DNA of 64,000 bases from Bacillota bacterium (GCA_023622945.1 JAMNYG010000056.1:284-64283); one strand, 5' to 3'; shown: positions 1-64,000, numbered from the stretch's first letter. Numbers and translations are program-made. The notes: generated from the letters alone by a model not told the origin.

Positions 1-1
1 A

Positions 2-433
2 TACGAAAGAGCTATAAGCAGTATAGATAACCGGCTGGAGATTTACTCCAGGGCCTGCCCGCTTTTTGTACCGCTGGCCGAAGAAGGCTGGTGGGAAAAC
101 GATATAGCTCTCAGAATAGCCGAGGAATATCTGTTGCCTTTAAAGGAACAGGGCATTGACACCCTGGTGCTGGGCTGTACCCATTATCCTCTGCTTCAGA
201 ATACAATTGCCAGGGTTATGGGGGAGAATGTCAGGCTTGTAAGTTCAGGACGTGAAGTGGCCAAAGTTGTGAGGGATCTGATAAATAAAAACGGATGTCA
301 AAGAGACAGCAAAATAAAGCCTGTTTACAGATATTATACCAGTGACAGCGTGGAGAAGTTTGAGACTCTGGGAAGCTGTTTTCTCGGGAAAGAGATACAC
401 TCGGCAGAAAAAGTGGATATTGAGAAATACTAA
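2..433 (+). CDS. murI: Glutamate racemase, C-terminal ~143 aa (N-terminus lies upstream of the window)
   Basis: The frame is open from nt 2. The translation ...YSRACPLFVPLAEEGWWEND...IDTLVLGCTHYPLL... carries the MurI hallmark segments, including the second catalytic Cys (GCTHYP). Stop TAA at 431-433. Confidence 0.9.
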   Translation, partial: YERAISSIDNRLEIYSRACPLFVPLAEEGWWENDIALRIAEEYLLPLKEQGIDTLVLGCTHYPLLQNTIARVMGENVRLVSSGREVAKVVRDLINKNGCQRDSKIKPVYRYYTSDSVEKFETLGSCFLGKEIHSAEKVDIEKY

Positions 434-452
434 TTCCGGAGGTGCATGTACT

Positions 453-920
453 GTGAACAAAGACGTAATAATATCCGTAAGGGGCGCCCAATATGGAGAA
501 AATCACACTGTCGACACTATAGAACTGATAACCCAGGGGAAATACTTTAAAAAGGGAGACGATTATTATATAACCTACAGGGAAAGCGAAGTAACGGGCA
601 TGGAAGGAACAACCACCACCCTCAAGATTTCTGATGGCGTTATAACGTTGATGCGCTTTGGTGCGGTGAATTCACAGTTTGTTTTTGAACAGGGAAAAAA
701 ACATATATCCTATTACGACACCCTGTATGGTGCATTTACCATCGGAGTTTTTGCCAATGAGGTTGACATAAAAATAAACGAACGGGGAGGAGAAATCAAG
801 GTAGATTATCACCTTGAAATTGACAACAACAGACACGGAGAAAACGATTTTCATATGTTCATAAGAGAGGTAGGGAGCACCGATGACAAACACAATAGAG
901 AATTTAAGAAAGGAAATTGA
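453..920 (+). CDS. DUF1934 (YwiB-like) small beta-barrel protein
   Basis: GTG at 453 lies 8 nt after GGAGGTG (438-444). The product VNKDVIISVRGAQYGENHTVDTIELITQGKYFKKGDDYYITYRESE... looks like the YwiB/DUF1934 family, which typically precedes argS in Firmicutes. It overlaps the argS start by 38 nt. Confidence 0.75.
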   Translation: MNKDVIISVRGAQYGENHTVDTIELITQGKYFKKGDDYYITYRESEVTGMEGTTTTLKISDGVITLMRFGAVNSQFVFEQGKKHISYYDTLYGAFTIGVFANEVDIKINERGGEIKVDYHLEIDNNRHGENDFHMFIREVGSTDDKHNREFKKGN

Positions 921-2531
921 GGTTGTAATCAGAAAAGCAGTTGAAAAGGCTGAGAACGCCGGCGAAATTCCCCAAATAGGGATAGACCAGGTGATAATAG
1001 AAACTCCGAGGGAGAAAGAGCACGGGGACTTTTCAACCAACATTGCCATGCAGGCTGCAAAACAGGCTAAAATGCCTCCCAGGAAAATCGCTGAAGCAAT
1101 CATCAGGAACATGGATTTATAAATTTCCGCCTGAAGACAGGCTGGCTTTACAAAACCCTGGAGATCATCCAAGAGGAGAGAGAGGACTACGGCAGGATAG
1201 ACATAGGACACGGAAAGCGGGTCATGGTGGAATTTGTGAGTGCAAATCCTACGGGACCACTCCATATGGGAAATGCCAGAGGAGGAGCGCTGGGAGATTG
1301 TATAGCCAGTGTACTTGATGCAGCAGGATATGATGTTACCAGGGAGTTTTATATAAATGATGCAGGAAACCAGATAGAAAAGTTCGGAATATCGCTGGAA
1401 GCAAGGTATATACAGCTTTTAAAGGGAGAAGACGCCGTAGAATTTCCCGAAGACGGATACCACGGCGAGGATATTATTGAGCATGCAAGAGACTATATCA
1501 GGCAATACGGTGACGTTCTCCTGAACATGGACCCGGAAGAGAGACGTAAAAAGCTGGTTGAATTTGCCCTGCCAAAGAATTTGACCAGTATAAGAGAGAC
1601 CCTTGAAAGCTATGGAATAAAATATGACGTATGGTTTTCCGAACAATCCCTTTATGACAGCGGTGAAGTGGAAGATACCCTTAAAATCCTCAGCGAAAGG
1701 GGCTATACCTACGAAAAGGACGGTGCTATCTGGTTAAAGACTTCTGAGCTGGGATGCGAAAAGGATGAAGTCCTCATCCGCAATAACGGCGTTCCCACTT
1801 ATTTTGCATCGGATATAGCATACCACAGAAACAAGTTTGAGAAGCGTAAATTTGACTGGGTGATAAATCTATGGGGCGCAGACCACCACGGGCATGTGGC
1901 CAGGATGAAGGGTGCCATGAAAGCGTTAGGCCTTGATCCGGACAAGCTTGATGTGGTTATTTTCCAGCTGGTGCGCCTTTACAGAAACGGTGAGATTGCC
2001 AGGATGTCAAAAAGGACGGGTAAATCCATAACCTTAAGCGATCTCCTGGAGGAAGTTGGAAGGGATGCTGCAAGGTTTTTCTTCAATATGAAGGCATCAG
2101 GAAACCATCTTGATTTTGACCTGGACCTTGCGGTGAAAAAGTCCAATGAAAACCCGGTTTACTACGTACAATACGCTCACGCCAGGATATGCAGCATGAT
2201 GAGGATACTTGAAAGCGAGGGAATAAGACCTCCCGGCGTGGGTGAAGCAAATCTCCGGTTGCTCCGGAAGACCGAGGAATTGGAGCTGATGAGGAAACTG
2301 GCAGAATATCCCGAAGAGATAAGGATTTCAGCCCAAACCCTTGAACCGAGCAGACTTACCAGGTATGTTATGGATGTGGCAGGGCTTTTCCACAGCTTCT
2401 ATAATGCCTGCAGGGTTAAGGGAGAAGAAGAGGAGCTGATGAAAGCAAGGCTTGTGCTTGTTGACTGTACCAGGACGGTTATAAGGAATGTCCTTAACCT
2501 TTTGAGCATAGAGGCACCGGAGAGGATGTAG
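883..2531 (+). pseudogene. argS: Arginyl-tRNA synthetase, interrupted by an internal deletion and frameshift near 1113-1122
   Basis: ORF 883-1122 (MTNTIENLRKEIEVV...PRKIAEAIIRNMDL*) is the N-terminal Add-1 domain. A different frame, open from 1095, reads GFINFRLKTGWLYKTLEIIQEEREDYGRIDIGHGKRVMVEFVSANPTGPLHMGNARGG... from 1113 to the stop at 2531. That part holds the HIGH-type motif PLHMGN, MSKRTG and the anticodon-binding domain. The roughly 13-15 aa that normally link ...MD to AGPGFINF are absent and the two parts are out of frame. The longest ATG-initiated piece is 1224-2531. Confidence 0.85.
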
Positions 2532-2743
2532 CTTTAGAGAAGCATTGGCTTTTTGAGAACTTTAAGAGAAGCAATAACTTTCAGTGAAGTTTAGGAGAAA
2601 TATCAGCATTTGGGTAAGAATAAAAGGGGTACTTGCAGAATGCTTATTGTATTTGCGGAATGTTTATTACATGTCTGGAATTTTCCACCAGAATTTTGTT
2701 AAGTCCCTTATAAAATTTATAAAGTCCCCTCATAAACATATTA

Positions 2744-2783
2744 AAATAAATAGCCGATATATAAGATGCGGCTATTTATTTTT
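2744..2783 (+). terminator. Rho-independent terminator candidate downstream of argS
   Basis: 13-bp perfect stem AAATAAATAGCCG (2744-2756) / CGGCTATTTATTT (2769-2781) with a 12-nt loop, running into a T tract. The A tract on the 5' side makes it potentially bidirectional. Confidence 0.6.
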
Positions 2784-2883
2784 GGGTATCAAAGCGGAAT
2801 ATTCGACCAGGTTTTGAACATTAAGAAATTTCAAACGTCTAAAATTCTAAACAGAAAAATCTTATTTATGAAAGGGATATGAG

Positions 2884-5800
2884 ATGCTGGTCAATGGGAT
2901 AGGATTTAAAAAGTTCTGTCAGAAATTAACCGCCTTTGTAATTTCGGCTCTGATGCTTACTGCCTGTTTATCGTCTCAGGCGGCATCCACTTCCGAAACA
3001 CCCGAGGCTTTTTATACAGGCATTGAAGGAGTATCGGTCATATTAAACAACCTGAGCTTTACCGATCTGGGAAACATTGATGAAAACACAAGAAGGGCAA
3101 TTTATGAAACAGGGGCTCTGAACATTTTCAAAAGTTACGGAAGAAGGACCTTTGGCCTCAATGATCCGGTTCAGAAGGACGAAGCCATGGCCATGGCATA
3201 CACCCTTGCGGGCAGGGAGTCAGAGGTCCAGAAAACAGGAGAATCAATAAACAGTTCAAGACCTGCCGGAGAGAGAAAAAGCGATCCTTTGGAAGTTTGG
3301 CAGGACGGAGCTTTATGGTTGGCTGCCCGGGAAGGCATAATATCGGCAAATGACCTGAACGACGCTCTTTTGCAGGATCAGTCCGACCTGCCCCAGGGAA
3401 GCTTCAACAGGAACGATCCTGTTACACGCCAGGAATTTGCTGCATGGCTGGCCAAGGTTTTGAAATTGCAGCCCATATCCGACCAGCAGAAGTTGTTCAA
3501 CAGCTACAGGGACTGGATGAGGGCTGATCCCGACAAGATCCCGTATATCGAAGCAATGCTTCAGAACGACATAATGAGCGGAGACGACAGGGGATATTTC
3601 TATCCCCTCCAGGCCGTTACCAGAAGACAGGCTGTGGAGATTGCAAGAAATGCTTCAAGATATCATCTTACATCTTTAAAACTTATAAAAACCGGTACCA
3701 TTGAAAAGATTACCGTGAAAAAGGATTTTTCTTCAGAAGGTCCTGCTGATGTAAAGATATTGGATGTCAGAAACAGCAATGGTTACCTGCACAGGATAAC
3801 TTTGAGAATTCCGGCTGCCAACTCAGGCATGAATGTCAACGGGATCAACGATACAATTGCTTCGCAGGGAGAAAATGACCTGGTGGTTTTAAAGGGCGAA
3901 GTTTTGGGAAACAGCAGCCTTCTTAAGACAGGAGACAGAATAGAGTACATACTTTCCCAGGATAATACCGTCAGGTTTGTATATGTGTTTTCCAGCGCCA
4001 ATGAAATCAGGTACCTTCTTGCGAGGATAAACGGTATCGACAGGGAGAATCTTAAACTGGATGTTACACAGATTTCGGAACTAGAATATCCCAACGTCGA
4101 TTTGGGAACAGGAAGCGAATCTTTTGATATAAACAGCGGACAAATAGACGCCATATACACTTACAGCAACAATATAGAGGTTTATGAAGGAGACAGCAGG
4201 TCTGACATAAAGAATATAGCACCCGGGATTACCGCCATACTGACCGTAAGAGGAGATAACATGGTCACGGGGCTTAAAGCTGTGGAGCTGAATCTGGGTA
4301 AAGTACAGCAGGGAATAGTGGCAGGAATAGTTGAGGACAATAATCCCCAGCTGGGGTACATAACCCTGTACAATGAAGACGGCACAGGAATAAGTCCCCA
4401 GGCACGCCGGCAGATGCTTTTAAGGCGCACTTTCATCTATTACGACACTTACGGCATAGAAGTGCTGAAAGACGGGCAAAAAGCGGGCATAGACGATGTG
4501 GAACCGGGGGATTCGGTATTTTTGCAGCTGGATGACGATGGCTACGTAAAGGCAATAAGTGCGGTCAGCAACTATACTGTCAGATACGGAAGGGTGATAT
4601 CCAAGCGCCCCTCCGGAATTACCGTCAGGTTTGAAAACGGTAACAGCCAGGTGCTGAGCGTGGATGATTCGGTGATTGTTGTAGCAGACGGGAGGCTCTC
4701 GGACTACAGCAATGTAAAGGACGGTGACAGAGTGAAGCTGATCCTCCATATTACTCCCAGATCAACAAAGGTAAAGGAAATAGTGGTGGAGGACAGCAGG
4801 CATTACATGACCGGGATATACAAAGGCCAGGTTTTGTACATAAATCCCATGTCAAATACCGTGGTGCTACAAAACCTTGAGGCTTTTGACAGGGGAAGAT
4901 GGGTAAAAGGCGGACAAAACCTTTTTACCGGAATAAAGCTTGCCGATGAATACAGCCTGTACTTCAGAGGAAGGGAAATAAGCCTTAAAGAATCGGACCG
5001 GCTTGGAGGTCTGAACGCTTACATTGCTGTTCAAAAGGATTATGGCGGAGAGGAAAAGGCCGTTGTGGTTTCATTTATGAACGGTTATGACGCTGAAGTG
5101 ACCTATGATGACAGCGTAAGAAGCGTTGCCTATGGTTCAGGGGAAATCAGGCTGTTTAAGGAAAACAGGAGCATAAAATACGACGAAGGTTCCATAATTA
5201 TCAAGGACGGCAGGCTTGTCACCGGAAGCAGTATTGAACAGTCAGACACGGTTTATGTCAGCGCCGTAAGGGACTATAGCAGCAGCAATTTTTATGCCGG
5301 AGTGATACAGATAGAAAAAAGATCTGGCGGCAGCGGCTTTGACATTTACAGGGGACGCATCAGGTCCATAGAGGAGGGAAGGAGCTTCACGGTTGAATCC
5401 TTCTCAAGGTTTGAGGGTAATTCATGGAAATACTTCAATACTCCAAAGACCTTCAACATTACCTACGATACCAGGCTCCTGGATGAAAACGGCGTAGCCA
5501 GCATGGGAAATTTCGTAGGGTACGGTGAGAACAGCTATTTAGGCAAGGTGGTTTATATCGTTGCTTCCGATTTGGAATCTGTGGTCATAAGCACGGCACC
5601 CTTCGGTCCCGAGGGGACCACCGTAAAAGGTACCGTTTATGAGATGGCCGGAGGATCAACAGGAGAAGAAGGCACCGTAACAGAAGAGCCCGATGAGCTC
5701 AAAATATATGACACTGCTGTTTACGATGCTGCCAGGGATGAATGGAAGGATGGAAGCGAAATGACCCTGTCCATTCTGAAAAACAGCATAATCCTTAAGG

Positions 5801-5907
5801 ACGGAAGGATTATCAGGCCATCAGAAATAAAAAAAGGAGACAGGGTGAAAGTATACCGAAAAGGAAGCGGGTCTATAGGAGAAGCTTACATTATTCTGGT
5901 GGAATAA
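2884..5907 (+). CDS. Large secreted or wall-anchored protein with N-terminal SLH-like modules (1007 aa), possible lipoprotein
   Basis: The signal peptide ends in a lipobox-like LTAC. Three SLH-like modules follow (e.g. NDPVTRQEFAAWLAKVLKL and FYPLQAVTRRQAVEIARNA). The remaining ~750 aa are beta-rich with recurring GD(R/S)V motifs (TGDRIEY, PGDSVFL, DGDRVKL, KGDRVKV). RBS AAAGGGA lies upstream of the ATG. Confidence 0.8.
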   Translation: MLVNGIGFKKFCQKLTAFVISALMLTACLSSQAASTSETPEAFYTGIEGVSVILNNLSFTDLGNIDENTRRAIYETGALNIFKSYGRRTFGLNDPVQKDEAMAMAYTLAGRESEVQKTGESINSSRPAGERKSDPLEVWQDGALWLAAREGIISANDLNDALLQDQSDLPQGSFNRNDPVTRQEFAAWLAKVLKLQPISDQQKLFNSYRDWMRADPDKIPYIEAMLQNDIMSGDDRGYFYPLQAVTRRQAVEIARNASRYHLTSLKLIKTGTIEKITVKKDFSSEGPADVKILDVRNSNGYLHRITLRIPAANSGMNVNGINDTIASQGENDLVVLKGEVLGNSSLLKTGDRIEYILSQDNTVRFVYVFSSANEIRYLLARINGIDRENLKLDVTQISELEYPNVDLGTGSESFDINSGQIDAIYTYSNNIEVYEGDSRSDIKNIAPGITAILTVRGDNMVTGLKAVELNLGKVQQGIVAGIVEDNNPQLGYITLYNEDGTGISPQARRQMLLRRTFIYYDTYGIEVLKDGQKAGIDDVEPGDSVFLQLDDDGYVKAISAVSNYTVRYGRVISKRPSGITVRFENGNSQVLSVDDSVIVVADGRLSDYSNVKDGDRVKLILHITPRSTKVKEIVVEDSRHYMTGIYKGQVLYINPMSNTVVLQNLEAFDRGRWVKGGQNLFTGIKLADEYSLYFRGREISLKESDRLGGLNAYIAVQKDYGGEEKAVVVSFMNGYDAEVTYDDSVRSVAYGSGEIRLFKENRSIKYDEGSIIIKDGRLVTGSSIEQSDTVYVSAVRDYSSSNFYAGVIQIEKRSGGSGFDIYRGRIRSIEEGRSFTVESFSRFEGNSWKYFNTPKTFNITYDTRLLDENGVASMGNFVGYGENSYLGKVVYIVASDLESVVISTAPFGPEGTTVKGTVYEMAGGSTGEEGTVTEEPDELKIYDTAVYDAARDEWKDGSEMTLSILKNSIILKDGRIIRPSEIKKGDRVKVYRKGSGSIGEAYIILVE

Positions 5908-6032
5908 TAGGCGAGCTCTTACAGTGGTGAAACAAGCCGGTTATCTTAGCGGAAAGATGAGCAAGTCATCATAGTGTGAAAAAGCGAGATGTCATATTGT
6001 GACAATAAGCGAGGGAGTAGGGGGTATTACGG

Positions 6033-7625
6033 ATGAAGAAGACGATTAAGAGGCTTATAAGCCTGGTGGCTGCGGTGTGTTTGCTTCTGCCTTCCGTCGT
6101 TTATGCCAGGCACGGTGACGGCGGATATGAAGGCGGTATTTCCTCGGGAGAAGCTCCGGGCAAAACCCAGTATGAATACCAGGAGGTTTGCTTCCTGAGC
6201 GGGGAACCTGTTGTATTAACAGGTACCCTTACCGTCAAAAAGACCATAAAACAGAACACTATATCAACTACATATACATATGAACTCCAAAACATCGATA
6301 AGTCTGCGTCTTTGAGGAGGACGCTTACACATAGATCCATCCTTACCGAAAAGGATAACGGACAGATTATCGAAGAGGTTTATCTGACAGGCAGACCTTC
6401 TGAAACAGTAAGGATAGGAAACACGACATACACTTTAAGCAGCTATGATTTTACAAAATCCAGCCTCCTGGATCCCAATCCCGCCATTCACTACTTTGCA
6501 GGCAACCTTTGGGGGAAAAAGATATACAGGGCCAGCGGAGGAAATGTAAGCAGCGGCACTGTAATAGTTGAAGTGACGGGAAATTACTACGGGTATGACC
6601 AGTATTGGGGGAATACCGAAGTTCAGACTTTAAAATACCTGATACAGAGTCAGCTGAGGAAGGGCAACATTATCGACAGATGGGGAGGTACTGCCGATGT
6701 TGTGATATCTGCCTCTACTTCCCAGGAGTTGAAATACATAAAGAATGAACCTGAAGTGATGAGTTTTGAAGGAGGATACCTCCTTGAACAGAAAAACAGC
6801 AGCATAATGGAATACGACTGCAGACTGCCGGAATTTGACTCTTCCGGAATTTCAACCGGTAAAATGATAAGGACCCAGGACAGTCTGAAAATAGAGAGTT
6901 TTCCCGTTCAGAAAAGGCTTCCTGTACCTCAGTTAAACCATCTGAGGGGTCATCCCCAGGAAGAATACATAAACAAGCTTTTCAGTCTGGAGGTTTTCAA
7001 AGGCAACGGCTCAAAGTTCAATCCTTCCAGCTATATGACCAGGGCTGAATTTACGGCTGCTCTTGTAGAAGCTGCAAAGGAAGTTCCCAGCGACCTGACC
7101 GATGCCAAAGGAACACAGTCGGTTCTGAATGCATCATCTGCCGCAAGGACGCCGGCAACGGCCACTGCAAGATATACAGCCCTGAGAGGAAGAAAAACGG
7201 AGCCCGAGGTGGTTTCACCGTTTTTGGATGTAAGCGTTGACGACATTTATTTCAGCCAGATAGAAAGTGCTTATAAAAGAGGGCTTGTGACAGGAGTTTT
7301 GGGGAATATATTTAAACCCAACGAATACATAACTGTTGCAGAAGCGTTGACAGCGTTTATAAACGCTTTGGGTCTGGAAAACCTTGCTCCCAACCCTGTT
7401 CCGGTCACAACCTTCAGGGACAACGATGAAATTCCCCTGTATGCAAGAAAAGCAGTGTATGTTGCAGAAAAGACTGGTATAATTGAAGGTGACAAAAACG
7501 GATATCTGAGGCCCAACAGTGAACTTACAAAGGGACAGGCCGCCCAGCTGCTGTCAAGGTTCATTGATTACATGCGCCAGGATATCCGCAGGGATTTCAG
7601 GGAACACATAGTCAATTACTACTAG
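6033..7625 (+). CDS. Secreted protein with three C-terminal SLH domains (530 aa)
   Basis: Signal peptide KRLISLVAAVCLLLPSVVYA, then an unassigned ~300-aa N-terminal region. SLH modules are FNPSSYMTRAEFTAALVEA, FKPNEYITVAEALTAFINAL and LRPNSELTKGQAAQLLSRF. RBS AGGGGGT lies 7 nt upstream. Confidence 0.85.
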   Translation: MKKTIKRLISLVAAVCLLLPSVVYARHGDGGYEGGISSGEAPGKTQYEYQEVCFLSGEPVVLTGTLTVKKTIKQNTISTTYTYELQNIDKSASLRRTLTHRSILTEKDNGQIIEEVYLTGRPSETVRIGNTTYTLSSYDFTKSSLLDPNPAIHYFAGNLWGKKIYRASGGNVSSGTVIVEVTGNYYGYDQYWGNTEVQTLKYLIQSQLRKGNIIDRWGGTADVVISASTSQELKYIKNEPEVMSFEGGYLLEQKNSSIMEYDCRLPEFDSSGISTGKMIRTQDSLKIESFPVQKRLPVPQLNHLRGHPQEEYINKLFSLEVFKGNGSKFNPSSYMTRAEFTAALVEAAKEVPSDLTDAKGTQSVLNASSAARTPATATARYTALRGRKTEPEVVSPFLDVSVDDIYFSQIESAYKRGLVTGVLGNIFKPNEYITVAEALTAFINALGLENLAPNPVPVTTFRDNDEIPLYARKAVYVAEKTGIIEGDKNGYLRPNSELTKGQAAQLLSRFIDYMRQDIRRDFREHIVNYY

Positions 7626-7635
7626 GGGGGTTATT

Positions 7636-9129
7636 ATGAAAGCCGGACTGAAAAGATTGCTTGTCATACTGGTGCTGGTGGTATGCCTTGTAATACCTCA
7701 GGGAGCCTTCGCCCGTGCAGCCGAAGATGCAGAGGATATAGATTTAGGCTACATTAAGGGCGTGTTTAAAATGATCAGGGAAAAGTACGGGGACGGTGTT
7801 ACCGACGCCCAACTGTTTGAAGGAGCTATCAGGGGGATGTTGGGCGCGGTTGACGATTATACTACATATTTCGACATGGATGAGGCCAACAGCTTTCTTT
7901 CAGGGATTAACGGAGTGTATGAAGGTATAGGCGCTTCCATATCAAAAATCGGTGATTACGTGACCGTAATAAAAGTTTTTCCTGCTTCTCCGGCCGAAAA
8001 AGCCGGAATTTTATCCGGAGACAGGATTGCTTCAGTTGACGGAAAAAGCGTTTTTGGAGCGTCACTGGAAGAAGTGCAGAGCCTGCTCATGGGCAAAGCG
8101 GGTACAAAGGTATCAATAGGTGTTCTCAGGGGCAATTCCGGAGGAATTAAAACAATAGAAGTAGTCAGGGATAAAATAGTTGTCAATCCGGTATCATATG
8201 AAATCAACGGCAGAATCGCATATATAAAGCTGGATTCCTTTAATGCCAATGCAGATGAATTTTTGGGAAAAGCCCTTGAAGACATAGACAGAAAGAGAAT
8301 ACGCAAGGTGATCCTTGACCTGAGGGACAACCCCGGAGGATTGCTGGATGAGGCAATTGCCGTAGCAAGAAGGTTTGTGCCCAAAGGACTGATAACAAAG
8401 CTGGATTATTATTCTCCCAGGGAGGCTGACCAGGAATATTACTCAAACCTTGCAAAGACCAAGTACCAGCTTGTAGTGCTGGTTAACGGAAGAACCGCAA
8501 GCGCTTCTGAAATCCTGGCCGGGGCCATACAGGATACCGGAGCAGGTATTTTGGTAGGAACCAAAACTTTTGGAAAGGCTAAGGTTCAGAAGACCTACCA
8601 GATGTTGACCCCTGAAGCTCATAAAAAATACAGGGACATGCTGGGGGAGGATGTGGTCAATACCTACGACCTGATCGTAAACCATAAGATTATTCCATTT
8701 GTCAGCGAAGTCGGAGGTTATGCAAAAATAACCGTTGGGGAATATATAACCCCCGGAGGGAGAATGATAGACGGGCAGGGTATAATGCCGGATATTGTTG
8801 TGGATGATTACGGTCTGGTAAACGATATTGACATACGAAGCATACAGAAACTTTCAAAAACTTCAAATCTTGACATTAACAGTGAAGGTCTGGATGTATA
8901 CAATGCGGAGAAGATTTTAAGGGCTTTGGGATATTCCGTAAACTACCCTGATTTCAAACTGGATTTAAGGACCAAAAGGGCTATAGAGAAATTTAAGGAG
9001 GATAATCAACTGAAGTCTGATGGACTCCTCGATATTGTTACCCAGGATGCTCTGAACCGAAAACTGGAGCAGTTGATACTGGAAGTGGACAGGCAGTATG
9101 CAAAAGCGGTTGAGATATTGAAAAACTGA
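7636..9129 (+). CDS. Carboxy-terminal processing protease (peptidase S41) with PDZ and a C-terminal peptidoglycan-binding-like domain
   Basis: Signal peptide, PDZ segment (VIKVFPASPAEKAGILSGDRIASVDGKSV) and S41 core (LVVLVNGRTASASEILAGAIQD...GTKTFGKA). The C-terminal segment LRALGYSVNYPD...RAIEKFKEDNQLKSDGLLD resembles a PG_binding_1 repeat. It starts 11 nt after the upstream stop. Confidence 0.9.
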   Translation: MKAGLKRLLVILVLVVCLVIPQGAFARAAEDAEDIDLGYIKGVFKMIREKYGDGVTDAQLFEGAIRGMLGAVDDYTTYFDMDEANSFLSGINGVYEGIGASISKIGDYVTVIKVFPASPAEKAGILSGDRIASVDGKSVFGASLEEVQSLLMGKAGTKVSIGVLRGNSGGIKTIEVVRDKIVVNPVSYEINGRIAYIKLDSFNANADEFLGKALEDIDRKRIRKVILDLRDNPGGLLDEAIAVARRFVPKGLITKLDYYSPREADQEYYSNLAKTKYQLVVLVNGRTASASEILAGAIQDTGAGILVGTKTFGKAKVQKTYQMLTPEAHKKYRDMLGEDVVNTYDLIVNHKIIPFVSEVGGYAKITVGEYITPGGRMIDGQGIMPDIVVDDYGLVNDIDIRSIQKLSKTSNLDINSEGLDVYNAEKILRALGYSVNYPDFKLDLRTKRAIEKFKEDNQLKSDGLLDIVTQDALNRKLEQLILEVDRQYAKAVEILKN

Positions 9130-9288
9130 GGTTAGCATCAAAAGGCCAATTAAGCCTGACAGCAAAAAGCCAATAAGGTTACGGCAAACACCCGGTTGCG
9201 GTTAAGAATAAATTGTAAACTTCCAATCCAGGTTAAAAATGCAAACGTTCAGTTCAGGTAAAACAGTAAGTGTGAAAGAGGTAGTTTT

Positions 9289-10104
9289 ATGAGTTATCTT
9301 GGAAACCCGCTGGTTAAATTTGCGATTAATGTTCTTGTACTGATAGGGCTGTTCATGATCAATGTTTATTTGGGTCTTGGAGTGCTGACGGCTTATATAA
9401 TTTTCAGGATATACACCAACAGGGCACGGATAATGTGTTTTATAGGCAGATTTTACTATGCAAGGAATGATATCCGAAAAACCCTGGCATGGTATGAAAA
9501 AGCCTATAAAACAGGTGCCGCAGCCGCAAATGATGTCATCTCATACGGCTATCTGCTGCTTAAGACGGGAGACCTGGAAAGATCAGAGAAGATTTTCAAC
9601 TCGGTTTGGAACATGAAGCTTAGCAACGACGAAAAGATGCTGTTAAGGTCCAATACGGCACTGGTGCTCTGGAAAAAAGGACAGCTGGATGAAGCAATCG
9701 CCTTATTGGAAGAGGTGTTTTCCGAATTCAAAACAACCACCATATATGGCAGCCTGGGATACCTTCTGATTCTTAAGGGAGACCTGCATAAAGCCCTGGA
9801 ATTCAACCAGGAGGCATACCAGTATAATGATCAGAATCCGGTCATTCTGGACAACCTGGGGCAAAACTATTATCTGATGGGAGAATATGATAAGGCAAGG
9901 GAAATTTATGAAAAGGTTATGGCCAAAAACCCGGATTTCCCTGAGCCATACTATAATTACGGGTTGGTGCTTGCAGCCCTGGGTAAAAAGGAAGAAGCCC
10001 TGGAGATGATGAAAAAGGCGTTAAACTACAACTTTACATTTTTGAGCACGGTGAAGAAAGAAGAAGTGGAAAAGGCAATGGCTGATCTTTCAGAAAATGC
10101 TTAA
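9289..10104 (+). CDS. Membrane-anchored tetratricopeptide (TPR) repeat protein
   Basis: Two N-terminal hydrophobic segments, then TPR-like repeats (LAWYEKAYKTG..., AIALLEEVF..., ALEFNQEAYQYNDQNPVILDNLGQNYYLMGEYDKAREIYEKVMAKNPDFPEPYYNYGLVL). RBS AAGAGG. Confidence 0.8.
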   Translation: MSYLGNPLVKFAINVLVLIGLFMINVYLGLGVLTAYIIFRIYTNRARIMCFIGRFYYARNDIRKTLAWYEKAYKTGAAAANDVISYGYLLLKTGDLERSEKIFNSVWNMKLSNDEKMLLRSNTALVLWKKGQLDEAIALLEEVFSEFKTTTIYGSLGYLLILKGDLHKALEFNQEAYQYNDQNPVILDNLGQNYYLMGEYDKAREIYEKVMAKNPDFPEPYYNYGLVLAALGKKEEALEMMKKALNYNFTFLSTVKKEEVEKAMADLSENA

Positions 10105-10122
10105 CCAATGTTCAATTTTATG

Positions 10123-10151
10123 TTGAGATTTGATAAATAGTGTTGTAAAAT
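10123..10151 (+). promoter_or_regulatory. Candidate sigma-A promoter for pyrG
   Basis: TTGAGA (10123-10128), a 17-nt spacer, then TAAAAT (10146-10151), about 80 nt upstream of the pyrG ATG. Confidence 0.4.
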
Positions 10152-10199
10152 AACGCAGAATATAAAATGGCTGTTATTACTCAGGACAAATTCTTTTAA

Positions 10200-11852
<1,653 letters not shown>

Positions 11853-11909
11853 TCGGGAAAACAGAATTAAACAGAACGGTAAACGGATAAATGAACAAAA
11901 TAGAAACGA

Positions 11910-12031
11910 TAACCGAAAAAACTGTACCAAATCAGAGACATTAACCGGAAAAACTGAATAAAAACAGAAACATCAGTCAAAAAAGAACAAAATTCAAAAA
12001 ACAACAAAATAAAGACGGTAACCGAAAACTT
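11910..12031 (+). repeat. A-rich tract with three copies of TAACCG(G)AAAA(A)CT
   Basis: Copies at 11910-11924, 11942-11956 and 12019-12031, inside a purine-rich ~240-nt region between the pyrG stop and its terminator. Related to the gene end GGGAAAACTCCGGAACAG. Confidence 0.7.
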
Positions 12032-12093
12032 AACAAGATAAAAAAATGCTGGTGATTATATTCCGAAGGCTGTCTGATATTGAATTTGAAAGG

Positions 12094-12121
12094 GAAGTAT
12101 AAAATTATACTTCTTTTTTTT
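12094..12121 (+). terminator. Rho-independent terminator candidate (pyrG 3' end)
   Basis: GAAGTATAA (12094-12102) / TTATACTTC (12105-12113) followed by T8 (12114-12121). Confidence 0.55.
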
Positions 12122-12223
12122 ATGTAAATCTTCGTAGACGGTATAAATTTTATTAACATTGACAATACTTGTACTAACGGGTGAATACTTTCAACACCAA
12201 CAAAAAACAGGGGGAAAATTTTC

Positions 12224-12937
12224 ATGAGTAAGGTTTTGTCAATGGTTAAGGGAACAGGAGCAGGCGGGAGAATTGCCCGGACGGTATGGATAGGAATTGC
12301 ACTGTTTATCGTTCTGGCTTCATCGGTGATTGTTTTGGCAGGATATTCGCGGGAGGTAGGCAAGGGACTTGCAGAAAACATTATAAGGCTGCATGTCATT
12401 GCAAACAGTGATTCTCCTGAAGACCAGGCTCTTAAGAGAGATGTAAGGGATGCTGTCATTGCCTTTATGAAGGAAAGCCTTGAGGAATCCGAAAGCATTG
12501 AACAGACCAGGCTTATTATAAACAATAACATAGATAAAATTATTCAGTTATCCGAAAAAGTAATAAGGGAAAAAGGAAAAGATTATACCGTAAAAGCTAT
12601 GCTCGGGACTTATCCCTTCCCGACCAGGGCTTACGGAGACATAACGCTTCCTGCAGGAAACTACCAGGCTTTGAGAATTATCATAGGGGAAGGTATGGGT
12701 GAAAACTGGTGGTGTGTACTATTTCCTCCTCTGTGTTTTGTGGACGCATCCCACGGCACCATACCTGAATCCGCAAAGGAAGAACTTAGGGATGTGCTGA
12801 CAAGTGAGGAATACAGAATTGTTACCAGCACCGACAGCGACGGTGATATTCCCGTAAGGGTCAGGTTCAAAGTACTGGAATTTTTCCAGTCCTCCATGCT
12901 GAGGTTTAACGGAATGATAAACAGAATGTTCAAATAA
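12224..12937 (+). CDS. spoIIR: Stage II sporulation protein R
   Basis: N-terminal TM segment, then RLHVIANSDSPEDQALKRDVRDAV... and ...WWCVLFPPLCF, both characteristic of SpoIIR. RBS AGGGGGA. Confidence 0.9.
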   Translation: MSKVLSMVKGTGAGGRIARTVWIGIALFIVLASSVIVLAGYSREVGKGLAENIIRLHVIANSDSPEDQALKRDVRDAVIAFMKESLEESESIEQTRLIINNNIDKIIQLSEKVIREKGKDYTVKAMLGTYPFPTRAYGDITLPAGNYQALRIIIGEGMGENWWCVLFPPLCFVDASHGTIPESAKEELRDVLTSEEYRIVTSTDSDGDIPVRVRFKVLEFFQSSMLRFNGMINRMFK

Positions 12938-13073
12938 GCAGAAACAGGTAACACGAAGCGGGTATCAAATGTTTTTCCAGGATGTCAGAAGTTAATGCAC
13001 AGACAGGATGTTAAAAAAGCTAATGTAAAGATGATATTAATTTGTGCATGGTTATCCGCAACTTTTGTCGTGT

Positions 13074-13101
13074 GGACCGGGAAAGTATGCCCGGTCCTTT
13101 T
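13074..13101 (+). terminator. Rho-independent terminator candidate (spoIIR)
   Basis: GGACCGGG (13074-13081) / CCCGGTCC (13090-13097), 8-nt loop, then TTTT. Confidence 0.65.
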
Positions 13102-13178
13102 GATGTGCAAAAAACGAGGAAAGAAATCGCAAAACAAAGTAAAAATTTCAATTAACAGTATTTACCTGAAAGGATTCA

Positions 13179-13187
13179 TGATATACT
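13179..13187 (+). promoter_or_regulatory. Extended -10 promoter candidate for mgtC
   Basis: TGATATACT (TGnTATACT) at 13179-13187, with TTTACC about 16 nt upstream and 34 nt before the mgtC ATG. Confidence 0.35.
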
Positions 13188-13220
13188 GTTATATAAGTAA
13201 TAAATACGGGAGTTGGTTTA

Positions 13221-13889
13221 ATGCTGGAAACCCATTTCCAAATTTTCACAAGACTGCTTCTTGCCTGCATTCTGGGAGGAATAATCGGTTATGAGAGGGA
13301 AAGCTCACAAAGACCTGCAGGATTCAGAACCCATACGCTGGTATGCATAGGGGCAACTCTTGTCATGATTACTTCCGAATATATGTTCAAAAAATATTCC
13401 CCTGTTACAAGTATTGATCCGTCAAGGCTGGGAGCCCAAATAATAAGCGGCATAGGTTTCCTTGGAGCCGGCACTATATTACGGGAGGGGTTTAGCGTTA
13501 AAGGTCTTACAACGGCAGCGAGCATATGGGCTGTGTCCTGTGTCGGCATTGCAGTGGGAATAGGCTTTTACGAAGGAGCCGTTGTCGCAAGCGCTTTTAT
13601 TCTCATAACCCTTTTTCTGCTGAAGAAGATTGAAGGCCGGTTTAACAGACGCAGAAAGTACAGGTTATACCATATATCATTTACAGACATGCCTTCACAG
13701 ATTGCAGATATAAGTTCGGTTTTTGAGAAACACAAAGCTGTAGTAAGGAGGATGGAATTTACCCGAAGCAGCGATGAAAAGGAACTGCAGGTAAAGGTTA
13801 TGGCTTATGTCCCTGATGAGAAGGTGAGGCTTATGATAACAGACAGTCTGTATAACCTGCAGGGAGTAAAAAAGATTACCGAAGACTGA
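13221..13889 (+). CDS. mgtC: MgtC/SapB family membrane protein
   Basis: ...RLLLACILGGIIGYERESSQRPAGFRTHTLVCIGATLVMI... is the MgtC signature. Four to five TM segments plus a cytoplasmic ACT-like C-terminus. Confidence 0.88.
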   Translation: MLETHFQIFTRLLLACILGGIIGYERESSQRPAGFRTHTLVCIGATLVMITSEYMFKKYSPVTSIDPSRLGAQIISGIGFLGAGTILREGFSVKGLTTAASIWAVSCVGIAVGIGFYEGAVVASAFILITLFLLKKIEGRFNRRRKYRLYHISFTDMPSQIADISSVFEKHKAVVRRMEFTRSSDEKELQVKVMAYVPDEKVRLMITDSLYNLQGVKKITED

Positions 13890-14058
13890 ATTACCTGCAT
13901 TGCGCGTAATCCGAGTTCCTCCTGCATGTATCGTGCCGGGAGGGGCTTTTTGTTTTTCCGGAGTCAATACCGCTTATAAACATGTCAAATCTGAAACAGC
14001 ACAATAGTGTCCGTTTTTACCTGGTCTATTTATTTGTTGTCCTGAATATGTATAGGAC

Positions 14059-16824
14059 ATGGACAGAAAGGGGAGATGGACATTGAGCATAATGGAAAAG
14101 TTTCTTAAAAGCGCAGAGGACAAGGACTACAGGCGACTTGGCCTAAGTCAGAGGGAAGCTGAAAAGAAACTTGAGATATTTGGGCACAATACCATAATGA
14201 TTCAAAAGAGGGTATCGCCTCTTAAAATTCTCCTTGATCAATTCAGCGACTTCATGGTGCTTATCCTGCTGGCTTCCACTGCCATATCCGCATTCATGGG
14301 AGAAATGACCGAAGCAGTTACCATTATTTCAATAGTGATAGTGAATGCTATCCTGGGTTTTATCCAGGAATACAGAACCGAAAAAACCCTGGAAGCATTA
14401 AAAAGCCTTGCAGCTCCGACAGCAAGGGTGATAAGGGATGGGAAAACCGTCATCATACCTGCCGAATTGGTAGTGCCCGATGATATCATTGAGCTTGAAG
14501 CAGGAGACAGGGTTCCGGCGGATGCCGTTTTAATTTCATCAAACAGCCTTCAGGTGGATGAATCCCTTCTGACCGGAGAATCGGTGCCCGTAGAAAAAGA
14601 TGTGTACCCGCAAGGCGGCAGAAAAACCGCAGAAGAGCAAAAAAACAATAAGGTTTTCATGGGAACCATTGTTACGGGCGGAAAGGCCAGGGCCATGGTA
14701 TATGCCACTGGCATGAACACCGAGATGGGAAAGATAGCAGGTATGATCCAGGAGATAGAGGATGAACAGACGCCTCTTCAGAAAAGGCTGGATCACCTTG
14801 GGAAAGTGATTGTATACGGATGCCTGGCCATTTGCGCTGTTGTTTCTGTTGCAGGCATACTCAGGGGAGAAGAACTGTTTACAATGCTATTATCAGGAAT
14901 AAGCCTTGCTGTTGCAGCCGTACCCGAGGGCTTGCCGGCAATAGTGACCATTGCGCTGGCCCTTGGAGTTCAGCGTATGCTTAAGAAAAACGCCCTTATA
15001 AGAAAGCTTCCTGCCGTTGAGACGTTAGGCTGCGCCACCGTAATATGTTCAGACAAGACCGGTACGTTAACCGAAAACAGGATGACCGTAAGGAAGATAT
15101 ATGCCGGAGGAAGCCTTGTTGAAGTAAAAGGAATCAGCATAAGTTCACCGGGAGAGTTTTCAGTGGGCAACAGGATCATTAACCCGATAAAGGATGAAAA
15201 TTTAAGGCTTGCCCTTGAAATCGGCGCTCTGTGCAATAATGCCAGGATTGTTAAGGTGCAGCAGGAGGAAGAGGGCGTGGTTCAGAGGATTAAATCCAGG
15301 ATTTTAAAACAAGAAAGCTTTACCATAAGCGGGGATCCCACCGAAGGCGCGCTTCTTACCGCTGCTTATGGAGCAGGACTGACGCCGGAAATGCTGGAAA
15401 AGTATTATTACAGGGTGGATGAAATACCCTTTGATTCCGACAGAAAATGCATGTCTGTGATATGCAGGAACCAGAGGGGAGAGCTGCTTGTCTTCACAAA
15501 AGGGGCTCCCGATGTGATTATAGAAAAATGCACAAAAATAAAAACAGCTTCAGGTATATCCACCTTAAGCCCTTCTCAGAAATCCTCCGTCATGAGAATT
15601 AATGACAGGATGGCAGGTGAGGCGCTGAGGGTTCTGGGACTGGCCTATAAAAAGCTGAGTGCCGGAACCTATGACCGCAGGAATGCTGAGAAAGACCTGA
15701 TTTTTGTCGGTCTCACGGGAATGATAGATCCTCCGAGAAAAGAGGCTTTGGAGGCGGTTCAGAAGTGCAGGCTAGCAGGAATAAAGCCGGTAATGATAAC
15801 CGGAGACCATAAGGGGACAGCTGCGGCCATCGCCCGGGAAGTGGGAATATATAAAGACGGTGATATGGTGCTTACAGGTGTCGAGCTTGATACAATGAGC
15901 GAAACAAGCCTAGAGAGGATTGCCCAAAATGTAAGTGTATATGCCAGGGTATCCCCCAGACACAAGCTTATGATTGTCAGAGCACTGAAAAAGCTGGGGA
16001 ATGTAGTTGCCATGACGGGAGACGGTGTGAATGACGCGCCGGCAATAAAAGAGGCTGATATAGGAGTCTCCATGGGAATAACGGGAACCGATGTCACCAA
16101 GGAAGCCTCTTCCATGATCCTTATGGACGATAATTTTGCTACGATTGTCTCTGCAGTTGAAGAGGGAAGAGTCATATATAATAACATAAGAAAGTTTATC
16201 AGGTATCTCTTGTCCTGCAATATCGGAGAAGTGCTGACCATGTTTGTGGGAATGCTGATTGGACTGCCCATACCCCTTCTTCCAATCCAGATACTTTGGG
16301 TAAACCTGGTGACGGATGGCTTGCCTGCAATTGCCTTAAGCCTTGAACCTGCCGAAAAGGATATCATGATGATTCCTCCCAGGGAACCTGATGAAAGCAT
16401 ATTTTCAAGAGGATTGATCCGACTGATCATTTTCAGGGGTGTGCTCATAGCTTTGTGTACCCTCGTGGTGTTTACAAGCATGCTTTACTTTACCGGGGAC
16501 GTGGACAGAGCCAGGACGGGAGCGTTCCTTACCATAGTTATGACACAGCTTATTCACGTTTTTGAATGTAAGTCCGAGAGGAGGACCATATTCGAAATAC
16601 CCTTCCTCAACAACCCGGCCCTTATACTTTCAGTTATGTGCTCGGTTGCAATGATGATTGTTGTAATATACATACCTGCGCTTCAACCTGTGTTCAATAC
16701 GGTAGCTCTTGATACCAATGACTGGCTCATAGTTTCCGGCTTTTCATTCATTGGTCCTGTATTGGCAAGCTTTTTAAGGGCGTCGCGCGGAAAAAGGGTA
16801 AGGCAAAAGGTAAAGCGTAAGTAA
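14059..16824 (+). CDS. P-type (type IIA) calcium-translocating ATPase
   Basis: TGES motif (LTGESVPVEK), phosphorylation site CSDKTGTLTENRM, hinge GDGVNDAPAIKEADIG, and about 10 TM segments. The start is uncertain: TTG at 14083 sits 8 nt after AAAGGGGA, and ATG at 14092 is another option. Confidence 0.92.
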   Translation: MDRKGRWTLSIMEKFLKSAEDKDYRRLGLSQREAEKKLEIFGHNTIMIQKRVSPLKILLDQFSDFMVLILLASTAISAFMGEMTEAVTIISIVIVNAILGFIQEYRTEKTLEALKSLAAPTARVIRDGKTVIIPAELVVPDDIIELEAGDRVPADAVLISSNSLQVDESLLTGESVPVEKDVYPQGGRKTAEEQKNNKVFMGTIVTGGKARAMVYATGMNTEMGKIAGMIQEIEDEQTPLQKRLDHLGKVIVYGCLAICAVVSVAGILRGEELFTMLLSGISLAVAAVPEGLPAIVTIALALGVQRMLKKNALIRKLPAVETLGCATVICSDKTGTLTENRMTVRKIYAGGSLVEVKGISISSPGEFSVGNRIINPIKDENLRLALEIGALCNNARIVKVQQEEEGVVQRIKSRILKQESFTISGDPTEGALLTAAYGAGLTPEMLEKYYYRVDEIPFDSDRKCMSVICRNQRGELLVFTKGAPDVIIEKCTKIKTASGISTLSPSQKSSVMRINDRMAGEALRVLGLAYKKLSAGTYDRRNAEKDLIFVGLTGMIDPPRKEALEAVQKCRLAGIKPVMITGDHKGTAAAIAREVGIYKDGDMVLTGVELDTMSETSLERIAQNVSVYARVSPRHKLMIVRALKKLGNVVAMTGDGVNDAPAIKEADIGVSMGITGTDVTKEASSMILMDDNFATIVSAVEEGRVIYNNIRKFIRYLLSCNIGEVLTMFVGMLIGLPIPLLPIQILWVNLVTDGLPAIALSLEPAEKDIMMIPPREPDESIFSRGLIRLIIFRGVLIALCTLVVFTSMLYFTGDVDRARTGAFLTIVMTQLIHVFECKSERRTIFEIPFLNNPALILSVMCSVAMMIVVIYIPALQPVFNTVALDTNDWLIVSGFSFIGPVLASFLRASRGKRVRQKVKRK

Positions 16825-16830
16825 GAGAAG

Positions 16831-16920
16831 ACAGGTATTTTAAGAAAGAAGACAGGTATTAAGAAAAGAAGTAAGAAAAAGCAGGTATTTTAAAAGATGA
16901 AGCAGGAGAAAACAGGTATT
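16831..16920 (+). repeat. Degenerate tandem repeat, core (A/G)CAGGTATT x4
   Basis: ACAGGTATT at 16831, 16852 and 16912, and GCAGGTATT at 16881. It starts 7 nt after the ATPase stop and continues the AAGGTAA periodicity of the last 10 codons. Confidence 0.8.
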
Positions 16921-16970
16921 TACGAAACAGGAGAATAAAAAACCAAGACAATATATTTGATAAAAATATG

Positions 16971-16999
16971 GGGACACTTCAGAAGAGGTGTCCCTTTTT
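16971..16999 (+). terminator. Rho-independent terminator (ATPase)
   Basis: GGGACACTTC (16971-16980) / GAGGTGTCCC (16985-16994), loop AGAA, then TTTTT. Confidence 0.75.
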
Positions 17000-17101
17000 C
17001 TCACTTCTTGAAAAACTATATAAAAAAATATATAATGAACTGGTATTTGAATAATAATGATTTCATTTACTGCAGCCCTCTGCAGCAAGACAGCCGACAC
17101 A

Positions 17102-17110
17102 TGTTACAAT
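17102..17110 (+). promoter_or_regulatory. Extended -10 promoter candidate for the ABC operon
   Basis: TGTTACAAT (TGnTACAAT) about 100 nt upstream of the ATG at 17211. No good -35 element. Confidence 0.3.
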
Positions 17111-17210
17111 TTGTTCACAATTTATTCAAATGTATTTCGGATAATATAAACTGTGTACTCCGGCTGCTGTAGGAATTTTTTTTGTTACAACAAAAATAGG
17201 GGGGAAAAGG

Positions 17211-18158
17211 ATGATAGAAATACAGAATTTGACCAAGGTATACGGTCAAATAAAGGCTGTAAACAATATTAGTTTTACAGTGGAAAAAGGTGAAATTCTT
17301 GGTTTTCTCGGCCCCAATGGAGCCGGTAAGACCACTACCATGAATATCATTACCGGATATATACCTTCCACTGAAGGAACCGTGAAGGTAAATGGGTATG
17401 ATATAATGGAGGATCCCAAGGAAGTTAAAAAACGCATCGGTTATATGCCTGAGCAGCCACCATTGTACATGGATATGACGGTGAAAGATTTTCTGGACTT
17501 TGTAAGCGACCTGAAAATGGTTGACAGGAAGAAAAAGAGAAGCCAGATAAGCGATATAATGGAACTTGTCAAAATAACTCATGTAAAGGACAGGCTTATC
17601 AAGAACCTTTCAAAAGGATACAAGCAGAGGGTAGGACTGGCACAGGCGCTTATCGGCAGCCCCGATGTTCTCATTCTGGATGAACCTACAGTAGGTCTGG
17701 ATCCCGTACAGATAATTGAAATAAGAAAACTTATTAAAGCCCTTGGCAAGGAACATACCATTATTTTGAGTTCACATATCCTTCCCGAGGTAAGCGCGGT
17801 ATGTGAGCGGGTTGTTATAATAAACAGGGGAGAAATTGCCGCCATAGACACACCCGAAAACCTTTCAAAAGGTCTTGGAACGGTTTCAAAGCTGTCGGTT
17901 ACCATAGCAGGTCCCAGGAGCTCGGTTATAGGCCACATAAAGGAGATATACGGTGTTAAGTACGTTGAAGCCAGCTCCCAAAAGGATAAGGACGTATTTA
18001 CTTATGTGGTGGAATCGGATAAGGATCTGGATATAAGACGCCCTCTCTTCTTTGCCATGGCCAAGGCCGGTTATCCGATACTTGAGTTAAAATCCATAGG
18101 CATGTCACTTGAGGATATATTCCTCCAGCTGACAACTGAGGAAAAGGAGGTCCATTGA
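17211..18158 (+). CDS. ABC transporter ATP-binding protein (ABC-2 / GldA-like)
   Basis: Walker A GPNGAGKTT, signature LSKGYKQRV, Walker B VLILDEPT. Confidence 0.93.
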   Translation: MIEIQNLTKVYGQIKAVNNISFTVEKGEILGFLGPNGAGKTTTMNIITGYIPSTEGTVKVNGYDIMEDPKEVKKRIGYMPEQPPLYMDMTVKDFLDFVSDLKMVDRKKKRSQISDIMELVKITHVKDRLIKNLSKGYKQRVGLAQALIGSPDVLILDEPTVGLDPVQIIEIRKLIKALGKEHTIILSSHILPEVSAVCERVVIINRGEIAAIDTPENLSKGLGTVSKLSVTIAGPRSSVIGHIKEIYGVKYVEASSQKDKDVFTYVVESDKDLDIRRPLFFAMAKAGYPILELKSIGMSLEDIFLQLTTEEKEVH

Positions 18159-18159
18159 G

Positions 18160-18864
18160 ATGCGAGCCGTTTTCAAAAGAGAATTGATGTCTTACTGCTA
18201 TAACCCGATGGCTTATATTCTTATCGGTTTGTTCATTTTGTTGTCTTCAGTGTTCTTTGTAATAAACCTTTACGGCGCAAACGGCGATTTTTTGTGGAAC
18301 CTTGAAATGATGAGGTTTATACTTGTATTTATTATACCCATTCTGACCATGAGGATTCTCGCTGAAGACAGAAAAACCGGGACGGAAGTTTTGCTCATCA
18401 CTTCTCCCGTAAGCCTTACAGGTGTAGTGTTAGGCAAGTTTTTTGCAGCTTTTGTGGTATTTCTTGCAATGACGGTAATAACCTTTGTATATCCGATAAT
18501 TTTGGTTGCCTTCGGAGCCAGCATAACTCCTCCGTTGATAGGTGCATATGCAGGCTTCATCCTTATTGGCGCGTCCCTTATATCAGTTGGAGTATTTGCT
18601 TCATCTCTTACAGAGAACCAGGTTATAGCAGCCGTCATAAGTTTCATGAGCCTGTTGATAATATGGGTTATCGAGCCCATAGGATATTCTTTGGGAGGAA
18701 TATTCTCCACAATACTCAACTGGCTCTCTGTCTTTTCCAGGTATAATGATTTTGCAGCGGGTATACTGAACATTTCTTCAATAGTGTACCTTATCAGTTT
18801 TACTGCAGTATTTCTTTTCTTAACAATAAGGGTTATTGAAAGAAGACGTTGGAGCCAGGGGTGA
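18160..18864 (+). CDS. ABC-2 type permease (GldF-like)
   Basis: Six predicted TM segments. The ATG is 1 nt after the upstream stop. RBS AAGGAGG. Confidence 0.85.
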   Translation: MRAVFKRELMSYCYNPMAYILIGLFILLSSVFFVINLYGANGDFLWNLEMMRFILVFIIPILTMRILAEDRKTGTEVLLITSPVSLTGVVLGKFFAAFVVFLAMTVITFVYPIILVAFGASITPPLIGAYAGFILIGASLISVGVFASSLTENQVIAAVISFMSLLIIWVIEPIGYSLGGIFSTILNWLSVFSRYNDFAAGILNISSIVYLISFTAVFLFLTIRVIERRRWSQG

Positions 18865-18869
18865 TTGAG

Positions 18870-20315
18870 ATGACAAATAAGAACAAGTTTCTTGGATTCT
18901 TAAATAAAAGAACTCTTAAATACGGTACCAATTCAGTCATAATGATTGCAGCGGTTATTGCCATTGCCGTGGTGATCAATGTTCTTGTAGGAATGGTACC
19001 CCTTAAGATAGACTTAACTCCCGAAAAGCTATATTCCTTGACGGATGTGTCCAGGGAAATTCTCAGCAACCTTGAAAAGGATGTAGTTATATACGGACTG
19101 TTTGATGAAGGTAAGATCGGTTCGGGAAGCCAGTACAGGGAAATGATCGATTTATTGGAAAAATATGATCAGTACCCGAGAGTAACCGTTGAATATGTTG
19201 ATCCTGATAAAAACCCGGGCTTCATAAACAGCTTGAAAACCAGCGAAACAATGAAGATTTCAGCCGAAGACTTTGTTGTAAAGTGTGGAAACAAGGTAAA
19301 GGTGCTTTCATACTATGACCTGTTTAATGTCTACTTCGACCAGCAGACATTTTCCACTCAAACCATAGGATCAAAAGCCGAGCAAGGTTTCACCGGAGCC
19401 ATCAAATATGTCACCTCGGATATAACACCTACAGTTTATTTCATAGAGGGACATGAGGAAATAGCTCTGGACAGTGATCTTACAACGCTGAAGACTCAGC
19501 TTGAAAACAATAACTATGATGTTAAATCCCTGAACCTTATGACCGTACAGGAAGTTCCGGAGGACGCAGAGGTACTGATCGTTGCATCTCCGAAAAAGGA
19601 CCTTTCCATAGATGAAAGAAAGAAGGTTGAAAAATACCTGGAAGGCGGAGGAAAAGCTGTCTTCATGTTTGACTACCTGGAGACAAGCACCACCTTCTCC
19701 CAGTTTGAGGAAATATTCTTAAAGTACAACGTATCATTGAACTATGACAGAGTAAAGGAAAACAATGAAGACAGGCATGTACCCGAAAACCCATATGCTA
19801 TTTTGCTGAACGTTCAAAGAAATGAAATTATACCCCAGGCATTTAATGTATTCCTGGCAAATTCCAGAAGCGTTAATATACTGAAAAACGAAAAGGAATA
19901 TGTAAAGACCATATCCCTGATGAAAACCAGCGATGGAGCCGAAGGAGAACAGGTTGACAAGTCCAGGGGAGACAATATACCGGGACCTCTTGATATAGCC
20001 GTTGCGGTGGAGTACAAAGGAGGAAAGAATCCATCCAAGATTATTGTCATGGGCAACGGATATTTTATAACCGACTCTGCATATGGGACATACGGACCTT
20101 ATTACAACAACGGTATGGTATTCTTCCTGAACTCCCTTAACTGGATGCTGGACAGGAAGGATGAGGTAGTAATACCTCCCAAGAACTATCAAGTTCAAAG
20201 ACTGACCATCACCGCCCAGCAGGCCAACTTAATGGCGGCATTGGTTGTAATAGTCCTGCCGCTTCTGATACTTTGCTCAGGCATGTTCGTCTGGATGAGG
20301 AGGAGACATCTATGA
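18870..20315 (+). CDS. GldG-like ABC-transporter auxiliary protein
   Basis: N- and C-terminal TM anchors around a large extracytoplasmic domain. LKIDLTPEKLYSLTDVSREILSNLEKDVVIYGLF matches the GldG family N-terminal pattern. ATG at 18870 follows GGGGTGA (the ORF track starts at an upstream TTG, 18849). Confidence 0.8.
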   Translation: MTNKNKFLGFLNKRTLKYGTNSVIMIAAVIAIAVVINVLVGMVPLKIDLTPEKLYSLTDVSREILSNLEKDVVIYGLFDEGKIGSGSQYREMIDLLEKYDQYPRVTVEYVDPDKNPGFINSLKTSETMKISAEDFVVKCGNKVKVLSYYDLFNVYFDQQTFSTQTIGSKAEQGFTGAIKYVTSDITPTVYFIEGHEEIALDSDLTTLKTQLENNNYDVKSLNLMTVQEVPEDAEVLIVASPKKDLSIDERKKVEKYLEGGGKAVFMFDYLETSTTFSQFEEIFLKYNVSLNYDRVKENNEDRHVPENPYAILLNVQRNEIIPQAFNVFLANSRSVNILKNEKEYVKTISLMKTSDGAEGEQVDKSRGDNIPGPLDIAVAVEYKGGKNPSKIIVMGNGYFITDSAYGTYGPYYNNGMVFFLNSLNWMLDRKDEVVIPPKNYQVQRLTITAQQANLMAALVVIVLPLLILCSGMFVWMRRRHL

Positions 20316-21700
20316 AGCTATACAGGAATGCCATTATTCTTGTGGTGGTTTTGGCCCTTCTTCTGGGAGTATACGGTGTTGTCAGGTACGTTACTACAAA
20401 GAACGAAGAAGGCTCCTCCACCCGCAAATTAGCGGATAAGCTCATTGACCTGGCTTCCCAGGATATTGTTGAGCTTACCATACAGAACGAGAATGAGAAG
20501 CTTGTTTTTGAGAAAAAGGATGACAAATGGTATGCGGTTGAGCCGCAGAATCTGAAAATAGACAGCAGCAAGGTAAACAGCGTTGCCATAAACTTTGCGT
20601 CAGTCCTTATAAACCAGGTAGTGGAAGAAGAGGCAACCGACCTTTCGGTTTACGGCCTCGACAAACCCACCGTAATTACCGCCAAACTGAAGGACGGAAC
20701 GGTGGCAACAGCTGAAGTAGGTGATCAAACACCTACAGGAAGCGGGTATTATGCAAAAGAGCCGGGCAAAAACAAGGTTTACATTATCGATTCGTATACC
20801 GGCAGCAAGATCAGGGTGAGAAAAAACGATCTCAGAAGCCTTGAGTTGTTCTACGAAAAACCTGAGGATATAATTAAGCTTCAGATGGGAAGAAACGGGC
20901 AGTTGCTTTTCACCGCCAGGAAGGCAGGAGAATACAACTGGGAGATAACCGAACCCATCAACGGAACTGCGGACTATTCTGCCATCGGCCCCATGCTGGA
21001 AGCCATTACAGGTCTTACCATTAGGGAGTTTGTGGAGGAAAACGTTCAGGATCCGTCAAAATATGGTTTTTCAAAGCCATTATACAGCTTTAAGTTTGAT
21101 ACAGGATACAGCACCCGTTCATTGCTCCTGGGGAATTATAAGACCAAGGGCTCAGAGATCTATGCGATGATCGAAGGCACCAATGAAGTGTTTACCGTAT
21201 CGGTGGATACCCTGAGATTTATTGACAAACCGTTGGAAGAAATCTTTGAAGTTTTTGTTTATATTACAAACATATGGGATGTATCGGATATAGTGGTCAA
21301 CCTGGATGGTGAAAGGATTGTATGTAAACTGGAAACCCACGATGAAGACAAGGAAAAGGATAAGTTCTACGTCAACGGAAAGGATGCGTCTTTTAAGGAC
21401 GACAAGGGTGAACAGCCTTTCCGGAAGTTCTATCAATCCCTTATAGGGGTTACGCTCAGCAAGATAGACCCTGGTGCAGAGCCCCAGGGTCAACCTGAAA
21501 TCACCTTTGAATATACTCTTAAGAAAGAGCCGTACAAGATGAAGGTTGAGTTCGTACCAAAGGATGAATACTATTACTACGTAATAAAGAACGGTGTTTA
21601 CAGCGGTATCCTGGTTGAGAAAGATGAATTCGACAAATCAGAAGGAGTAAGGGAATCCTACAGAAAACTCATGGAAGCAATGGAAGCAAACAAGCAATAA
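20312..21700 (+). CDS. DUF4340 domain protein (membrane-anchored)
   Basis: ATGA start/stop overlap with the GldG-like gene and RBS GAGGAGGAG. N-terminal anchor MKLYRNAIILVVVLALLLGVYG. DUF4340 proteins typically follow GldG-like genes. Confidence 0.75.
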   Translation: MKLYRNAIILVVVLALLLGVYGVVRYVTTKNEEGSSTRKLADKLIDLASQDIVELTIQNENEKLVFEKKDDKWYAVEPQNLKIDSSKVNSVAINFASVLINQVVEEEATDLSVYGLDKPTVITAKLKDGTVATAEVGDQTPTGSGYYAKEPGKNKVYIIDSYTGSKIRVRKNDLRSLELFYEKPEDIIKLQMGRNGQLLFTARKAGEYNWEITEPINGTADYSAIGPMLEAITGLTIREFVEENVQDPSKYGFSKPLYSFKFDTGYSTRSLLLGNYKTKGSEIYAMIEGTNEVFTVSVDTLRFIDKPLEEIFEVFVYITNIWDVSDIVVNLDGERIVCKLETHDEDKEKDKFYVNGKDASFKDDKGEQPFRKFYQSLIGVTLSKIDPGAEPQGQPEITFEYTLKKEPYKMKVEFVPKDEYYYYVIKNGVYSGILVEKDEFDKSEGVRESYRKLMEAMEANKQ

Positions 21701-21735
21701 CGCTTTGACTTAAACTGTTCAGGTATTTATAGGCA

Positions 21736-21784
21736 GGCTCCCTCATAGGATTATAATAGCGATTCTATGGGGGGCTGTTTTTTT
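21736..21784 (+). terminator. Rho-independent terminator candidate (ABC/DUF4340 operon)
   Basis: Imperfect GC-rich stem GGCTCCCTCATAG / CTATGGGGGGCT with one bulge, followed by T7-8 (21778-21784). Confidence 0.6.
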
Positions 21785-22856
21785 GAAGGGAGAATTCACA
21801 AATACTCTGAAGGTTGCTTTCATTTACGTTACCGCCATAATTGGAGCGGGATTTGCTTCGGGACAGGAGATAGTGCAATTCTTTTCAGTATATTACAGGG
21901 TAGGGTTTTACGGGATAATACTGGCAGGTATAATGTTTTCGATAATCGGATGCATCGTGTTAAACAAGGTTTATACCGAAAGGATAAGAAACTATGATGA
22001 ATTCCTTTTTCCTGTTGTGGGATATTACCCCGGCATAATCATGGAGACGGTGGTCACCCTATTCATGTTTACCTTGTTCAGCGTAATGACGGCAGGGACA
22101 ATAAACATCCTGACCAGCAAAGCAGGCATACCCTTTGTTATAAGCGCCCTGCTCATGGCTTTTGCATACTCAGTATTCATGATAAAAGGAATTAAGGCAA
22201 TCGCAAGCCTCAGCATGTTTGTCACTCCAGTGCTTATAGCAGGCATGCTGATGGCGGGGTTTTATATTATAGCCTATCAGGACACATATGTCTTTAACGC
22301 CATCGGATTGAACCGCATTCTAACCCGCAACTGGCTTTCTTCATCCATCCTGTATGTCAGCTACAACAGCATTTTGTCAATAGCGGTATTGTGTGAACTC
22401 CAGCCTTACCTCAAGACCCGAAGGATTGCATTGGCAGGAGGTTGTATAGGAGGATGCCTTTTATGCATCATTGCCGTTGTAATCAATGCAGCCCTCTCGG
22501 TGGTAAACCCTGATTTTCTTAAAAATGAGCTTCCGGTTCTGGACATTATAGGCAAGAATAATGATGTATTTAACTTCATATACATGCTGATACTGTGGAT
22601 TGCCATGTTTACATCGGGGATCATGGCAGGCTATGGATTTGCCAAAAGAGTCAACAGTTGCTTTGGCATTAACATGAAATTTATTACGGTCATTTCCTGT
22701 GCTGCTGCAGTAGTTCTTTCGGGTTTTGGATTTTCCAACCTCATATCCGTACTTTATCCCCTGTTTGGCTATGCAGGACTGTTCATGATTATTGTGGTTC
22801 TTGTCCAGGGGGTCAGAGATCTGTTCATTGGAAGACATAAAAGAACCATTCTCTAG
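21783..22856 (+). CDS. YkvI-family membrane protein (putative transporter)
   Basis: FIYVTAIIGAGFASGQEIVQFF matches the YkvI N-terminal motif. About 10-11 TM segments. The only in-frame start near the N-terminus is TTG at 21783, so the start is uncertain. Confidence 0.75.
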   Translation: MKGEFTNTLKVAFIYVTAIIGAGFASGQEIVQFFSVYYRVGFYGIILAGIMFSIIGCIVLNKVYTERIRNYDEFLFPVVGYYPGIIMETVVTLFMFTLFSVMTAGTINILTSKAGIPFVISALLMAFAYSVFMIKGIKAIASLSMFVTPVLIAGMLMAGFYIIAYQDTYVFNAIGLNRILTRNWLSSSILYVSYNSILSIAVLCELQPYLKTRRIALAGGCIGGCLLCIIAVVINAALSVVNPDFLKNELPVLDIIGKNNDVFNFIYMLILWIAMFTSGIMAGYGFAKRVNSCFGINMKFITVISCAAAVVLSGFGFSNLISVLYPLFGYAGLFMIIVVLVQGVRDLFIGRHKRTIL

Positions 22857-22961
22857 AGGGCATAAAAGCCTGTTCCTTAAAAAGCATAAAACCAGGTGAA
22901 TTATATATGGGTATGTGATAAAATTACATTATACGGAAGAAAAAACCGGGGTGAATATACG

Positions 22962-24161
22962 TTGTACCTGACCGATGAAAGGACGAACGACAGACCTGTT
23001 GGCCGAAAGACAAGCTTTCTGGCATTCCTGCTGCTTGTGACTCTGGTTTTGGGAGTTGCATTCCTGGCCTACCTTGAAAGCAACGATATTGACTTTAGAA
23101 CCGCAAATCTGAAAAATGTTATTGCAGATATTTTTTCTTCAACGAAAGAGCAGGATGCCATCAAAATAATCAATGAAATTGGATACAGCATAAAAGAAAA
23201 GGCTGTTTTCGGTACATATGGAGATTATTTGATAAAATGTACTACAGAAGGCATTACCTGGATAAATAAGAAAGGAGAACAGGTTCAGAATATCGCACTT
23301 ACCATGAACCGTCCGGCAGTGAGAACGGCAGGCGCATATCTTTTGGTTGCGGATCTCGGAGGGAAAGACATTAAAGTTTTCAGGAATACAAGCCTTCATT
23401 GGAACTTTTCTTCTGAAACCAATATCATAAATGCAGATATAAACGAAGACGGGCTTGTAACCATTGTCCATGAAGCAAACGGTTACAAGGCCAGGGTATC
23501 TGTATACCATCCCCTGGCCGACAGGCCGCTTGCGTTTACCCGAACCATTGCGGAATGTTTCGTGCTGTCCGCAAAGCTTTCACCTTCCGGAAAACAGTTG
23601 GTCATAAACAAGATTGATTCAAGAGGGATCAGGGCGGGCACACATATAGAGTTCAACCATTTGGCTCAGGAAGAGCCTTATTCAAACATATTCCGTGAAA
23701 ATACCATTTATCCTGCTCTCTGGTTTACCGGGGACGGATCATTGTTTGCAGCAGGCGATTCGGAGGTAGCCTATTTCGACAGGGAAGGCACCCTTGCCTG
23801 GGAAAAAACCTATGATAACGGCATTGTATACAGTTCAAACCTGTGCTCAGGGAAATATCCTGTAGTTGCCGTAGCAGATATAAGCACGCAGGGAAATGGT
23901 AAAAATACGAGAATAGACGTGATGAACGCAAAAGGAGATGTAATGGTAAGCTACCCCGTAGAAGGCGAGGTCATTAACATTCAGACCTTTTCAAATACCA
24001 TAGCGGTAAACCTGGGAAGAGAAGTTCTTTTTATTAATATCCAGGGAAATGAGATAGGCAGGTTTACTGCAAGAAGTGAAGTCTACGGCGTGTACTTTAT
24101 GGACAGGAAAACCGCTGCCATAGTCACAAAAGAGGGCATCAGCATAATAAATATAGGCTAG
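22962..24161 (+). CDS. Membrane-anchored hypothetical protein with a beta-rich extracytoplasmic domain
   Basis: The ORF is open from 22896. TTG at 22962 is preferred because it lies 8 nt after GGGGTG. Single TM segment (FLAFLLLVTLVLGVAFLAYL), then ~340 aa of repetitive beta-strand-like sequence. No family recognised with confidence. Confidence 0.7.
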   Translation: MYLTDERTNDRPVGRKTSFLAFLLLVTLVLGVAFLAYLESNDIDFRTANLKNVIADIFSSTKEQDAIKIINEIGYSIKEKAVFGTYGDYLIKCTTEGITWINKKGEQVQNIALTMNRPAVRTAGAYLLVADLGGKDIKVFRNTSLHWNFSSETNIINADINEDGLVTIVHEANGYKARVSVYHPLADRPLAFTRTIAECFVLSAKLSPSGKQLVINKIDSRGIRAGTHIEFNHLAQEEPYSNIFRENTIYPALWFTGDGSLFAAGDSEVAYFDREGTLAWEKTYDNGIVYSSNLCSGKYPVVAVADISTQGNGKNTRIDVMNAKGDVMVSYPVEGEVINIQTFSNTIAVNLGREVLFINIQGNEIGRFTARSEVYGVYFMDRKTAAIVTKEGISIINIG

Positions 24162-24176
24162 GAGAGCAGGAAGAGG

Positions 24177-24863
24177 ATGAACTGGAGCGACATGGCTGTT
24201 ATTGTCATAATTCTTGGATTTGCGATTACAGGCATGATAAACGGATTTGTTATGTCTGTGTTCAGGCTCATGTCATTCTTTCTTTCCATTTATATTTCAA
24301 TAAAGTTTTATCCCATAGTATCAAGCCTGTTAATGACAACGCCATTGTTCGATAATATAAAAAAGTCGGTGTCAGAGAGGCTTTTCATGCAGCATGCTGA
24401 GAGTGCCGTAAGCCGGATGGGACAGGCTGCAGCCGATAACGTCGTCAACAGCCTGCATCTGCCCGGATTTATGAAGGAAGGAATTATGGACAGGCTCGGC
24501 AATGTTTCGGGAATTTTTGATATATCCGGGGTTTTTGATGTCATAAGCGGCGAGATCGCAAAGATAATTATCAATTTTATAAGCCTGATACTGGTTTATC
24601 TGGCCGCAAAGTTGATCTTGTTTTTCTTTAGATTTGTTTTTCAGGGCATATCAAAACTCCCTCTTTTCAGGCAAATGGACAAGCTTGGCGGCTTTGCCTT
24701 TGGCGCTGTGGAAGGGCTTTTATCGGTATATATCTTGTTCGCCTTATTGATACTGTTCCACTCCGTTCCCCAGCTGGAACCGGCCTTTAAAGCAATAGAC
24801 GACTCCCTGTTCGCCAGCTTTTTTTACAATAATAATTTTATAATTGAGATGTTGTTGAACTGA
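24177..24863 (+). CDS. cvpA: CvpA family membrane protein
   Basis: MNWSDMAVIVIILGFAITGMINGFVMSVFRLMSFFLSIYISIKFY is a typical CvpA N-terminus. Four TM segments. Confidence 0.8.
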   Translation: MNWSDMAVIVIILGFAITGMINGFVMSVFRLMSFFLSIYISIKFYPIVSSLLMTTPLFDNIKKSVSERLFMQHAESAVSRMGQAAADNVVNSLHLPGFMKEGIMDRLGNVSGIFDISGVFDVISGEIAKIIINFISLILVYLAAKLILFFFRFVFQGISKLPLFRQMDKLGGFAFGAVEGLLSVYILFALLILFHSVPQLEPAFKAIDDSLFASFFYNNNFIIEMLLN

Positions 24864-25090
24864 TCTGTCTGTACTTGCATATCATTTCCTTTAAGTCAGT
24901 GCACTGTACTGATTATAAACATTATAATTTATTAACGAATCATACCCATTTTTTGTGACCGCTGGACACATGGAACTCAATGATAGTAAAATATCAATAA
25001 AGCCGGGAAGGATACCCGGCTATTGTTGTACACATGATCAGGTATGTCCTCAGACGGTAGATCTGTTTTAACAAGGGAGAGTTGTGAAGT

Positions 25091-26749
25091 ATGAGAAGCG
25101 ATGCAGTGAAGAAAGGTATTGAAAGGGCGCCCCACAGGTCGCTTTTTAAAGCAATGGGGTATACGGATGAAGAGATCAGTCGACCCTTGATTGGAATAGC
25201 AAACGCAAAAAGTGAAATTATACCCGGACACATCCACCTGGATAAAATTGCTGAGGCTGTAAAAGCAGGAATAAGAATGGCCGGCGGAACGCCCGTAGAA
25301 TTCGGAGTGATCGGCGTTTGTGACGGAATAGCGATGGGACACATTGGAATGAAGTATTCCCTTGCCACAAGAGAACTGATAGCGGATTCCTGTGAAGCCA
25401 TGGGTATGGCTCACAGTTTTGACGGCATGGTATTTATTCCCAACTGTGACAAAATAGTACCCGGCATGCTTATGGCTGCTGCCAGGATGAATATTCCGTC
25501 CATATTCATAAGCGGTGGTCCTATGCTGTCTGTCAGCCGTGGTGGGAAATCCCTGGATCTACTGAGCATGTTTGAGGCTGTTGGAGCGTACAAGGTAGGG
25601 AAAATGACCGACCGGGAAATGGCTGAGTGGGAAGACCATGCATGTCCGGGTTGCGGTTCCTGCGCAGGAATGTTCACCGCCAACTCCATGAACTGCCTGA
25701 CAGAAGTTCTGGGCCTGGGACTTCCCGGCAACGGCACAATTCCGGCCGTCTATGCCGAGAGGATAAGGTTGGCCAAAAAAGCGGGCATGCAGATAATGGA
25801 GCTGGTCAGAAAAGATATAAAGCCCTCGGATATACTGACGCATAAATCCTTTGAAAATGCCCTTGCGGTGGATATGGCACTGGGATGTTCCACCAACTCG
25901 GTTCTGCATCTTACAGCCATAGCCCATGAAGTGGGCATAAAGATAGACCTGGACATAATAAATGAAATAAGCGAAAAGGTTCCCAATCTGTGCAGGCTTT
26001 CTCCTGCAGGGAAACATTACATCCAGGACCTGTATGCTGCAGGAGGGGTACAGGCTGTTATGAAGGAGCTGTCCCGCAAAGGCCTTCTTCACCTGGACCT
26101 TATGACGGTAACGGGAAAAACAGTAGGAGAAAACATTGAAAATGCCGAAGTGAAGAACTTCGAGGTAATCAGAAGTATTGACAATCCCTACAGTCCTACC
26201 GGAGGAATTGCGGTTCTGAAAGGCAATCTTGCTCCTGACGGAGCTGTTGTAAAGCGTTCGGCAGTTGCAGAGGAAATGCTTGTACACAGAGGACCTGCAA
26301 AAGTTTTTGATTCGGAAGAATCAGCCATTGAGGCAATATACAGGGGTCAAATTGTAAAAGGTGACGTGGTGATCATAAGATATGAAGGTCCCAGGGGCGG
26401 ACCGGGGATGAGAGAAATGCTGAGCCCCACTTCTGCAATCTGCGGAATGGGACTGGACAAAGATGTCGCTCTCATAACTGACGGAAGGTTCTCGGGAGCA
26501 ACACGGGGCGCTTCCATAGGGCATGTATCACCTGAAGCCATGGAAGGTGGTCCCATTGCACTGGTTAAGGATGGTGACATTATAAGCATTGACATACCTA
26601 ACGGAAAATTAAACGTTGAAATATCAGACGAGGAAATGGAAAGAAGAAGGGCAGCATGGAAGGCGCCCGCCCCGAAGATAACCAAAGGCTATCTTGGAAG
26701 ATATTCAAGGCTTGTAACATCGGCAAGCACGGGTGCTGTGTTCAGGTGA
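25091..26749 (+). CDS. ilvD: Dihydroxy-acid dehydratase
   Basis: [28 protein letters not shown]..., [42 protein letters not shown]. 552 aa, full length. Confidence 0.97.
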
Positions 26750-26824
26750 GACCGGTACGGGTGCTGTGCCCGGATGAAATGGAGTAGAAATGTAAGTTAA
26801 CTGGTTGCACTTACATTGAATGGA

Positions 26825-26856
26825 GGAAAATGTTATTCCGTGACATATCATTTTCC
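26825..26856 (+). promoter_or_regulatory. Intercistronic hairpin element (ilvD-ilvB), homologous to the proB-proA hairpin
   Basis: GGAAAATG (26825-26832) pairs with CATTTTCC (26849-26856). The sequence GAAAATG..TTATTCCGT..CATATCATTTTC is shared with 54714-54754. Confidence 0.6.
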
Positions 26857-26929
26857 TGTGAAACAGAACAACCAGCTAAGTCAATGTAGGGTTTGAAAGG
26901 AAGGTATTTGACTGGGAGGTAGTTATAAA

Positions 26930-28609
26930 GTGAAACTTACCGGTGCTGAAATCTTGATAGAGTGCTTAATAGAGCAAGGTGTTGATACTGTATTTGGATT
27001 TCCCGGAGGCGCGGTATTAAATATATATGATGCACTGTACAAAGCAAAGGGCAGGATCAGGCATATACTGACTTCCCATGAGCAGGGAGCTGCCCATGCA
27101 GCTGACGGATATGCCAGGGCAACAGGCAAGACAGGAGTGTGCATAGCTACTTCCGGACCGGGAGCCACCAACCTGGTAACGGGGATTGCCACTGCTTACA
27201 TGGATTCTGTGCCCATGGTGGCAATTACGGGACAGGTGGCTACATCCCTTTTGGGGAAGGATTCGTTCCAGGAAGTGGATATTGCGGGAATAACCATGCC
27301 CATAACAAAGCACAACTACATCGTAAAGGATGTAACCAAGCTGGCGAAGACTGTGAGGGAGGCCTTCAGGATTGCAAGAGAGGGAAGGCCGGGACCTGTC
27401 CTGATAGACATCTGCAAAGATGTTACCGCTGCTGTGACTGATTATGAGCCTTGCATGCTGAAGGAAACTGAAGAGGCTCCCGTGAAAAAGTTCTCCATGC
27501 AGGTGTCTGATGAGCAGATTAATGAAGCGGCCGAGATTATTAATCTATCCAAACGACCGGTTATCCTTTCGGGAGGAGGAGTATCAATAGCCGGCGCAAA
27601 TGAAGAGGTTCTGGAGCTGGCGGAGAAATCAGGTATTCCTGTAGCAACAACTTTGATGGGACTTGGTTCTTTTCCGGGAACCCATGAGCTTTTTATGGGA
27701 CTGGTAGGAATGCATGGCACAAGGACATCCAATATGGCTGTGTCCGAATCCGATCTTTTCATAGCCATAGGCGCAAGGTTCAGCGACAGGGTAATAAGCG
27801 ATGTCACCAAGTTTGCTCCCAACGCAAGGATAATGCATATCGATATCGACCCTGCAGAGATCGGAAAGAATGTTAACGTACATTACCCTCTTGTGGGCAA
27901 TATAAGGGAGATATTAAAACGAATAAATGCAAGAATTGTAAAGGATGTGCACCGCGAATGGTGCAAAACGGTAAGTGAATGGAAAACCAGGTTTCCTCTT
28001 AAATACAGCCAGAACGGTATGCTGAAGCCACAGTTCGTAGTGGAAAAAATTTATGAAAAAACGGAAGGGAAAGCCATCATTACCACGGAGGTCGGTCAGA
28101 ACCAGCTGTGGGCGGCCCAGTTTTATAAATTCACTTCTCCAAGACAGTTTATATCCTCAGGAGGGCTGGGAACCATGGGTTTTGGCCTTGGTGCCTGCAT
28201 AGGAGCCCAGCTTGGCTGTCCCAACAGGAAAGTCATCAATATTGCAGGAGACGGAAGCTTCAGGATGAATTGCAATGAGCTGGCCACTGCCGTGGAATAT
28301 AAACTGCCTATAATCATTGCCCTTTTGAACAACGGCGTCCTTGGCATGGTGAGGCAGTGGCAGGATCTGTTTTACGGAGGAAGATATTCCGAAACTACGA
28401 TAGAACGGGGTACCGATTTTGTAGCCCTTGCCAGGGCCTACGGAGCAGAAGGCATCAATGTTACAAAACCTGAAGAGGTGGAACCTGCAATAGAAAAGGC
28501 CCTTGCCTCCAGGGACAGGCCGGTGCTCATCAACTTCGTAATCGATAAAGATGAAAAGGTACTGCCCATTGTACCTCCCGGAGCACCGATAAGCGACCTT
28601 ATTGATTAG
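26930..28609 (+). CDS. ilvB: Acetolactate synthase, large (catalytic) subunit
   Basis: GTG start 10 nt after GGGAGG. GVDTVFGFPGGAVLNIYDAL, GGLGTMGFGLGACIGAQL, ThDP motif GDGSFRMNCNEL. 559 aa. Confidence 0.95.
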   Translation: MKLTGAEILIECLIEQGVDTVFGFPGGAVLNIYDALYKAKGRIRHILTSHEQGAAHAADGYARATGKTGVCIATSGPGATNLVTGIATAYMDSVPMVAITGQVATSLLGKDSFQEVDIAGITMPITKHNYIVKDVTKLAKTVREAFRIAREGRPGPVLIDICKDVTAAVTDYEPCMLKETEEAPVKKFSMQVSDEQINEAAEIINLSKRPVILSGGGVSIAGANEEVLELAEKSGIPVATTLMGLGSFPGTHELFMGLVGMHGTRTSNMAVSESDLFIAIGARFSDRVISDVTKFAPNARIMHIDIDPAEIGKNVNVHYPLVGNIREILKRINARIVKDVHREWCKTVSEWKTRFPLKYSQNGMLKPQFVVEKIYEKTEGKAIITTEVGQNQLWAAQFYKFTSPRQFISSGGLGTMGFGLGACIGAQLGCPNRKVINIAGDGSFRMNCNELATAVEYKLPIIIALLNNGVLGMVRQWQDLFYGGRYSETTIERGTDFVALARAYGAEGINVTKPEEVEPAIEKALASRDRPVLINFVIDKDEKVLPIVPPGAPISDLID

Positions 28610-28664
28610 TAGAAGTATGGGAGTTAAATACACGGCATAATGTATGGCATGAAAATATAAAAAG

Positions 28665-28691
28665 AGCCTGGCGGTTGTCATCCGCCAGGCT
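28665..28691 (+). terminator. Terminator candidate after ilvB
   Basis: AGCCTGGCGG (28665-28674) / CCGCCAGGCT (28682-28691), 7-nt loop. The T tract is weak (TCTTT). Confidence 0.5.
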
Positions 28692-28944
28692 TCTTTAAAC
28701 CATATCCTCCGGAACACACATGCCCCTTGAAATTATACATCCTTTGTAATATTAATGCTTGTCAGAGTGTAAATGTTAACATCCGCCGGAATGTATCGGC
28801 AAACTTATTCTTTGTCCAAGTAACTGCTTACGATGGCCTCAACTTCTTCCACACTTTTATTCATGAACTCTTTTCCAATCTCGTCTGTTCCACGTTGACT
28901 TTGATTTTGCTGTTTACGCTCAAACAAACAGTTCAAATAAATTC

Positions 28945-28973
28945 TTGACTTTTGCCTTGACATGTGTTAAATT
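28945..28973 (+). promoter_or_regulatory. Sigma-A promoter candidate for rpmG-secE-nusG
   Basis: TTGACT (28945-28950), a 17-nt spacer, then TAAATT (28968-28973), 90 nt upstream of rpmG. Confidence 0.55.
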
Positions 28974-29062
28974 AATTATTGCTTTATTCGTCGGTCTTTT
29001 TTTTATGCTTAAAATATTCATGAAAACTTAAGGATATATACAACAGAGCCGGAGGTGTGAGA

Positions 29063-29212
29063 ATGAGAGTAAAGATCACGTTGGCATGCACTGATTGCAA
29101 GCAGAGGAATTATACCACCAAGAAGAACAGAAAAAATGATCCTGACAGGCTTGAACTGAAGAAGTACTGCAAATTCTGTCAAAAGCATACGGTTCACAGA
29201 GAGACAAGGTAA
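29063..29212 (+). CDS. rpmG: 50S ribosomal protein L33 (Cys4 zinc-ribbon form)
   Basis: Not in the supplied ORF track because it is under 60 aa. Translated by hand: [59 protein letters not shown] at 29051-29057. Confidence 0.93.
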
Positions 29213-29278
29213 TACACCGGCAAATTCACATAAAACAATTGTTTTCGGTTGGTAACTAAAAAAGCGGAGTTGTTGATT

Positions 29279-29503
29279 ATGGCTGAAAAAGCGAAGGTAT
29301 CAAGGTTGAAAAACACCTGGAAATCCCTTTCAAAGTTCTTCAGGGATATAAGAAGTGAATTAAAAAAAGTTGTTTGGCTAAACAGGAAGCAACTGGTCAA
29401 TAATACTATTACCGTACTGCTTGCTTGCCTTATCATTGGTGCGGTCATCTGGGTTGCCGATTTAATTTTCGCTAAAGCTACCGAGCTGGTGTTCATTAGG
29501 TAA
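29279..29503 (+). CDS. secE: Preprotein translocase subunit SecE
   Basis: MAEKAKVSRLKNTWKSLSKFFRDIRSELKKVVWLNRKQLVNNTITVLLACLIIGAVIWVADL; 74 aa with a single TM segment. Canonical position between rpmG and nusG. Confidence 0.9.
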   Translation: MAEKAKVSRLKNTWKSLSKFFRDIRSELKKVVWLNRKQLVNNTITVLLACLIIGAVIWVADLIFAKATELVFIR

Positions 29504-29516
29504 GATGGAGGTTGGA

Positions 29517-30059
29517 ATGGGTTTAATGCTTCCTGAGAAAACTTCTGAAAATGCCAAATGGTACGTGGTTCATACTTATTCGGGGTATGAAAACAAGGTA
29601 AAGGCTAATCTTGAAAAGATTGTTGAGAACAGGGGTTTGCAGGACTACATTCTGGACATAGTGGTTCCCATGGAGGAACAGATCGAGATAAAGGATGGCA
29701 GAAAAAAAGCCACCTTAAGGAAAGTGTTCCCCGGGTATGTTTTGATTAAGATGGTTATGACCGATGAATCGTGGTACGTTGTAAGGAATACCAGGGGAGT
29801 AACCGGATTTGTAGGTCCCGGATCCAAGCCTGTACCTTTGACCGATGAAGAAATCAGGGCTATGGGTGTTGAAGAAACTGCCACCGTTGTTGACTACGAA
29901 CCCGGTGACAGTGTAAGAGTAGTATCCGGACCCCTTGAGAACTTTATCGGAACGGTTGAAGAAATTAATATTGAAAAGAAAAAAGTAAGGGTTTTGGTGT
30001 CCATGTTCGGGCGTGAAACTCCCGTTGAGCTGGAGTTCAGCCAGATACAGAAAATCTGA
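29517..30059 (+). CDS. nusG: Transcription termination/antitermination factor NusG
   Basis: ...AKWYVVHTYSGYENKVKANLEK... NGN domain and a C-terminal KOW (GDSVRVVSGPLENFIGTVEEI). ATG at 29517 is 5 nt after GGAGG; ATGs at 29505 and 29526 are alternatives. Confidence 0.93.
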   Translation: MGLMLPEKTSENAKWYVVHTYSGYENKVKANLEKIVENRGLQDYILDIVVPMEEQIEIKDGRKKATLRKVFPGYVLIKMVMTDESWYVVRNTRGVTGFVGPGSKPVPLTDEEIRAMGVEETATVVDYEPGDSVRVVSGPLENFIGTVEEINIEKKKVRVLVSMFGRETPVELEFSQIQKI

Positions 30060-30220
30060 CCAACGGCTTACGGTTAACGGATTGATAGGTATGGGTGAAA
30101 ACCCGTTCAGCCTATAGATAAAACTGCCGGTTTGCCGGCAGTATAAGCGCAGTATGCGCTTTTAACGCTATACAAATGTATATGCGCTGTAATACGGCGC
30201 AAAATTGGGAGGTGGAAACG

Positions 30221-30646
30221 ATGGCAAAGAAAGTTGTCGGTTATGTAAAACTTCAAATACCTGCAGGAAAAGCTACTCCGGCTCCACCGGTTGGACCAGC
30301 TTTAGGACAGCATGGCGTAAACATAATGGCTTTTTGCAAGGAGTTTAATGAAAGGACTGCAAAGGACGCGGGCCTGGTAATTCCTGTAATCCTCACCGTT
30401 TATTCGGACAGGTCCTTTACGTTTATCACAAAAACTCCTCCGGCTTCTGTACTTTTGAAGAGGGCATGCAAAATAGAGAGCGGGTCAGGTGTTCCTAACA
30501 GGGAAAAGGTAGCAAAGATATCCAAGGAAGAAATCAGAAAAATAGCTGAACTTAAAATGCCCGACCTTAATGCTTCAAGCATCGAAGCAGCCATGAGCAT
30601 GATTGCCGGAACAGCAAGAAGCATGGGTATAGTTGTTGAGGACTGA
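30221..30646 (+). CDS. rplK: 50S ribosomal protein L11
   Basis: [43 protein letters not shown]... RBS GGGAGGTGG. Confidence 0.97.
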
Positions 30647-30733
30647 TAAAGTTTCAAACAGATTGGAAGGTTCAAATCACGTGGGAGGAAACAGGTGTTT
30701 CCGTAACAATTTACCACAAAGGAGATGATATAT

Positions 30734-31429
30734 ATGAAAAGAGGAAAGAAATATCTTGAAAGCGTTAAGCTTGTAGATAAAACAAGACTGTACGATCCTA
30801 CCGAAGCCCTTGAGCTGGTGCAGCAGACTGCAAAAGCAAAATTCGATGAGACAGTTGAAGTCCACATAAGGCTGGGCGTAGACTCAAGACATGCAGATCA
30901 GCAGGTAAGGGGAGCGGTTGTTCTTCCCCATGGAACCGGCAAAAAAGTAAGGGTATTGGTATTTGCAAAAGGTGAAAAGGCCAAAGAAGCTGAAGATGCC
31001 GGAGCTGAATATGTAGGTGCTGAAGACCTGGTAGCAAAAATACAGAATGAAAACTGGCTTGATTTTGACGTGGTAGTCGCTACTCCCGACATGATGGGTG
31101 TTGTAGGAAGACTGGGTAGGATCCTGGGACCAAAAGGCTTAATGCCCAATCCCAAAGCCGGAACGGTGACAATGGATGTGGCAAAGGCCATTGCGGATAT
31201 CAAAGCCGGTAAGATTGAGTACAGGCTTGACAGAACGAATATTATCCATTGCCCCATAGGCAAGGTTTCATTCGGTACCCAAAAGCTTGTTGAAAACTTC
31301 CGCACCCTTATGGATGCGATAATCAGGGCAAAACCAGCCGCTGCAAAAGGGCAGTACCTTAGAAGCATAGTGGTTTCATCCACAATGGGACCCGGAATTA
31401 AAATAAATCCCGTAAGGGTCATGGATTAA
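30734..31429 (+). CDS. rplA: 50S ribosomal protein L1
   Basis: [50 protein letters not shown]... RBS AAGGAG. Confidence 0.97.
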
Positions 31430-31548
31430 TAAACAGAATAATGAGTCATTTCTGATAAGATTAAGATGAAGTTAAGATAATGAATGGTTTTTTAATAGAA
31501 TAGTGTAGACAAGTTAAAAATTATATAGTAGTATATACAATGTCAATT

Positions 31549-31689
31549 AAACAGAACCCACTGCCATAGACAGCAGGTGCGAAAGCGTAATAGGTTGCAA
31601 AACCTTCCTGCCGAGGTGAGTTGGAGCATATATTCTTGCAAGGAATAATTCCCCTCGTACGTCTATGTCTGTGCGAGGGGTTCTGTTTT
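31549..31689 (+). promoter_or_regulatory. rplJ 5' leader RNA (L10-leader-like structured element with terminator-like hairpin)
   Basis: Long-range pairing of AAACAGAACCC (31549-31559) with GGGGTTCTGTTT (31677-31688), enclosing internal helices. The hairpin CCCCTCG...CGAGGGG (31651-31680) is followed by TTCTGTTTT. The position directly upstream of rplJ matches the Firmicute L10(L12)4 autoregulatory leader. A TAGACA-17-TAGTAT promoter-like site lies at 31505-31533. Confidence 0.55.
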
Positions 31690-31724
31690 GAAGCAACTAT
31701 ATGCGAGGGAGGTGGACACGTCAG

Positions 31725-32264
31725 ATGCCGAGCCAAAAGGTTTTGGAAAGAAAAAAGCAAGCGGTGTCCGAGCTGTCGGGTAAAATAAAGGAAGCAAAGG
31801 CTTTTATACTTGCTGATTACAGGGGACTTACCGTTCAACAGGATACCGAACTCAGAAAGGCTTTAAGGGAAGCAGACGTTGAGTACAAGGTTGTGAAAAA
31901 CTCTCTGGTAAGGCTTGCAATGGAGGAAAACGGGCTGGATGCCATAACTCCTTTCCTGGAAGGTCCAACGTCAATTGCCCTGAGCAACACGGATCCTGTG
32001 GCTCCCGCAAAGGTTCTTTCAGAATATGCCAAGAAGTTTGAAAAACTTGAACTGAAAGTGGGAGTTGTTGAAGGTAAGGTTATCGATATTAACGGCATAA
32101 AAGCTCTTGCGGATCTGCCACCGAGAGAGGTCCTGATTGCAAAGGTACTGGGAGGATTCAATGCACCTATATCAGGTTTGGTAAATGTTCTAATTGGTAA
32201 TATCAGAGGTCTGGTGGTAGCGTTAAACGCTATCGCAGAGAAAAAAGCAGGCCAACAGGCTTAA
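31725..32264 (+). CDS. rplJ: 50S ribosomal protein L10
   Basis: MPSQKVLERKKQAVSELSGKIKEAKAFILADYRGLTVQQDTELRKALREA... RBS GGGAGGTGG lies 9 nt upstream. Confidence 0.96.
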   Translation: MPSQKVLERKKQAVSELSGKIKEAKAFILADYRGLTVQQDTELRKALREADVEYKVVKNSLVRLAMEENGLDAITPFLEGPTSIALSNTDPVAPAKVLSEYAKKFEKLELKVGVVEGKVIDINGIKALADLPPREVLIAKVLGGFNAPISGLVNVLIGNIRGLVVALNAIAEKKAGQQA

Positions 32265-32310
32265 GTAAATTCCAGAAAATTCTAATTCTAATTAAATGGA
32301 GGTATTTATA

Positions 32311-32700
32311 ATGGCTAGCGAAAAGGTAACAAAACTTATTGAGGATGTTAAAGCGCTTACTGTATTGGAATTGTCTGAACTGGTAAAGGCTTTGGAAGAG
32401 GAATTCGGAGTTTCCGCGGCTGCACCGGTAGCAGTTGCAGCAGCACCGGCAGCAGCAGGAGCAGCTGCAGCAGCACCTGCTGAAGAACAGACAGAGTTTA
32501 CAGTAGTTCTTAAGGAAGTTGGACCCGAGAAGATCAAGGTTATCAAGGTTATCAGGGAAATAACAGGCTTGGGTCTCAAGGAAGCTAAGGACCTTGTAGA
32601 CGGAGCTCCCAGCAACGTTAAAGAAAATGTTTCCAAGGAAGAAGCTTCAGCTATCGAAGCTAAATTGAAGGAAATAGGAGCTACAGTAGAAATTAAATAA
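32311..32700 (+). CDS. rplL: 50S ribosomal protein L7/L12
   Basis: [39 protein letters not shown]..., Ala-rich hinge, ...[15 protein letters not shown]... Confidence 0.97.
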
Positions 32701-32725
32701 GAAGAAAAGCTAAGAAGCATCAGAA

Positions 32726-32757
32726 AGGGGTTTCTTGGAAAAAAGAAGCCTCTTTTT
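32726..32757 (+). terminator. Rho-independent terminator or attenuator after rplL
   Basis: 11-bp stem AGGGGTTTCTT (32726-32736) / AAGAAGCCTCT (32743-32753) including 2 G-U pairs, loop GGAAAA, then TTTT. Confidence 0.75.
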
Positions 32758-32814
32758 GTTGACTTTGGATTAATAATTAGAGGGATAAAAAACAAAAAAA
32801 GAGAGCAGTAACTG

Positions 32815-32843
32815 TTGACAAGTTGAACCAGGTATGCTACAAT
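32815..32843 (+). promoter_or_regulatory. Near-consensus sigma-A promoter upstream of rpoB
   Basis: TTGACA (32815-32820), a 17-nt spacer, then TACAAT (32838-32843) with an extended -10 TG (TGCTACAAT). This implies an rpoB leader of about 395 nt. Confidence 0.65.
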
Positions 32844-33243
32844 CATATACTGCGTTATAATTTGTGCTTGTATTGTAAAAAATTTCTTGCTGAAGTACCT
32901 GACGAATTGTGAATAAACTGTGAACTCATTTAAATTATAGCATAGAGGAATAAAGAAGGCAATAACTGTTAATAATATTTTAGTGATTACGAGCTTGGAT
33001 AATACATAGTATATGCATGGCAGTAGAAAAATATTCATATAAAATAAATATTGGGCGAACAATATAAAGCTTTTATTTGCAGGATAAAAGCTTATGTGCA
33101 TATATATACATATATATCTAGCCTTATCAGATCATTATACAGCAGAAGTGCCTGCTTTAGCGCTTGAGCCAGTTCTTTTAAAAAACGGTGTTTCTTTTGG
33201 CCGAAAGCTGTAAATAAAGTCATAACATATGAGGTGATATTTG

Positions 33244-36200
33244 ATGGTACATCCCGTTAAACTTGGCAGAAACGTAAGAATGAGCTACTCAAAAATCAAC
33301 GAAGTCCTGGAAATGCCAGATCTCATCGAAGTCCAGAAGAAATCCTACAAATGGTTTCTTGAAGAAGGTCTCAGAGAAGTCTTCAGAGATGTTTCCCCCA
33401 TCACCGATTACACAGGAAATCTGATACTTGAATTCATCGACTATTCCCTTGATGAAGAGCCCAAGTATAGCATAGAAGAGTGTAAAGAGAGGGATGCTAC
33501 GTATTCTGCGCCTCTAAAGGTAAAGGTCCGTCTCATAAATAAGGAAACCGGAGAAGTCAAGGAACAGGAAATTTTCATGGGAGATTTCCCTTTGATGACT
33601 GATACCGGTACTTTTATCATAAACGGTGCTGAAAGGGTAATAGTAAGCCAGCTGGTAAGATCGCCCGGTATCTATTACGATATGAAGTTCGACAAGACCG
33701 GAAAGAAACTGTTTTCAAACACCGTGATACCTAACAGAGGTGCCTGGCTGGAGTATGAAACCGATTCAAATGACGTTATATCGGTAAGAATAGACAGAAC
33801 AAGGAAACTCCCCATAACGGTATTGGTGAGAGCTCTTGGATACGGTACCGATCTTGAGATTACCCAGCTGTTCGGTGAAGATGAGCGTATTATGGCAACC
33901 ATTCAGAAAGACAGCGCCAAGACTGCCGACGAAGGGTTGCTTGAAATATACAAGAGACTGAGACCCGGAGAGCCGCCCACTGTTGAAAGTGCGCGCACGC
34001 TTGTTCATAACCTGTTTTTTGATCCTAAAAGATATGACCTTGCCAAGGTCGGAAGATACAAGTTCAACAAGAAACTGTCACTGGCTGCCAGGATAAACGG
34101 ATTCAGGGCAGCTGAAACCATTGTTGATCCCAGGACAGGAGAAATACTTGTTGCCGCGGACGAAGTAATCGGCAGGCAGCAGGCCGAGGCAATCCAGAAT
34201 GCAGGTATTAATTCGGTTGTCCTTAAGGTTGAAGGCAGAAACGTTAAAGTAATCGGGAATAACATGGTAGATCTCAAAGCACATGTGGATTTTGACGTGT
34301 CCGACCTGGGAATAAATGAAAAGGTGAAATATGATGTCTTAAAGAGAATACTTGACGAAAATGAGGGCTACGACGAGACAACCATTAAGAGAGCATTGAA
34401 AGCTGCAGTTGATGAGCTTGTACCAAAGACCATCACTGTTGAGGATATAATAGCATCTATAAGTTACATCATTAATCTTAGTTACGGAATAGGCAGCATT
34501 GATGACATAGACCACCTGGGAAACAGAAGGCTTCGTTCGGTTGGGGAACTCCTTCAGAACCAGTTCAGGATAGGGCTTGCCCGAATGGAAAGGGTGGTAA
34601 GGGAGAGGATGACTATACAGGATATCGATATAGTCACTCCCCAGGCATTGATAAATATACGTCCTGTAGCGGCTGCGGTTAAGGAGTTCTTTGGAAGCAG
34701 CCAGCTTTCACAGTTTATGGACCAGACCAACCCTCTGGCTGAACTGACACACAAAAGAAGGCTGAGTGCGCTGGGACCGGGAGGATTGAGCAGGGAGAGA
34801 GCAGGATTTGAGGTTCGTGACGTTCACTACTCCCACTATGGACGCATATGCCCCATAGAAACTCCTGAAGGACCCAACATCGGTCTTATAAACTCTCTCA
34901 GCACATATGCCAGGGTTAATGAATACGGCTTTATTGAGGCTCCTTACCGCAAAGTTGACAAGGAAAAGGGAGTTGTAACCGACGAAATCGTTTACCTGAC
35001 CGCAGACGAAGAAGACGAATATTATATTGCACAGGCCGGAGAGCCTCTTGATGAAGAGGGCAGATTTATTAACCAGAGGGTTCTTTGCAGATACAAAGAT
35101 GAAATTCTGGAGGTTGAAAGGGAGAAGATAGATTATATCGATGTTTCTCCAAAGCAGCTTGTTTCGGTGGCTACTGCAATGATCCCGTTCCTTGAAAACG
35201 ATGACGCCAACAGGGCGTTGATGGGTTCCAACATGCAGCGTCAGGCCGTTCCCCTTATTAAGCCTGAAGCTCCGATTATAGGTACCGGTATTGAATACAA
35301 GGCCGCCAGGGATTCAGGAGTGGTTGTCATTGCCAAAAATGACGGTGTTGTGGAAAAGGTTTCAGCCAATGAAATCATAATAAGGACGAAAGACGGCGGC
35401 AGGGATGTGTATAAGCTTCTCAAGTACAAGCGTTCCAACCAGGGAACCTGCATAAACCAGAGGCCTATAGTAAAGAAAGGCGATATGGTGAAGAAAGATG
35501 ACGTTATTGCTGACGGTCCTTCTACCGAGAACGGTGAGATTGCACTGGGCAAGAACGTGCTTATAGGGTTTATGACGTGGGAAGGTTACAATTACGAAGA
35601 CGCCATACTCATCAGCGAGAAACTGGTAAAAGAAGACGTATTTACATCCATACACATAGAGGAATATGAGGCGGAAGCAAGAGATACAAAGCTTGGCCCT
35701 GAGGAAATAACCAGGGATATCCCCAATGTAGGTGAAGACACCCTTAAGGATCTGGATGAAAGGGGCATCATCAGGATAGGTGCCGAAGTAAGGTCGGGAG
35801 ACATCCTTGTAGGAAAGGTTACTCCCAAGGGTGAAACCGAACTGACGGCCGAGGAGAGACTTCTGAGGGCCATATTCGGTGAGAAGGCCAGGGAAGTAAG
35901 AGATACGTCTCTGCGCGTACCGCACGGTGAGCAGGGCATCGTGGTGGATGTCAAAGTGTTCAGCAGGGAGAACGGAGATGAGCTTCCTCCCGGGGTCAAC
36001 CAACTGGTAAGGGTTTATGTAGCCCAGAAGAGGAAAATATCGGTAGGAGACAAGATGGCAGGAAGGCACGGAAACAAGGGTGTTATTTCAAGGATACTGC
36101 CTGAGGAGGATATGCCTTTCCTTCCTGACGGAACTCCCCTTGAGATAGTTTTGAATCCGCTGGGCGTGCCGTCCCGAATGAACATCGGGCAGGTTCTTGA

Positions 36201-36993
36201 GGTCCATCTTGGATATGCTGCAAGAGCCCTGGGCTGGGAAGTTGCCACTCCTGTATTCGACGGAGCCTCCGAGCATGATATTATCGAGACTCTTAAAATG
36301 GCAGGATTACCTGAAGACGGCAAGAGCATTTTATATGACGGAAGAACAGGAGAGCCCTTTGACAACAGGGTAACCGTCGGATATTTGTACATGCTGAAAC
36401 TTGCTCACCTGGTTGATGACAAGATACATGCACGTTCCACAGGTCCATATTCTCTGGTTACCCAGCAGCCCCTGGGCGGAAAGGCCCAGTTCGGAGGGCA
36501 GAGATTCGGAGAAATGGAAGTTTGGGCTCTTGAGGCTTATGGTGCAGCTTATACTCTGCAGGAACTTCTGACCGTAAAATCGGATGACGTCGTGGGCAGA
36601 GTTAAGACCTACGAGGCCATTGTAAAAGGCGAAAACGTTCCTGAGCCCGGAATTCCTGAGTCGTTCAAGGTGCTTATCAAGGAACTCCAGAGCCTGGCCC
36701 TGGACGTGAAGGTTTACTCTGAAGAGCAAGAGGAGATTACCATCAAAGAGTCGGTGGAAGATGAGCTCGATGAGCTGAGCGTTAATATTGAAGGCAAGGA
36801 AGATGAAACTCCGTTTACCGATTATGACTATAACGATATGGATGAAGGTGAACTGGAGGATGAAATTGACGATTTGGACCTGGATGACTTGGGCAGCGAT
36901 GTCGATGATAATCTGGACGAGGATTTCACCGACGACCTGTTTGCAGATGATGACGATCTGGACTTAAACACTGATGACGACAGTGATTTTTAG
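33244..36993 (+). CDS. rpoB: DNA-directed RNA polymerase subunit beta
   Basis: Full-length RpoB (...[21 protein letters not shown]..., ...[24 protein letters not shown]...). ATG at 33244 is 6 nt after GAGGTGA. Long acidic C-terminal tail. Confidence 0.98.
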
Positions 36994-37011
36994 TAGGAGG
37001 GAGATAAAGCT

Positions 37012-40000
37012 ATGTTGGAACTCAGCAATTTCGATTCAATAAGAATTAGTTTAGCGTCTCCTGAAAAAATCAGGGAATGGTCGCGCGGTGAGGTAAAAAA
37101 GCCTGAGACCATAAACTACAGGACTTTGAAGCCGGAAAGAGACGGTTTGTTCTGCGAGAGGATTTTCGGTCCCCAGAAGGACTGGGAGTGCCATTGCGGT
37201 AAATACAAGAGAATCAGATACAAAGGCATAGTGTGCGACAGGTGCGGCGTTGAGGTTACCAAGTCAAAGGTAAGAAGGGAAAGAATGGGGCATATAGAAC
37301 TGGCTGCCCCTGTATCCCATATCTGGTACTTTAAGGGAATACCCAGCAGGATGGGGCTTATTCTTGACATGTCCCCCAGGGCTCTTGAGAAGGTATTGTA
37401 TTTTGCAGCATATGTTGTGATAGATCCCGGTCAGACCCCACTGTCAAAGAAACAGATACTGACCGAAAGGGAGTACAGGGACAGTCTTGAAAAATTCGGG
37501 AACAACTTCCGGGCCGGAATGGGAGCAGAAGCGATAAAGGAGCTCCTTGCAGAAATAGATCTTGACAAACTCTCTGAGGAACTGAGAGCGGAGCTTGAAA
37601 ATACAACAGGGCAGAAGAAAATAAGAACAATAAAGAGGCTGGAAGTTGTAGAGGCTTTCCGCCAGTCGGGAAATCGCCCTGAGTGGATGATACTGGACGT
37701 AATACCGGTTATTCCTCCTGAACTCAGGCCGATGGTACAGCTGGACGGCGGAAGGTTTGCAACTTCAGACCTTAATGATCTCTACAGAAGGGTTATCAAC
37801 AGGAATAACAGGTTAAAGAGGCTTTTGGATCTGGGTGCGCCGGACATTATTGTAAGAAATGAAAAGAGGATGCTCCAGGAAGCCGTTGACGCACTTATAG
37901 ATAACGGCAGAAGGGGAAGACCGGTTACAGGTCCGGGAAACAGGCCTCTTAAATCTCTTTCGGATATGCTGAAGGGAAAGCAGGGCCGCTTCAGACAGAA
38001 TCTGCTTGGAAAGCGTGTCGACTATTCAGGCCGTTCGGTTATAGTTGTCGGTCCGGAACTGAAAATATATCAGTGCGGATTGCCCAATGAAATGGCCCTG
38101 GAGCTGTTTAAGCCTTTTGTAATGAAGAAGCTTGTCAGCGACGGCCTTGCTCATAACATTAAAAGTGCCAAGAGGATGGTGGAAAGGGTAAAACCCGAGG
38201 TATGGGATGTACTGGCAGAGGTCATAAAGGAACATCCCGTGCTGTTAAACCGCGCTCCTACCCTTCACAGACTCGGTATACAGGCTTTTGAACCCGTGCT
38301 TATAGAGGGAAGGGCTCTGAAACTTCATCCCCTGGTTTGTACTGCATATAATGCTGACTTTGACGGTGACCAGATGGCCGTTCACGTGCCCTTGTCCGTA
38401 GAAGCACAGGCTGAAGCAAGATTTCTCATGCTGTCTGCCAACAACCTGCTTAAGCCCCAGGACGGAAAGCCCGTTACGGTACCTACCCAGGATATGGTTC
38501 TTGGCAGCTACTACCTTACAATTGAACGCAAGGGTGAGGCAGGAGAAGGCAAAGTGTTCTGTTCCTCCGATGAAGCCATTATGGCTTATACTGAGGGTGT
38601 TGTCGGACTTCATGCGCCTATTAAGGTGAGGATGGAAAAAGTCATCGACGGCCAGCGCAAATCCAAGATATTTGAGACCACCGTGGGAAGGCTGATTTTC
38701 AACGAAGCCATACCCCAGGATTTGGGATTTGTCGACCGTTCGGATCCGGAAATGATGCTGGCTCCTGAAATTGATTTCCTTGTTGACAACAAGGCTCTCA
38801 AGAAAATCGTTGACAGATGCATAAAAGTCCATGGAATGGCGGAGACTGCAATTGTATTGGACAAGATAAAAGAGCTGGGATTTAAGTATTCAACCAGAGG
38901 AGCCATAACCATCGGTGTGTCCGACATGATTATTCCTGAAGTCAAAAAGCGCTACCTGGAAGAAACCGAAGAGCGCATAGAGAATATCACAAGGCAGTAC
39001 AGGAGAGGCCTCATATCCAATGAAGAAAGATACAATGCGGTAATCACCGCATGGACGGAAGCCAGCGAGAATATTACCAAGGCCCTCATAGAAAATCTTG
39101 ACAGGTTTAATTCTCTGTACATGATGTCCAACTCAGGTGCAAGAGGTAACATAAACCAGATCAAACAGCTGGCCGGAATGAGAGGACTCATGGCCGATAC
39201 TCAGGGTAAGACCATAGAAACGCCGATAAAGGCAAGCTTCCGAGAGGGACTGAATGTTCTTGAGTATTTCATCTCCGCTCACGGCGCAAGAAAAGGTCTT
39301 GCCGACACCGCCTTAAGGACCGCCGACTCCGGATACCTGACAAGGCGTCTTGTAGAGGTATGCCAGGACATCATCGTCAGGGAAGTGGACTGCGGTACCA
39401 AAGAATATGTAGAAGTGTCGGAGATCAAGAACGGAAACGAAGTCATAGAAGACCTCGCGGAAAGAATTACCGGAAGATATTGCGCCGAGGATGTGGTACA
39501 TCCTGAAACAGGCGAAATCATAGTGAAAGCCGGTGTAATCATAAGCGACAGGGATGCCGAGAGAATTACGGAAGCAGGAATAAAGAAAGTGAAGATAAGA
39601 TCGATACTTTCCTGCCGCTCAGAATATGGCGTTTGTGCAAAGTGTTACGGAATAAACCTTGCAACAGGAGAAGAAGTAAATGTAGGAGAAGCGGTTGGTA
39701 TCATTGCAGCCCAGTCCATAGGAGAACCCGGTACTCAGCTGACCATGAGAACATTCCACACCGGCGGTGTTGCAGGCGATGACATCACACAGGGTCTGCC
39801 CCGCGTTGAAGAATTGTTTGAGGCCAGAAAGCCGAAGGGTCTCTCAATCATTTCTGAAATCAGCGGTACCGTAACCATATCAGAGTCAAAGAAGAAAAGG
39901 GAAGTAATAGTGACCTCTGAAGATGGTAACTCGGTAAGCTATCTGATCCCGTATGGATCCAGGGTGAAGGTGTCAGACGGGGATCATGTCGAAGCAGGAG

Positions 40001-40509
40001 ACGAATTGACCGAAGGTTCGGTAAATCCTCACGACATACTCAAAATCAAAGGGGTCAATGGGGTTCAGAGTTACCTGCTCCAGGAAGTCCAGAAGGTTTA
40101 CAGGCTGCAGGGTGTTGACATCAACGACAAACATATAGAGGTTATAGTAAGGCAGATGCTGCGCAAGGTAAAGGTGGAAGATCCCGGAGATACCAATCTC
40201 CTGCCCGGTGGAATAGTTGATATGTTCACCTACGAAAGAGAAAACAAGAAAGCTCTTGAAGCAGGATTGCGGCCTGCTACCGGCAAGAGAACTCTTCTGG
40301 GTATCACAAAAGCTACCCTTGCCACCGAGTCCTTCCTGTCGGCAGCCTCCTTCCAGGAAACCACAAGAGTATTGACCGAAGCTGCGATAAAGGGCAAGAA
40401 AGACATGCTTGTAGGTCTGAAGGAAAACGTGATCATAGGAAAACTGATTCCTGCAGGTACAGGTATGAGCCGATACAAGGATATCACAATACGTACGGCT
40501 GAAGAGTAA
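37012..40509 (+). CDS. rpoC: DNA-directed RNA polymerase subunit beta'
   Basis: Zn-finger [20 protein letters not shown], catalytic [12 protein letters not shown], 1165 aa. Confidence 0.98.
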
Positions 40510-40544
40510 ATTTTACCGTCCGGGTCGGCATTGTTCATAAGATA

Positions 40545-40574
40545 TTGACAAAAAGAGCATTGCGGTGATAAAAT
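40545..40574 (+). promoter_or_regulatory. Sigma-A promoter candidate for the L7Ae-rpsL-rpsG-fusA-tuf operon
   Basis: TTGACA (40545-40550), an 18-nt spacer, then TAAAAT (40569-40574) with an upstream TG (TGATAAAAT). Confidence 0.55.
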
Positions 40575-40728
40575 ATTTCAGTATGTAGAGTAGGCTTGTT
40601 GCTGAAGCTGCCGATAATGCTTCTTTTAAGGCACACCGGCTGACCTGGAGGATGTCGGATAAGGTTTGTTAATCAGGTCCGGGGGCTTTTTGCCCCGGGT
40701 CTCCATTATGTCCAGGGGGGTTTAGGAA

Positions 40729-40971
40729 GTGCTGGAAGAATTAAAACACGGCAAAAAGACAGTGGGCATAAAACAATCGTTGAAAGCTTTAAGGGCCGGA
40801 AACGTCAAGATAGCCTTCATTGCAAAAGATGCTGATGAACGCTTGCTGGCCGATGTTAAGGAGGCTTGTCAAACCGGTTCTGTTGAGGTAGTATATGTGG
40901 ACAGTATGAAACAGCTGGGTAAGGCCTGTGGCATTGATGTGGGTGCCTCAGTGGCATGCCTGCTGAAATAA
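40729..40971 (+). CDS. Ribosomal protein L7Ae-family protein (YbxF/RplGB-like)
   Basis: GKKTVGIKQSLKALRAGNVKIAFIAKDADERLLADVKEACQTGSVEVVYVDSMKQLGKACGIDVGASVACLL. Canonical Firmicute position between rpoC and rpsL. GTG start after GGGGGGT. Confidence 0.88.
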   Translation: MLEELKHGKKTVGIKQSLKALRAGNVKIAFIAKDADERLLADVKEACQTGSVEVVYVDSMKQLGKACGIDVGASVACLLK

Positions 40972-41029
40972 TGTACACATATGACATATTATAAACCGCC
41001 ATATGTTTTTTGTGGAAGGAGGTGTATGA

Positions 41030-41452
41030 ATGCCGACATTCAACCAGTTGGTTAGAAAAGGGAGACAAACGGTTAAAAAGAAACCCAAGGCTCCTGCACT
41101 GCAAAGGGGTTTTAATTCCTTAAAGAAACAACCTATAGAGCTAAGTTCACCTCAGAAGAGAGGCGTGTGCACCGTCGTTAAGACAACTACTCCCAAGAAG
41201 CCTAATTCAGCCTTGAGGAAAGTGGCCAGGGTAAGACTGACAAACGGTATTGAAGTTACAGCTTATATACCCGGAATAGGACATAATCTTCAAGAGCACA
41301 GCGTTGTTCTTGTAAGAGGAGGAAAGGTCAAGGACCTGCCTGGCGTAAGGTACCACATCATTAGGGGAACCCTTGATGCTGCAGGTGTGGCCAACAGAAT
41401 GCAGGGACGCTCCAAGTACGGAGCCAAGAGGCCCAAGGCCGCTAAGAAATAA
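41030..41452 (+). CDS. rpsL: 30S ribosomal protein S12
   Basis: [13 protein letters not shown]...[37 protein letters not shown]... RBS AAGGAGGTG. Confidence 0.98.
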
Positions 41453-41705
41453 TATCCATAACGTCTGAAGCACGCATATATTTGTGTCTTTTTACCGACA
41501 TTAAATATTAGGGCAGTGCAAGTAACCATGCATTGAAATTTGAAGTGCTAAGTACGTTGTTTAATATATATGTCTATATATATAAATATACAAGTACAGA
41601 GCACTGACGACGGCGTGGTGAGTATTGGCTTCTGATATCATGGCAGGGCTGTTATGAAATCTGACGTTCACCATAGCCGCGAGTACCGATGATACTACAT
41701 GATAG

Positions 41706-42191
<486 letters not shown>

Positions 42192-42284
42192 TTCAAAACC
42201 AACGGACTATGCAACATCAGCAGACCACGTTGTGCTAACGTACGTTTAACAATCGTACTATCGCGAATATGAAAGGAAGGTTAT

Positions 42285-44348
42285 ATGCCCAGGCAATTTA
42301 GTTTGGAAAATACCAGAAACATCGGAATAATGGCACATATTGATGCTGGTAAAACCACTACCACAGAGCGTATCCTGTTTTATACCGGTAAGCTTTATAA
42401 AATGGGGGAGACCCATGAAGGTAATGCAACCATGGACTGGATGGAACAGGAACAGGAGAGGGGTATTACCATAACCTCTGCTGCTACTACCGCTATGTGG
42501 AAGGGTACCAGGATTAATATCATTGATACGCCGGGGCACGTTGACTTTACGGTTGAGGTTGAAAGATCTCTTCGAGTTCTCGACGGTTCAGTAACAGTTT
42601 TTTGTGCAAAAGGAGGAGTTGAGCCCCAAACTGAGACGGTCTGGAGACAGGCTGATAAATACGGGGTTCCTCGTATTGCATATATAAATAAGATGGACAT
42701 AATAGGAGCAGATTTCTTTAACTGTGTGCAGATGATGAAGGACAGGCTGAATGCAAATGCTGTCCCTATTCAGCTGCCCATAGGAAAGGAAGAAAATTTC
42801 GAGGGCATCATCGACCTTGTTACCATGAAAGCTTATTACTATAAGGATGAGCTCGGGAAGGAAATTGAGGAAAGGTCAGTCCCGGAAGACATGAAAGATC
42901 TTGCCGAGGAATACCGTGATAAACTCATAGAAGCTGTTGCTGAATACGACGAAGAGTTAATGATGAAGTACCTTGAGGGAAATGAAATTACTGAACAGGA
43001 GATACGCGCAGGTATAAGAAAAGCCACAATATCAACCAAAATGATTCCTGTAACATGCGGATCATCATACAAAAACAAAGGGGTTCAGCTTTTGCTGGAT
43101 GCCATAGTTGATTACCTGCCATCCCCTGTTGATATACCTCCGATCAAGGGTGTATCCATAGACGGGGATGAGGAAATAGAAAGGCCTGCCGATGACAATG
43201 GGCCGTTTTCAGCTCTGGCATTCAAGATAATGACCGATCCCTTTGTAGGAAAGCTTTGCTTTTTCAGGGTTTACTCGGGACAGCTGAAGTCAGGGTCCTA
43301 TATTCTCAATTCCACCAAGGGGAAGAGAGAGAGAATAGGAAGAATCCTGCTGATGCATGCAAATCACAGGGAGGAAGTAGATACGGTTTATTCCGGAGAT
43401 ATTGCTGCAGCAGTTGGACTGAGAGATACCACCACCGGTGATACCCTTTGTGATCCTGACCATCCCGTAATACTTGAGTCCATGGATTTTCCGGAGCCTG
43501 TAATATCCGTTGCCATTGAACCCAAGACAAAAGCAGGCCAGGAAAAGATGGGAATTGCCCTGCAGAAACTTTCTGAGGAAGACCCGACTTTTAAGACCTA
43601 TACGGATCCTGAAACAGGGCAGACCATAATCTCCGGTATGGGAGAACTTCACCTTGACATTATTGTCGACCGTTTGCTGAGAGAGTTTAAGGTTGAAGCA
43701 AATGTAGGCAATCCACAGGTTGCATATAAGGAAACAATAAGAAAAGCTGTAAGAGCCGAAGGTAAGTTCATAAGGCAAACGGGTGGAAGAGGACAGTATG
43801 GACACTGTATCATTGAAGTTGAACCCAGGGAACGCGGTAGCGGTTATGAATTTGTCAACAAGATAGTTGGCGGTGTTATACCCAAGGAATTTATTCCCGC
43901 TATCGATGCCGGTATTCAGGATGCCATGAACAATGGCGTACTTGGTGGGTATCAGGTGGTTGATGTAAGGGTTACCCTTGTAGACGGTTCATACCATGAA
44001 GTGGATTCATCGGAAATGGCTTTCAAGATTGCCGGCTCAATGGCCTTTAAAGAAGCCTGCCGGAAAGCCGATCCTGTGCTCCTTGAACCCATTATGAAGG
44101 TTGACGTGTTTGTGCCCGAAGAATATATGGGAGATGTAATAGGCGACCTCAATTCCAGGAGAGGCAGAATTGAAGGAATGACAGCCAGGTCCGGCGTCCA
44201 GGCCATAACAGCATATGTGCCGCTTTCCGAGATGTTTGGATATGCAACCGTTCTGCGTTCCAGGACCCAGGGAAGGGGAACCTTTACTATGCAGACAAGT
44301 CATTTTGAAGAAGTTCCTAAGAACATCCAGGAACAGATATTAAAGTAA
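42285..44348 (+). CDS. fusA: Elongation factor G
   Basis: [24 protein letters not shown]..., DTPGHVDF, 687 aa. Confidence 0.98.
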
Positions 44349-44421
44349 AACATTTAATTTAATAAATCATATCAATTAATAACAAATTTCAGTTCATACT
44401 GAAAAAGGAGGAGAATAAGTA

Positions 44422-45624
<1,203 letters not shown>

Positions 45625-45646
45625 AATCGAAACTGAAATATGGGAT

Positions 45647-45685
45647 AAAGGTCGGTATACAGTTGTATATCGACCTTTATTTTTA
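45647..45685 (+). terminator. Strong rho-independent terminator after tuf
   Basis: 14-bp stem AAAGGTCGGTATAC (45647-45660) / GTATATCGACCTTT (45665-45678), loop AGTT, then ATTTTTAT. Confidence 0.8.
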
Positions 45686-45773
45686 TGTTAAGCCCGTTTA
45701 TTATGTGGGTAGATATGCACCAGGACCGCAAAGTCAATCAGGCTATGTTTTCTTATAGCATATAAAAGACATG

Positions 45774-45868
45774 GTTTGGAGAATAATATCGACAGAAGAA
45801 TAATAGCGACAGAAGAATAGTATCGGCAGACGAATAATAGCGACAGAAGAATATTATTGACAGATAAG
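45774..45868 (+). repeat. 17-nt tandem repeat, about 5.5 copies (GACAGAAGAATAATAGC)
   Basis: Units at 45791-45807, 45808-45824, 45825-45841 and 45842-45858, plus partial units on both sides. There are 1-4 substitutions per unit and the 17-nt phase is strict. It lies 80-175 nt upstream of the flavodiiron gene. Confidence 0.9.
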
Positions 45869-45949
45869 CACCAAAGCTTTGGTAATAATGACAACCAAAA
45901 CCATTTGCCCGAGAAAAACCATATAATCAAGTAGCGGAGGGATTTACCT

Positions 45950-47137
45950 ATGATAGAAATAAAAAAGGACATTTACTGGGCAGGGATAAAAGACTGGGGC
46001 CTGAGGGTTTTCCACGGTCACGAGCTGTCAACTCACAGAGGATCTACATATAATGCATACATAATCAGGGACGAAAAAACCGTTCTTGTTGATACAGTGT
46101 GGGATCCCTACAAGGAAGAATTCGCAGAGAAGCTTGATAAGCACATAGGTTTGAAGAACATTGACATGATCGTCATAAACCATGTGGAAACTGACCATAG
46201 CGGCGCCCTCGAGTATATTATGGAAAAAATACCGGATACGCCTATATATTGCACAAAGAATGGCGCTGAAGCCATAAGAAGGCATTTCCATAAAGACTGG
46301 AACATAAATGTCGTAAAAACCGGAGACAGGGTAAAAACCGGAAAATACGAGCTGGTCTTTGTGGAGATGCAGATGATACATTGGCCGGACAGCATGCTCA
46401 CTTATGTTGACGGCGCCAACCTGGTGCTTTCAAATGATGCATTCGGACAGCACTACTCTGCCATGTTCCTCTTTAATGACCAGGTTGACAACTGCGAACT
46501 TTACCAGGAAGCCATAAAGTATTATGCCAATATCCTTACTCCTTTCAGCTCCCTTATTAAGAAGAAGATAGAGCAGATAAAATCCATGAACCTTACCATA
46601 GACATGATAGCGCCCAGTCACGGTGTTATCTGGAGGGAAAATCCCCTGCAGATCATAGACAAGTATTATGAGTGGTCCCAGGATTACAGCGAGGATTTTG
46701 TGGTTATAATTTACGATACCATGTATGACGCAACCAAAACAATGGCATACGCAATAGGACAGGGGCTGCTTAATAAAGGTGTGCCTTACAAGATGTTCAG
46801 ATCTTCCGTCAGCGACAGCAGTGATATTATAACCGAAGTATTCAGGTCCAAAGGTATAATAGTTGGAAGCTGCACGGTCAATAACACCGTACTGCGTTCA
46901 ATATCAGGGTTGCTGGGCGAAATAAAAGGTCTGAGATTTAAAAATAAACTTGCAGCAAGCTTTGGAAGCTATGGCTGGAGCGGCGAAGCTCCCAAAAAGA
47001 TATCCCAGGAACTGGAGGAAGCTGGTTTTAAGGTACCTCTTAAGCCCATCGGGATCAAATACCGTCCTGACAGTGATGAACTGGATCAATGCGTTGAATT
47101 TGGCGAAAAGTTTGCAGAAGAGATTTTGAAAGGATAG
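45950..47137 (+). CDS. FprA-type flavodiiron protein (A-type flavoprotein; O2/NO reductase family)
   Basis: Metallo-beta-lactamase-like N-domain with the di-iron ligand motif INHVETDHSGAL, and a C-terminal flavodoxin-like domain (VVIIYDTMYDATKTMA...). 395 aa. Confidence 0.88.
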   Translation: MIEIKKDIYWAGIKDWGLRVFHGHELSTHRGSTYNAYIIRDEKTVLVDTVWDPYKEEFAEKLDKHIGLKNIDMIVINHVETDHSGALEYIMEKIPDTPIYCTKNGAEAIRRHFHKDWNINVVKTGDRVKTGKYELVFVEMQMIHWPDSMLTYVDGANLVLSNDAFGQHYSAMFLFNDQVDNCELYQEAIKYYANILTPFSSLIKKKIEQIKSMNLTIDMIAPSHGVIWRENPLQIIDKYYEWSQDYSEDFVVIIYDTMYDATKTMAYAIGQGLLNKGVPYKMFRSSVSDSSDIITEVFRSKGIIVGSCTVNNTVLRSISGLLGEIKGLRFKNKLAASFGSYGWSGEAPKKISQELEEAGFKVPLKPIGIKYRPDSDELDQCVEFGEKFAEEILKG

Positions 47138-47218
47138 AAATAAGAAGCGCTTTTCTATACTAAAGGAAAATGATATGGAGGAATAACAGTCGTTTCACCA
47201 GGAACTGACCAAGGCACG

Positions 47219-47274
47219 GGGACACTTCTTGCTACGAAGAATTGCTTCGGAGTTTGAGAAGTGTCCCTTATTTC
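47219..47274 (+). terminator. Terminator candidate after the flavodiiron gene
   Basis: 11-bp stem GGGACACTTCT (47219-47229) / AGAAGTGTCCC (47257-47267), 27-nt loop, then TTATTT. It has the same stem sequence as the terminator at 16971. Confidence 0.55.
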
Positions 47275-47437
47275 CTATGAGGAATATCCCTGGAATATTA
47301 CCCTTCCGATACATCCCCATTTTATAACAAAAATAAAATATTTGAAATACACATAATTGTTTATTTGTGCTAAAGTAAATATAAGAGTGTTGTGCTCTCT
47401 GCTAATCAATGATGTTGTTTAATTCAATCGGGGGTTA

Positions 47438-47653
47438 ATGATTGAAATGCTGAGAAAATTGCTTACGCGTCTCAAGTCTGCCAAAAAAACCGTTCTCATT
47501 GACATCGTGGTTGCCATAATCCTTTTGATAATATCCATAATTTTAAGCATTCCAGAATTAAAAAGCGATCTGGAGAAAAGAAGAGAGCAGGAAAGAATGC
47601 AAAAGAGTTTATCTTACAGGGAGGAGACGGATGTATGGAACTTGCAAGAATAA
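47438..47653 (+). CDS. Possible small membrane protein upstream of moxR (71 aa)
   Basis: One clear TM segment (VLIDIVVAIILLIISIILSI) followed by a charged tail. It overlaps the moxR start by 19 nt. The RBS spacing is poor, so the call is tentative. Confidence 0.4.
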   Translation: MIEMLRKLLTRLKSAKKTVLIDIVVAIILLIISIILSIPELKSDLEKRREQERMQKSLSYREETDVWNLQE

Positions 47654-48594
47654 GAGAACTTGGTGAAAGGATCAGGAACAACATTTCAAAAGTTATCATC
47701 GGAAAGGAAGAAACAATTGAACTGGTTATAATTTCGCTTTTCTGCGGAGGCCATGTATTGCTGGAAGATGTGCCCGGAGTGGGAAAGACCGTTCTCGCAA
47801 AATCCCTTGCAAAATCAATAAACTGCGAATTCAAAAGGATTCAGTTTACTCCTGACCTTTTACCTTCTGATCTGACCGGTATTAATTTTTATAACCAGAA
47901 GCAGGGAGAATTTGTTTTCAGACCGGGTCCCCTGTTCTCCAACATAGTGCTGGCAGATGAGATAAACAGGGCAACCCCCAGAACCCAATCAAGCCTTTTG
48001 GAATGCATGGAAGAAAAACAGGTTACCATAGACGGTGAAACCATGGAGCTGGCAAAACCCTTCTTCGTGATAGCCACACAGAACCCCGTGGAGACACAGG
48101 GAACTTTTCCCCTGCCCGAAGCTCAGCTTGACAGGTTCTTTATGAGGCTGAAGATGGGTTATCCGACTTCGCAGGAAGGTAAGGCCATACTGGACAGGTT
48201 TCAGACATCCAATCCTTCCAGAACAATAGAATCGGTAGCAGAGGGTAAAGAGATTGTAGATGCGCAGGAGTCCTTTACATCCGTGAAGGTTAACGACGCC
48301 GTGAAGGAATATATTATAAATATAATCGAAGCTACCAGGAAGCATGAAAGGATATCGCTGGGGGTAAGCCCCAGGGGAAGCCTGGCTTTAATGAAAGCTG
48401 CTCAGGTTAAGGCAATTCTGTCGGGGCGCGATTTTGTCACTCCCGATGATGTAAAAGCCGTAGCCGTGCCGGTTCTTGCTCACAGGATAATTATGAAGGG
48501 GCATGCCCTGGAAAGCAGTACTTTGGCTGCAGAAAAACTGATTAAAGACGTACTCTCAAGCGTACCGGTACCGGTGGAACAGTTAGAAAGGTAA
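47635..48594 (+). CDS. MoxR-family AAA+ ATPase
   Basis: Walker A EDVPGVGKT, Walker B NIVLADEINRATP, ...FFVIATQNPVE..GTFPLPEAQLDRF... RBS AGGGAGGAG. Confidence 0.93.
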   Translation: MELARIRELGERIRNNISKVIIGKEETIELVIISLFCGGHVLLEDVPGVGKTVLAKSLAKSINCEFKRIQFTPDLLPSDLTGINFYNQKQGEFVFRPGPLFSNIVLADEINRATPRTQSSLLECMEEKQVTIDGETMELAKPFFVIATQNPVETQGTFPLPEAQLDRFFMRLKMGYPTSQEGKAILDRFQTSNPSRTIESVAEGKEIVDAQESFTSVKVNDAVKEYIINIIEATRKHERISLGVSPRGSLALMKAAQVKAILSGRDFVTPDDVKAVAVPVLAHRIIMKGHALESSTLAAEKLIKDVLSSVPVPVEQLER

Positions 48595-48616
48595 TAAGTT
48601 TGAAGGTAGGTAGCTT

Positions 48617-49756
48617 ATGGAAATCATAGCTATTATTATACTGTTTTTTATTGTGGTACAGCTGCAAAGCTTTATATTTTATAAATTCGTCCTGAGCCGT
48701 CTTGAATACAGGTGCAGCTTCAGCGTTACTGAAGCTTATGAAGGTGATGAGCTTTTCCTGGTTGAGACGGTGTGCAACAGAAAAATACTGCCCGTCCCGT
48801 GGCTGAAGGTAGATATTCATTCATCCAGATGGCTTGATTTTGCAAATTCACACTCGGTTGTGGCTCAGGACAACAGGCGTGTTACCAGCAGCTTTTTCTT
48901 AAGAAGTTTTCAGAAAACCACCCGCAGATGGAAACTGAAGTGCCTTAAAAGGGGTGTGTTCACCACCGAAAATGTGACACTTGTAAGCGGTGATATTCTC
49001 GGATTGTTTATTTCATCAATTCCCGTAACGGTCAATGCCTCATTGGTTGTATACCCGGAAATAATTGATCTTGACAGCGTGATTATGCCTATCGATATCA
49101 CGCAGGGAGATACCGTCGTAAATCGATGGATTGTGGATGACCCCTTTATTGTTTCTGGAGCCAGGGAATATACGCCGAGGGACCCCATGAACAGAATACA
49201 CTGGAAAGCTACTGCAAGGCAGAATAAACTCATGGTGCGAAAAAATGATTTCACATCCCGTCTCAATATGACCGTCATATTGAATATTCAGTCCATTGAG
49301 TTTGAATACGACAGGGTTGTTGACAGGGACATGATAGAGATGGGTATTAAAGTTGCCGCCACACTGATTGACAGGGCGCTCAGAATGGGAATTCCCGTGC
49401 GCCTGGGAACCAACGGCTGTACCATAGATGACAGGCAGAACATGATATTTACAGGCCAGGCAGCAGGAAGGGAACATACCACAGGTTTGCTTAAGCTTCT
49501 GGCAAAACTTGAGCTTAAGAACCTTAAGGACTTTGATGATTATCTTGCAGGCATTTCAGGAGAAATTACAAACAACGATGTAATAATAATTACCAGTTAC
49601 GTAAACAACCAGATATATGAAATTGTAAGTGAAATGAGCCAAAGAGGCAATGTGGTAAAATTGATAATACTGAACAAACTGGTTGATTTGCGGAATCTTC
49701 CAAGAGGAATTGATGCATACATTCTTTCGGGAGCTGATAGGGTAAATGGAAACTAG
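48617..49756 (+). CDS. DUF58 domain protein (MoxR-associated, vWA-like)
   Basis: N-terminal TM segment. The DUF58 signature GAREYTPRDPMNRIHWKATARQNKLMVRK is present. It immediately follows moxR. Confidence 0.88.
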   Translation: MEIIAIIILFFIVVQLQSFIFYKFVLSRLEYRCSFSVTEAYEGDELFLVETVCNRKILPVPWLKVDIHSSRWLDFANSHSVVAQDNRRVTSSFFLRSFQKTTRRWKLKCLKRGVFTTENVTLVSGDILGLFISSIPVTVNASLVVYPEIIDLDSVIMPIDITQGDTVVNRWIVDDPFIVSGAREYTPRDPMNRIHWKATARQNKLMVRKNDFTSRLNMTVILNIQSIEFEYDRVVDRDMIEMGIKVAATLIDRALRMGIPVRLGTNGCTIDDRQNMIFTGQAAGREHTTGLLKLLAKLELKNLKDFDDYLAGISGEITNNDVIIITSYVNNQIYEIVSEMSQRGNVVKLIILNKLVDLRNLPRGIDAYILSGADRVNGN

Positions 49757-51149
49757 GACCAGAATAGTGATCATGAAGATTTTATCATTAACCGGTGTGT
49801 TTACATTTGTGTACCCCGTGATTTACGTATTCAGAAAGCTGCTGTTTAGTACCGGCGGCGGCTTTGGTTCCTTTGCTTTTTTCATCGGCTTTCTGTATGC
49901 AGGATTCCTGGCAGGACTCCTCATTGTAAGGGAAGAGTCTGCATTTTTCCAAAAGATTGCCCAATTTCCCCTTATTGATATTTTCTTTGAAGGCAAAGCA
50001 AAAGCCAGGAACATTTCAGCCTTTGCTGCATATCTGACATTGGTCGTCCCTTTGGCCTGCTCTTTTATAGCTTACAGGCATGAAGGAATATTCAGGCTGC
50101 TGATGGAGGTTCCGCTTGCTTGCTTGATCTACTTTACAGGGCTTAGGGGATATTTCATGGAATACGGCCGGATATTAAGCAAGCAGGTGATGTACACGGG
50201 AGCCATAATAATCCTTTTTCCGGTTTTTACGGCATACTTCAATACTTCCCTGAATGCGCGGCCTTTTGTTGTCGGCTGCGCCTATGCCTTTATGGTCATA
50301 TCCATGATTGTAAGAAATCAGGATACTCTTGACACCCTCTTTCTCAAAAAAGGGGTTAACATGTACGACACGGTAAAAAGAGTAAGAGGATTTAACGTGC
50401 TGATCGTAATTGGGATCTTTCTCCTGGCCCTTATCCTTTTTAACTTTAATGACACTGTGGTCGTGGCCCTGAATGGAATGCTCTATATTTTAAAAAGGAT
50501 AGCGGCGTTTATAATCATGCTGATGATGGCAAACCCCGAACCCGAGTTCAAGGGTGGAAACATGCCTCCTCCACCTGACCAGCTTCCCTTCGCAAATGAG
50601 GAGGTGCTGATAAGACCATGGAGTAACTTTATAAGCAATGTACTGACATACTTTGTGGTTATGTTCCTGGCATATAAGCTTGCGTTTTTGCTTATAAGCA
50701 AGTCCAGGCAAATCTTTTCAGGTATTGCCGCTCTGATAAGGAAATTGCTTAACGTAGTTTTTCCGTCATATAATAAGCTGGAGACCGAAGACTACAGTGA
50801 TGAAATTGAAACCGTAAAGCCCGAGAAAATGATTTCCAAAGTCAGGCTAAGGCCCCGTATCCGTGCAATAAGGAAGAACCTCAGGCAGATATCCGATCCT
50901 GTAGAAAAGATAAGATATATTTACGGGGCCGTATTGAGCATGTTTGCTATGAAAAATATAGAAATTTCAGCTTCCGATACGACGGGTGAAATATTGAGAA
51001 AGGTTGCACATGTTGAAGGCGTAATGGACTGTTTCAGCGAAATGACCGGTATTTATGAAAAAATAAGGTACGGGGACATGCTGCCGAAAGAAAATGATGT
51101 ACAAAGTTTTGAAAACGGATACGACAGGATGAAGAAGGTACTTAAGTAA
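49746..51149 (+). CDS. Polytopic membrane protein with a C-terminal DUF4129-like domain
   Basis: About 7 TM segments, then a cytoplasmic or extracytoplasmic tail (...IRYIYGAVLSMFAMKNIEISASDTTGEILRKV...IYEKIRYGDMLP...) resembling DUF4129, the usual third partner of MoxR/DUF58. It overlaps the DUF58 stop by 11 nt. ATG at 49773 is an alternative start. Confidence 0.7.
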   Translation: METRTRIVIMKILSLTGVFTFVYPVIYVFRKLLFSTGGGFGSFAFFIGFLYAGFLAGLLIVREESAFFQKIAQFPLIDIFFEGKAKARNISAFAAYLTLVVPLACSFIAYRHEGIFRLLMEVPLACLIYFTGLRGYFMEYGRILSKQVMYTGAIIILFPVFTAYFNTSLNARPFVVGCAYAFMVISMIVRNQDTLDTLFLKKGVNMYDTVKRVRGFNVLIVIGIFLLALILFNFNDTVVVALNGMLYILKRIAAFIIMLMMANPEPEFKGGNMPPPPDQLPFANEEVLIRPWSNFISNVLTYFVVMFLAYKLAFLLISKSRQIFSGIAALIRKLLNVVFPSYNKLETEDYSDEIETVKPEKMISKVRLRPRIRAIRKNLRQISDPVEKIRYIYGAVLSMFAMKNIEISASDTTGEILRKVAHVEGVMDCFSEMTGIYEKIRYGDMLPKENDVQSFENGYDRMKKVLK

Positions 51150-51190
51150 ATATTAGCGGACTAAGGGAGAGTGGCAGTTTATGTCCACTC

Positions 51191-51607
51191 TCAAAGGAAA
51201 AATACTTCATATAATTTAAGGATTTTATCTATTAGAATTTTCCCCCGATTGTCAGCCAGGGGTTTCACAATGTCAAGAGTTTTTATTATATTGTATCTGT
51301 CAAATTGCCGATTTCTTGACCGTTCGAAGTGTTTCACAAGATTTGTGTACACACCGGTATACATACTGCTTTTCGAGGCAATTTCCCCGAATTGCCTTCT
51401 GTACGGCTCAGGTGAATGCTGTGCAAGAACTCTCAGCACCTCATTAAGTGTTGTGATTTTATCCAATGAGGGCGCCCTGCCTTGCCGGCTTAAGCTTTCA
51501 GAAGAGCCATGACTTACCGCCTTTTGCAGATTATATCGTATGCTGTTTATTTTGTTGACAGCAATCAAACTGTTGGCAATTGTATCCAGCTTACTATATT
51601 TGTCCAT
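51191..51607 (-). CDS. Hypothetical protein (138 aa), no family recognised
   Basis: Strong RBS on the minus strand (GAGGTGG, 4 nt, then ATG at 51607). The composition looks coding. Convergent with the preceding operon, and a GAGAGTGG/CCACTCTC hairpin (51167-51192) overlaps its stop. Confidence 0.7.
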   Translation of the reverse strand: MDKYSKLDTIANSLIAVNKINSIRYNLQKAVSHGSSESLSRQGRAPSLDKITTLNEVLRVLAQHSPEPYRRQFGEIASKSSMYTGVYTNLVKHFERSRNRQFDRYNIIKTLDIVKPLADNRGKILIDKILKLYEVFFL

Positions 51608-51864
51608 TTATCCACCTCATTATGTAAAGCCCTGAGCTGAATATGGCTTATTCTTCAGGGCATGTATGGCTTCACTGTTATTATATTATGTTAAACGGCA
51701 GGGTTTTGTTACATTGTCCTCATTATTTGGGAAAATCATGATTTGTGATATAATTTTAGAGACAGTCCTTCATTCAGGAATTCATTTAAGAGTCGGAAGA
51801 ATAATCTGAAGTAATTATCTGAGACTTCTATATATTTCTATATATTAAGGTAAGGAGTATCGAC

Positions 51865-52446
51865 GTGGAGAAGGTCATTTGTGTTTATAGCTCTTCAAGC
51901 AACATAATAGACGATGTGTATTTTAAAGCTGCCGAAGAGTTGGGCAGGGAGATCGCCAGAAGAAAAGACGTATTCCTTTTCGGAGGAGGACTTACCGGTT
52001 TAATGGGAAGAGCGGCAAAGGCTGTTCATGCTTCAGGTGGAAAAGTCATAGGTGTAATACCCAAAGCCCTGAACGTAAAAGGTATAGTATATGAATACTG
52101 TGATGAACTGGTGGTTACTGAGGGAATGAGGGAGAGAAAGGCAGTGATGGATTCAAGATCAGACGCTTTTATTGCACTGCCGGGAGGTTTTGGAACTCTT
52201 GAAGAGATTTTTGAAATCATCACCCTGAAACAGCTGAGGTATCATGACAAGCCTATTGTAATACTGAATGTAAACGGTTTTTATGACAAGCTCCTTGAAC
52301 AGTTTGAATTGATTATTGAAGAGAGATTTGCAAAGGCTGAGTGCAGAAACCTGTACTTTATCACTTCAAGCGTGACAGAAGCGCTTAAATACATAGATGA
52401 ATACCGGCCATATGTTTTTAGGGACAAATGGCTCACCGATGTATAA
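51865..52446 (+). CDS. LOG-family (TIGR00730) nucleotide phosphoribohydrolase
   Basis: ICVYSSSSN..., FGGGLTGLMG, and the PGGFGTLEE motif. GTG start 7 nt after AAGGAG. Confidence 0.88.
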   Translation: MEKVICVYSSSSNIIDDVYFKAAEELGREIARRKDVFLFGGGLTGLMGRAAKAVHASGGKVIGVIPKALNVKGIVYEYCDELVVTEGMRERKAVMDSRSDAFIALPGGFGTLEEIFEIITLKQLRYHDKPIVILNVNGFYDKLLEQFELIIEERFAKAECRNLYFITSSVTEALKYIDEYRPYVFRDKWLTDV

Positions 52447-52458
52447 GGAGGGGTACTG

Positions 52459-53535
52459 GTGGAATTCAGGGACGGATGGGAAAAATCCAAAGAAAGAATC
52501 ATGGCATTCTGGAACAGAGAAATAATCGACAGATGCTGCATATCGGTAATGGCTCCGAAAAAAGGGAAGACATGGCCGCAAATGCCCAGGTTTGAAAATG
52601 AAGAAGACCTTGTGCGCTATTGGACAGACGGGGAATGGATAGTGGAAAGAAAGCTTGAGGAATTTGAAAACACCTTCTTTGGAGGAGAATGTTTTCCCCA
52701 GATTTTTGTCAACCTTGGAGCAGGCGGACATGGTGGCTTTTTCAGGAATACCAGGTACAAGTTTGAGGAAAATACCGTATGGTTTTTCCCTTTTATTGAG
52801 GACTGGGAGAAGGACAAAATCATATTTGATCCGGAAAGCTTCCTATATCGCAAGACAATAGAACTTGCAGAGTATTTTGTCAGTGAAAGCAAGGGAAGAT
52901 ATTACGTGTCAATGCCGGACACCTGCGGCAATGCCGATGCCCTGGCTCATATGCGGGGAAGTGAAAATCTTCTGATGGATATGGTGCTTGAAAAGGAACA
53001 TGTTCATGCAGCTCTCGATATCATTCAACAAGTATGGGAAAAGACGGTTGAGGAAGTGTACAACATTGTGAAGGACAACAACGACGGAGGATGCACGGTA
53101 GGTTGGCTTGACATCTGGGCACCCGGCAGGTTCACCCAGATGCAGAGCGACATATCTGTGATGATTTCTCCCGATCAGTTCAATGAGTTCATAATGCCTG
53201 AACTTAATAGCCAGATAAGCTGGATGGATCATTCACTCTACCATTTTGACGGGATGGAACAGATACGGCACCTTGATATGCTGCTGTCACTTGAGAATCT
53301 TGATGTAATACAGTGGACATGTGTAGCAGGGCAGCCATCACCCCTGAATTTCATACCTGTATTTAAAAAGATACAGGCTGCAGGCAAATGCCTGCTTATG
53401 TATGCAACTCCCAGGGAGATAGAAGTCCTTCTCCAAGAATTATCATCCAAAGGCTTATACCTTATAGCCAGGGTAGACAGCGAGGATGAGGCCATAGATT
53501 TGATTAAAATGGCTGAAAAACTGTCCCATGAGTAA
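52459..53535 (+). CDS. Conserved hypothetical enzyme, possibly with a URO-D/MtaA-like (uroporphyrinogen-decarboxylase superfamily) fold
   Basis: A 358-aa soluble protein with a GTG start after AAGGAGGGG. The fold assignment rests only on weak resemblance (...CGNADALAHMRGSENLLMDMVLEKEHVHAAL...), so it is tentative. Confidence 0.6.
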   Translation: MEFRDGWEKSKERIMAFWNREIIDRCCISVMAPKKGKTWPQMPRFENEEDLVRYWTDGEWIVERKLEEFENTFFGGECFPQIFVNLGAGGHGGFFRNTRYKFEENTVWFFPFIEDWEKDKIIFDPESFLYRKTIELAEYFVSESKGRYYVSMPDTCGNADALAHMRGSENLLMDMVLEKEHVHAALDIIQQVWEKTVEEVYNIVKDNNDGGCTVGWLDIWAPGRFTQMQSDISVMISPDQFNEFIMPELNSQISWMDHSLYHFDGMEQIRHLDMLLSLENLDVIQWTCVAGQPSPLNFIPVFKKIQAAGKCLLMYATPREIEVLLQELSSKGLYLIARVDSEDEAIDLIKMAEKLSHE

Positions 53536-53556
53536 ATTGTATGAATTATGGACAAT

Positions 53557-53586
53557 TTATGCTGGAATATGCAGCATAATTGTTCT
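53557..53586 (+). terminator. Weak terminator candidate
   Basis: TTATGCTG (53557-53564) / CAGCATAA (53572-53579), then TTGTTCT. Confidence 0.4.
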
Positions 53587-53623
53587 ATAATATCAATAAT
53601 TAAAATCAGGTTTAAATATAGGT

Positions 53624-53792
53624 AATCAGGATTATCGATAATTAGGATGACCAGTAATTAAGATTATCGGCGATCAGGATTACCAGTATTTAAGATTATC
53701 TGAAACCAAAATCAAGTTTAATAACACAAATTTAAGTTTTAGCAAACACAGATTTAAGCTTTATATAAACATAAATTCAGGCTTCATACAAC
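53624..53792 (+). repeat. Two adjacent degenerate tandem arrays upstream of proB
   Basis: Array A (53624-53702): ATCAGGATTA at 53626 and 53673, and AAGATTATC at 53660 and 53692. Array B (53709-53792): four ~21-nt units, AAATCAAGTTTAATAACAC / AAATTTAAGTTTTAGCAAACAC / AGATTTAAGCTTTATATAAAC / ATAAATTCAGGCTTCATACAAC. Confidence 0.8.
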
Positions 53793-53860
53793 GGCCAGGA
53801 AGCCGGGATTAAGCATTACATCCTGCAAAATAGAAAAGAACGCTAAAAAGTGAGGTCAAA

Positions 53861-54688
53861 ATGGATAATATACGCAAAAGACTGAATAACGCAAAAAGAA
53901 TAGTGATAAAGGTGGGTACATCCACCATAACTTACGATACCGGCAAGCTTAACTTTACACGTATTGACAAGCTGGCAAGGGTGATTTCCGATCTCAGCAA
54001 CCAGGGCAAGGAAGTGGTTCTTGTTACATCAGGAGCTATAGGAGTGGGAGTAGGTAAGCTTAAACTGAAGGAAAAACCCGAAACATTGCGGGAGAAACAG
54101 GCAGTTGCAGCGGTAGGCCAATGTGAACTGATGCATATTTACAGTAAATTCTTTTCCGAATACGGACACATAGTAGGGCAGATTCTGCTGACCCGCGATG
54201 TAGTGGAGGATGAATACAGCAGGCGAAATGTCATAAACACATTTGAAACTCTTCTTGAAAAGGAAATTATACCTATTGTAAATGAAAATGACTCGGTGTG
54301 CGTTGAAGAAATTGAATCGGGACACAACAGGATATTCGGGGACAATGATACACTGTCTGCCATTGTGGCTATCCTTATCAACGCCGATCTGCTTGTGATA
54401 CTTACGGATCAGGACGGGTTTTATGACTGTGACCCCAGGAAGAATGAATGCTCCAGGCTCATATCGGTTATAGAAGAAATAACGCCGGAGCTGGAGCAAT
54501 GTGCCGGAGGAGCCGGGACAAACAGGGGCACAGGTGGCATGATGACCAAGCTGTCGGCTGCAAAACTTGCCACTTCATCGGGGATTGACATGGTTTTAGC
54601 CAATGGAGATGATCCCAATATTATTATGGACATCCTGGACGGCAAGGAAGTCGGGTCATTGTTCGTTGCGAAAAACAGAAAAATTTAG
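53861..54688 (+). CDS. proB: Glutamate 5-kinase (short form without PUA domain)
   Basis: RIVIKVGTSTIT..., VLVTSGAIGVG, GDNDTLSA..., 275 aa. Confidence 0.95.
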   Translation: MDNIRKRLNNAKRIVIKVGTSTITYDTGKLNFTRIDKLARVISDLSNQGKEVVLVTSGAIGVGVGKLKLKEKPETLREKQAVAAVGQCELMHIYSKFFSEYGHIVGQILLTRDVVEDEYSRRNVINTFETLLEKEIIPIVNENDSVCVEEIESGHNRIFGDNDTLSAIVAILINADLLVILTDQDGFYDCDPRKNECSRLISVIEEITPELEQCAGGAGTNRGTGGMMTKLSAAKLATSSGIDMVLANGDDPNIIMDILDGKEVGSLFVAKNRKI

Positions 54689-54712
54689 ACCGTTATGCAG
54701 GAAAGAAGTTAT

Positions 54713-54755
54713 AGAAAATGATATGCCATCATTATTCCGTTGCATATCATTTTCT
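54713..54755 (+). promoter_or_regulatory. Perfect 14-bp intercistronic hairpin between proB and proA
   Basis: AGAAAATGATATGC (54713-54726) / GCATATCATTTTCT (54742-54755) with a 15-nt loop. A T6 run follows 8 nt downstream (54764-54769). Homologous to 26825-26856. Confidence 0.7.
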
Positions 54756-54812
54756 AATATCAGTTTTTTCTCATATCAATCGGTACAATAAGGTAGGTAA
54801 GGGGTAGGTACT

Positions 54813-56057
54813 ATGAATGAACTTGTCATTAAAGGCCAAAAGGCGCGCAATGCAGCCCTGAAACTGTCGAGCCTGTCTTCAACAGTGAAGGATAAGGCAC
54901 TGCAACTCATAGCTGAAAAGCTTCTTGAAAAAGAAAAGGAAATAATGGATGCCAACGGCATTGATGTAGAGAATGCGAGAAAAAAGGGGATTTCAGCAGC
55001 CCTGATAGACCGTCTGGCGTTAAATGAAAAGAGAATCCGTTCTATGGCTGACGGTCTTTTTCAGATAGCCTCTCTTCCGGATCCTGTCGGAGAAGTAATA
55101 TCCATGTGGAGAAGGCCCAACGGGCTGCAAATAGGGCAGATGCGTGTACCGTTGGGAGTCATAGGAATGATATATGAAGCCAGGCCAAATGTTACGGTGG
55201 ATGCGGCAGGACTGTGCCTGAAATCGGGGAACGCCGTAATACTGAGAGGCGGAAGTGAGGCCATCAATTCCAACAAGGCCATTGTGGCTGTCATGAACCA
55301 GGCCCTTGACGAGGCAGGGATACCTGAAGGAGCCGTACAGCTGATTGAGGACACCAGCCGTGAAACTGCCGTTGCACTCATGAAACTGAACAAATACATT
55401 GATGTGCTCATACCAAGGGGCGGTGCAGGTCTTATCAGGACGGTGGTGGAGAACTCAACAATACCGGTGATCGAAACCGGAACAGGCAATTGCCACGTGT
55501 ACGTTGAAGGTAAGGCAGACCTTGATATGGCGGAAAAAATAATCATCAATGCAAAAACAAGCAGGCCGTCTGTGTGCAATGCTGCAGAGACCCTTCTGGT
55601 TGATGAGGCCGTAGCTGCGGAGTTTCTGCCAAGGGCCCTTAAAGCCCTGAAAGACATGAATGTAGAGATACGGGGCTGTGAAAGGACCCGCCAGTTGTTT
55701 GAGGACGCGGTTGCTGCCACCGAAGAGGACTGGAGCACGGAGTATCTTGACTATATACTGGCGGTCAAGGTGGTAGGCGGCATAGATGAGGCTATAAAAC
55801 ACATAAACACTTATGGTACGAGACACTCGGAAGCCATTGTCACAAGGGATTATGACAAGGCTCAGAGATTCCTTAGAGAAGTGGATGCCGCTGCAGTGTA
55901 CGTCAATGCTTCCACAAGGTTTACTGACGGTGGAGAATTTGGATTTGGAGCTGAAATAGGCATAAGCAACCAGAAGCTGCATGCCAGGGGACCAATAGGG
56001 CTTAAGGAACTGACTATCCCCAAGTACATCATTTACGGAAGCGGACAGATAAGATAG
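54813..56057 (+). CDS. proA: Gamma-glutamyl phosphate reductase
   Basis: ...[33 protein letters not shown]..., catalytic Cys in [14 protein letters not shown]. 414 aa. Confidence 0.96.
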
Positions 56058-56148
56058 AAGCGGTAGGGCAGGACAGAAGCAGCCGGATAAGTCACAGTCA
56101 GCCGAAAAAATACACGCAACCGGATAAGATACAGGCCAACCGGATAAG
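56041..56148 (+). repeat. Direct repeats (A/G)(A/C)CCGGATAAG in the proA / PBP convergent spacer
   Basis: GCGGACAGATAAG (56041-56053, the last proA codons), AGCCGGATAAG (56081-56091), AACCGGATAAG (56118-56128), AACCGGATAAG (56138-56148). Confidence 0.8.
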
Positions 56149-56160
56149 GGAAAAAACGCA

Positions 56161-58326
56161 TCACCTTATCAGCTCAGGTTCTATTCCTTTTGCTTCATTA
56201 TCCTGGCTGGGGGGATTGTTGAGGTTAAAGTATTCCATCATTATATCCCTTGCCACGCGGGCTCCGAATCTTCCATAGACCCCTCGTTCTATGACCACTG
56301 CAATGGCTATCTCCGGCTTGCTGCCGGGATCGGCAGGGGCATAGCATATGAACACTCCGTTGTTGGAGTGATTTTTTTGTCCGGTTTCAGCGGTACCGGT
56401 CTTGGCAGCAACCTCGAAGGGAAAATCCTTGAACAAATCCACTGCTGTACCGTCTTCTGAATTGGCAACGGCTATCATTCCCTTCTGGACTGCTTTTATG
56501 TTTTCCTCCTTCACAGGTATCTGCGTATATTGGGGCTTGGTTTCCCGAACGATGCTCCCGTCGTACTTTATCACTCTTTTAATTATATAGGGAGTATATC
56601 TTTTACCTCCATTGGCTATGGTTGCCGTATAATTTGCAAGCTGAAGAGGCGTGAAAGCATTAAAAGACTGGCCAATTGAAGCATATGCAGTGTCTATCGG
56701 CACCCAGACGGGATATTCCTTGTAAACCTCTTTTTTGGTTTCCCTGCTGGCCAGCACACCGGGATTTTCAATGGAAGAATCTACGTCTATACCTGTTTTT
56801 TCACCAAGCCCGAACATCCTTGCCCATTTTACAATATTATCAATTGATGTCTGCATTCCGACTACATGGAAAAATATATTGCACGATGTGGACAATGCCC
56901 TTTCAAGGTTTATATATCCATGAGCCCCAAGACCATGCCTGTAATCCATGCATGTAAGCTCTATTCCGTCAACATCGATCCTTCCCGTATCATTGACGGT
57001 GGTTTGGGGAGAAATAATTCCTTCTTCCAGGGCGGCAATTCCCACAAGGGGCTTGTAAGTAGAACCCGGTGCAAATGCACCTTGTATAGCTTTGTTGACC
57101 ATTGGTGCAGCCAGGGGATCCTTGCTGAACAGGTCACTTACCGCTTGCTGAGCCTCTTTGTCGCCCGGGTCTTCAAGGATTCGAAGGAACCAGTTTGGAT
57201 CATATCCCGGGTAACTGGCCATTGCCAGCACTTCACCGCTGTTTACGTCCAATGCCACAACAGCGCCGCCGTAAGCATCACCAAAGTTTAGGTTTACATT
57301 GGTACCATTGCGTTTATTTCTGATGTCGTCTATGGTTCTGGCAAGGGATTCGGCAGCCACTTTCTGGAGTTTCATGTTTATTGTAAGCTGGACGGTATTG
57401 CCCGGGATTGCGGGCTCTACCTTGAGTTCGCTTGTCTGCCTTCCCCAGATATCCACTTCGATATATCGCTTGCCATCCTTGCCCCTGAGATCCTTTTCCG
57501 CTGCCAGCTCAACGCCCGTTTTTCCGATAATATCGTTTATACCGTATCCTTCATCCTTCAGCTTCTCATATTCCGAACCTATGTTTCCTATATAGCCGAG
57601 GACATGAGCCACCGCCGGAGCATCAATGTATTTTCTCACAGGTTCAATGTCGGTAGTCACACCGGGAAACCTGTTGTGCATTTCTTCGACCACCGCCACT
57701 GTTTCCCTGGATACGTTTTTTGCTATGGTTATAGGATTAAAGGCATTATACCCGCGTATTTCATACCTTAATGTCATTATTTTGTATGCTTCTTCTTCGG
57801 TATACCTGCTGTTTATTCTGAAAACATCGTTCTTCAGGTAATCATAGACTTCTTCAAGGGAGCTGAAGGAATCAAGCTTTTTTTCATTGATGCCCAGTAT
57901 CTCGTTTTTCAAAATCCTTTTGAGTCGTCCCAGCTTATCATCATAATCACTGACATAGGAACCGTATCCCAAGGGATTGAAAGTTATAAGCTTGCTGAAA
58001 GTCTTGAAATAGGTGTCCCCGTTTTTCTCCATTAGGTTTATGAGGTCAAGAAGCATTGCGTTAAGGTCATCGGTTTCCATGGGGGATTTTACTATCTGCA
58101 GTTTAAAACCCTGTTCGCTGACCGCGATAGGTACACCTGAAGCATCGATGATATTACCCCTTGGAGCGGTGACTTTCCACTCATTGAGGAGTTTGCGCTG
58201 GGATACTTCCTTATAGTATTCACCTTTTATTATTTGAAGCTCTGCCAGCCTCAATATTATCAGGGACATGGCCAATACTATGCAAATAGCCAATATGAGA
58301 TATCTGTCTTTCAGCTTTTCTTTCAT
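56161..58326 (-). CDS. Class B penicillin-binding protein (PBP2-type transpeptidase)
   Basis: N-terminal TM anchor. SxxK (GSTYKP), SxN (TSCN) and KTG (AKTGTA) motifs are present. ATG at 58326 is 5 nt after AGGTGG (the ORF track begins at GTG, 58335). Confidence 0.92.
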   Translation of the reverse strand: MKEKLKDRYLILAICIVLAMSLIILRLAELQIIKGEYYKEVSQRKLLNEWKVTAPRGNIIDASGVPIAVSEQGFKLQIVKSPMETDDLNAMLLDLINLMEKNGDTYFKTFSKLITFNPLGYGSYVSDYDDKLGRLKRILKNEILGINEKKLDSFSSLEEVYDYLKNDVFRINSRYTEEEAYKIMTLRYEIRGYNAFNPITIAKNVSRETVAVVEEMHNRFPGVTTDIEPVRKYIDAPAVAHVLGYIGNIGSEYEKLKDEGYGINDIIGKTGVELAAEKDLRGKDGKRYIEVDIWGRQTSELKVEPAIPGNTVQLTINMKLQKVAAESLARTIDDIRNKRNGTNVNLNFGDAYGGAVVALDVNSGEVLAMASYPGYDPNWFLRILEDPGDKEAQQAVSDLFSKDPLAAPMVNKAIQGAFAPGSTYKPLVGIAALEEGIISPQTTVNDTGRIDVDGIELTCMDYRHGLGAHGYINLERALSTSCNIFFHVVGMQTSIDNIVKWARMFGLGEKTGIDVDSSIENPGVLASRETKKEVYKEYPVWVPIDTAYASIGQSFNAFTPLQLANYTATIANGGKRYTPYIIKRVIKYDGSIVRETKPQYTQIPVKEENIKAVQKGMIAVANSEDGTAVDLFKDFPFEVAAKTGTAETGQKNHSNNGVFICYAPADPGSKPEIAIAVVIERGVYGRFGARVARDIMMEYFNLNNPPSQDNEAKGIEPELIR

Positions 58327-58470
58327 TTCATCCACCTGTAAGCATGATCTTGGTTGCGATCTACATGTTTAGATATATTTATCTGAAACATTACGAATCT
58401 ACAGAAGCTATTATATATCACAGAAAATCAAAAACAATATGTAAAATATACAGAGCAAAATCAGTACTTT

Positions 58471-59556
58471 CTAGACAAACTCCCTTTCAACGGAGCTGTC
58501 AACCAGCAGAGGATTTACGTCAAGTATGACTTCGTCACCTATTCCGGCATCAACGTTTTCAAGGTCTATGACTATGTTAAACATGTTAATCCTGCCAAGG
58601 ATCCTTGCATTTTTACCCTTGACTTTCACATAGAGGTGCTTTTTGAACTGCCTGAAATCATTATACATGTATCTCAGTATATCTATGAACCTGAAGGTAT
58701 CGTTGGCCTTCACGAGACCAAAGCCGTCCTTATAGCCTACCGGGACAATGCCTATGCGCATTTTCTTTTTTGTGCGGAAGGTGTTGGCATATCCTATGTA
58801 ATGATTGGGAGGCAGATTTTTTACTTCAATGATGCAGGACTTTAAATACCCTACCTTCTTGAGGCCATAGTTATTTGCAATGGGTATACGGCCAAGCAAC
58901 ACGGACCCGGCCCTTACCGCGTCAAGGTGCATGTCTTTGAACCTAAGCAGTGCGGAAGAGTTGCAGACATGCAGCATTCCTGTATTTATGCCGTGGGCAT
59001 TGAGCTTTTCCACAACCTGGTTGAAAGCTTTGAACTGGGAATAAACTGTTTTGGCTTTCCTGCCAAAAGACGAAGAAAAATGGGTATAGGTTCCGACGAT
59101 TCTTATATTGGTCAACGACTTGAGAAGCGCATATATGTTGTCTATATCGTCGGGCAAAAAACCAAACCTGCCGAAACCCGTGTCTATCTTCAGGTGTACG
59201 TCGGCAACCACGCCCAGCCTTTTGGCGGCTTCGTTTACCGTTACAGCGGAATTTACCGAACCGATTGTAGGCATGATACCGTTCCTGATTATCAGTTCAG
59301 CTTCAGGGTCATTGCTGGTGGGCGACATGAGCAGTATTTTGTTTGTAAACCCGCAGCTCCTGAGCTTTAGCCCTTCGCTGATTTCCGATACGGCAAAATA
59401 ATATATATCGTTCTCAATCAAAAACTGGGCATACTCCGCAATGCCAAGCCCGTACCCGTTTCCTTTCAATACCGCTATGATTGTCGAATCCGTCAGGTTC
59501 CTGACTATTTCAATGTTATTTTTCAGTTTCTCCTTCTCTATTACCAGTTTCTTCAT
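58471..59556 (-). CDS. Alanine-racemase-family PLP enzyme (divergent; substrate uncertain)
   Basis: PLP-lysine motif AVLKGNGYGLG (compare the canonical AVVKANAYGHG), ...HLKIDTGFGRFGF..., ...IGYANTF..., IVPVGYKDGF. At 361 aa it is shorter and more divergent than typical Alr. RBS AAGAGG. Confidence 0.8.
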   Translation of the reverse strand: MKKLVIEKEKLKNNIEIVRNLTDSTIIAVLKGNGYGLGIAEYAQFLIENDIYYFAVSEISEGLKLRSCGFTNKILLMSPTSNDPEAELIIRNGIMPTIGSVNSAVTVNEAAKRLGVVADVHLKIDTGFGRFGFLPDDIDNIYALLKSLTNIRIVGTYTHFSSSFGRKAKTVYSQFKAFNQVVEKLNAHGINTGMLHVCNSSALLRFKDMHLDAVRAGSVLLGRIPIANNYGLKKVGYLKSCIIEVKNLPPNHYIGYANTFRTKKKMRIGIVPVGYKDGFGLVKANDTFRFIDILRYMYNDFRQFKKHLYVKVKGKNARILGRINMFNIVIDLENVDAGIGDEVILDVNPLLVDSSVEREFV

Positions 59557-60631
59557 AAGCGACCTCTTTTTTCTTCTTTCTGTGTTTCAGTTTAAATAAT
59601 TCTGCCCGAAGCTCCCTGAATAACTTTATACCTTTTTCAACCATGAAATAGGCCACCGGTCTGTATATGTAATCCATTTCGCCAACAAATTCCGTAAGTT
59701 TTCCGTTGAATCCTTTCTTGAACCTGTACAACCCGTAAAGGGGATTGTTTTCATTAAGGTCTCCCGACACACCCCTGAAGTCATATATTTCGCAGCCGCT
59801 TTCGATGGCCCATTTTATCATTTCCCACTGGAGAAGATAATTGGGCATCTTGTTTCTGTGTTTATTGCTGCTGGCCCCGTACAGGTACCAGCATTTGTTT
59901 CCGTAGAGTATTGCTATGGTCCAGGCAATTACCTCTTCTTCATAGCATGCCATGTAAAGCCTCATATGCTCAGGAGCCAGGCAGTCAAACATTTTTTCGA
60001 AATATTCGGGGCTCCTTACAACAAAACCATCCCTTATTCCGGTCTCAAGCATTATTCCGTATATCCTGCGAATATCCTCTTTTTGTCCGAGTTTCACAAC
60101 AACGCCTTTTTTTGCGGCAAGACGGATATTGTATCTCCATTTCTGGTGGAAACCCATCATTACTTCTTCTTCGGTCTTCCCGGCAATGTCCAGCCTGAAT
60201 ACGAAACGGGGCTGTATGCCTTCAAAGTTCCTGGAAGTGTCCTGTATCCTGAATCCAAGGTCCTTCATTATCTGTATGTACCTGGTATCGGTTATTTCGG
60301 TGTCGGTATCCAGCTTCAGAAGATAAGCCCTGTGCTTTTTAGCCAGCCGGTTGGCACCCTCCATGAGGGCTTTGAGCACTTCTTCATCGTGCAGGTCGCA
60401 AACGGGTCCACGGGGTGCGTACATCATTGAAACCCCCAGGAAAGGGATCTTTCTTATGAGTACGCTCATACCTCCCTTAATGTTTCCGTTATCGTCTTCC
60501 ACCGTTATTATGGCGTTTTCCCACTCGGACTTAAGTTTAGCCCACTCGGGAGACTGGGCAAAGTTACATCTTGTGTGTTGTATCAAAAAGGACTTGTATT
60601 TGTTTACATCTCCGTTAATCACTATTTTCAA
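59516..60631 (-). CDS. FemAB-family peptidoglycan interpeptide-bridge aminoacyltransferase
   Basis: ...FLIQHTRCNFAQSPEWAKLKSEW...MYAPRGPV...AYLLKLD...NKMPNYLLQWEMIKWA...YDFRGV... is a typical FemX/FemAB pattern. TTG start 9 nt after GGGAGG and 3 nt after the upstream stop. It overlaps the racemase start by 41 nt. Confidence 0.88.
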   Translation of the reverse strand: MKIVINGDVNKYKSFLIQHTRCNFAQSPEWAKLKSEWENAIITVEDDNGNIKGGMSVLIRKIPFLGVSMMYAPRGPVCDLHDEEVLKALMEGANRLAKKHRAYLLKLDTDTEITDTRYIQIMKDLGFRIQDTSRNFEGIQPRFVFRLDIAGKTEEEVMMGFHQKWRYNIRLAAKKGVVVKLGQKEDIRRIYGIMLETGIRDGFVVRSPEYFEKMFDCLAPEHMRLYMACYEEEVIAWTIAILYGNKCWYLYGASSNKHRNKMPNYLLQWEMIKWAIESGCEIYDFRGVSGDLNENNPLYGLYRFKKGFNGKLTEFVGEMDYIYRPVAYFMVEKGIKLFRELRAELFKLKHRKKKKEVAYEETGNREGETEK

Positions 60632-60634
60632 AGT

Positions 60635-61951
60635 CTACTGCCTCCCAACGTATTCTTCAACTTGTTTCAGGAAGTCTTCAAAGTACAATATGGTAAATTT
60701 CCTTTCGGCGTATACCTTCTGTAAAAGGGGGAAGAAATCATCCCCCAGCTTATTGTGTAGCTGGCCGAAATATGCTGCGGCGTCGTTGTATACATGTTTA
60801 TAATATTCCGCTTTTGACCTGTAATCCTTAAGAGCAAGGTTAAGGAACCTGTCACCGGCGTTTTTGGCCGGCTTGTAATTGCTGAGATACATTGCCAGAT
60901 AGTTGGCCAGCCCCTCATCAAAAAACGGTTCATTTATCTGGTCGGTACCTATGATGTTGTAGAACCACTGGTGAAAAACTTCGTGATAAACTACGCCTTT
61001 TAGTTTTTGTTCATTTTCAAAGCAGCTGTCGGACAAAAGTATCATATTTGACAGCTCCATGCCGTTCAGTTTTAACGGTAACCTTATGATAAACAGCTCA
61101 TCATGGGGATACGGCCCTATGTTTTCCTCTGCGAACCTGAAGGCTTGTCCGGCATAGGGAGCTGAACGGAATGAATCAATATAATATATGATTGTGCTGC
61201 CGATTCTCTCGGTTTTAATATCTGCATCGTCTAAAAGAACCGAGGAAAAGTCCCTTAAATTTCTGGCTTCAAATATGGTGATTTTTACATCACCGCTCAC
61301 CGATTCCTGTTGTTTGCCCGGAGCAAATACTGTAAGGCCCTTAGGCGCTTTGAATGTTATATGATAATCGTACACGTTATATATGTACGGGTCGCCGTAA
61401 TCATATTTAAAAGTAAGGATCGGACTGCCGTCCCTGTAAACAGCCGGGGTCGCCAGAAAATTGCTCAAAACCACCCGTCCGTCCGAACAGGATAGTATGC
61501 CCAGGTTGTCGGCAAGAGTTATTTTGTATTCCAGGCTAAGCTTACCTGAAGCTATGGGACCGTATACTTCAAGATAAGCATCCTTAACATCAAATTCCAC
61601 GCTGGTTCCGTCAGACGAAACATTAATTATTTCTGTATGGGCATGGTTAATCGAGGGCAGATAAACTATTGCAACATCTCTTCTCTCATCTATCAGGATA
61701 TCTTCCCTGATGCTTACCAAACGGCCTGCCACCTGGATTTCTGCCTTAATGTCAAAAGACGGCCCGGACGTGGAAGATGGATCGGACAAAGCCGTATTTT
61801 CTTTCTGCGTACCAACAGGAATATCCTGTGTGCGGGCACTTGCTGAGGGCTCAGCAGACGCCAAAAGCGCGAATATCAGAACAAGTGCGGCACACTCTCC
61901 TATTATTGCTGAAATAAACAATATCACAATCCTTATCCTGGTCAGTTTCAT
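60635..61951 (-). CDS. Membrane-anchored M1-like (gluzincin) metallopeptidase
   Basis: N-terminal TM anchor. HEVFH followed 19 residues later by the E of DEGLANY (HExxH-x18-E). RBS AAGAGG. Confidence 0.82.
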   Translation of the reverse strand: MKLTRIRIVILFISAIIGECAALVLIFALLASAEPSASARTQDIPVGTQKENTALSDPSSTSGPSFDIKAEIQVAGRLVSIREDILIDERRDVAIVYLPSINHAHTEIINVSSDGTSVEFDVKDAYLEVYGPIASGKLSLEYKITLADNLGILSCSDGRVVLSNFLATPAVYRDGSPILTFKYDYGDPYIYNVYDYHITFKAPKGLTVFAPGKQQESVSGDVKITIFEARNLRDFSSVLLDDADIKTERIGSTIIYYIDSFRSAPYAGQAFRFAEENIGPYPHDELFIIRLPLKLNGMELSNMILLSDSCFENEQKLKGVVYHEVFHQWFYNIIGTDQINEPFFDEGLANYLAMYLSNYKPAKNAGDRFLNLALKDYRSKAEYYKHVYNDAAAYFGQLHNKLGDDFFPLLQKVYAERKFTILYFEDFLKQVEEYVGRQ

Positions 61952-62101
61952 CCAGCTGCCTCTTTGCCAAATATAATCTGTTTTTTCAGAATATCAAATC
62001 CAAAATATTTAAAATAAAATCTGAATAAAAAAACGGGTGTAACAGTTTAAATCAAATTAAAATATTAAATAATCAAATTATTAAATCAAATCTGAATATC
62101 A

Positions 62102-62239
62102 GGTCAAAATCTGATAATATCATAACAATATCAAATCAGAATTTAATAAAATAAGGTCAAAATCTGTAATACTGAATCAGGTTTAATGATCTTCTGATCT
62201 GCATTGAATTCATTCTTCAAAAAATCCAAGGTCAAAATC
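62102..62239 (-). repeat. GGTCAAAATC x3 echo repeat at and after the PBP1A 3' end
   Basis: Plus-strand coordinates 62102-62111, 62155-62164 and 62230-62239. The last copy is inside the final codons (..FDFDL..) of the minus-strand gene. The surrounding 61980-62200 region is full of AAATC(A/T)GA-type reiterations. Confidence 0.8.
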
Positions 62240-64000
62240 AAAAAGATCGTCATCTTGGTCGTCGTTGCTGTTGTCGTTATTCCTGCCGTTACCGCTGCCG
62301 TTGTTCCTGTTGTTACCATCGCCGTTGTTTCTGCCGTTGCCGTTGGCACCGCCGTCGCTGCTTCCGTTGTTACTGCCGCTACCGTTTCCGTTACTGGTAT
62401 TAGGTATGGTACCGTTTTGGTTATTTGGACCTGTACCCGTATCCGGGCCGGTATCTATTGATGAAGAAGGTTCCCTGTCTGAAGGGTCTTCCAATCCCGG
62501 CAACGGAATCGCAGGTGCGCCATGTATATTGCAATATTCACCTGCAGGAATCTCATACTTATAGTCCACGGGATAGGGATCCTTAGGATTCTGCGGCATG
62601 TATGGCTCAGGACGCTGTATGAACACTCTTTCTTCAACCAGCTCTTCAGGACAATATGGTCCGGCAAGCAGGTTTCTGCCGTGTATGTCTCTGCTTTCCA
62701 CGCATACCCTTTCCTTTACATGTACGTCACATTCTTCAGTAGGCTCGGTACCTCTGATGAAGTATTCCTTTCTGATCCTGTTTTTCCGTGGATCCTGTGA
62801 ACAAAGCTCAGTAGGGATTTTACCCGAGTCAATGCATATGGTTTTTTCCACAACATTGGGCGGCTTATCGATAATGTCTACAGGCTCAAGATCCTCATGT
62901 ATCTTGTTCATGACCGCATGCCATATCCTCAAAGCAGGGTTATAGCCACCCTTGACTTCAACGGTTATGTTTTTTTCATATCCAAACCATACCGCAGCGG
63001 AATAGTAATGGGTATATCCTACAAACCATCTGTCATAATCTTCATTGGTGGTTCCTGTCTTTCCGGCAGTAGGTATGAGATCACCGTTTTTGTTTTTTAC
63101 CTGGCCAAGTATACCTTCACCGTCTTCAGGGCCATAGTAATAAGCTGTACCACCGGGTCTGCAAACGTCCTTCATCATGTCTGTCATTATAAATGCCGTA
63201 GCTTCATCGTAAGCTATATTCATTTCCGGCTTGTTTTCAAGTATTATGTTTCCGTCCCTGTCTTCCACCCTTGTATATGTTATGGGCTTAAAATATATCC
63301 CGTTTTGCACAAACGGCACGTAAGCCGCAGCCATCTGCAGCGGGCTTAAACCATGGCGAAGCCCTCCCAGGGAAAGGGAAAGATTTCCGTCTTCCTTCTT
63401 GTCCAGGTTTATCCCAACCCTCCTGAGGTAGGCAAGGGACTGATCCGGTCCCAGGTTATACATCCATACCTTGGCTGCCACGACATTTATGGATCTCATT
63501 ATGGCATATCGGACGGTGGTTAAGCCGTTATACACCCCGTCGTAGTTTTTGGGGTACATCTTGCCTTTCTGGTTTATGGGATCCATATAAACAGGCACGT
63601 CATCGATGGGAGTACCGGCTGTTATAAGCCTGAGATCTATTGCAGGAGCATAGTCGGCAATAGGCTTTATACTTGATCCCGTAGGTCTTCTCATCTGCGT
63701 CGCATGGTTAAAGGTAAGTGCGCCTTTCTTTTCTCCATAGCCTCCCCTAAGTCCCCTTACTTCTCCTGTCTGGGCATCGACAACGGCTACAGCAGCCAAT
63801 GGATGGGGGAGATTCTTCTTATCGTTTATTGCAAAATATTTCTCATCCATGAAAACTTCTTCCAGGGCCTGCTGGACTTTTGAATCCTGTGTTGTGTATA
63901 CCCTGTAACCGTGGTTGGTGAGAGCAAACCTTGCTTCTCTTTCTGACATATTGTATTTTTCCTGAAGGTCCCTGACCACATCAAGAAATACCTGGTCAAC
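62210..64000 (-). CDS. Class A penicillin-binding protein (PBP1A-type), C-terminal ~596 aa; the N-terminus lies beyond the window end
   Basis: The frame is open to nt 64000. Transpeptidase SxxK (GSSIKP) and KTG (GKTGTT) motifs are present. The linker ...GYRVYTTQDSKVQQALEE... is typical of bifunctional PBPs. The ~95-aa C-terminal tail is low complexity and rich in N, G and D. Confidence 0.9.
   Translation of the reverse strand, partial: VDQVFLDVVRDLQEKYNMSEREARFALTNHGYRVYTTQDSKVQQALEEVFMDEKYFAINDKKNLPHPLAAVAVVDAQTGEVRGLRGGYGEKKGALTFNHATQMRRPTGSSIKPIADYAPAIDLRLITAGTPIDDVPVYMDPINQKGKMYPKNYDGVYNGLTTVRYAIMRSINVVAAKVWMYNLGPDQSLAYLRRVGINLDKKEDGNLSLSLGGLRHGLSPLQMAAAYVPFVQNGIYFKPITYTRVEDRDGNIILENKPEMNIAYDEATAFIMTDMMKDVCRPGGTAYYYGPEDGEGILGQVKNKNGDLIPTAGKTGTTNEDYDRWFVGYTHYYSAAVWFGYEKNITVEVKGGYNPALRIWHAVMNKIHEDLEPVDIIDKPPNVVEKTICIDSGKIPTELCSQDPRKNRIRKEYFIRGTEPTEECDVHVKERVCVESRDIHGRNLLAGPYCPEELVEERVFIQRPEPYMPQNPKDPYPVDYKYEIPAGEYCNIHGAPAIPLPGLEDPSDREPSSSIDTGPDTGTGPNNQNGTIPNTSNGNGSGSNNGSSDGGANGNGRNNGDGNNRNNGSGNGRNNDNSNDDQDDDLFDFDLGFFEE

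Follow-up and report, generated by a model that had tools for sequence, protein, structure and literature searches.

The stretch of DNA studied here raises the question of how a bacterial genome comes by its spacer DNA: many of its intergenic gaps hold degenerate head-to-tail copies of a short local unit, here called echoes, which a preliminary description attributed to serial local duplication followed by divergence. The echoes are real and unusually dense; they are the trace of a commonplace kind of mutation, short tandem duplication, and constitute no new genetic element.

Sequence and methods

The window, meaning the whole stretch of DNA that was analysed, spans 64 kb of one contig (65,722 nt, NCBI) from a metagenome-assembled genome. 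Its host is an uncultured member of the Acetivibrionales, class Clostridia, and represents a species-level lineage; the presence of spoIIR within the window identifies the organism as a spore-former. The argS gene is seemingly frameshifted near 1100–1130.

Local self-similarity was scored by banded self-Smith-Waterman alignment at offsets of 8–70 nt, relative to dinucleotide and 25-nt block shuffles, in 30 curated spacers (8392 bases) and in 90 coding control segments of 250 nt each. Gene-end echoes were sought by aligning the last 30 nt of a gene with the next 120 nt, mismatched gene/spacer pairs serving as controls. Tandem repeats were also called with TRF, terminators were assigned by fold energy, and the sharing of units across loci was tested by all-against-all spacer BLAST against shuffles.

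Echo signal in the spacers

Excess local self-similarity is restricted to the spacers. Thirteen of the 30 curated spacers exceed a z of 3 and eight exceed 5, with 15 reaching p<=0.05, while a z above 3 occurs in only 1 of the 90 coding controls (Fisher P=1.6e-8). Echo bases make up 1150 of the 8392 spacer bases (13.7%), compared with 1.1% in shuffles, and the arrays score above dinucleotide and block shuffles alike. About 8% of spacers from 106 other Firmicute loci score similarly; when genes are called by the same automatic method, the figure here is 30%. The units quoted in the preliminary description are present at their loci and TRF calls concur, the locus at 22836 being weak when taken alone. 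The individual arrays are collected in Table 1.

Table 1. Echo arrays of the window, with their surroundings and statistical support (z, spacer self-alignment against shuffles; L001 and L167 are independent assemblies).
Position	Strand	Array and location	Support	Further observations
2532..2745	+	Three adjoining arrays 3' of the argS stop: 2532-2603 (29-nt unit, 2.4 copies), 2629-2668 (20-nt, 2), 2701-2745 (22-nt, 2)	Spacer z 5.0; 101 echo bases vs 3.8 expected; TRF 2532-2599, period 29, 77% matches	First copy begins just 3' of the stop codon, outside the gene
5950..6012	+	~25-nt unit, 2-3 copies, between two SLH-domain protein genes	z 6.8	Operon-internal, no terminator; identical in L001
9100..9262	+	~23-nt unit, 4 copies, S41 protease gene end	z 3.2	First copy within the protease gene end; second copy pair 9215-9262; spacer found in L001 and L002, one SNP
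11832..12040	+	A-rich degenerate array, units 23-32 nt, pyrG 3'UTR	z 10.5 (11853-12040), 170 echo bases	Opens with last 6 codons + stop; extends to terminator 12088-12127 (-12.5 kcal/mol); identical in L001
12938..13152	+	spoIIR 3'UTR, 136 nt, with 19-20-nt tandem copy at 13116-13134	Alignment to sister species; gene-end echo p 0.02; below detection by self-similarity alone (z 0.1-1.8)	Copy directly 3' of conserved terminator 13074-13097
16825..16940	+	'RCAGGTATTT' segment recurring every 21-31 nt	z 9.7	Between P-type ATPase gene stop and its terminator 16970-16995 (-18.6 kcal/mol)
17102..17137	+	Short array, 11-nt unit, 5' of ABC transporter gene	TRF	
22836..22905	+	Three ~24-nt copies ('CATAAAAG...')	Weak alone: z 2.5, p 0.04	First copy = last 7 codons + stop of gene 21783-22856; third overlaps listed GTG start (22896) of next ORF
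26722..26785	+	28-nt tandem copy of ilvD end + stop	z 5.7; gene-end echo p 0.001	
44346..44382	+	17-nt unit, two copies, spanning fusA stop	TRF; z 2.1, marginal	
45776..45864	+	Strongest array: 17-nt unit 'AGAATAATATCGACAGA' x5, as 34-nt dimers	z 17.7; TRF period 17, 82% matches; period 34, 88%	3' of tuf terminator (45646-45679), 5' of flavoprotein gene; absent from the preliminary description
51796..51846	+	Short 13-nt and 10-nt repeats, 5' of gene 51865-52446	z 4.6	
53622..53792	+	Two abutting arrays: 16/32-nt unit, ~5 copies, then 22-nt unit, ~4 copies	z 14.7; TRF at 53622-53700, period 32, 82% matches	3' of terminator 53550-53585, 5' of proB
56041..56148	+	'CCGGATAAG' + ~11 nt, 3-4 copies	z 9.1 (56058-56148); TRF period 20 at 56083-56148	Convergent spacer between proA and PBP gene; preceded by weaker proA-end echo (p 0.049)
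62009..62243	-	~57-nt unit x3, containing 'AGATTTTGACCT'	z 6.4 (62009-62199); PBP gene-end echo score 27, above every mismatched control pair	First minus-strand copy = last 10 codons of PBP gene 62210-63979; AT-rich 8-21-nt sub-repeats at 62050-62091; identical in L167

By TRF and self-alignment the arrays qualify as tandem repeats of minisatellite type, defined by two or more head-to-tail copies of a unit of ~10–100 nt with similarity beyond chance. Their periods are heterogeneous, from 11 to 58 nt, with no tie to the DNA helical repeat, and adjacent copies are 60–88% identical, all of them diverged, so that perfect copies occur in no array. Mismatches between adjacent copies do not cluster into a core (20 arrays, mean runs z +0.54, in a test whose power was low by its positive control). 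The sense strand is richer in A within arrays (44%) than in all spacers (35%). For two arrays TRF fits a period of 34 better than 17 and one of 32 better than 16, and these higher-order periods point to successive rounds of duplication. That each locus has its own unit, as had been described, is borne out by spacer BLAST, in which the top match between loci, 30.2 bits, equals the shuffle maximum of 30.2.

Arrays are found in 3'UTRs, after terminators, in upstream regions and in operon-internal gaps. Self-alignment detected no echoes in the spacers of the ribosomal-protein and rpoBC operons, and the leader regions of L10, rpoB and S12 are free of arrays. Weak repeats within genes have periods that are nearly all multiples of 3 (9, 15, 12/30, 18, 39 and 24). 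Rfam returns no match over any array, even at E<=0.5, its sole match in the window being the L10 leader (31546–31695), which is not an array. Spurious ORFs can arise from echoes, as at 2584–2817, 16840–17100 and 45688–45972.

Gene ends and stop codons

The preliminary description held that echoes are often seeded by the last codons of the upstream gene, and this is real for a minority of genes without being general. Gene-end echoes with p<=0.05 occur at 6 of 33 gene ends, namely those of ilvD, the PBP gene at 62210, a TPR gene, spoIIR, nusG and proA, where 1.7 would be expected (binomial P=0.005). Gene starts compared with their upstream spacers show no excess (1 of 32 at p<=0.05). Of the two examples by which seeding had been illustrated, argS and the S41 protease, neither is significant individually (S41 gene-end p 0.16). 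A supply of reiterated in-frame stop codons, also put forward, finds no support, the median distance to the next in-frame stop being 9 codons as against 10.5 in shuffles.

A process confined to gene 3' ends is also unnecessary: the strongest arrays (45776–45864 and 53622–53792) follow terminators and precede the next gene, and conserved leaders are array-free. That gene ends carry echoes and gene starts do not is probably explained by duplications persisting only where they are harmless.

Comparison with relatives and between strains

Some 6.9 kb of the window could be aligned with a sister species at ~83% nucleotide identity. Indels of at least 4 nt number six, all in spacers; at five of them the window is the longer, by 152 nt in all, and at one the sister is longer, by 10 nt. 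Unit-sized differences of 28 and 19 nt separate orthologous loci of the two species. At ilvD, the window has a 28-nt insertion (26751–26778), absent in the sister, which duplicates the ilvD end just before it at 64–70% identity, a perfect 12-nt block being flanked by poorly matching segments. After the spoIIR terminator lies a 19-nt insertion, likewise absent in the sister, which copies the preceding 22 nt; the spoIIR 3'UTR measures 31 nt in the sister and 136 nt in the window. Both flank copies back the earlier proposal of serial local duplication followed by divergence, while the indels are not polarised with certainty, and loss of one copy in the sister would leave the same alignment. Divergence of the ilvD-end copy (~30–36%) exceeds that of the flanking spacer between the two species (16%), which calls for either an early duplication or inaccurate copying.

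Among seven sister spacers none has a z above 3 (Fisher P 0.034 against the window). On the sister contig L163, homology to the 53622 locus stops right after the stop codon, and a plain terminator and another downstream gene follow with no array. The syntenic relative L169, which has the same GC content, has a single borderline spacer of 11 (z=3.0) and none higher; its ilvD-ilvB gap is 2 nt, versus 180 nt in the window, and its terminator lies within ~20 nt of the P-type ATPase stop. In a further relative, L003, the orthologous spacer after pyrG carries no array. By these comparisons the arrays are lineage-specific.

Independent metagenome assemblies (JGI 3300022235 and 3300022212; Logan SRR12348546, SRR29782971 and SRR29782973) match the window at 98.2–100% identity over ~13 kb that takes in spacers as well as genes. 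They cover 3585–12158, 7196–9395, 11977–13153 and 58790–62711, a span that excludes the arrays at 16825, 45776 and 53622, and zero gaps occur across six spacers, arrays included. Variation of unit number between strains, which the preliminary description had proposed to look for, is not seen in these six spacers from few strains at 98.2–100% identity. Taken with the lack of perfect copies, the constant copy number gives no sign of ongoing high-rate duplication, and the pattern may reflect a past burst.

Origin of the arrays

The echoes are probably decaying short (~10–60 nt) tandem duplications that have built up in this lineage's non-coding DNA. The likely molecular step is slipped-strand mispairing, a well-established process whose new copies would be exact, bounded by microhomology and formed independently of RecA. 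A model of continuous tandem-repeat genesis followed by decay or deletion was reportedly put forward by Achaz et al. in 2002. As DNA is replicated or resynthesised in repair, the growing strand would realign on a nearby short microhomology, of which A-rich, low-complexity spacers would supply many, and copy one stretch twice. Repeated rounds would then build arrays and higher-order units, which point substitutions and small indels would erode to the present identity between copies. Where a duplication spans the stop codon, the gene would stay intact and its final codons would be repeated as dead sequence in the 3'UTR, which would account for the gene-end echoes; duplications straddling a start codon, lying inside a gene or falling in a structured leader would be removed by selection. 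Echoes at gene ends and their lack at gene starts are as such a selective filter predicts. The net outcome would be a lineage-specific lengthening of spacers, the copies needing no function. Against this explanation stand the units of 16–58 nt, which are larger than typical bacterial insertions, and the A-richness of the arrays, which is not expected under pure neutrality.

Classical slippage with slow decay could be replaced by lineage-specific, error-prone copying from which the echoes were born degenerate, an unlikely alternative exemplified by double-strand break end joining with templated insertions, in which a polymerase would prime again and again on microhomology close by and copy the flanks imprecisely, or by loss of a suppressing factor. 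Perfect copies are found in no array though the arrays are younger than the sister split, the ilvD-end copy joins a perfect block to poor flanks and has diverged beyond the surrounding spacer, the density is lineage-specific and the units exceed the usual size of bacterial insertions; spore-formers, as this organism is, also commonly carry Ku/LigD end joining. However, mismatches are spread evenly rather than in blocks across 20 arrays, ordinary decay since the species split suffices if spacers evolve neutrally, and templated insertions of the end-joining type are documented mainly in eukaryotes. It is similarly doubtful that the lineage has, or recently had, a distinctive regime of elevated and possibly imprecise templated duplications of 15–60 nt that manufactures spacer DNA, the source of which may be, for example, the end-joining repair of spore-formers or a lost slippage-suppressing function.

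A function for the arrays, as reiterated binding sites or as spacers between terminator and ribosome, is slightly less probable again. At the DNA level they would serve as sites for a regulator or nucleoid protein, as the 17-nt array 5' of the flavoprotein gene might; at the RNA level, purine-rich A/G repeats in 3'UTRs would bind an Hfq- or CsrA-like protein; alternatively, the arrays would keep terminators away from terminating ribosomes. Such roles are consistent with the A-rich sense strand, with the placing of several arrays exactly between stop codon and terminator, with the lack of between-strain change, and with similar arrays at Bacillaceae loci, whose core is visibly conserved and whose relative position is shared by several genera. 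Yet within the present arrays no conserved core was detected by the low-power test, the arrays are missing from orthologous spacers of the sister and of syntenic relatives, although the genes there are otherwise conserved, the periods do not match the helical repeat, in-frame stops are not enriched and no Rfam family falls on an array. With a unit of its own at each locus, no single factor could read them. A reiterated binding-site array was accordingly rejected as a class for these loci, on the unclustered mismatches of that same low-power test and the lack of conservation at orthologous loci.

Chance similarity in low-complexity A-rich spacers is most improbable, and for the set as a whole it is refuted: the arrays at 11853–12040 and 62009–62199 do lie in A- or AT-rich sequence, with block-shuffle means of 26–28, and some examples of the preliminary description are individually weak (22836, and the S41 gene end), but the A-rich arrays keep a z of 5.9–6.4 against dinucleotide and 25-nt block shuffles, echo bases far exceed expectation and the sister-verified insertions reproduce the sequence beside them. 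That the spacers arose as an artefact of assembly or generation, which the preliminary description wished to see excluded before any biology was built on the echoes, is scarcely credible and largely refuted. The window does derive from a metagenome-assembled contig, the argS frameshift may have been introduced in assembly or sequencing, and the strongest arrays (16825, 45776 and 53622) lie outside the independent coverage. An artefact is, however, ruled out for the checkable parts by JGI and Logan assemblies of other samples that match without spacer indels; sister spacers align to those of the window apart from the inserted copies, and short-read assemblers collapse repeats and are not known to invent diverged ones.

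Known repeat systems

Decaying tandem duplication of this kind is already known. Bacterial minisatellites or VNTRs, as used in MLVA and including the MIRU-VNTR of Mycobacterium tuberculosis, are head-to-tail intergenic arrays with units of ~10–100 nt that arise by slippage; their copies are near-identical and vary in number between strains, and MIRUs form one dispersed family abutting stop and start codons. The echoes share the head-to-tail intergenic arrangement, the range of unit size and, probably, the origin by slippage, and resemble MIRUs in lying close against neighbouring genes. They differ from VNTRs in that copies are 60–88% identical and copy number is constant between strains at 98–100% identity, and from MIRUs in having their own unit at each locus. 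VNTR was thus rejected on the missing copy-number polymorphism (six spacers, few strains).

The preliminary description was right to set the echoes apart from REP/BIME-like elements and CRISPR arrays, with which they have in common only that repeats lie in intergenic DNA. A dispersed REP/BIME/MIRU-like family was rejected because no unit is common to loci, spacer BLAST staying at shuffle level, and no unit is palindromic. A CRISPR array would have near-identical repeats of 23–50 nt set apart by unique spacers of similar length, usually with cas genes close by. The copies here are degenerate and abut head to tail with no unique spacers of constant length, which sets aside a CRISPR array, and Pfam annotation found no Cas proteins in the window.

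The preliminary description knew of no described mechanism for such echoes, which was overstated, given that intergenic close direct repeats (PMC4060949) and repeat-forming insertions in pseudogenes (PMC6054270) are published and that ~8% of spacers at other Firmicute loci score in the same way. Close direct repeats, counted genome-wide as exact 8-10-mers, are over-represented in prokaryotic intergenic regions and fewer in thermophiles (Huang and Mrazek, 2014, PMC4060949). Like the echoes, they recur within tens of nucleotides, are intergenic rather than genic, belong to no common family and are read as local duplication; unlike them, the echoes form multi-copy degenerate arrays, are in part anchored at gene ends and affect nearly half of one lineage's spacers. 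Insertions in neutrally evolving bacterial pseudogenes give rise to direct repeats in about half of cases, and few insertions there are longer than 15 nt (Danneels et al., 2018, PMC6054270). The elementary event, an insertion copying its flank, is the same, whereas the units here measure 16–58 nt and one event is piled on another to form arrays. Mantis mitogenomes contain intergenic gaps formed from duplicated gene-abutting sequence, some of it tandem, that later degenerated (PMC5370444). There too spacer derives from adjacent gene-flanking copies that then degenerate, but in an organelle and through gene-scale duplications and rearrangements, in contrast to events of 10–60 nt in a bacterial chromosome.

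Significance

Bacterial spacers are usually viewed as tightly packed regulatory sequence under deletion bias. In this window ~14% of spacer bases are traceable to recent local copying, the copies being absent from the sister, and non-coding DNA and 3'UTR length can expand quickly in one lineage via a simple process. Degenerate echoes that follow a stop codon are natural sequence, not to be taken for assembly or generative artefacts. Were the distinctive duplication regime true, the lineage would offer a natural system for watching bacterial non-coding DNA, 3'UTRs and new regulatory sequence as they arise from gene ends. If the pattern is genome-wide, comparison of this organism with its sister would be a convenient way to measure rates of birth and decay of bacterial non-coding DNA, and would also suit the study of selective filtering at gene boundaries and of the later co-option of new 3'UTR and promoter-upstream sequence.

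Echoes in the Intergenic Spacers

Many intergenic spacers of the window contain echoes, degenerate tandem copies of 10–60-nt units whose arrays are named here by their start coordinate. Each spacer, joined to the last 30 nt of its upstream gene, was scored by banded self-alignment at offsets of 8–70 nt against dinucleotide-preserving shuffles and shuffles within 25-nt blocks, z being the number of standard deviations (SD) above the shuffles. Scores lie more than 3 SD above shuffles in 13 of 30 spacers and more than 5 SD in 8, with p ≤ 0.05 in 15, and echoes occupy 13.7% of spacer bases where 1.1% is expected. Among coding controls only 1 of 90 segments of 250 nt exceeds z = 3, which bears out the preliminary description of echoing spacers; the periods of weak intragenic repeats are nearly all multiples of three. 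Every echo locus listed in that description was recovered by eye and with TRF, 22836 being marginal on its own, and the strongest array (45776–45864) was missing from the list.

The units are locus-specific, with an all-against-all comparison of spacers remaining at shuffle level. A single dispersed family and a CRISPR array are both rejected, as had been proposed, and so is a known RNA, the L10 leader being the sole Rfam match in the window. Spacers within the ribosomal-protein and rpoBC operons, where conserved leaders lie, are free of echoes.

Authenticity of the Spacer Sequence

That the spacers might be an assembly or generative artefact had been raised at the outset, and this is rejected wherever it can be checked. 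Independent contigs from other samples were retrieved by exact-protein look-ups and matched to the window spacers. The contig from JGI 3300022235 covers 3585–12158 at 99.93% identity with 6 SNPs and 0 gaps, Logan SRR12348546 spans 7196–9395, three further independent contigs reproduce 11977–13153 at 100%, and JGI 3300022212 covers 58790–62711 at 98.2% identity, again with 0 gaps. Six spacers in all are thereby covered, and with them the arrays at 5950, 9130, 11853 and 62009. Look-ups with the products of proB, the flavoprotein gene and the ATPase gene returned no independent contigs, and the strongest arrays (16825, 45776 and 53622) are therefore without such coverage. Spacers of a sister species align with those of the window except at inserted copies, which argues again for real sequence. 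Assemblies of this organism fragment in spacers, as two JGI 3300022235 contigs illustrate, one ending at 12158 (L001) and the other starting at 12160 (L166), in the gap that separates the pyrG terminator from the spoIIR start codon.

Placement and Internal Structure of the Arrays

The arrays are found in four settings and show no inherent link with gene 3′ ends (see table). Consensus promoter and terminator scans of the window added little, the terminators being confirmed by folding instead. Adjacent copies share 61–85% identity, and in two arrays TRF matches the doubled period better than the single one (34 over 17, 32 over 16), which marks successive duplication rounds. On the sense strand the arrays are rich in A (44%, compared with 35% across all spacers). 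Mismatches are evenly spread and a runs test found no conserved core within the units, although this test is weak, its positive control being significant in only 1 of 7 Bacillaceae arrays with visible cores.

Separately, a dispersed motif of ca. 25 nt, TTATTCC-N4-CATATCATTTTCC, is present in four spacers, namely those preceding ilvD and ilvB, the proB-proA gap and the one that follows the flavoprotein gene. Its 12-mer core has 5 matches against 0.64 expected, a number reached by 0 of 100 shuffles. In the proB-proA gap the motif folds into a perfect 13-bp hairpin (54713–54755; −19.6 kcal/mol, z −5.1); the copies upstream of ilvD and ilvB are conserved in the sister species. The motif has no match in Rfam and may be a cis-regulatory element of amino-acid biosynthesis genes.

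Coordinates of arrays and associated features in the window and in other Firmicute loci
Feature	Location	Coordinates
Array between stop codon and terminator	pyrG, ATPase, spoIIR	
Array just after terminator, upstream of next gene	Window	45776, 53622, 13116
Array inside operon without terminator	Window	5950, 9130, 22836, 26751, 44346
Array in convergent gap	Window	56058
Terminator confirmed by folding	Window	12088-12127, 13074-13097, 16970-16995, 45646-45679, 53550-53585
12-mer core of dispersed motif	Window	24878-24889, 26844-26855, 47166-47177 (-), 54714-54725 (-), 54743-54754 (+)
ORF wholly or mostly in a spacer	Window	2584-2817 (+), 16840-17100 (-), 45688-45972 (-), 51191-51607 (-)
Intergenic array, other Firmicute	L043	716-906, 3007-3155
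Intergenic array, other Firmicute	L050	809-1076, 11594-11801
Intergenic array, other Firmicute	L062	1066-1269, 11594-12006
Intergenic array, other Firmicute	L071	3254-3589
Intergenic array, other Firmicute	L049	2371-2629, 8322-9047
Intergenic array, other Firmicute	L046	7113-7460
Intergenic array, other Firmicute	L072	7054-7393
Intergenic array, other Firmicute	L008	4600-4814

Echoes of Gene Ends

The last 30 nt of each gene were aligned with the following 120 nt, using mismatched gene/spacer pairs as the control. Six of 33 gene ends, those of ilvD, the PBP gene at 62210, the TPR gene, spoIIR, nusG and proA, have an echo at p ≤ 0.05 (1.7 expected, P = 0.005), compared with 1 of 32 gene starts tested in the same way against their upstream spacers. 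Gene ends in 106 other Firmicute loci are at chance level, with 56 of 1080 reaching p ≤ 0.05 (P = 0.006 for the window versus these loci). Seeding by gene ends is thus a genuine property, and one peculiar to this genome, but only a minority of loci show it. The argS and S41 protease ends put forward earlier as examples are not individually significant. The accompanying suggestion that echoes reiterate stop codons finds no counterpart in the data, since in-frame second stops are not enriched.

The C-terminal part of the PBP gene (62210–63979, minus strand) itself carries an in-frame, degenerate 24-nt repeat at 62263–62420 (TRF, 3.5 copies, 72% matches), a low-complexity tail lying just upstream of the gene-end echo in the spacer.

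Genomic Context and Comparison With Relatives

The window is an unremarkable piece of chromosome from a spore-forming Clostridia bacterium. The gene order begins with DUF1934, argS, two SLH-domain proteins, a CtpB-like S41 protease, a TPR protein, pyrG, spoIIR and mgtC, continues with a P-type ATPase, an ABC transporter cluster, cvpA, ilvD, ilvB and nusG-rplKAJL-rpoBC-rpsLG-fusA-tuf, and closes with a flavodiiron-type protein, MoxR/DUF58, proBA and five minus-strand cell-wall genes. The argS gene is seemingly interrupted (921–1223, around 1100–1130), its N-terminal domain lying in one frame to ca. 1115 and the remainder (from “...GFINFRL”) in another, with roughly 15 residues apparently missing, and the longest argS ORF consequently starts as late as 1224. 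Either this essential gene has genuinely suffered a frameshift or deletion, or the metagenome-assembled genome contains an error here.

The organism represents an isolated lineage, because 9 of 10 window proteins looked up, all ten of them on a single NCBI contig of 65,722 nt, are the sole members of their 90%-identity clusters; the tenth clusters only with another assembly of the same organism. Its nearest named relatives are Acetivibrionales, with IlvD 83–85% identical to that of Acetivibrio thermocellus, A. clariflavus and A. saccincola, and PyrG matching its counterpart in an “Acetivibrio sp.” metagenome-assembled genome, syntenic over seven genes, at 81% identity. A metagenome scan with ProB found no relative above 74% protein identity and a genome scan with PyrG none above 81%.

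The sister species (GCA_040364295.1 and Logan SRR25844769), reached via homologues 90%, 93% and 78% identical to three window proteins, shares 81–85% nucleotide identity over aligned stretches. The ilvD-ilvB spacers of the two are 84% identical apart from 28 nt cleanly inserted in the window immediately downstream of the stop codon; this insertion is a 64–70% copy of the preceding ilvD end and stop. Likewise, past the conserved spoIIR terminator the window carries a 19–20-nt insertion copying the preceding 22 nt, and the spoIIR 3′UTR measures 136 nt in the window and 31 nt in the sister. Over ca. 6.9 kb aligned, all six indels of at least 4 nt fall in spacers, the window being the longer in five (by 152 nt in all) and the sister in one (10 nt). 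The seven available sister spacers contain no echoes.

In the spacers of L169/L170, a syntenic family-level relative of the same GC content, only 1 of 11 reaches z = 3.0 and none is higher, and its ATPase stop codon lies about 20 nt from the terminator, where the window has a 115-nt array. No array follows pyrG in the relative L003. The sister-species contig L163 loses synteny immediately past the stop codon and so says nothing on the 53622 array. The ilvD-ilvB junction measures 180 nt in the window (26750–26929), 148 nt in the sister and only 2 nt in L169 (11666–11667), and this lineage has therefore acquired the whole inter-cistronic region. Window and sister share a conserved hairpin/motif in it, and the acquired region is possibly regulatory. 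Its derivation as a copy of the ilvD leader is unsupported, with a local alignment score of 21 (shuffle mean 17, maximum 23) and only a short shared motif aligning.

Against the diverged strain of JGI 3300022212 (L167), 60 of 70 SNPs over 3.9 kb fall inside alr (58790–59556; 8.3% divergence), with 0.1–0.7% divergence in neighbouring genes and zero in the spacer, and the alr divergence looks like a recombination tract. No copy-number variation between strains was seen, a comparison of low power because the SNPs of this only diverged strain (98.2% identity) cluster in alr and leave the spacer untouched.

Frequency in Other Firmicutes

The window and 106 loci of other Firmicutes fetched around pyrG and proB were compared under one automatic gene calling, which hides some arrays inside spurious ORFs, so that arrays are under-counted. 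On this basis, 9 of the window's 30 spacers exceed z = 3 and 7 exceed z = 5, compared with 84 (8.3%) and 42 (4.2%) of 1006 elsewhere (P = 8e-4 and 3e-4, respectively). Firmicutes as a whole therefore show a background of such spacers; the window is enriched four- to six-fold and stands near the top of the distribution, not alone there. Four ORFs of 77–138 codons wholly or mostly in window spacers are probably spurious; three overlap echo arrays, and Pfam gave no match for the two searched (2584–2817 and 51191–51607).

Striking locus-specific arrays are also present in several Bacillaceae, Halanaerobiales and Anaerovorax loci. Those of Bacillaceae, Sporolactobacillus, Halanaerobiaceae and Anaerovorax comprise 6–12 copies of 22–55-nt units, many with a conserved core of ca. 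10 nt and a variable remainder. In three Bacillaceae genera, arrays with the core ACTGTCG(G/C/T)A are found some 9 kb 5′ of pyrG, and several arrays lie directly 3′ of the pyrG terminator. These look more like functional site arrays than the window echoes do.

Origin of the Echoes

Short tandem duplication followed by decay is the best-supported account of the echoes, with slipped-strand mispairing, itself inferred, as the most likely duplication step. Duplications would have built up in this species-level lineage and been kept only where harmless. One spanning a stop codon would do no harm, leaving a dead copy of the last codons in the 3′UTR, whereas one spanning a start codon, within a gene or in a structured leader would be harmful. 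Such retention would explain why echoes favour gene ends over gene starts, why intragenic repeats keep in-frame periods and why conserved leaders are free of arrays. The local duplication and divergence proposed initially are thus retained, without the 3′-end-specific or undescribed process that accompanied them.

Perfect copies were not seen in the arrays, nor did strains differ in copy number, so that duplication may no longer be under way. Less probably, copies are born imperfect, e.g., through templated error-prone repair. Functional protein- or RNA-binding-site arrays, also suggested initially, are disfavoured, since the repeated unit changes from locus to locus, the period is not constant and close relatives lack the arrays in their orthologous spacers.

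Tandem duplication with decay has precedents. Close direct repeats are reported to be mostly over-represented in prokaryotic intergenic regions (PMC4060949), about half of insertions in neutrally evolving bacterial pseudogenes create direct repeats, few of them longer than 15 nt (PMC6054270), and mitochondrial spacers can derive from duplicated gene-abutting sequence (PMC5370444). No literature naming or describing gene-end echoes at this density in a bacterium was found. The kind of phenomenon is thus known, and the window is an unusually dense, well-resolved and lineage-specific instance of it, with units larger than usual.
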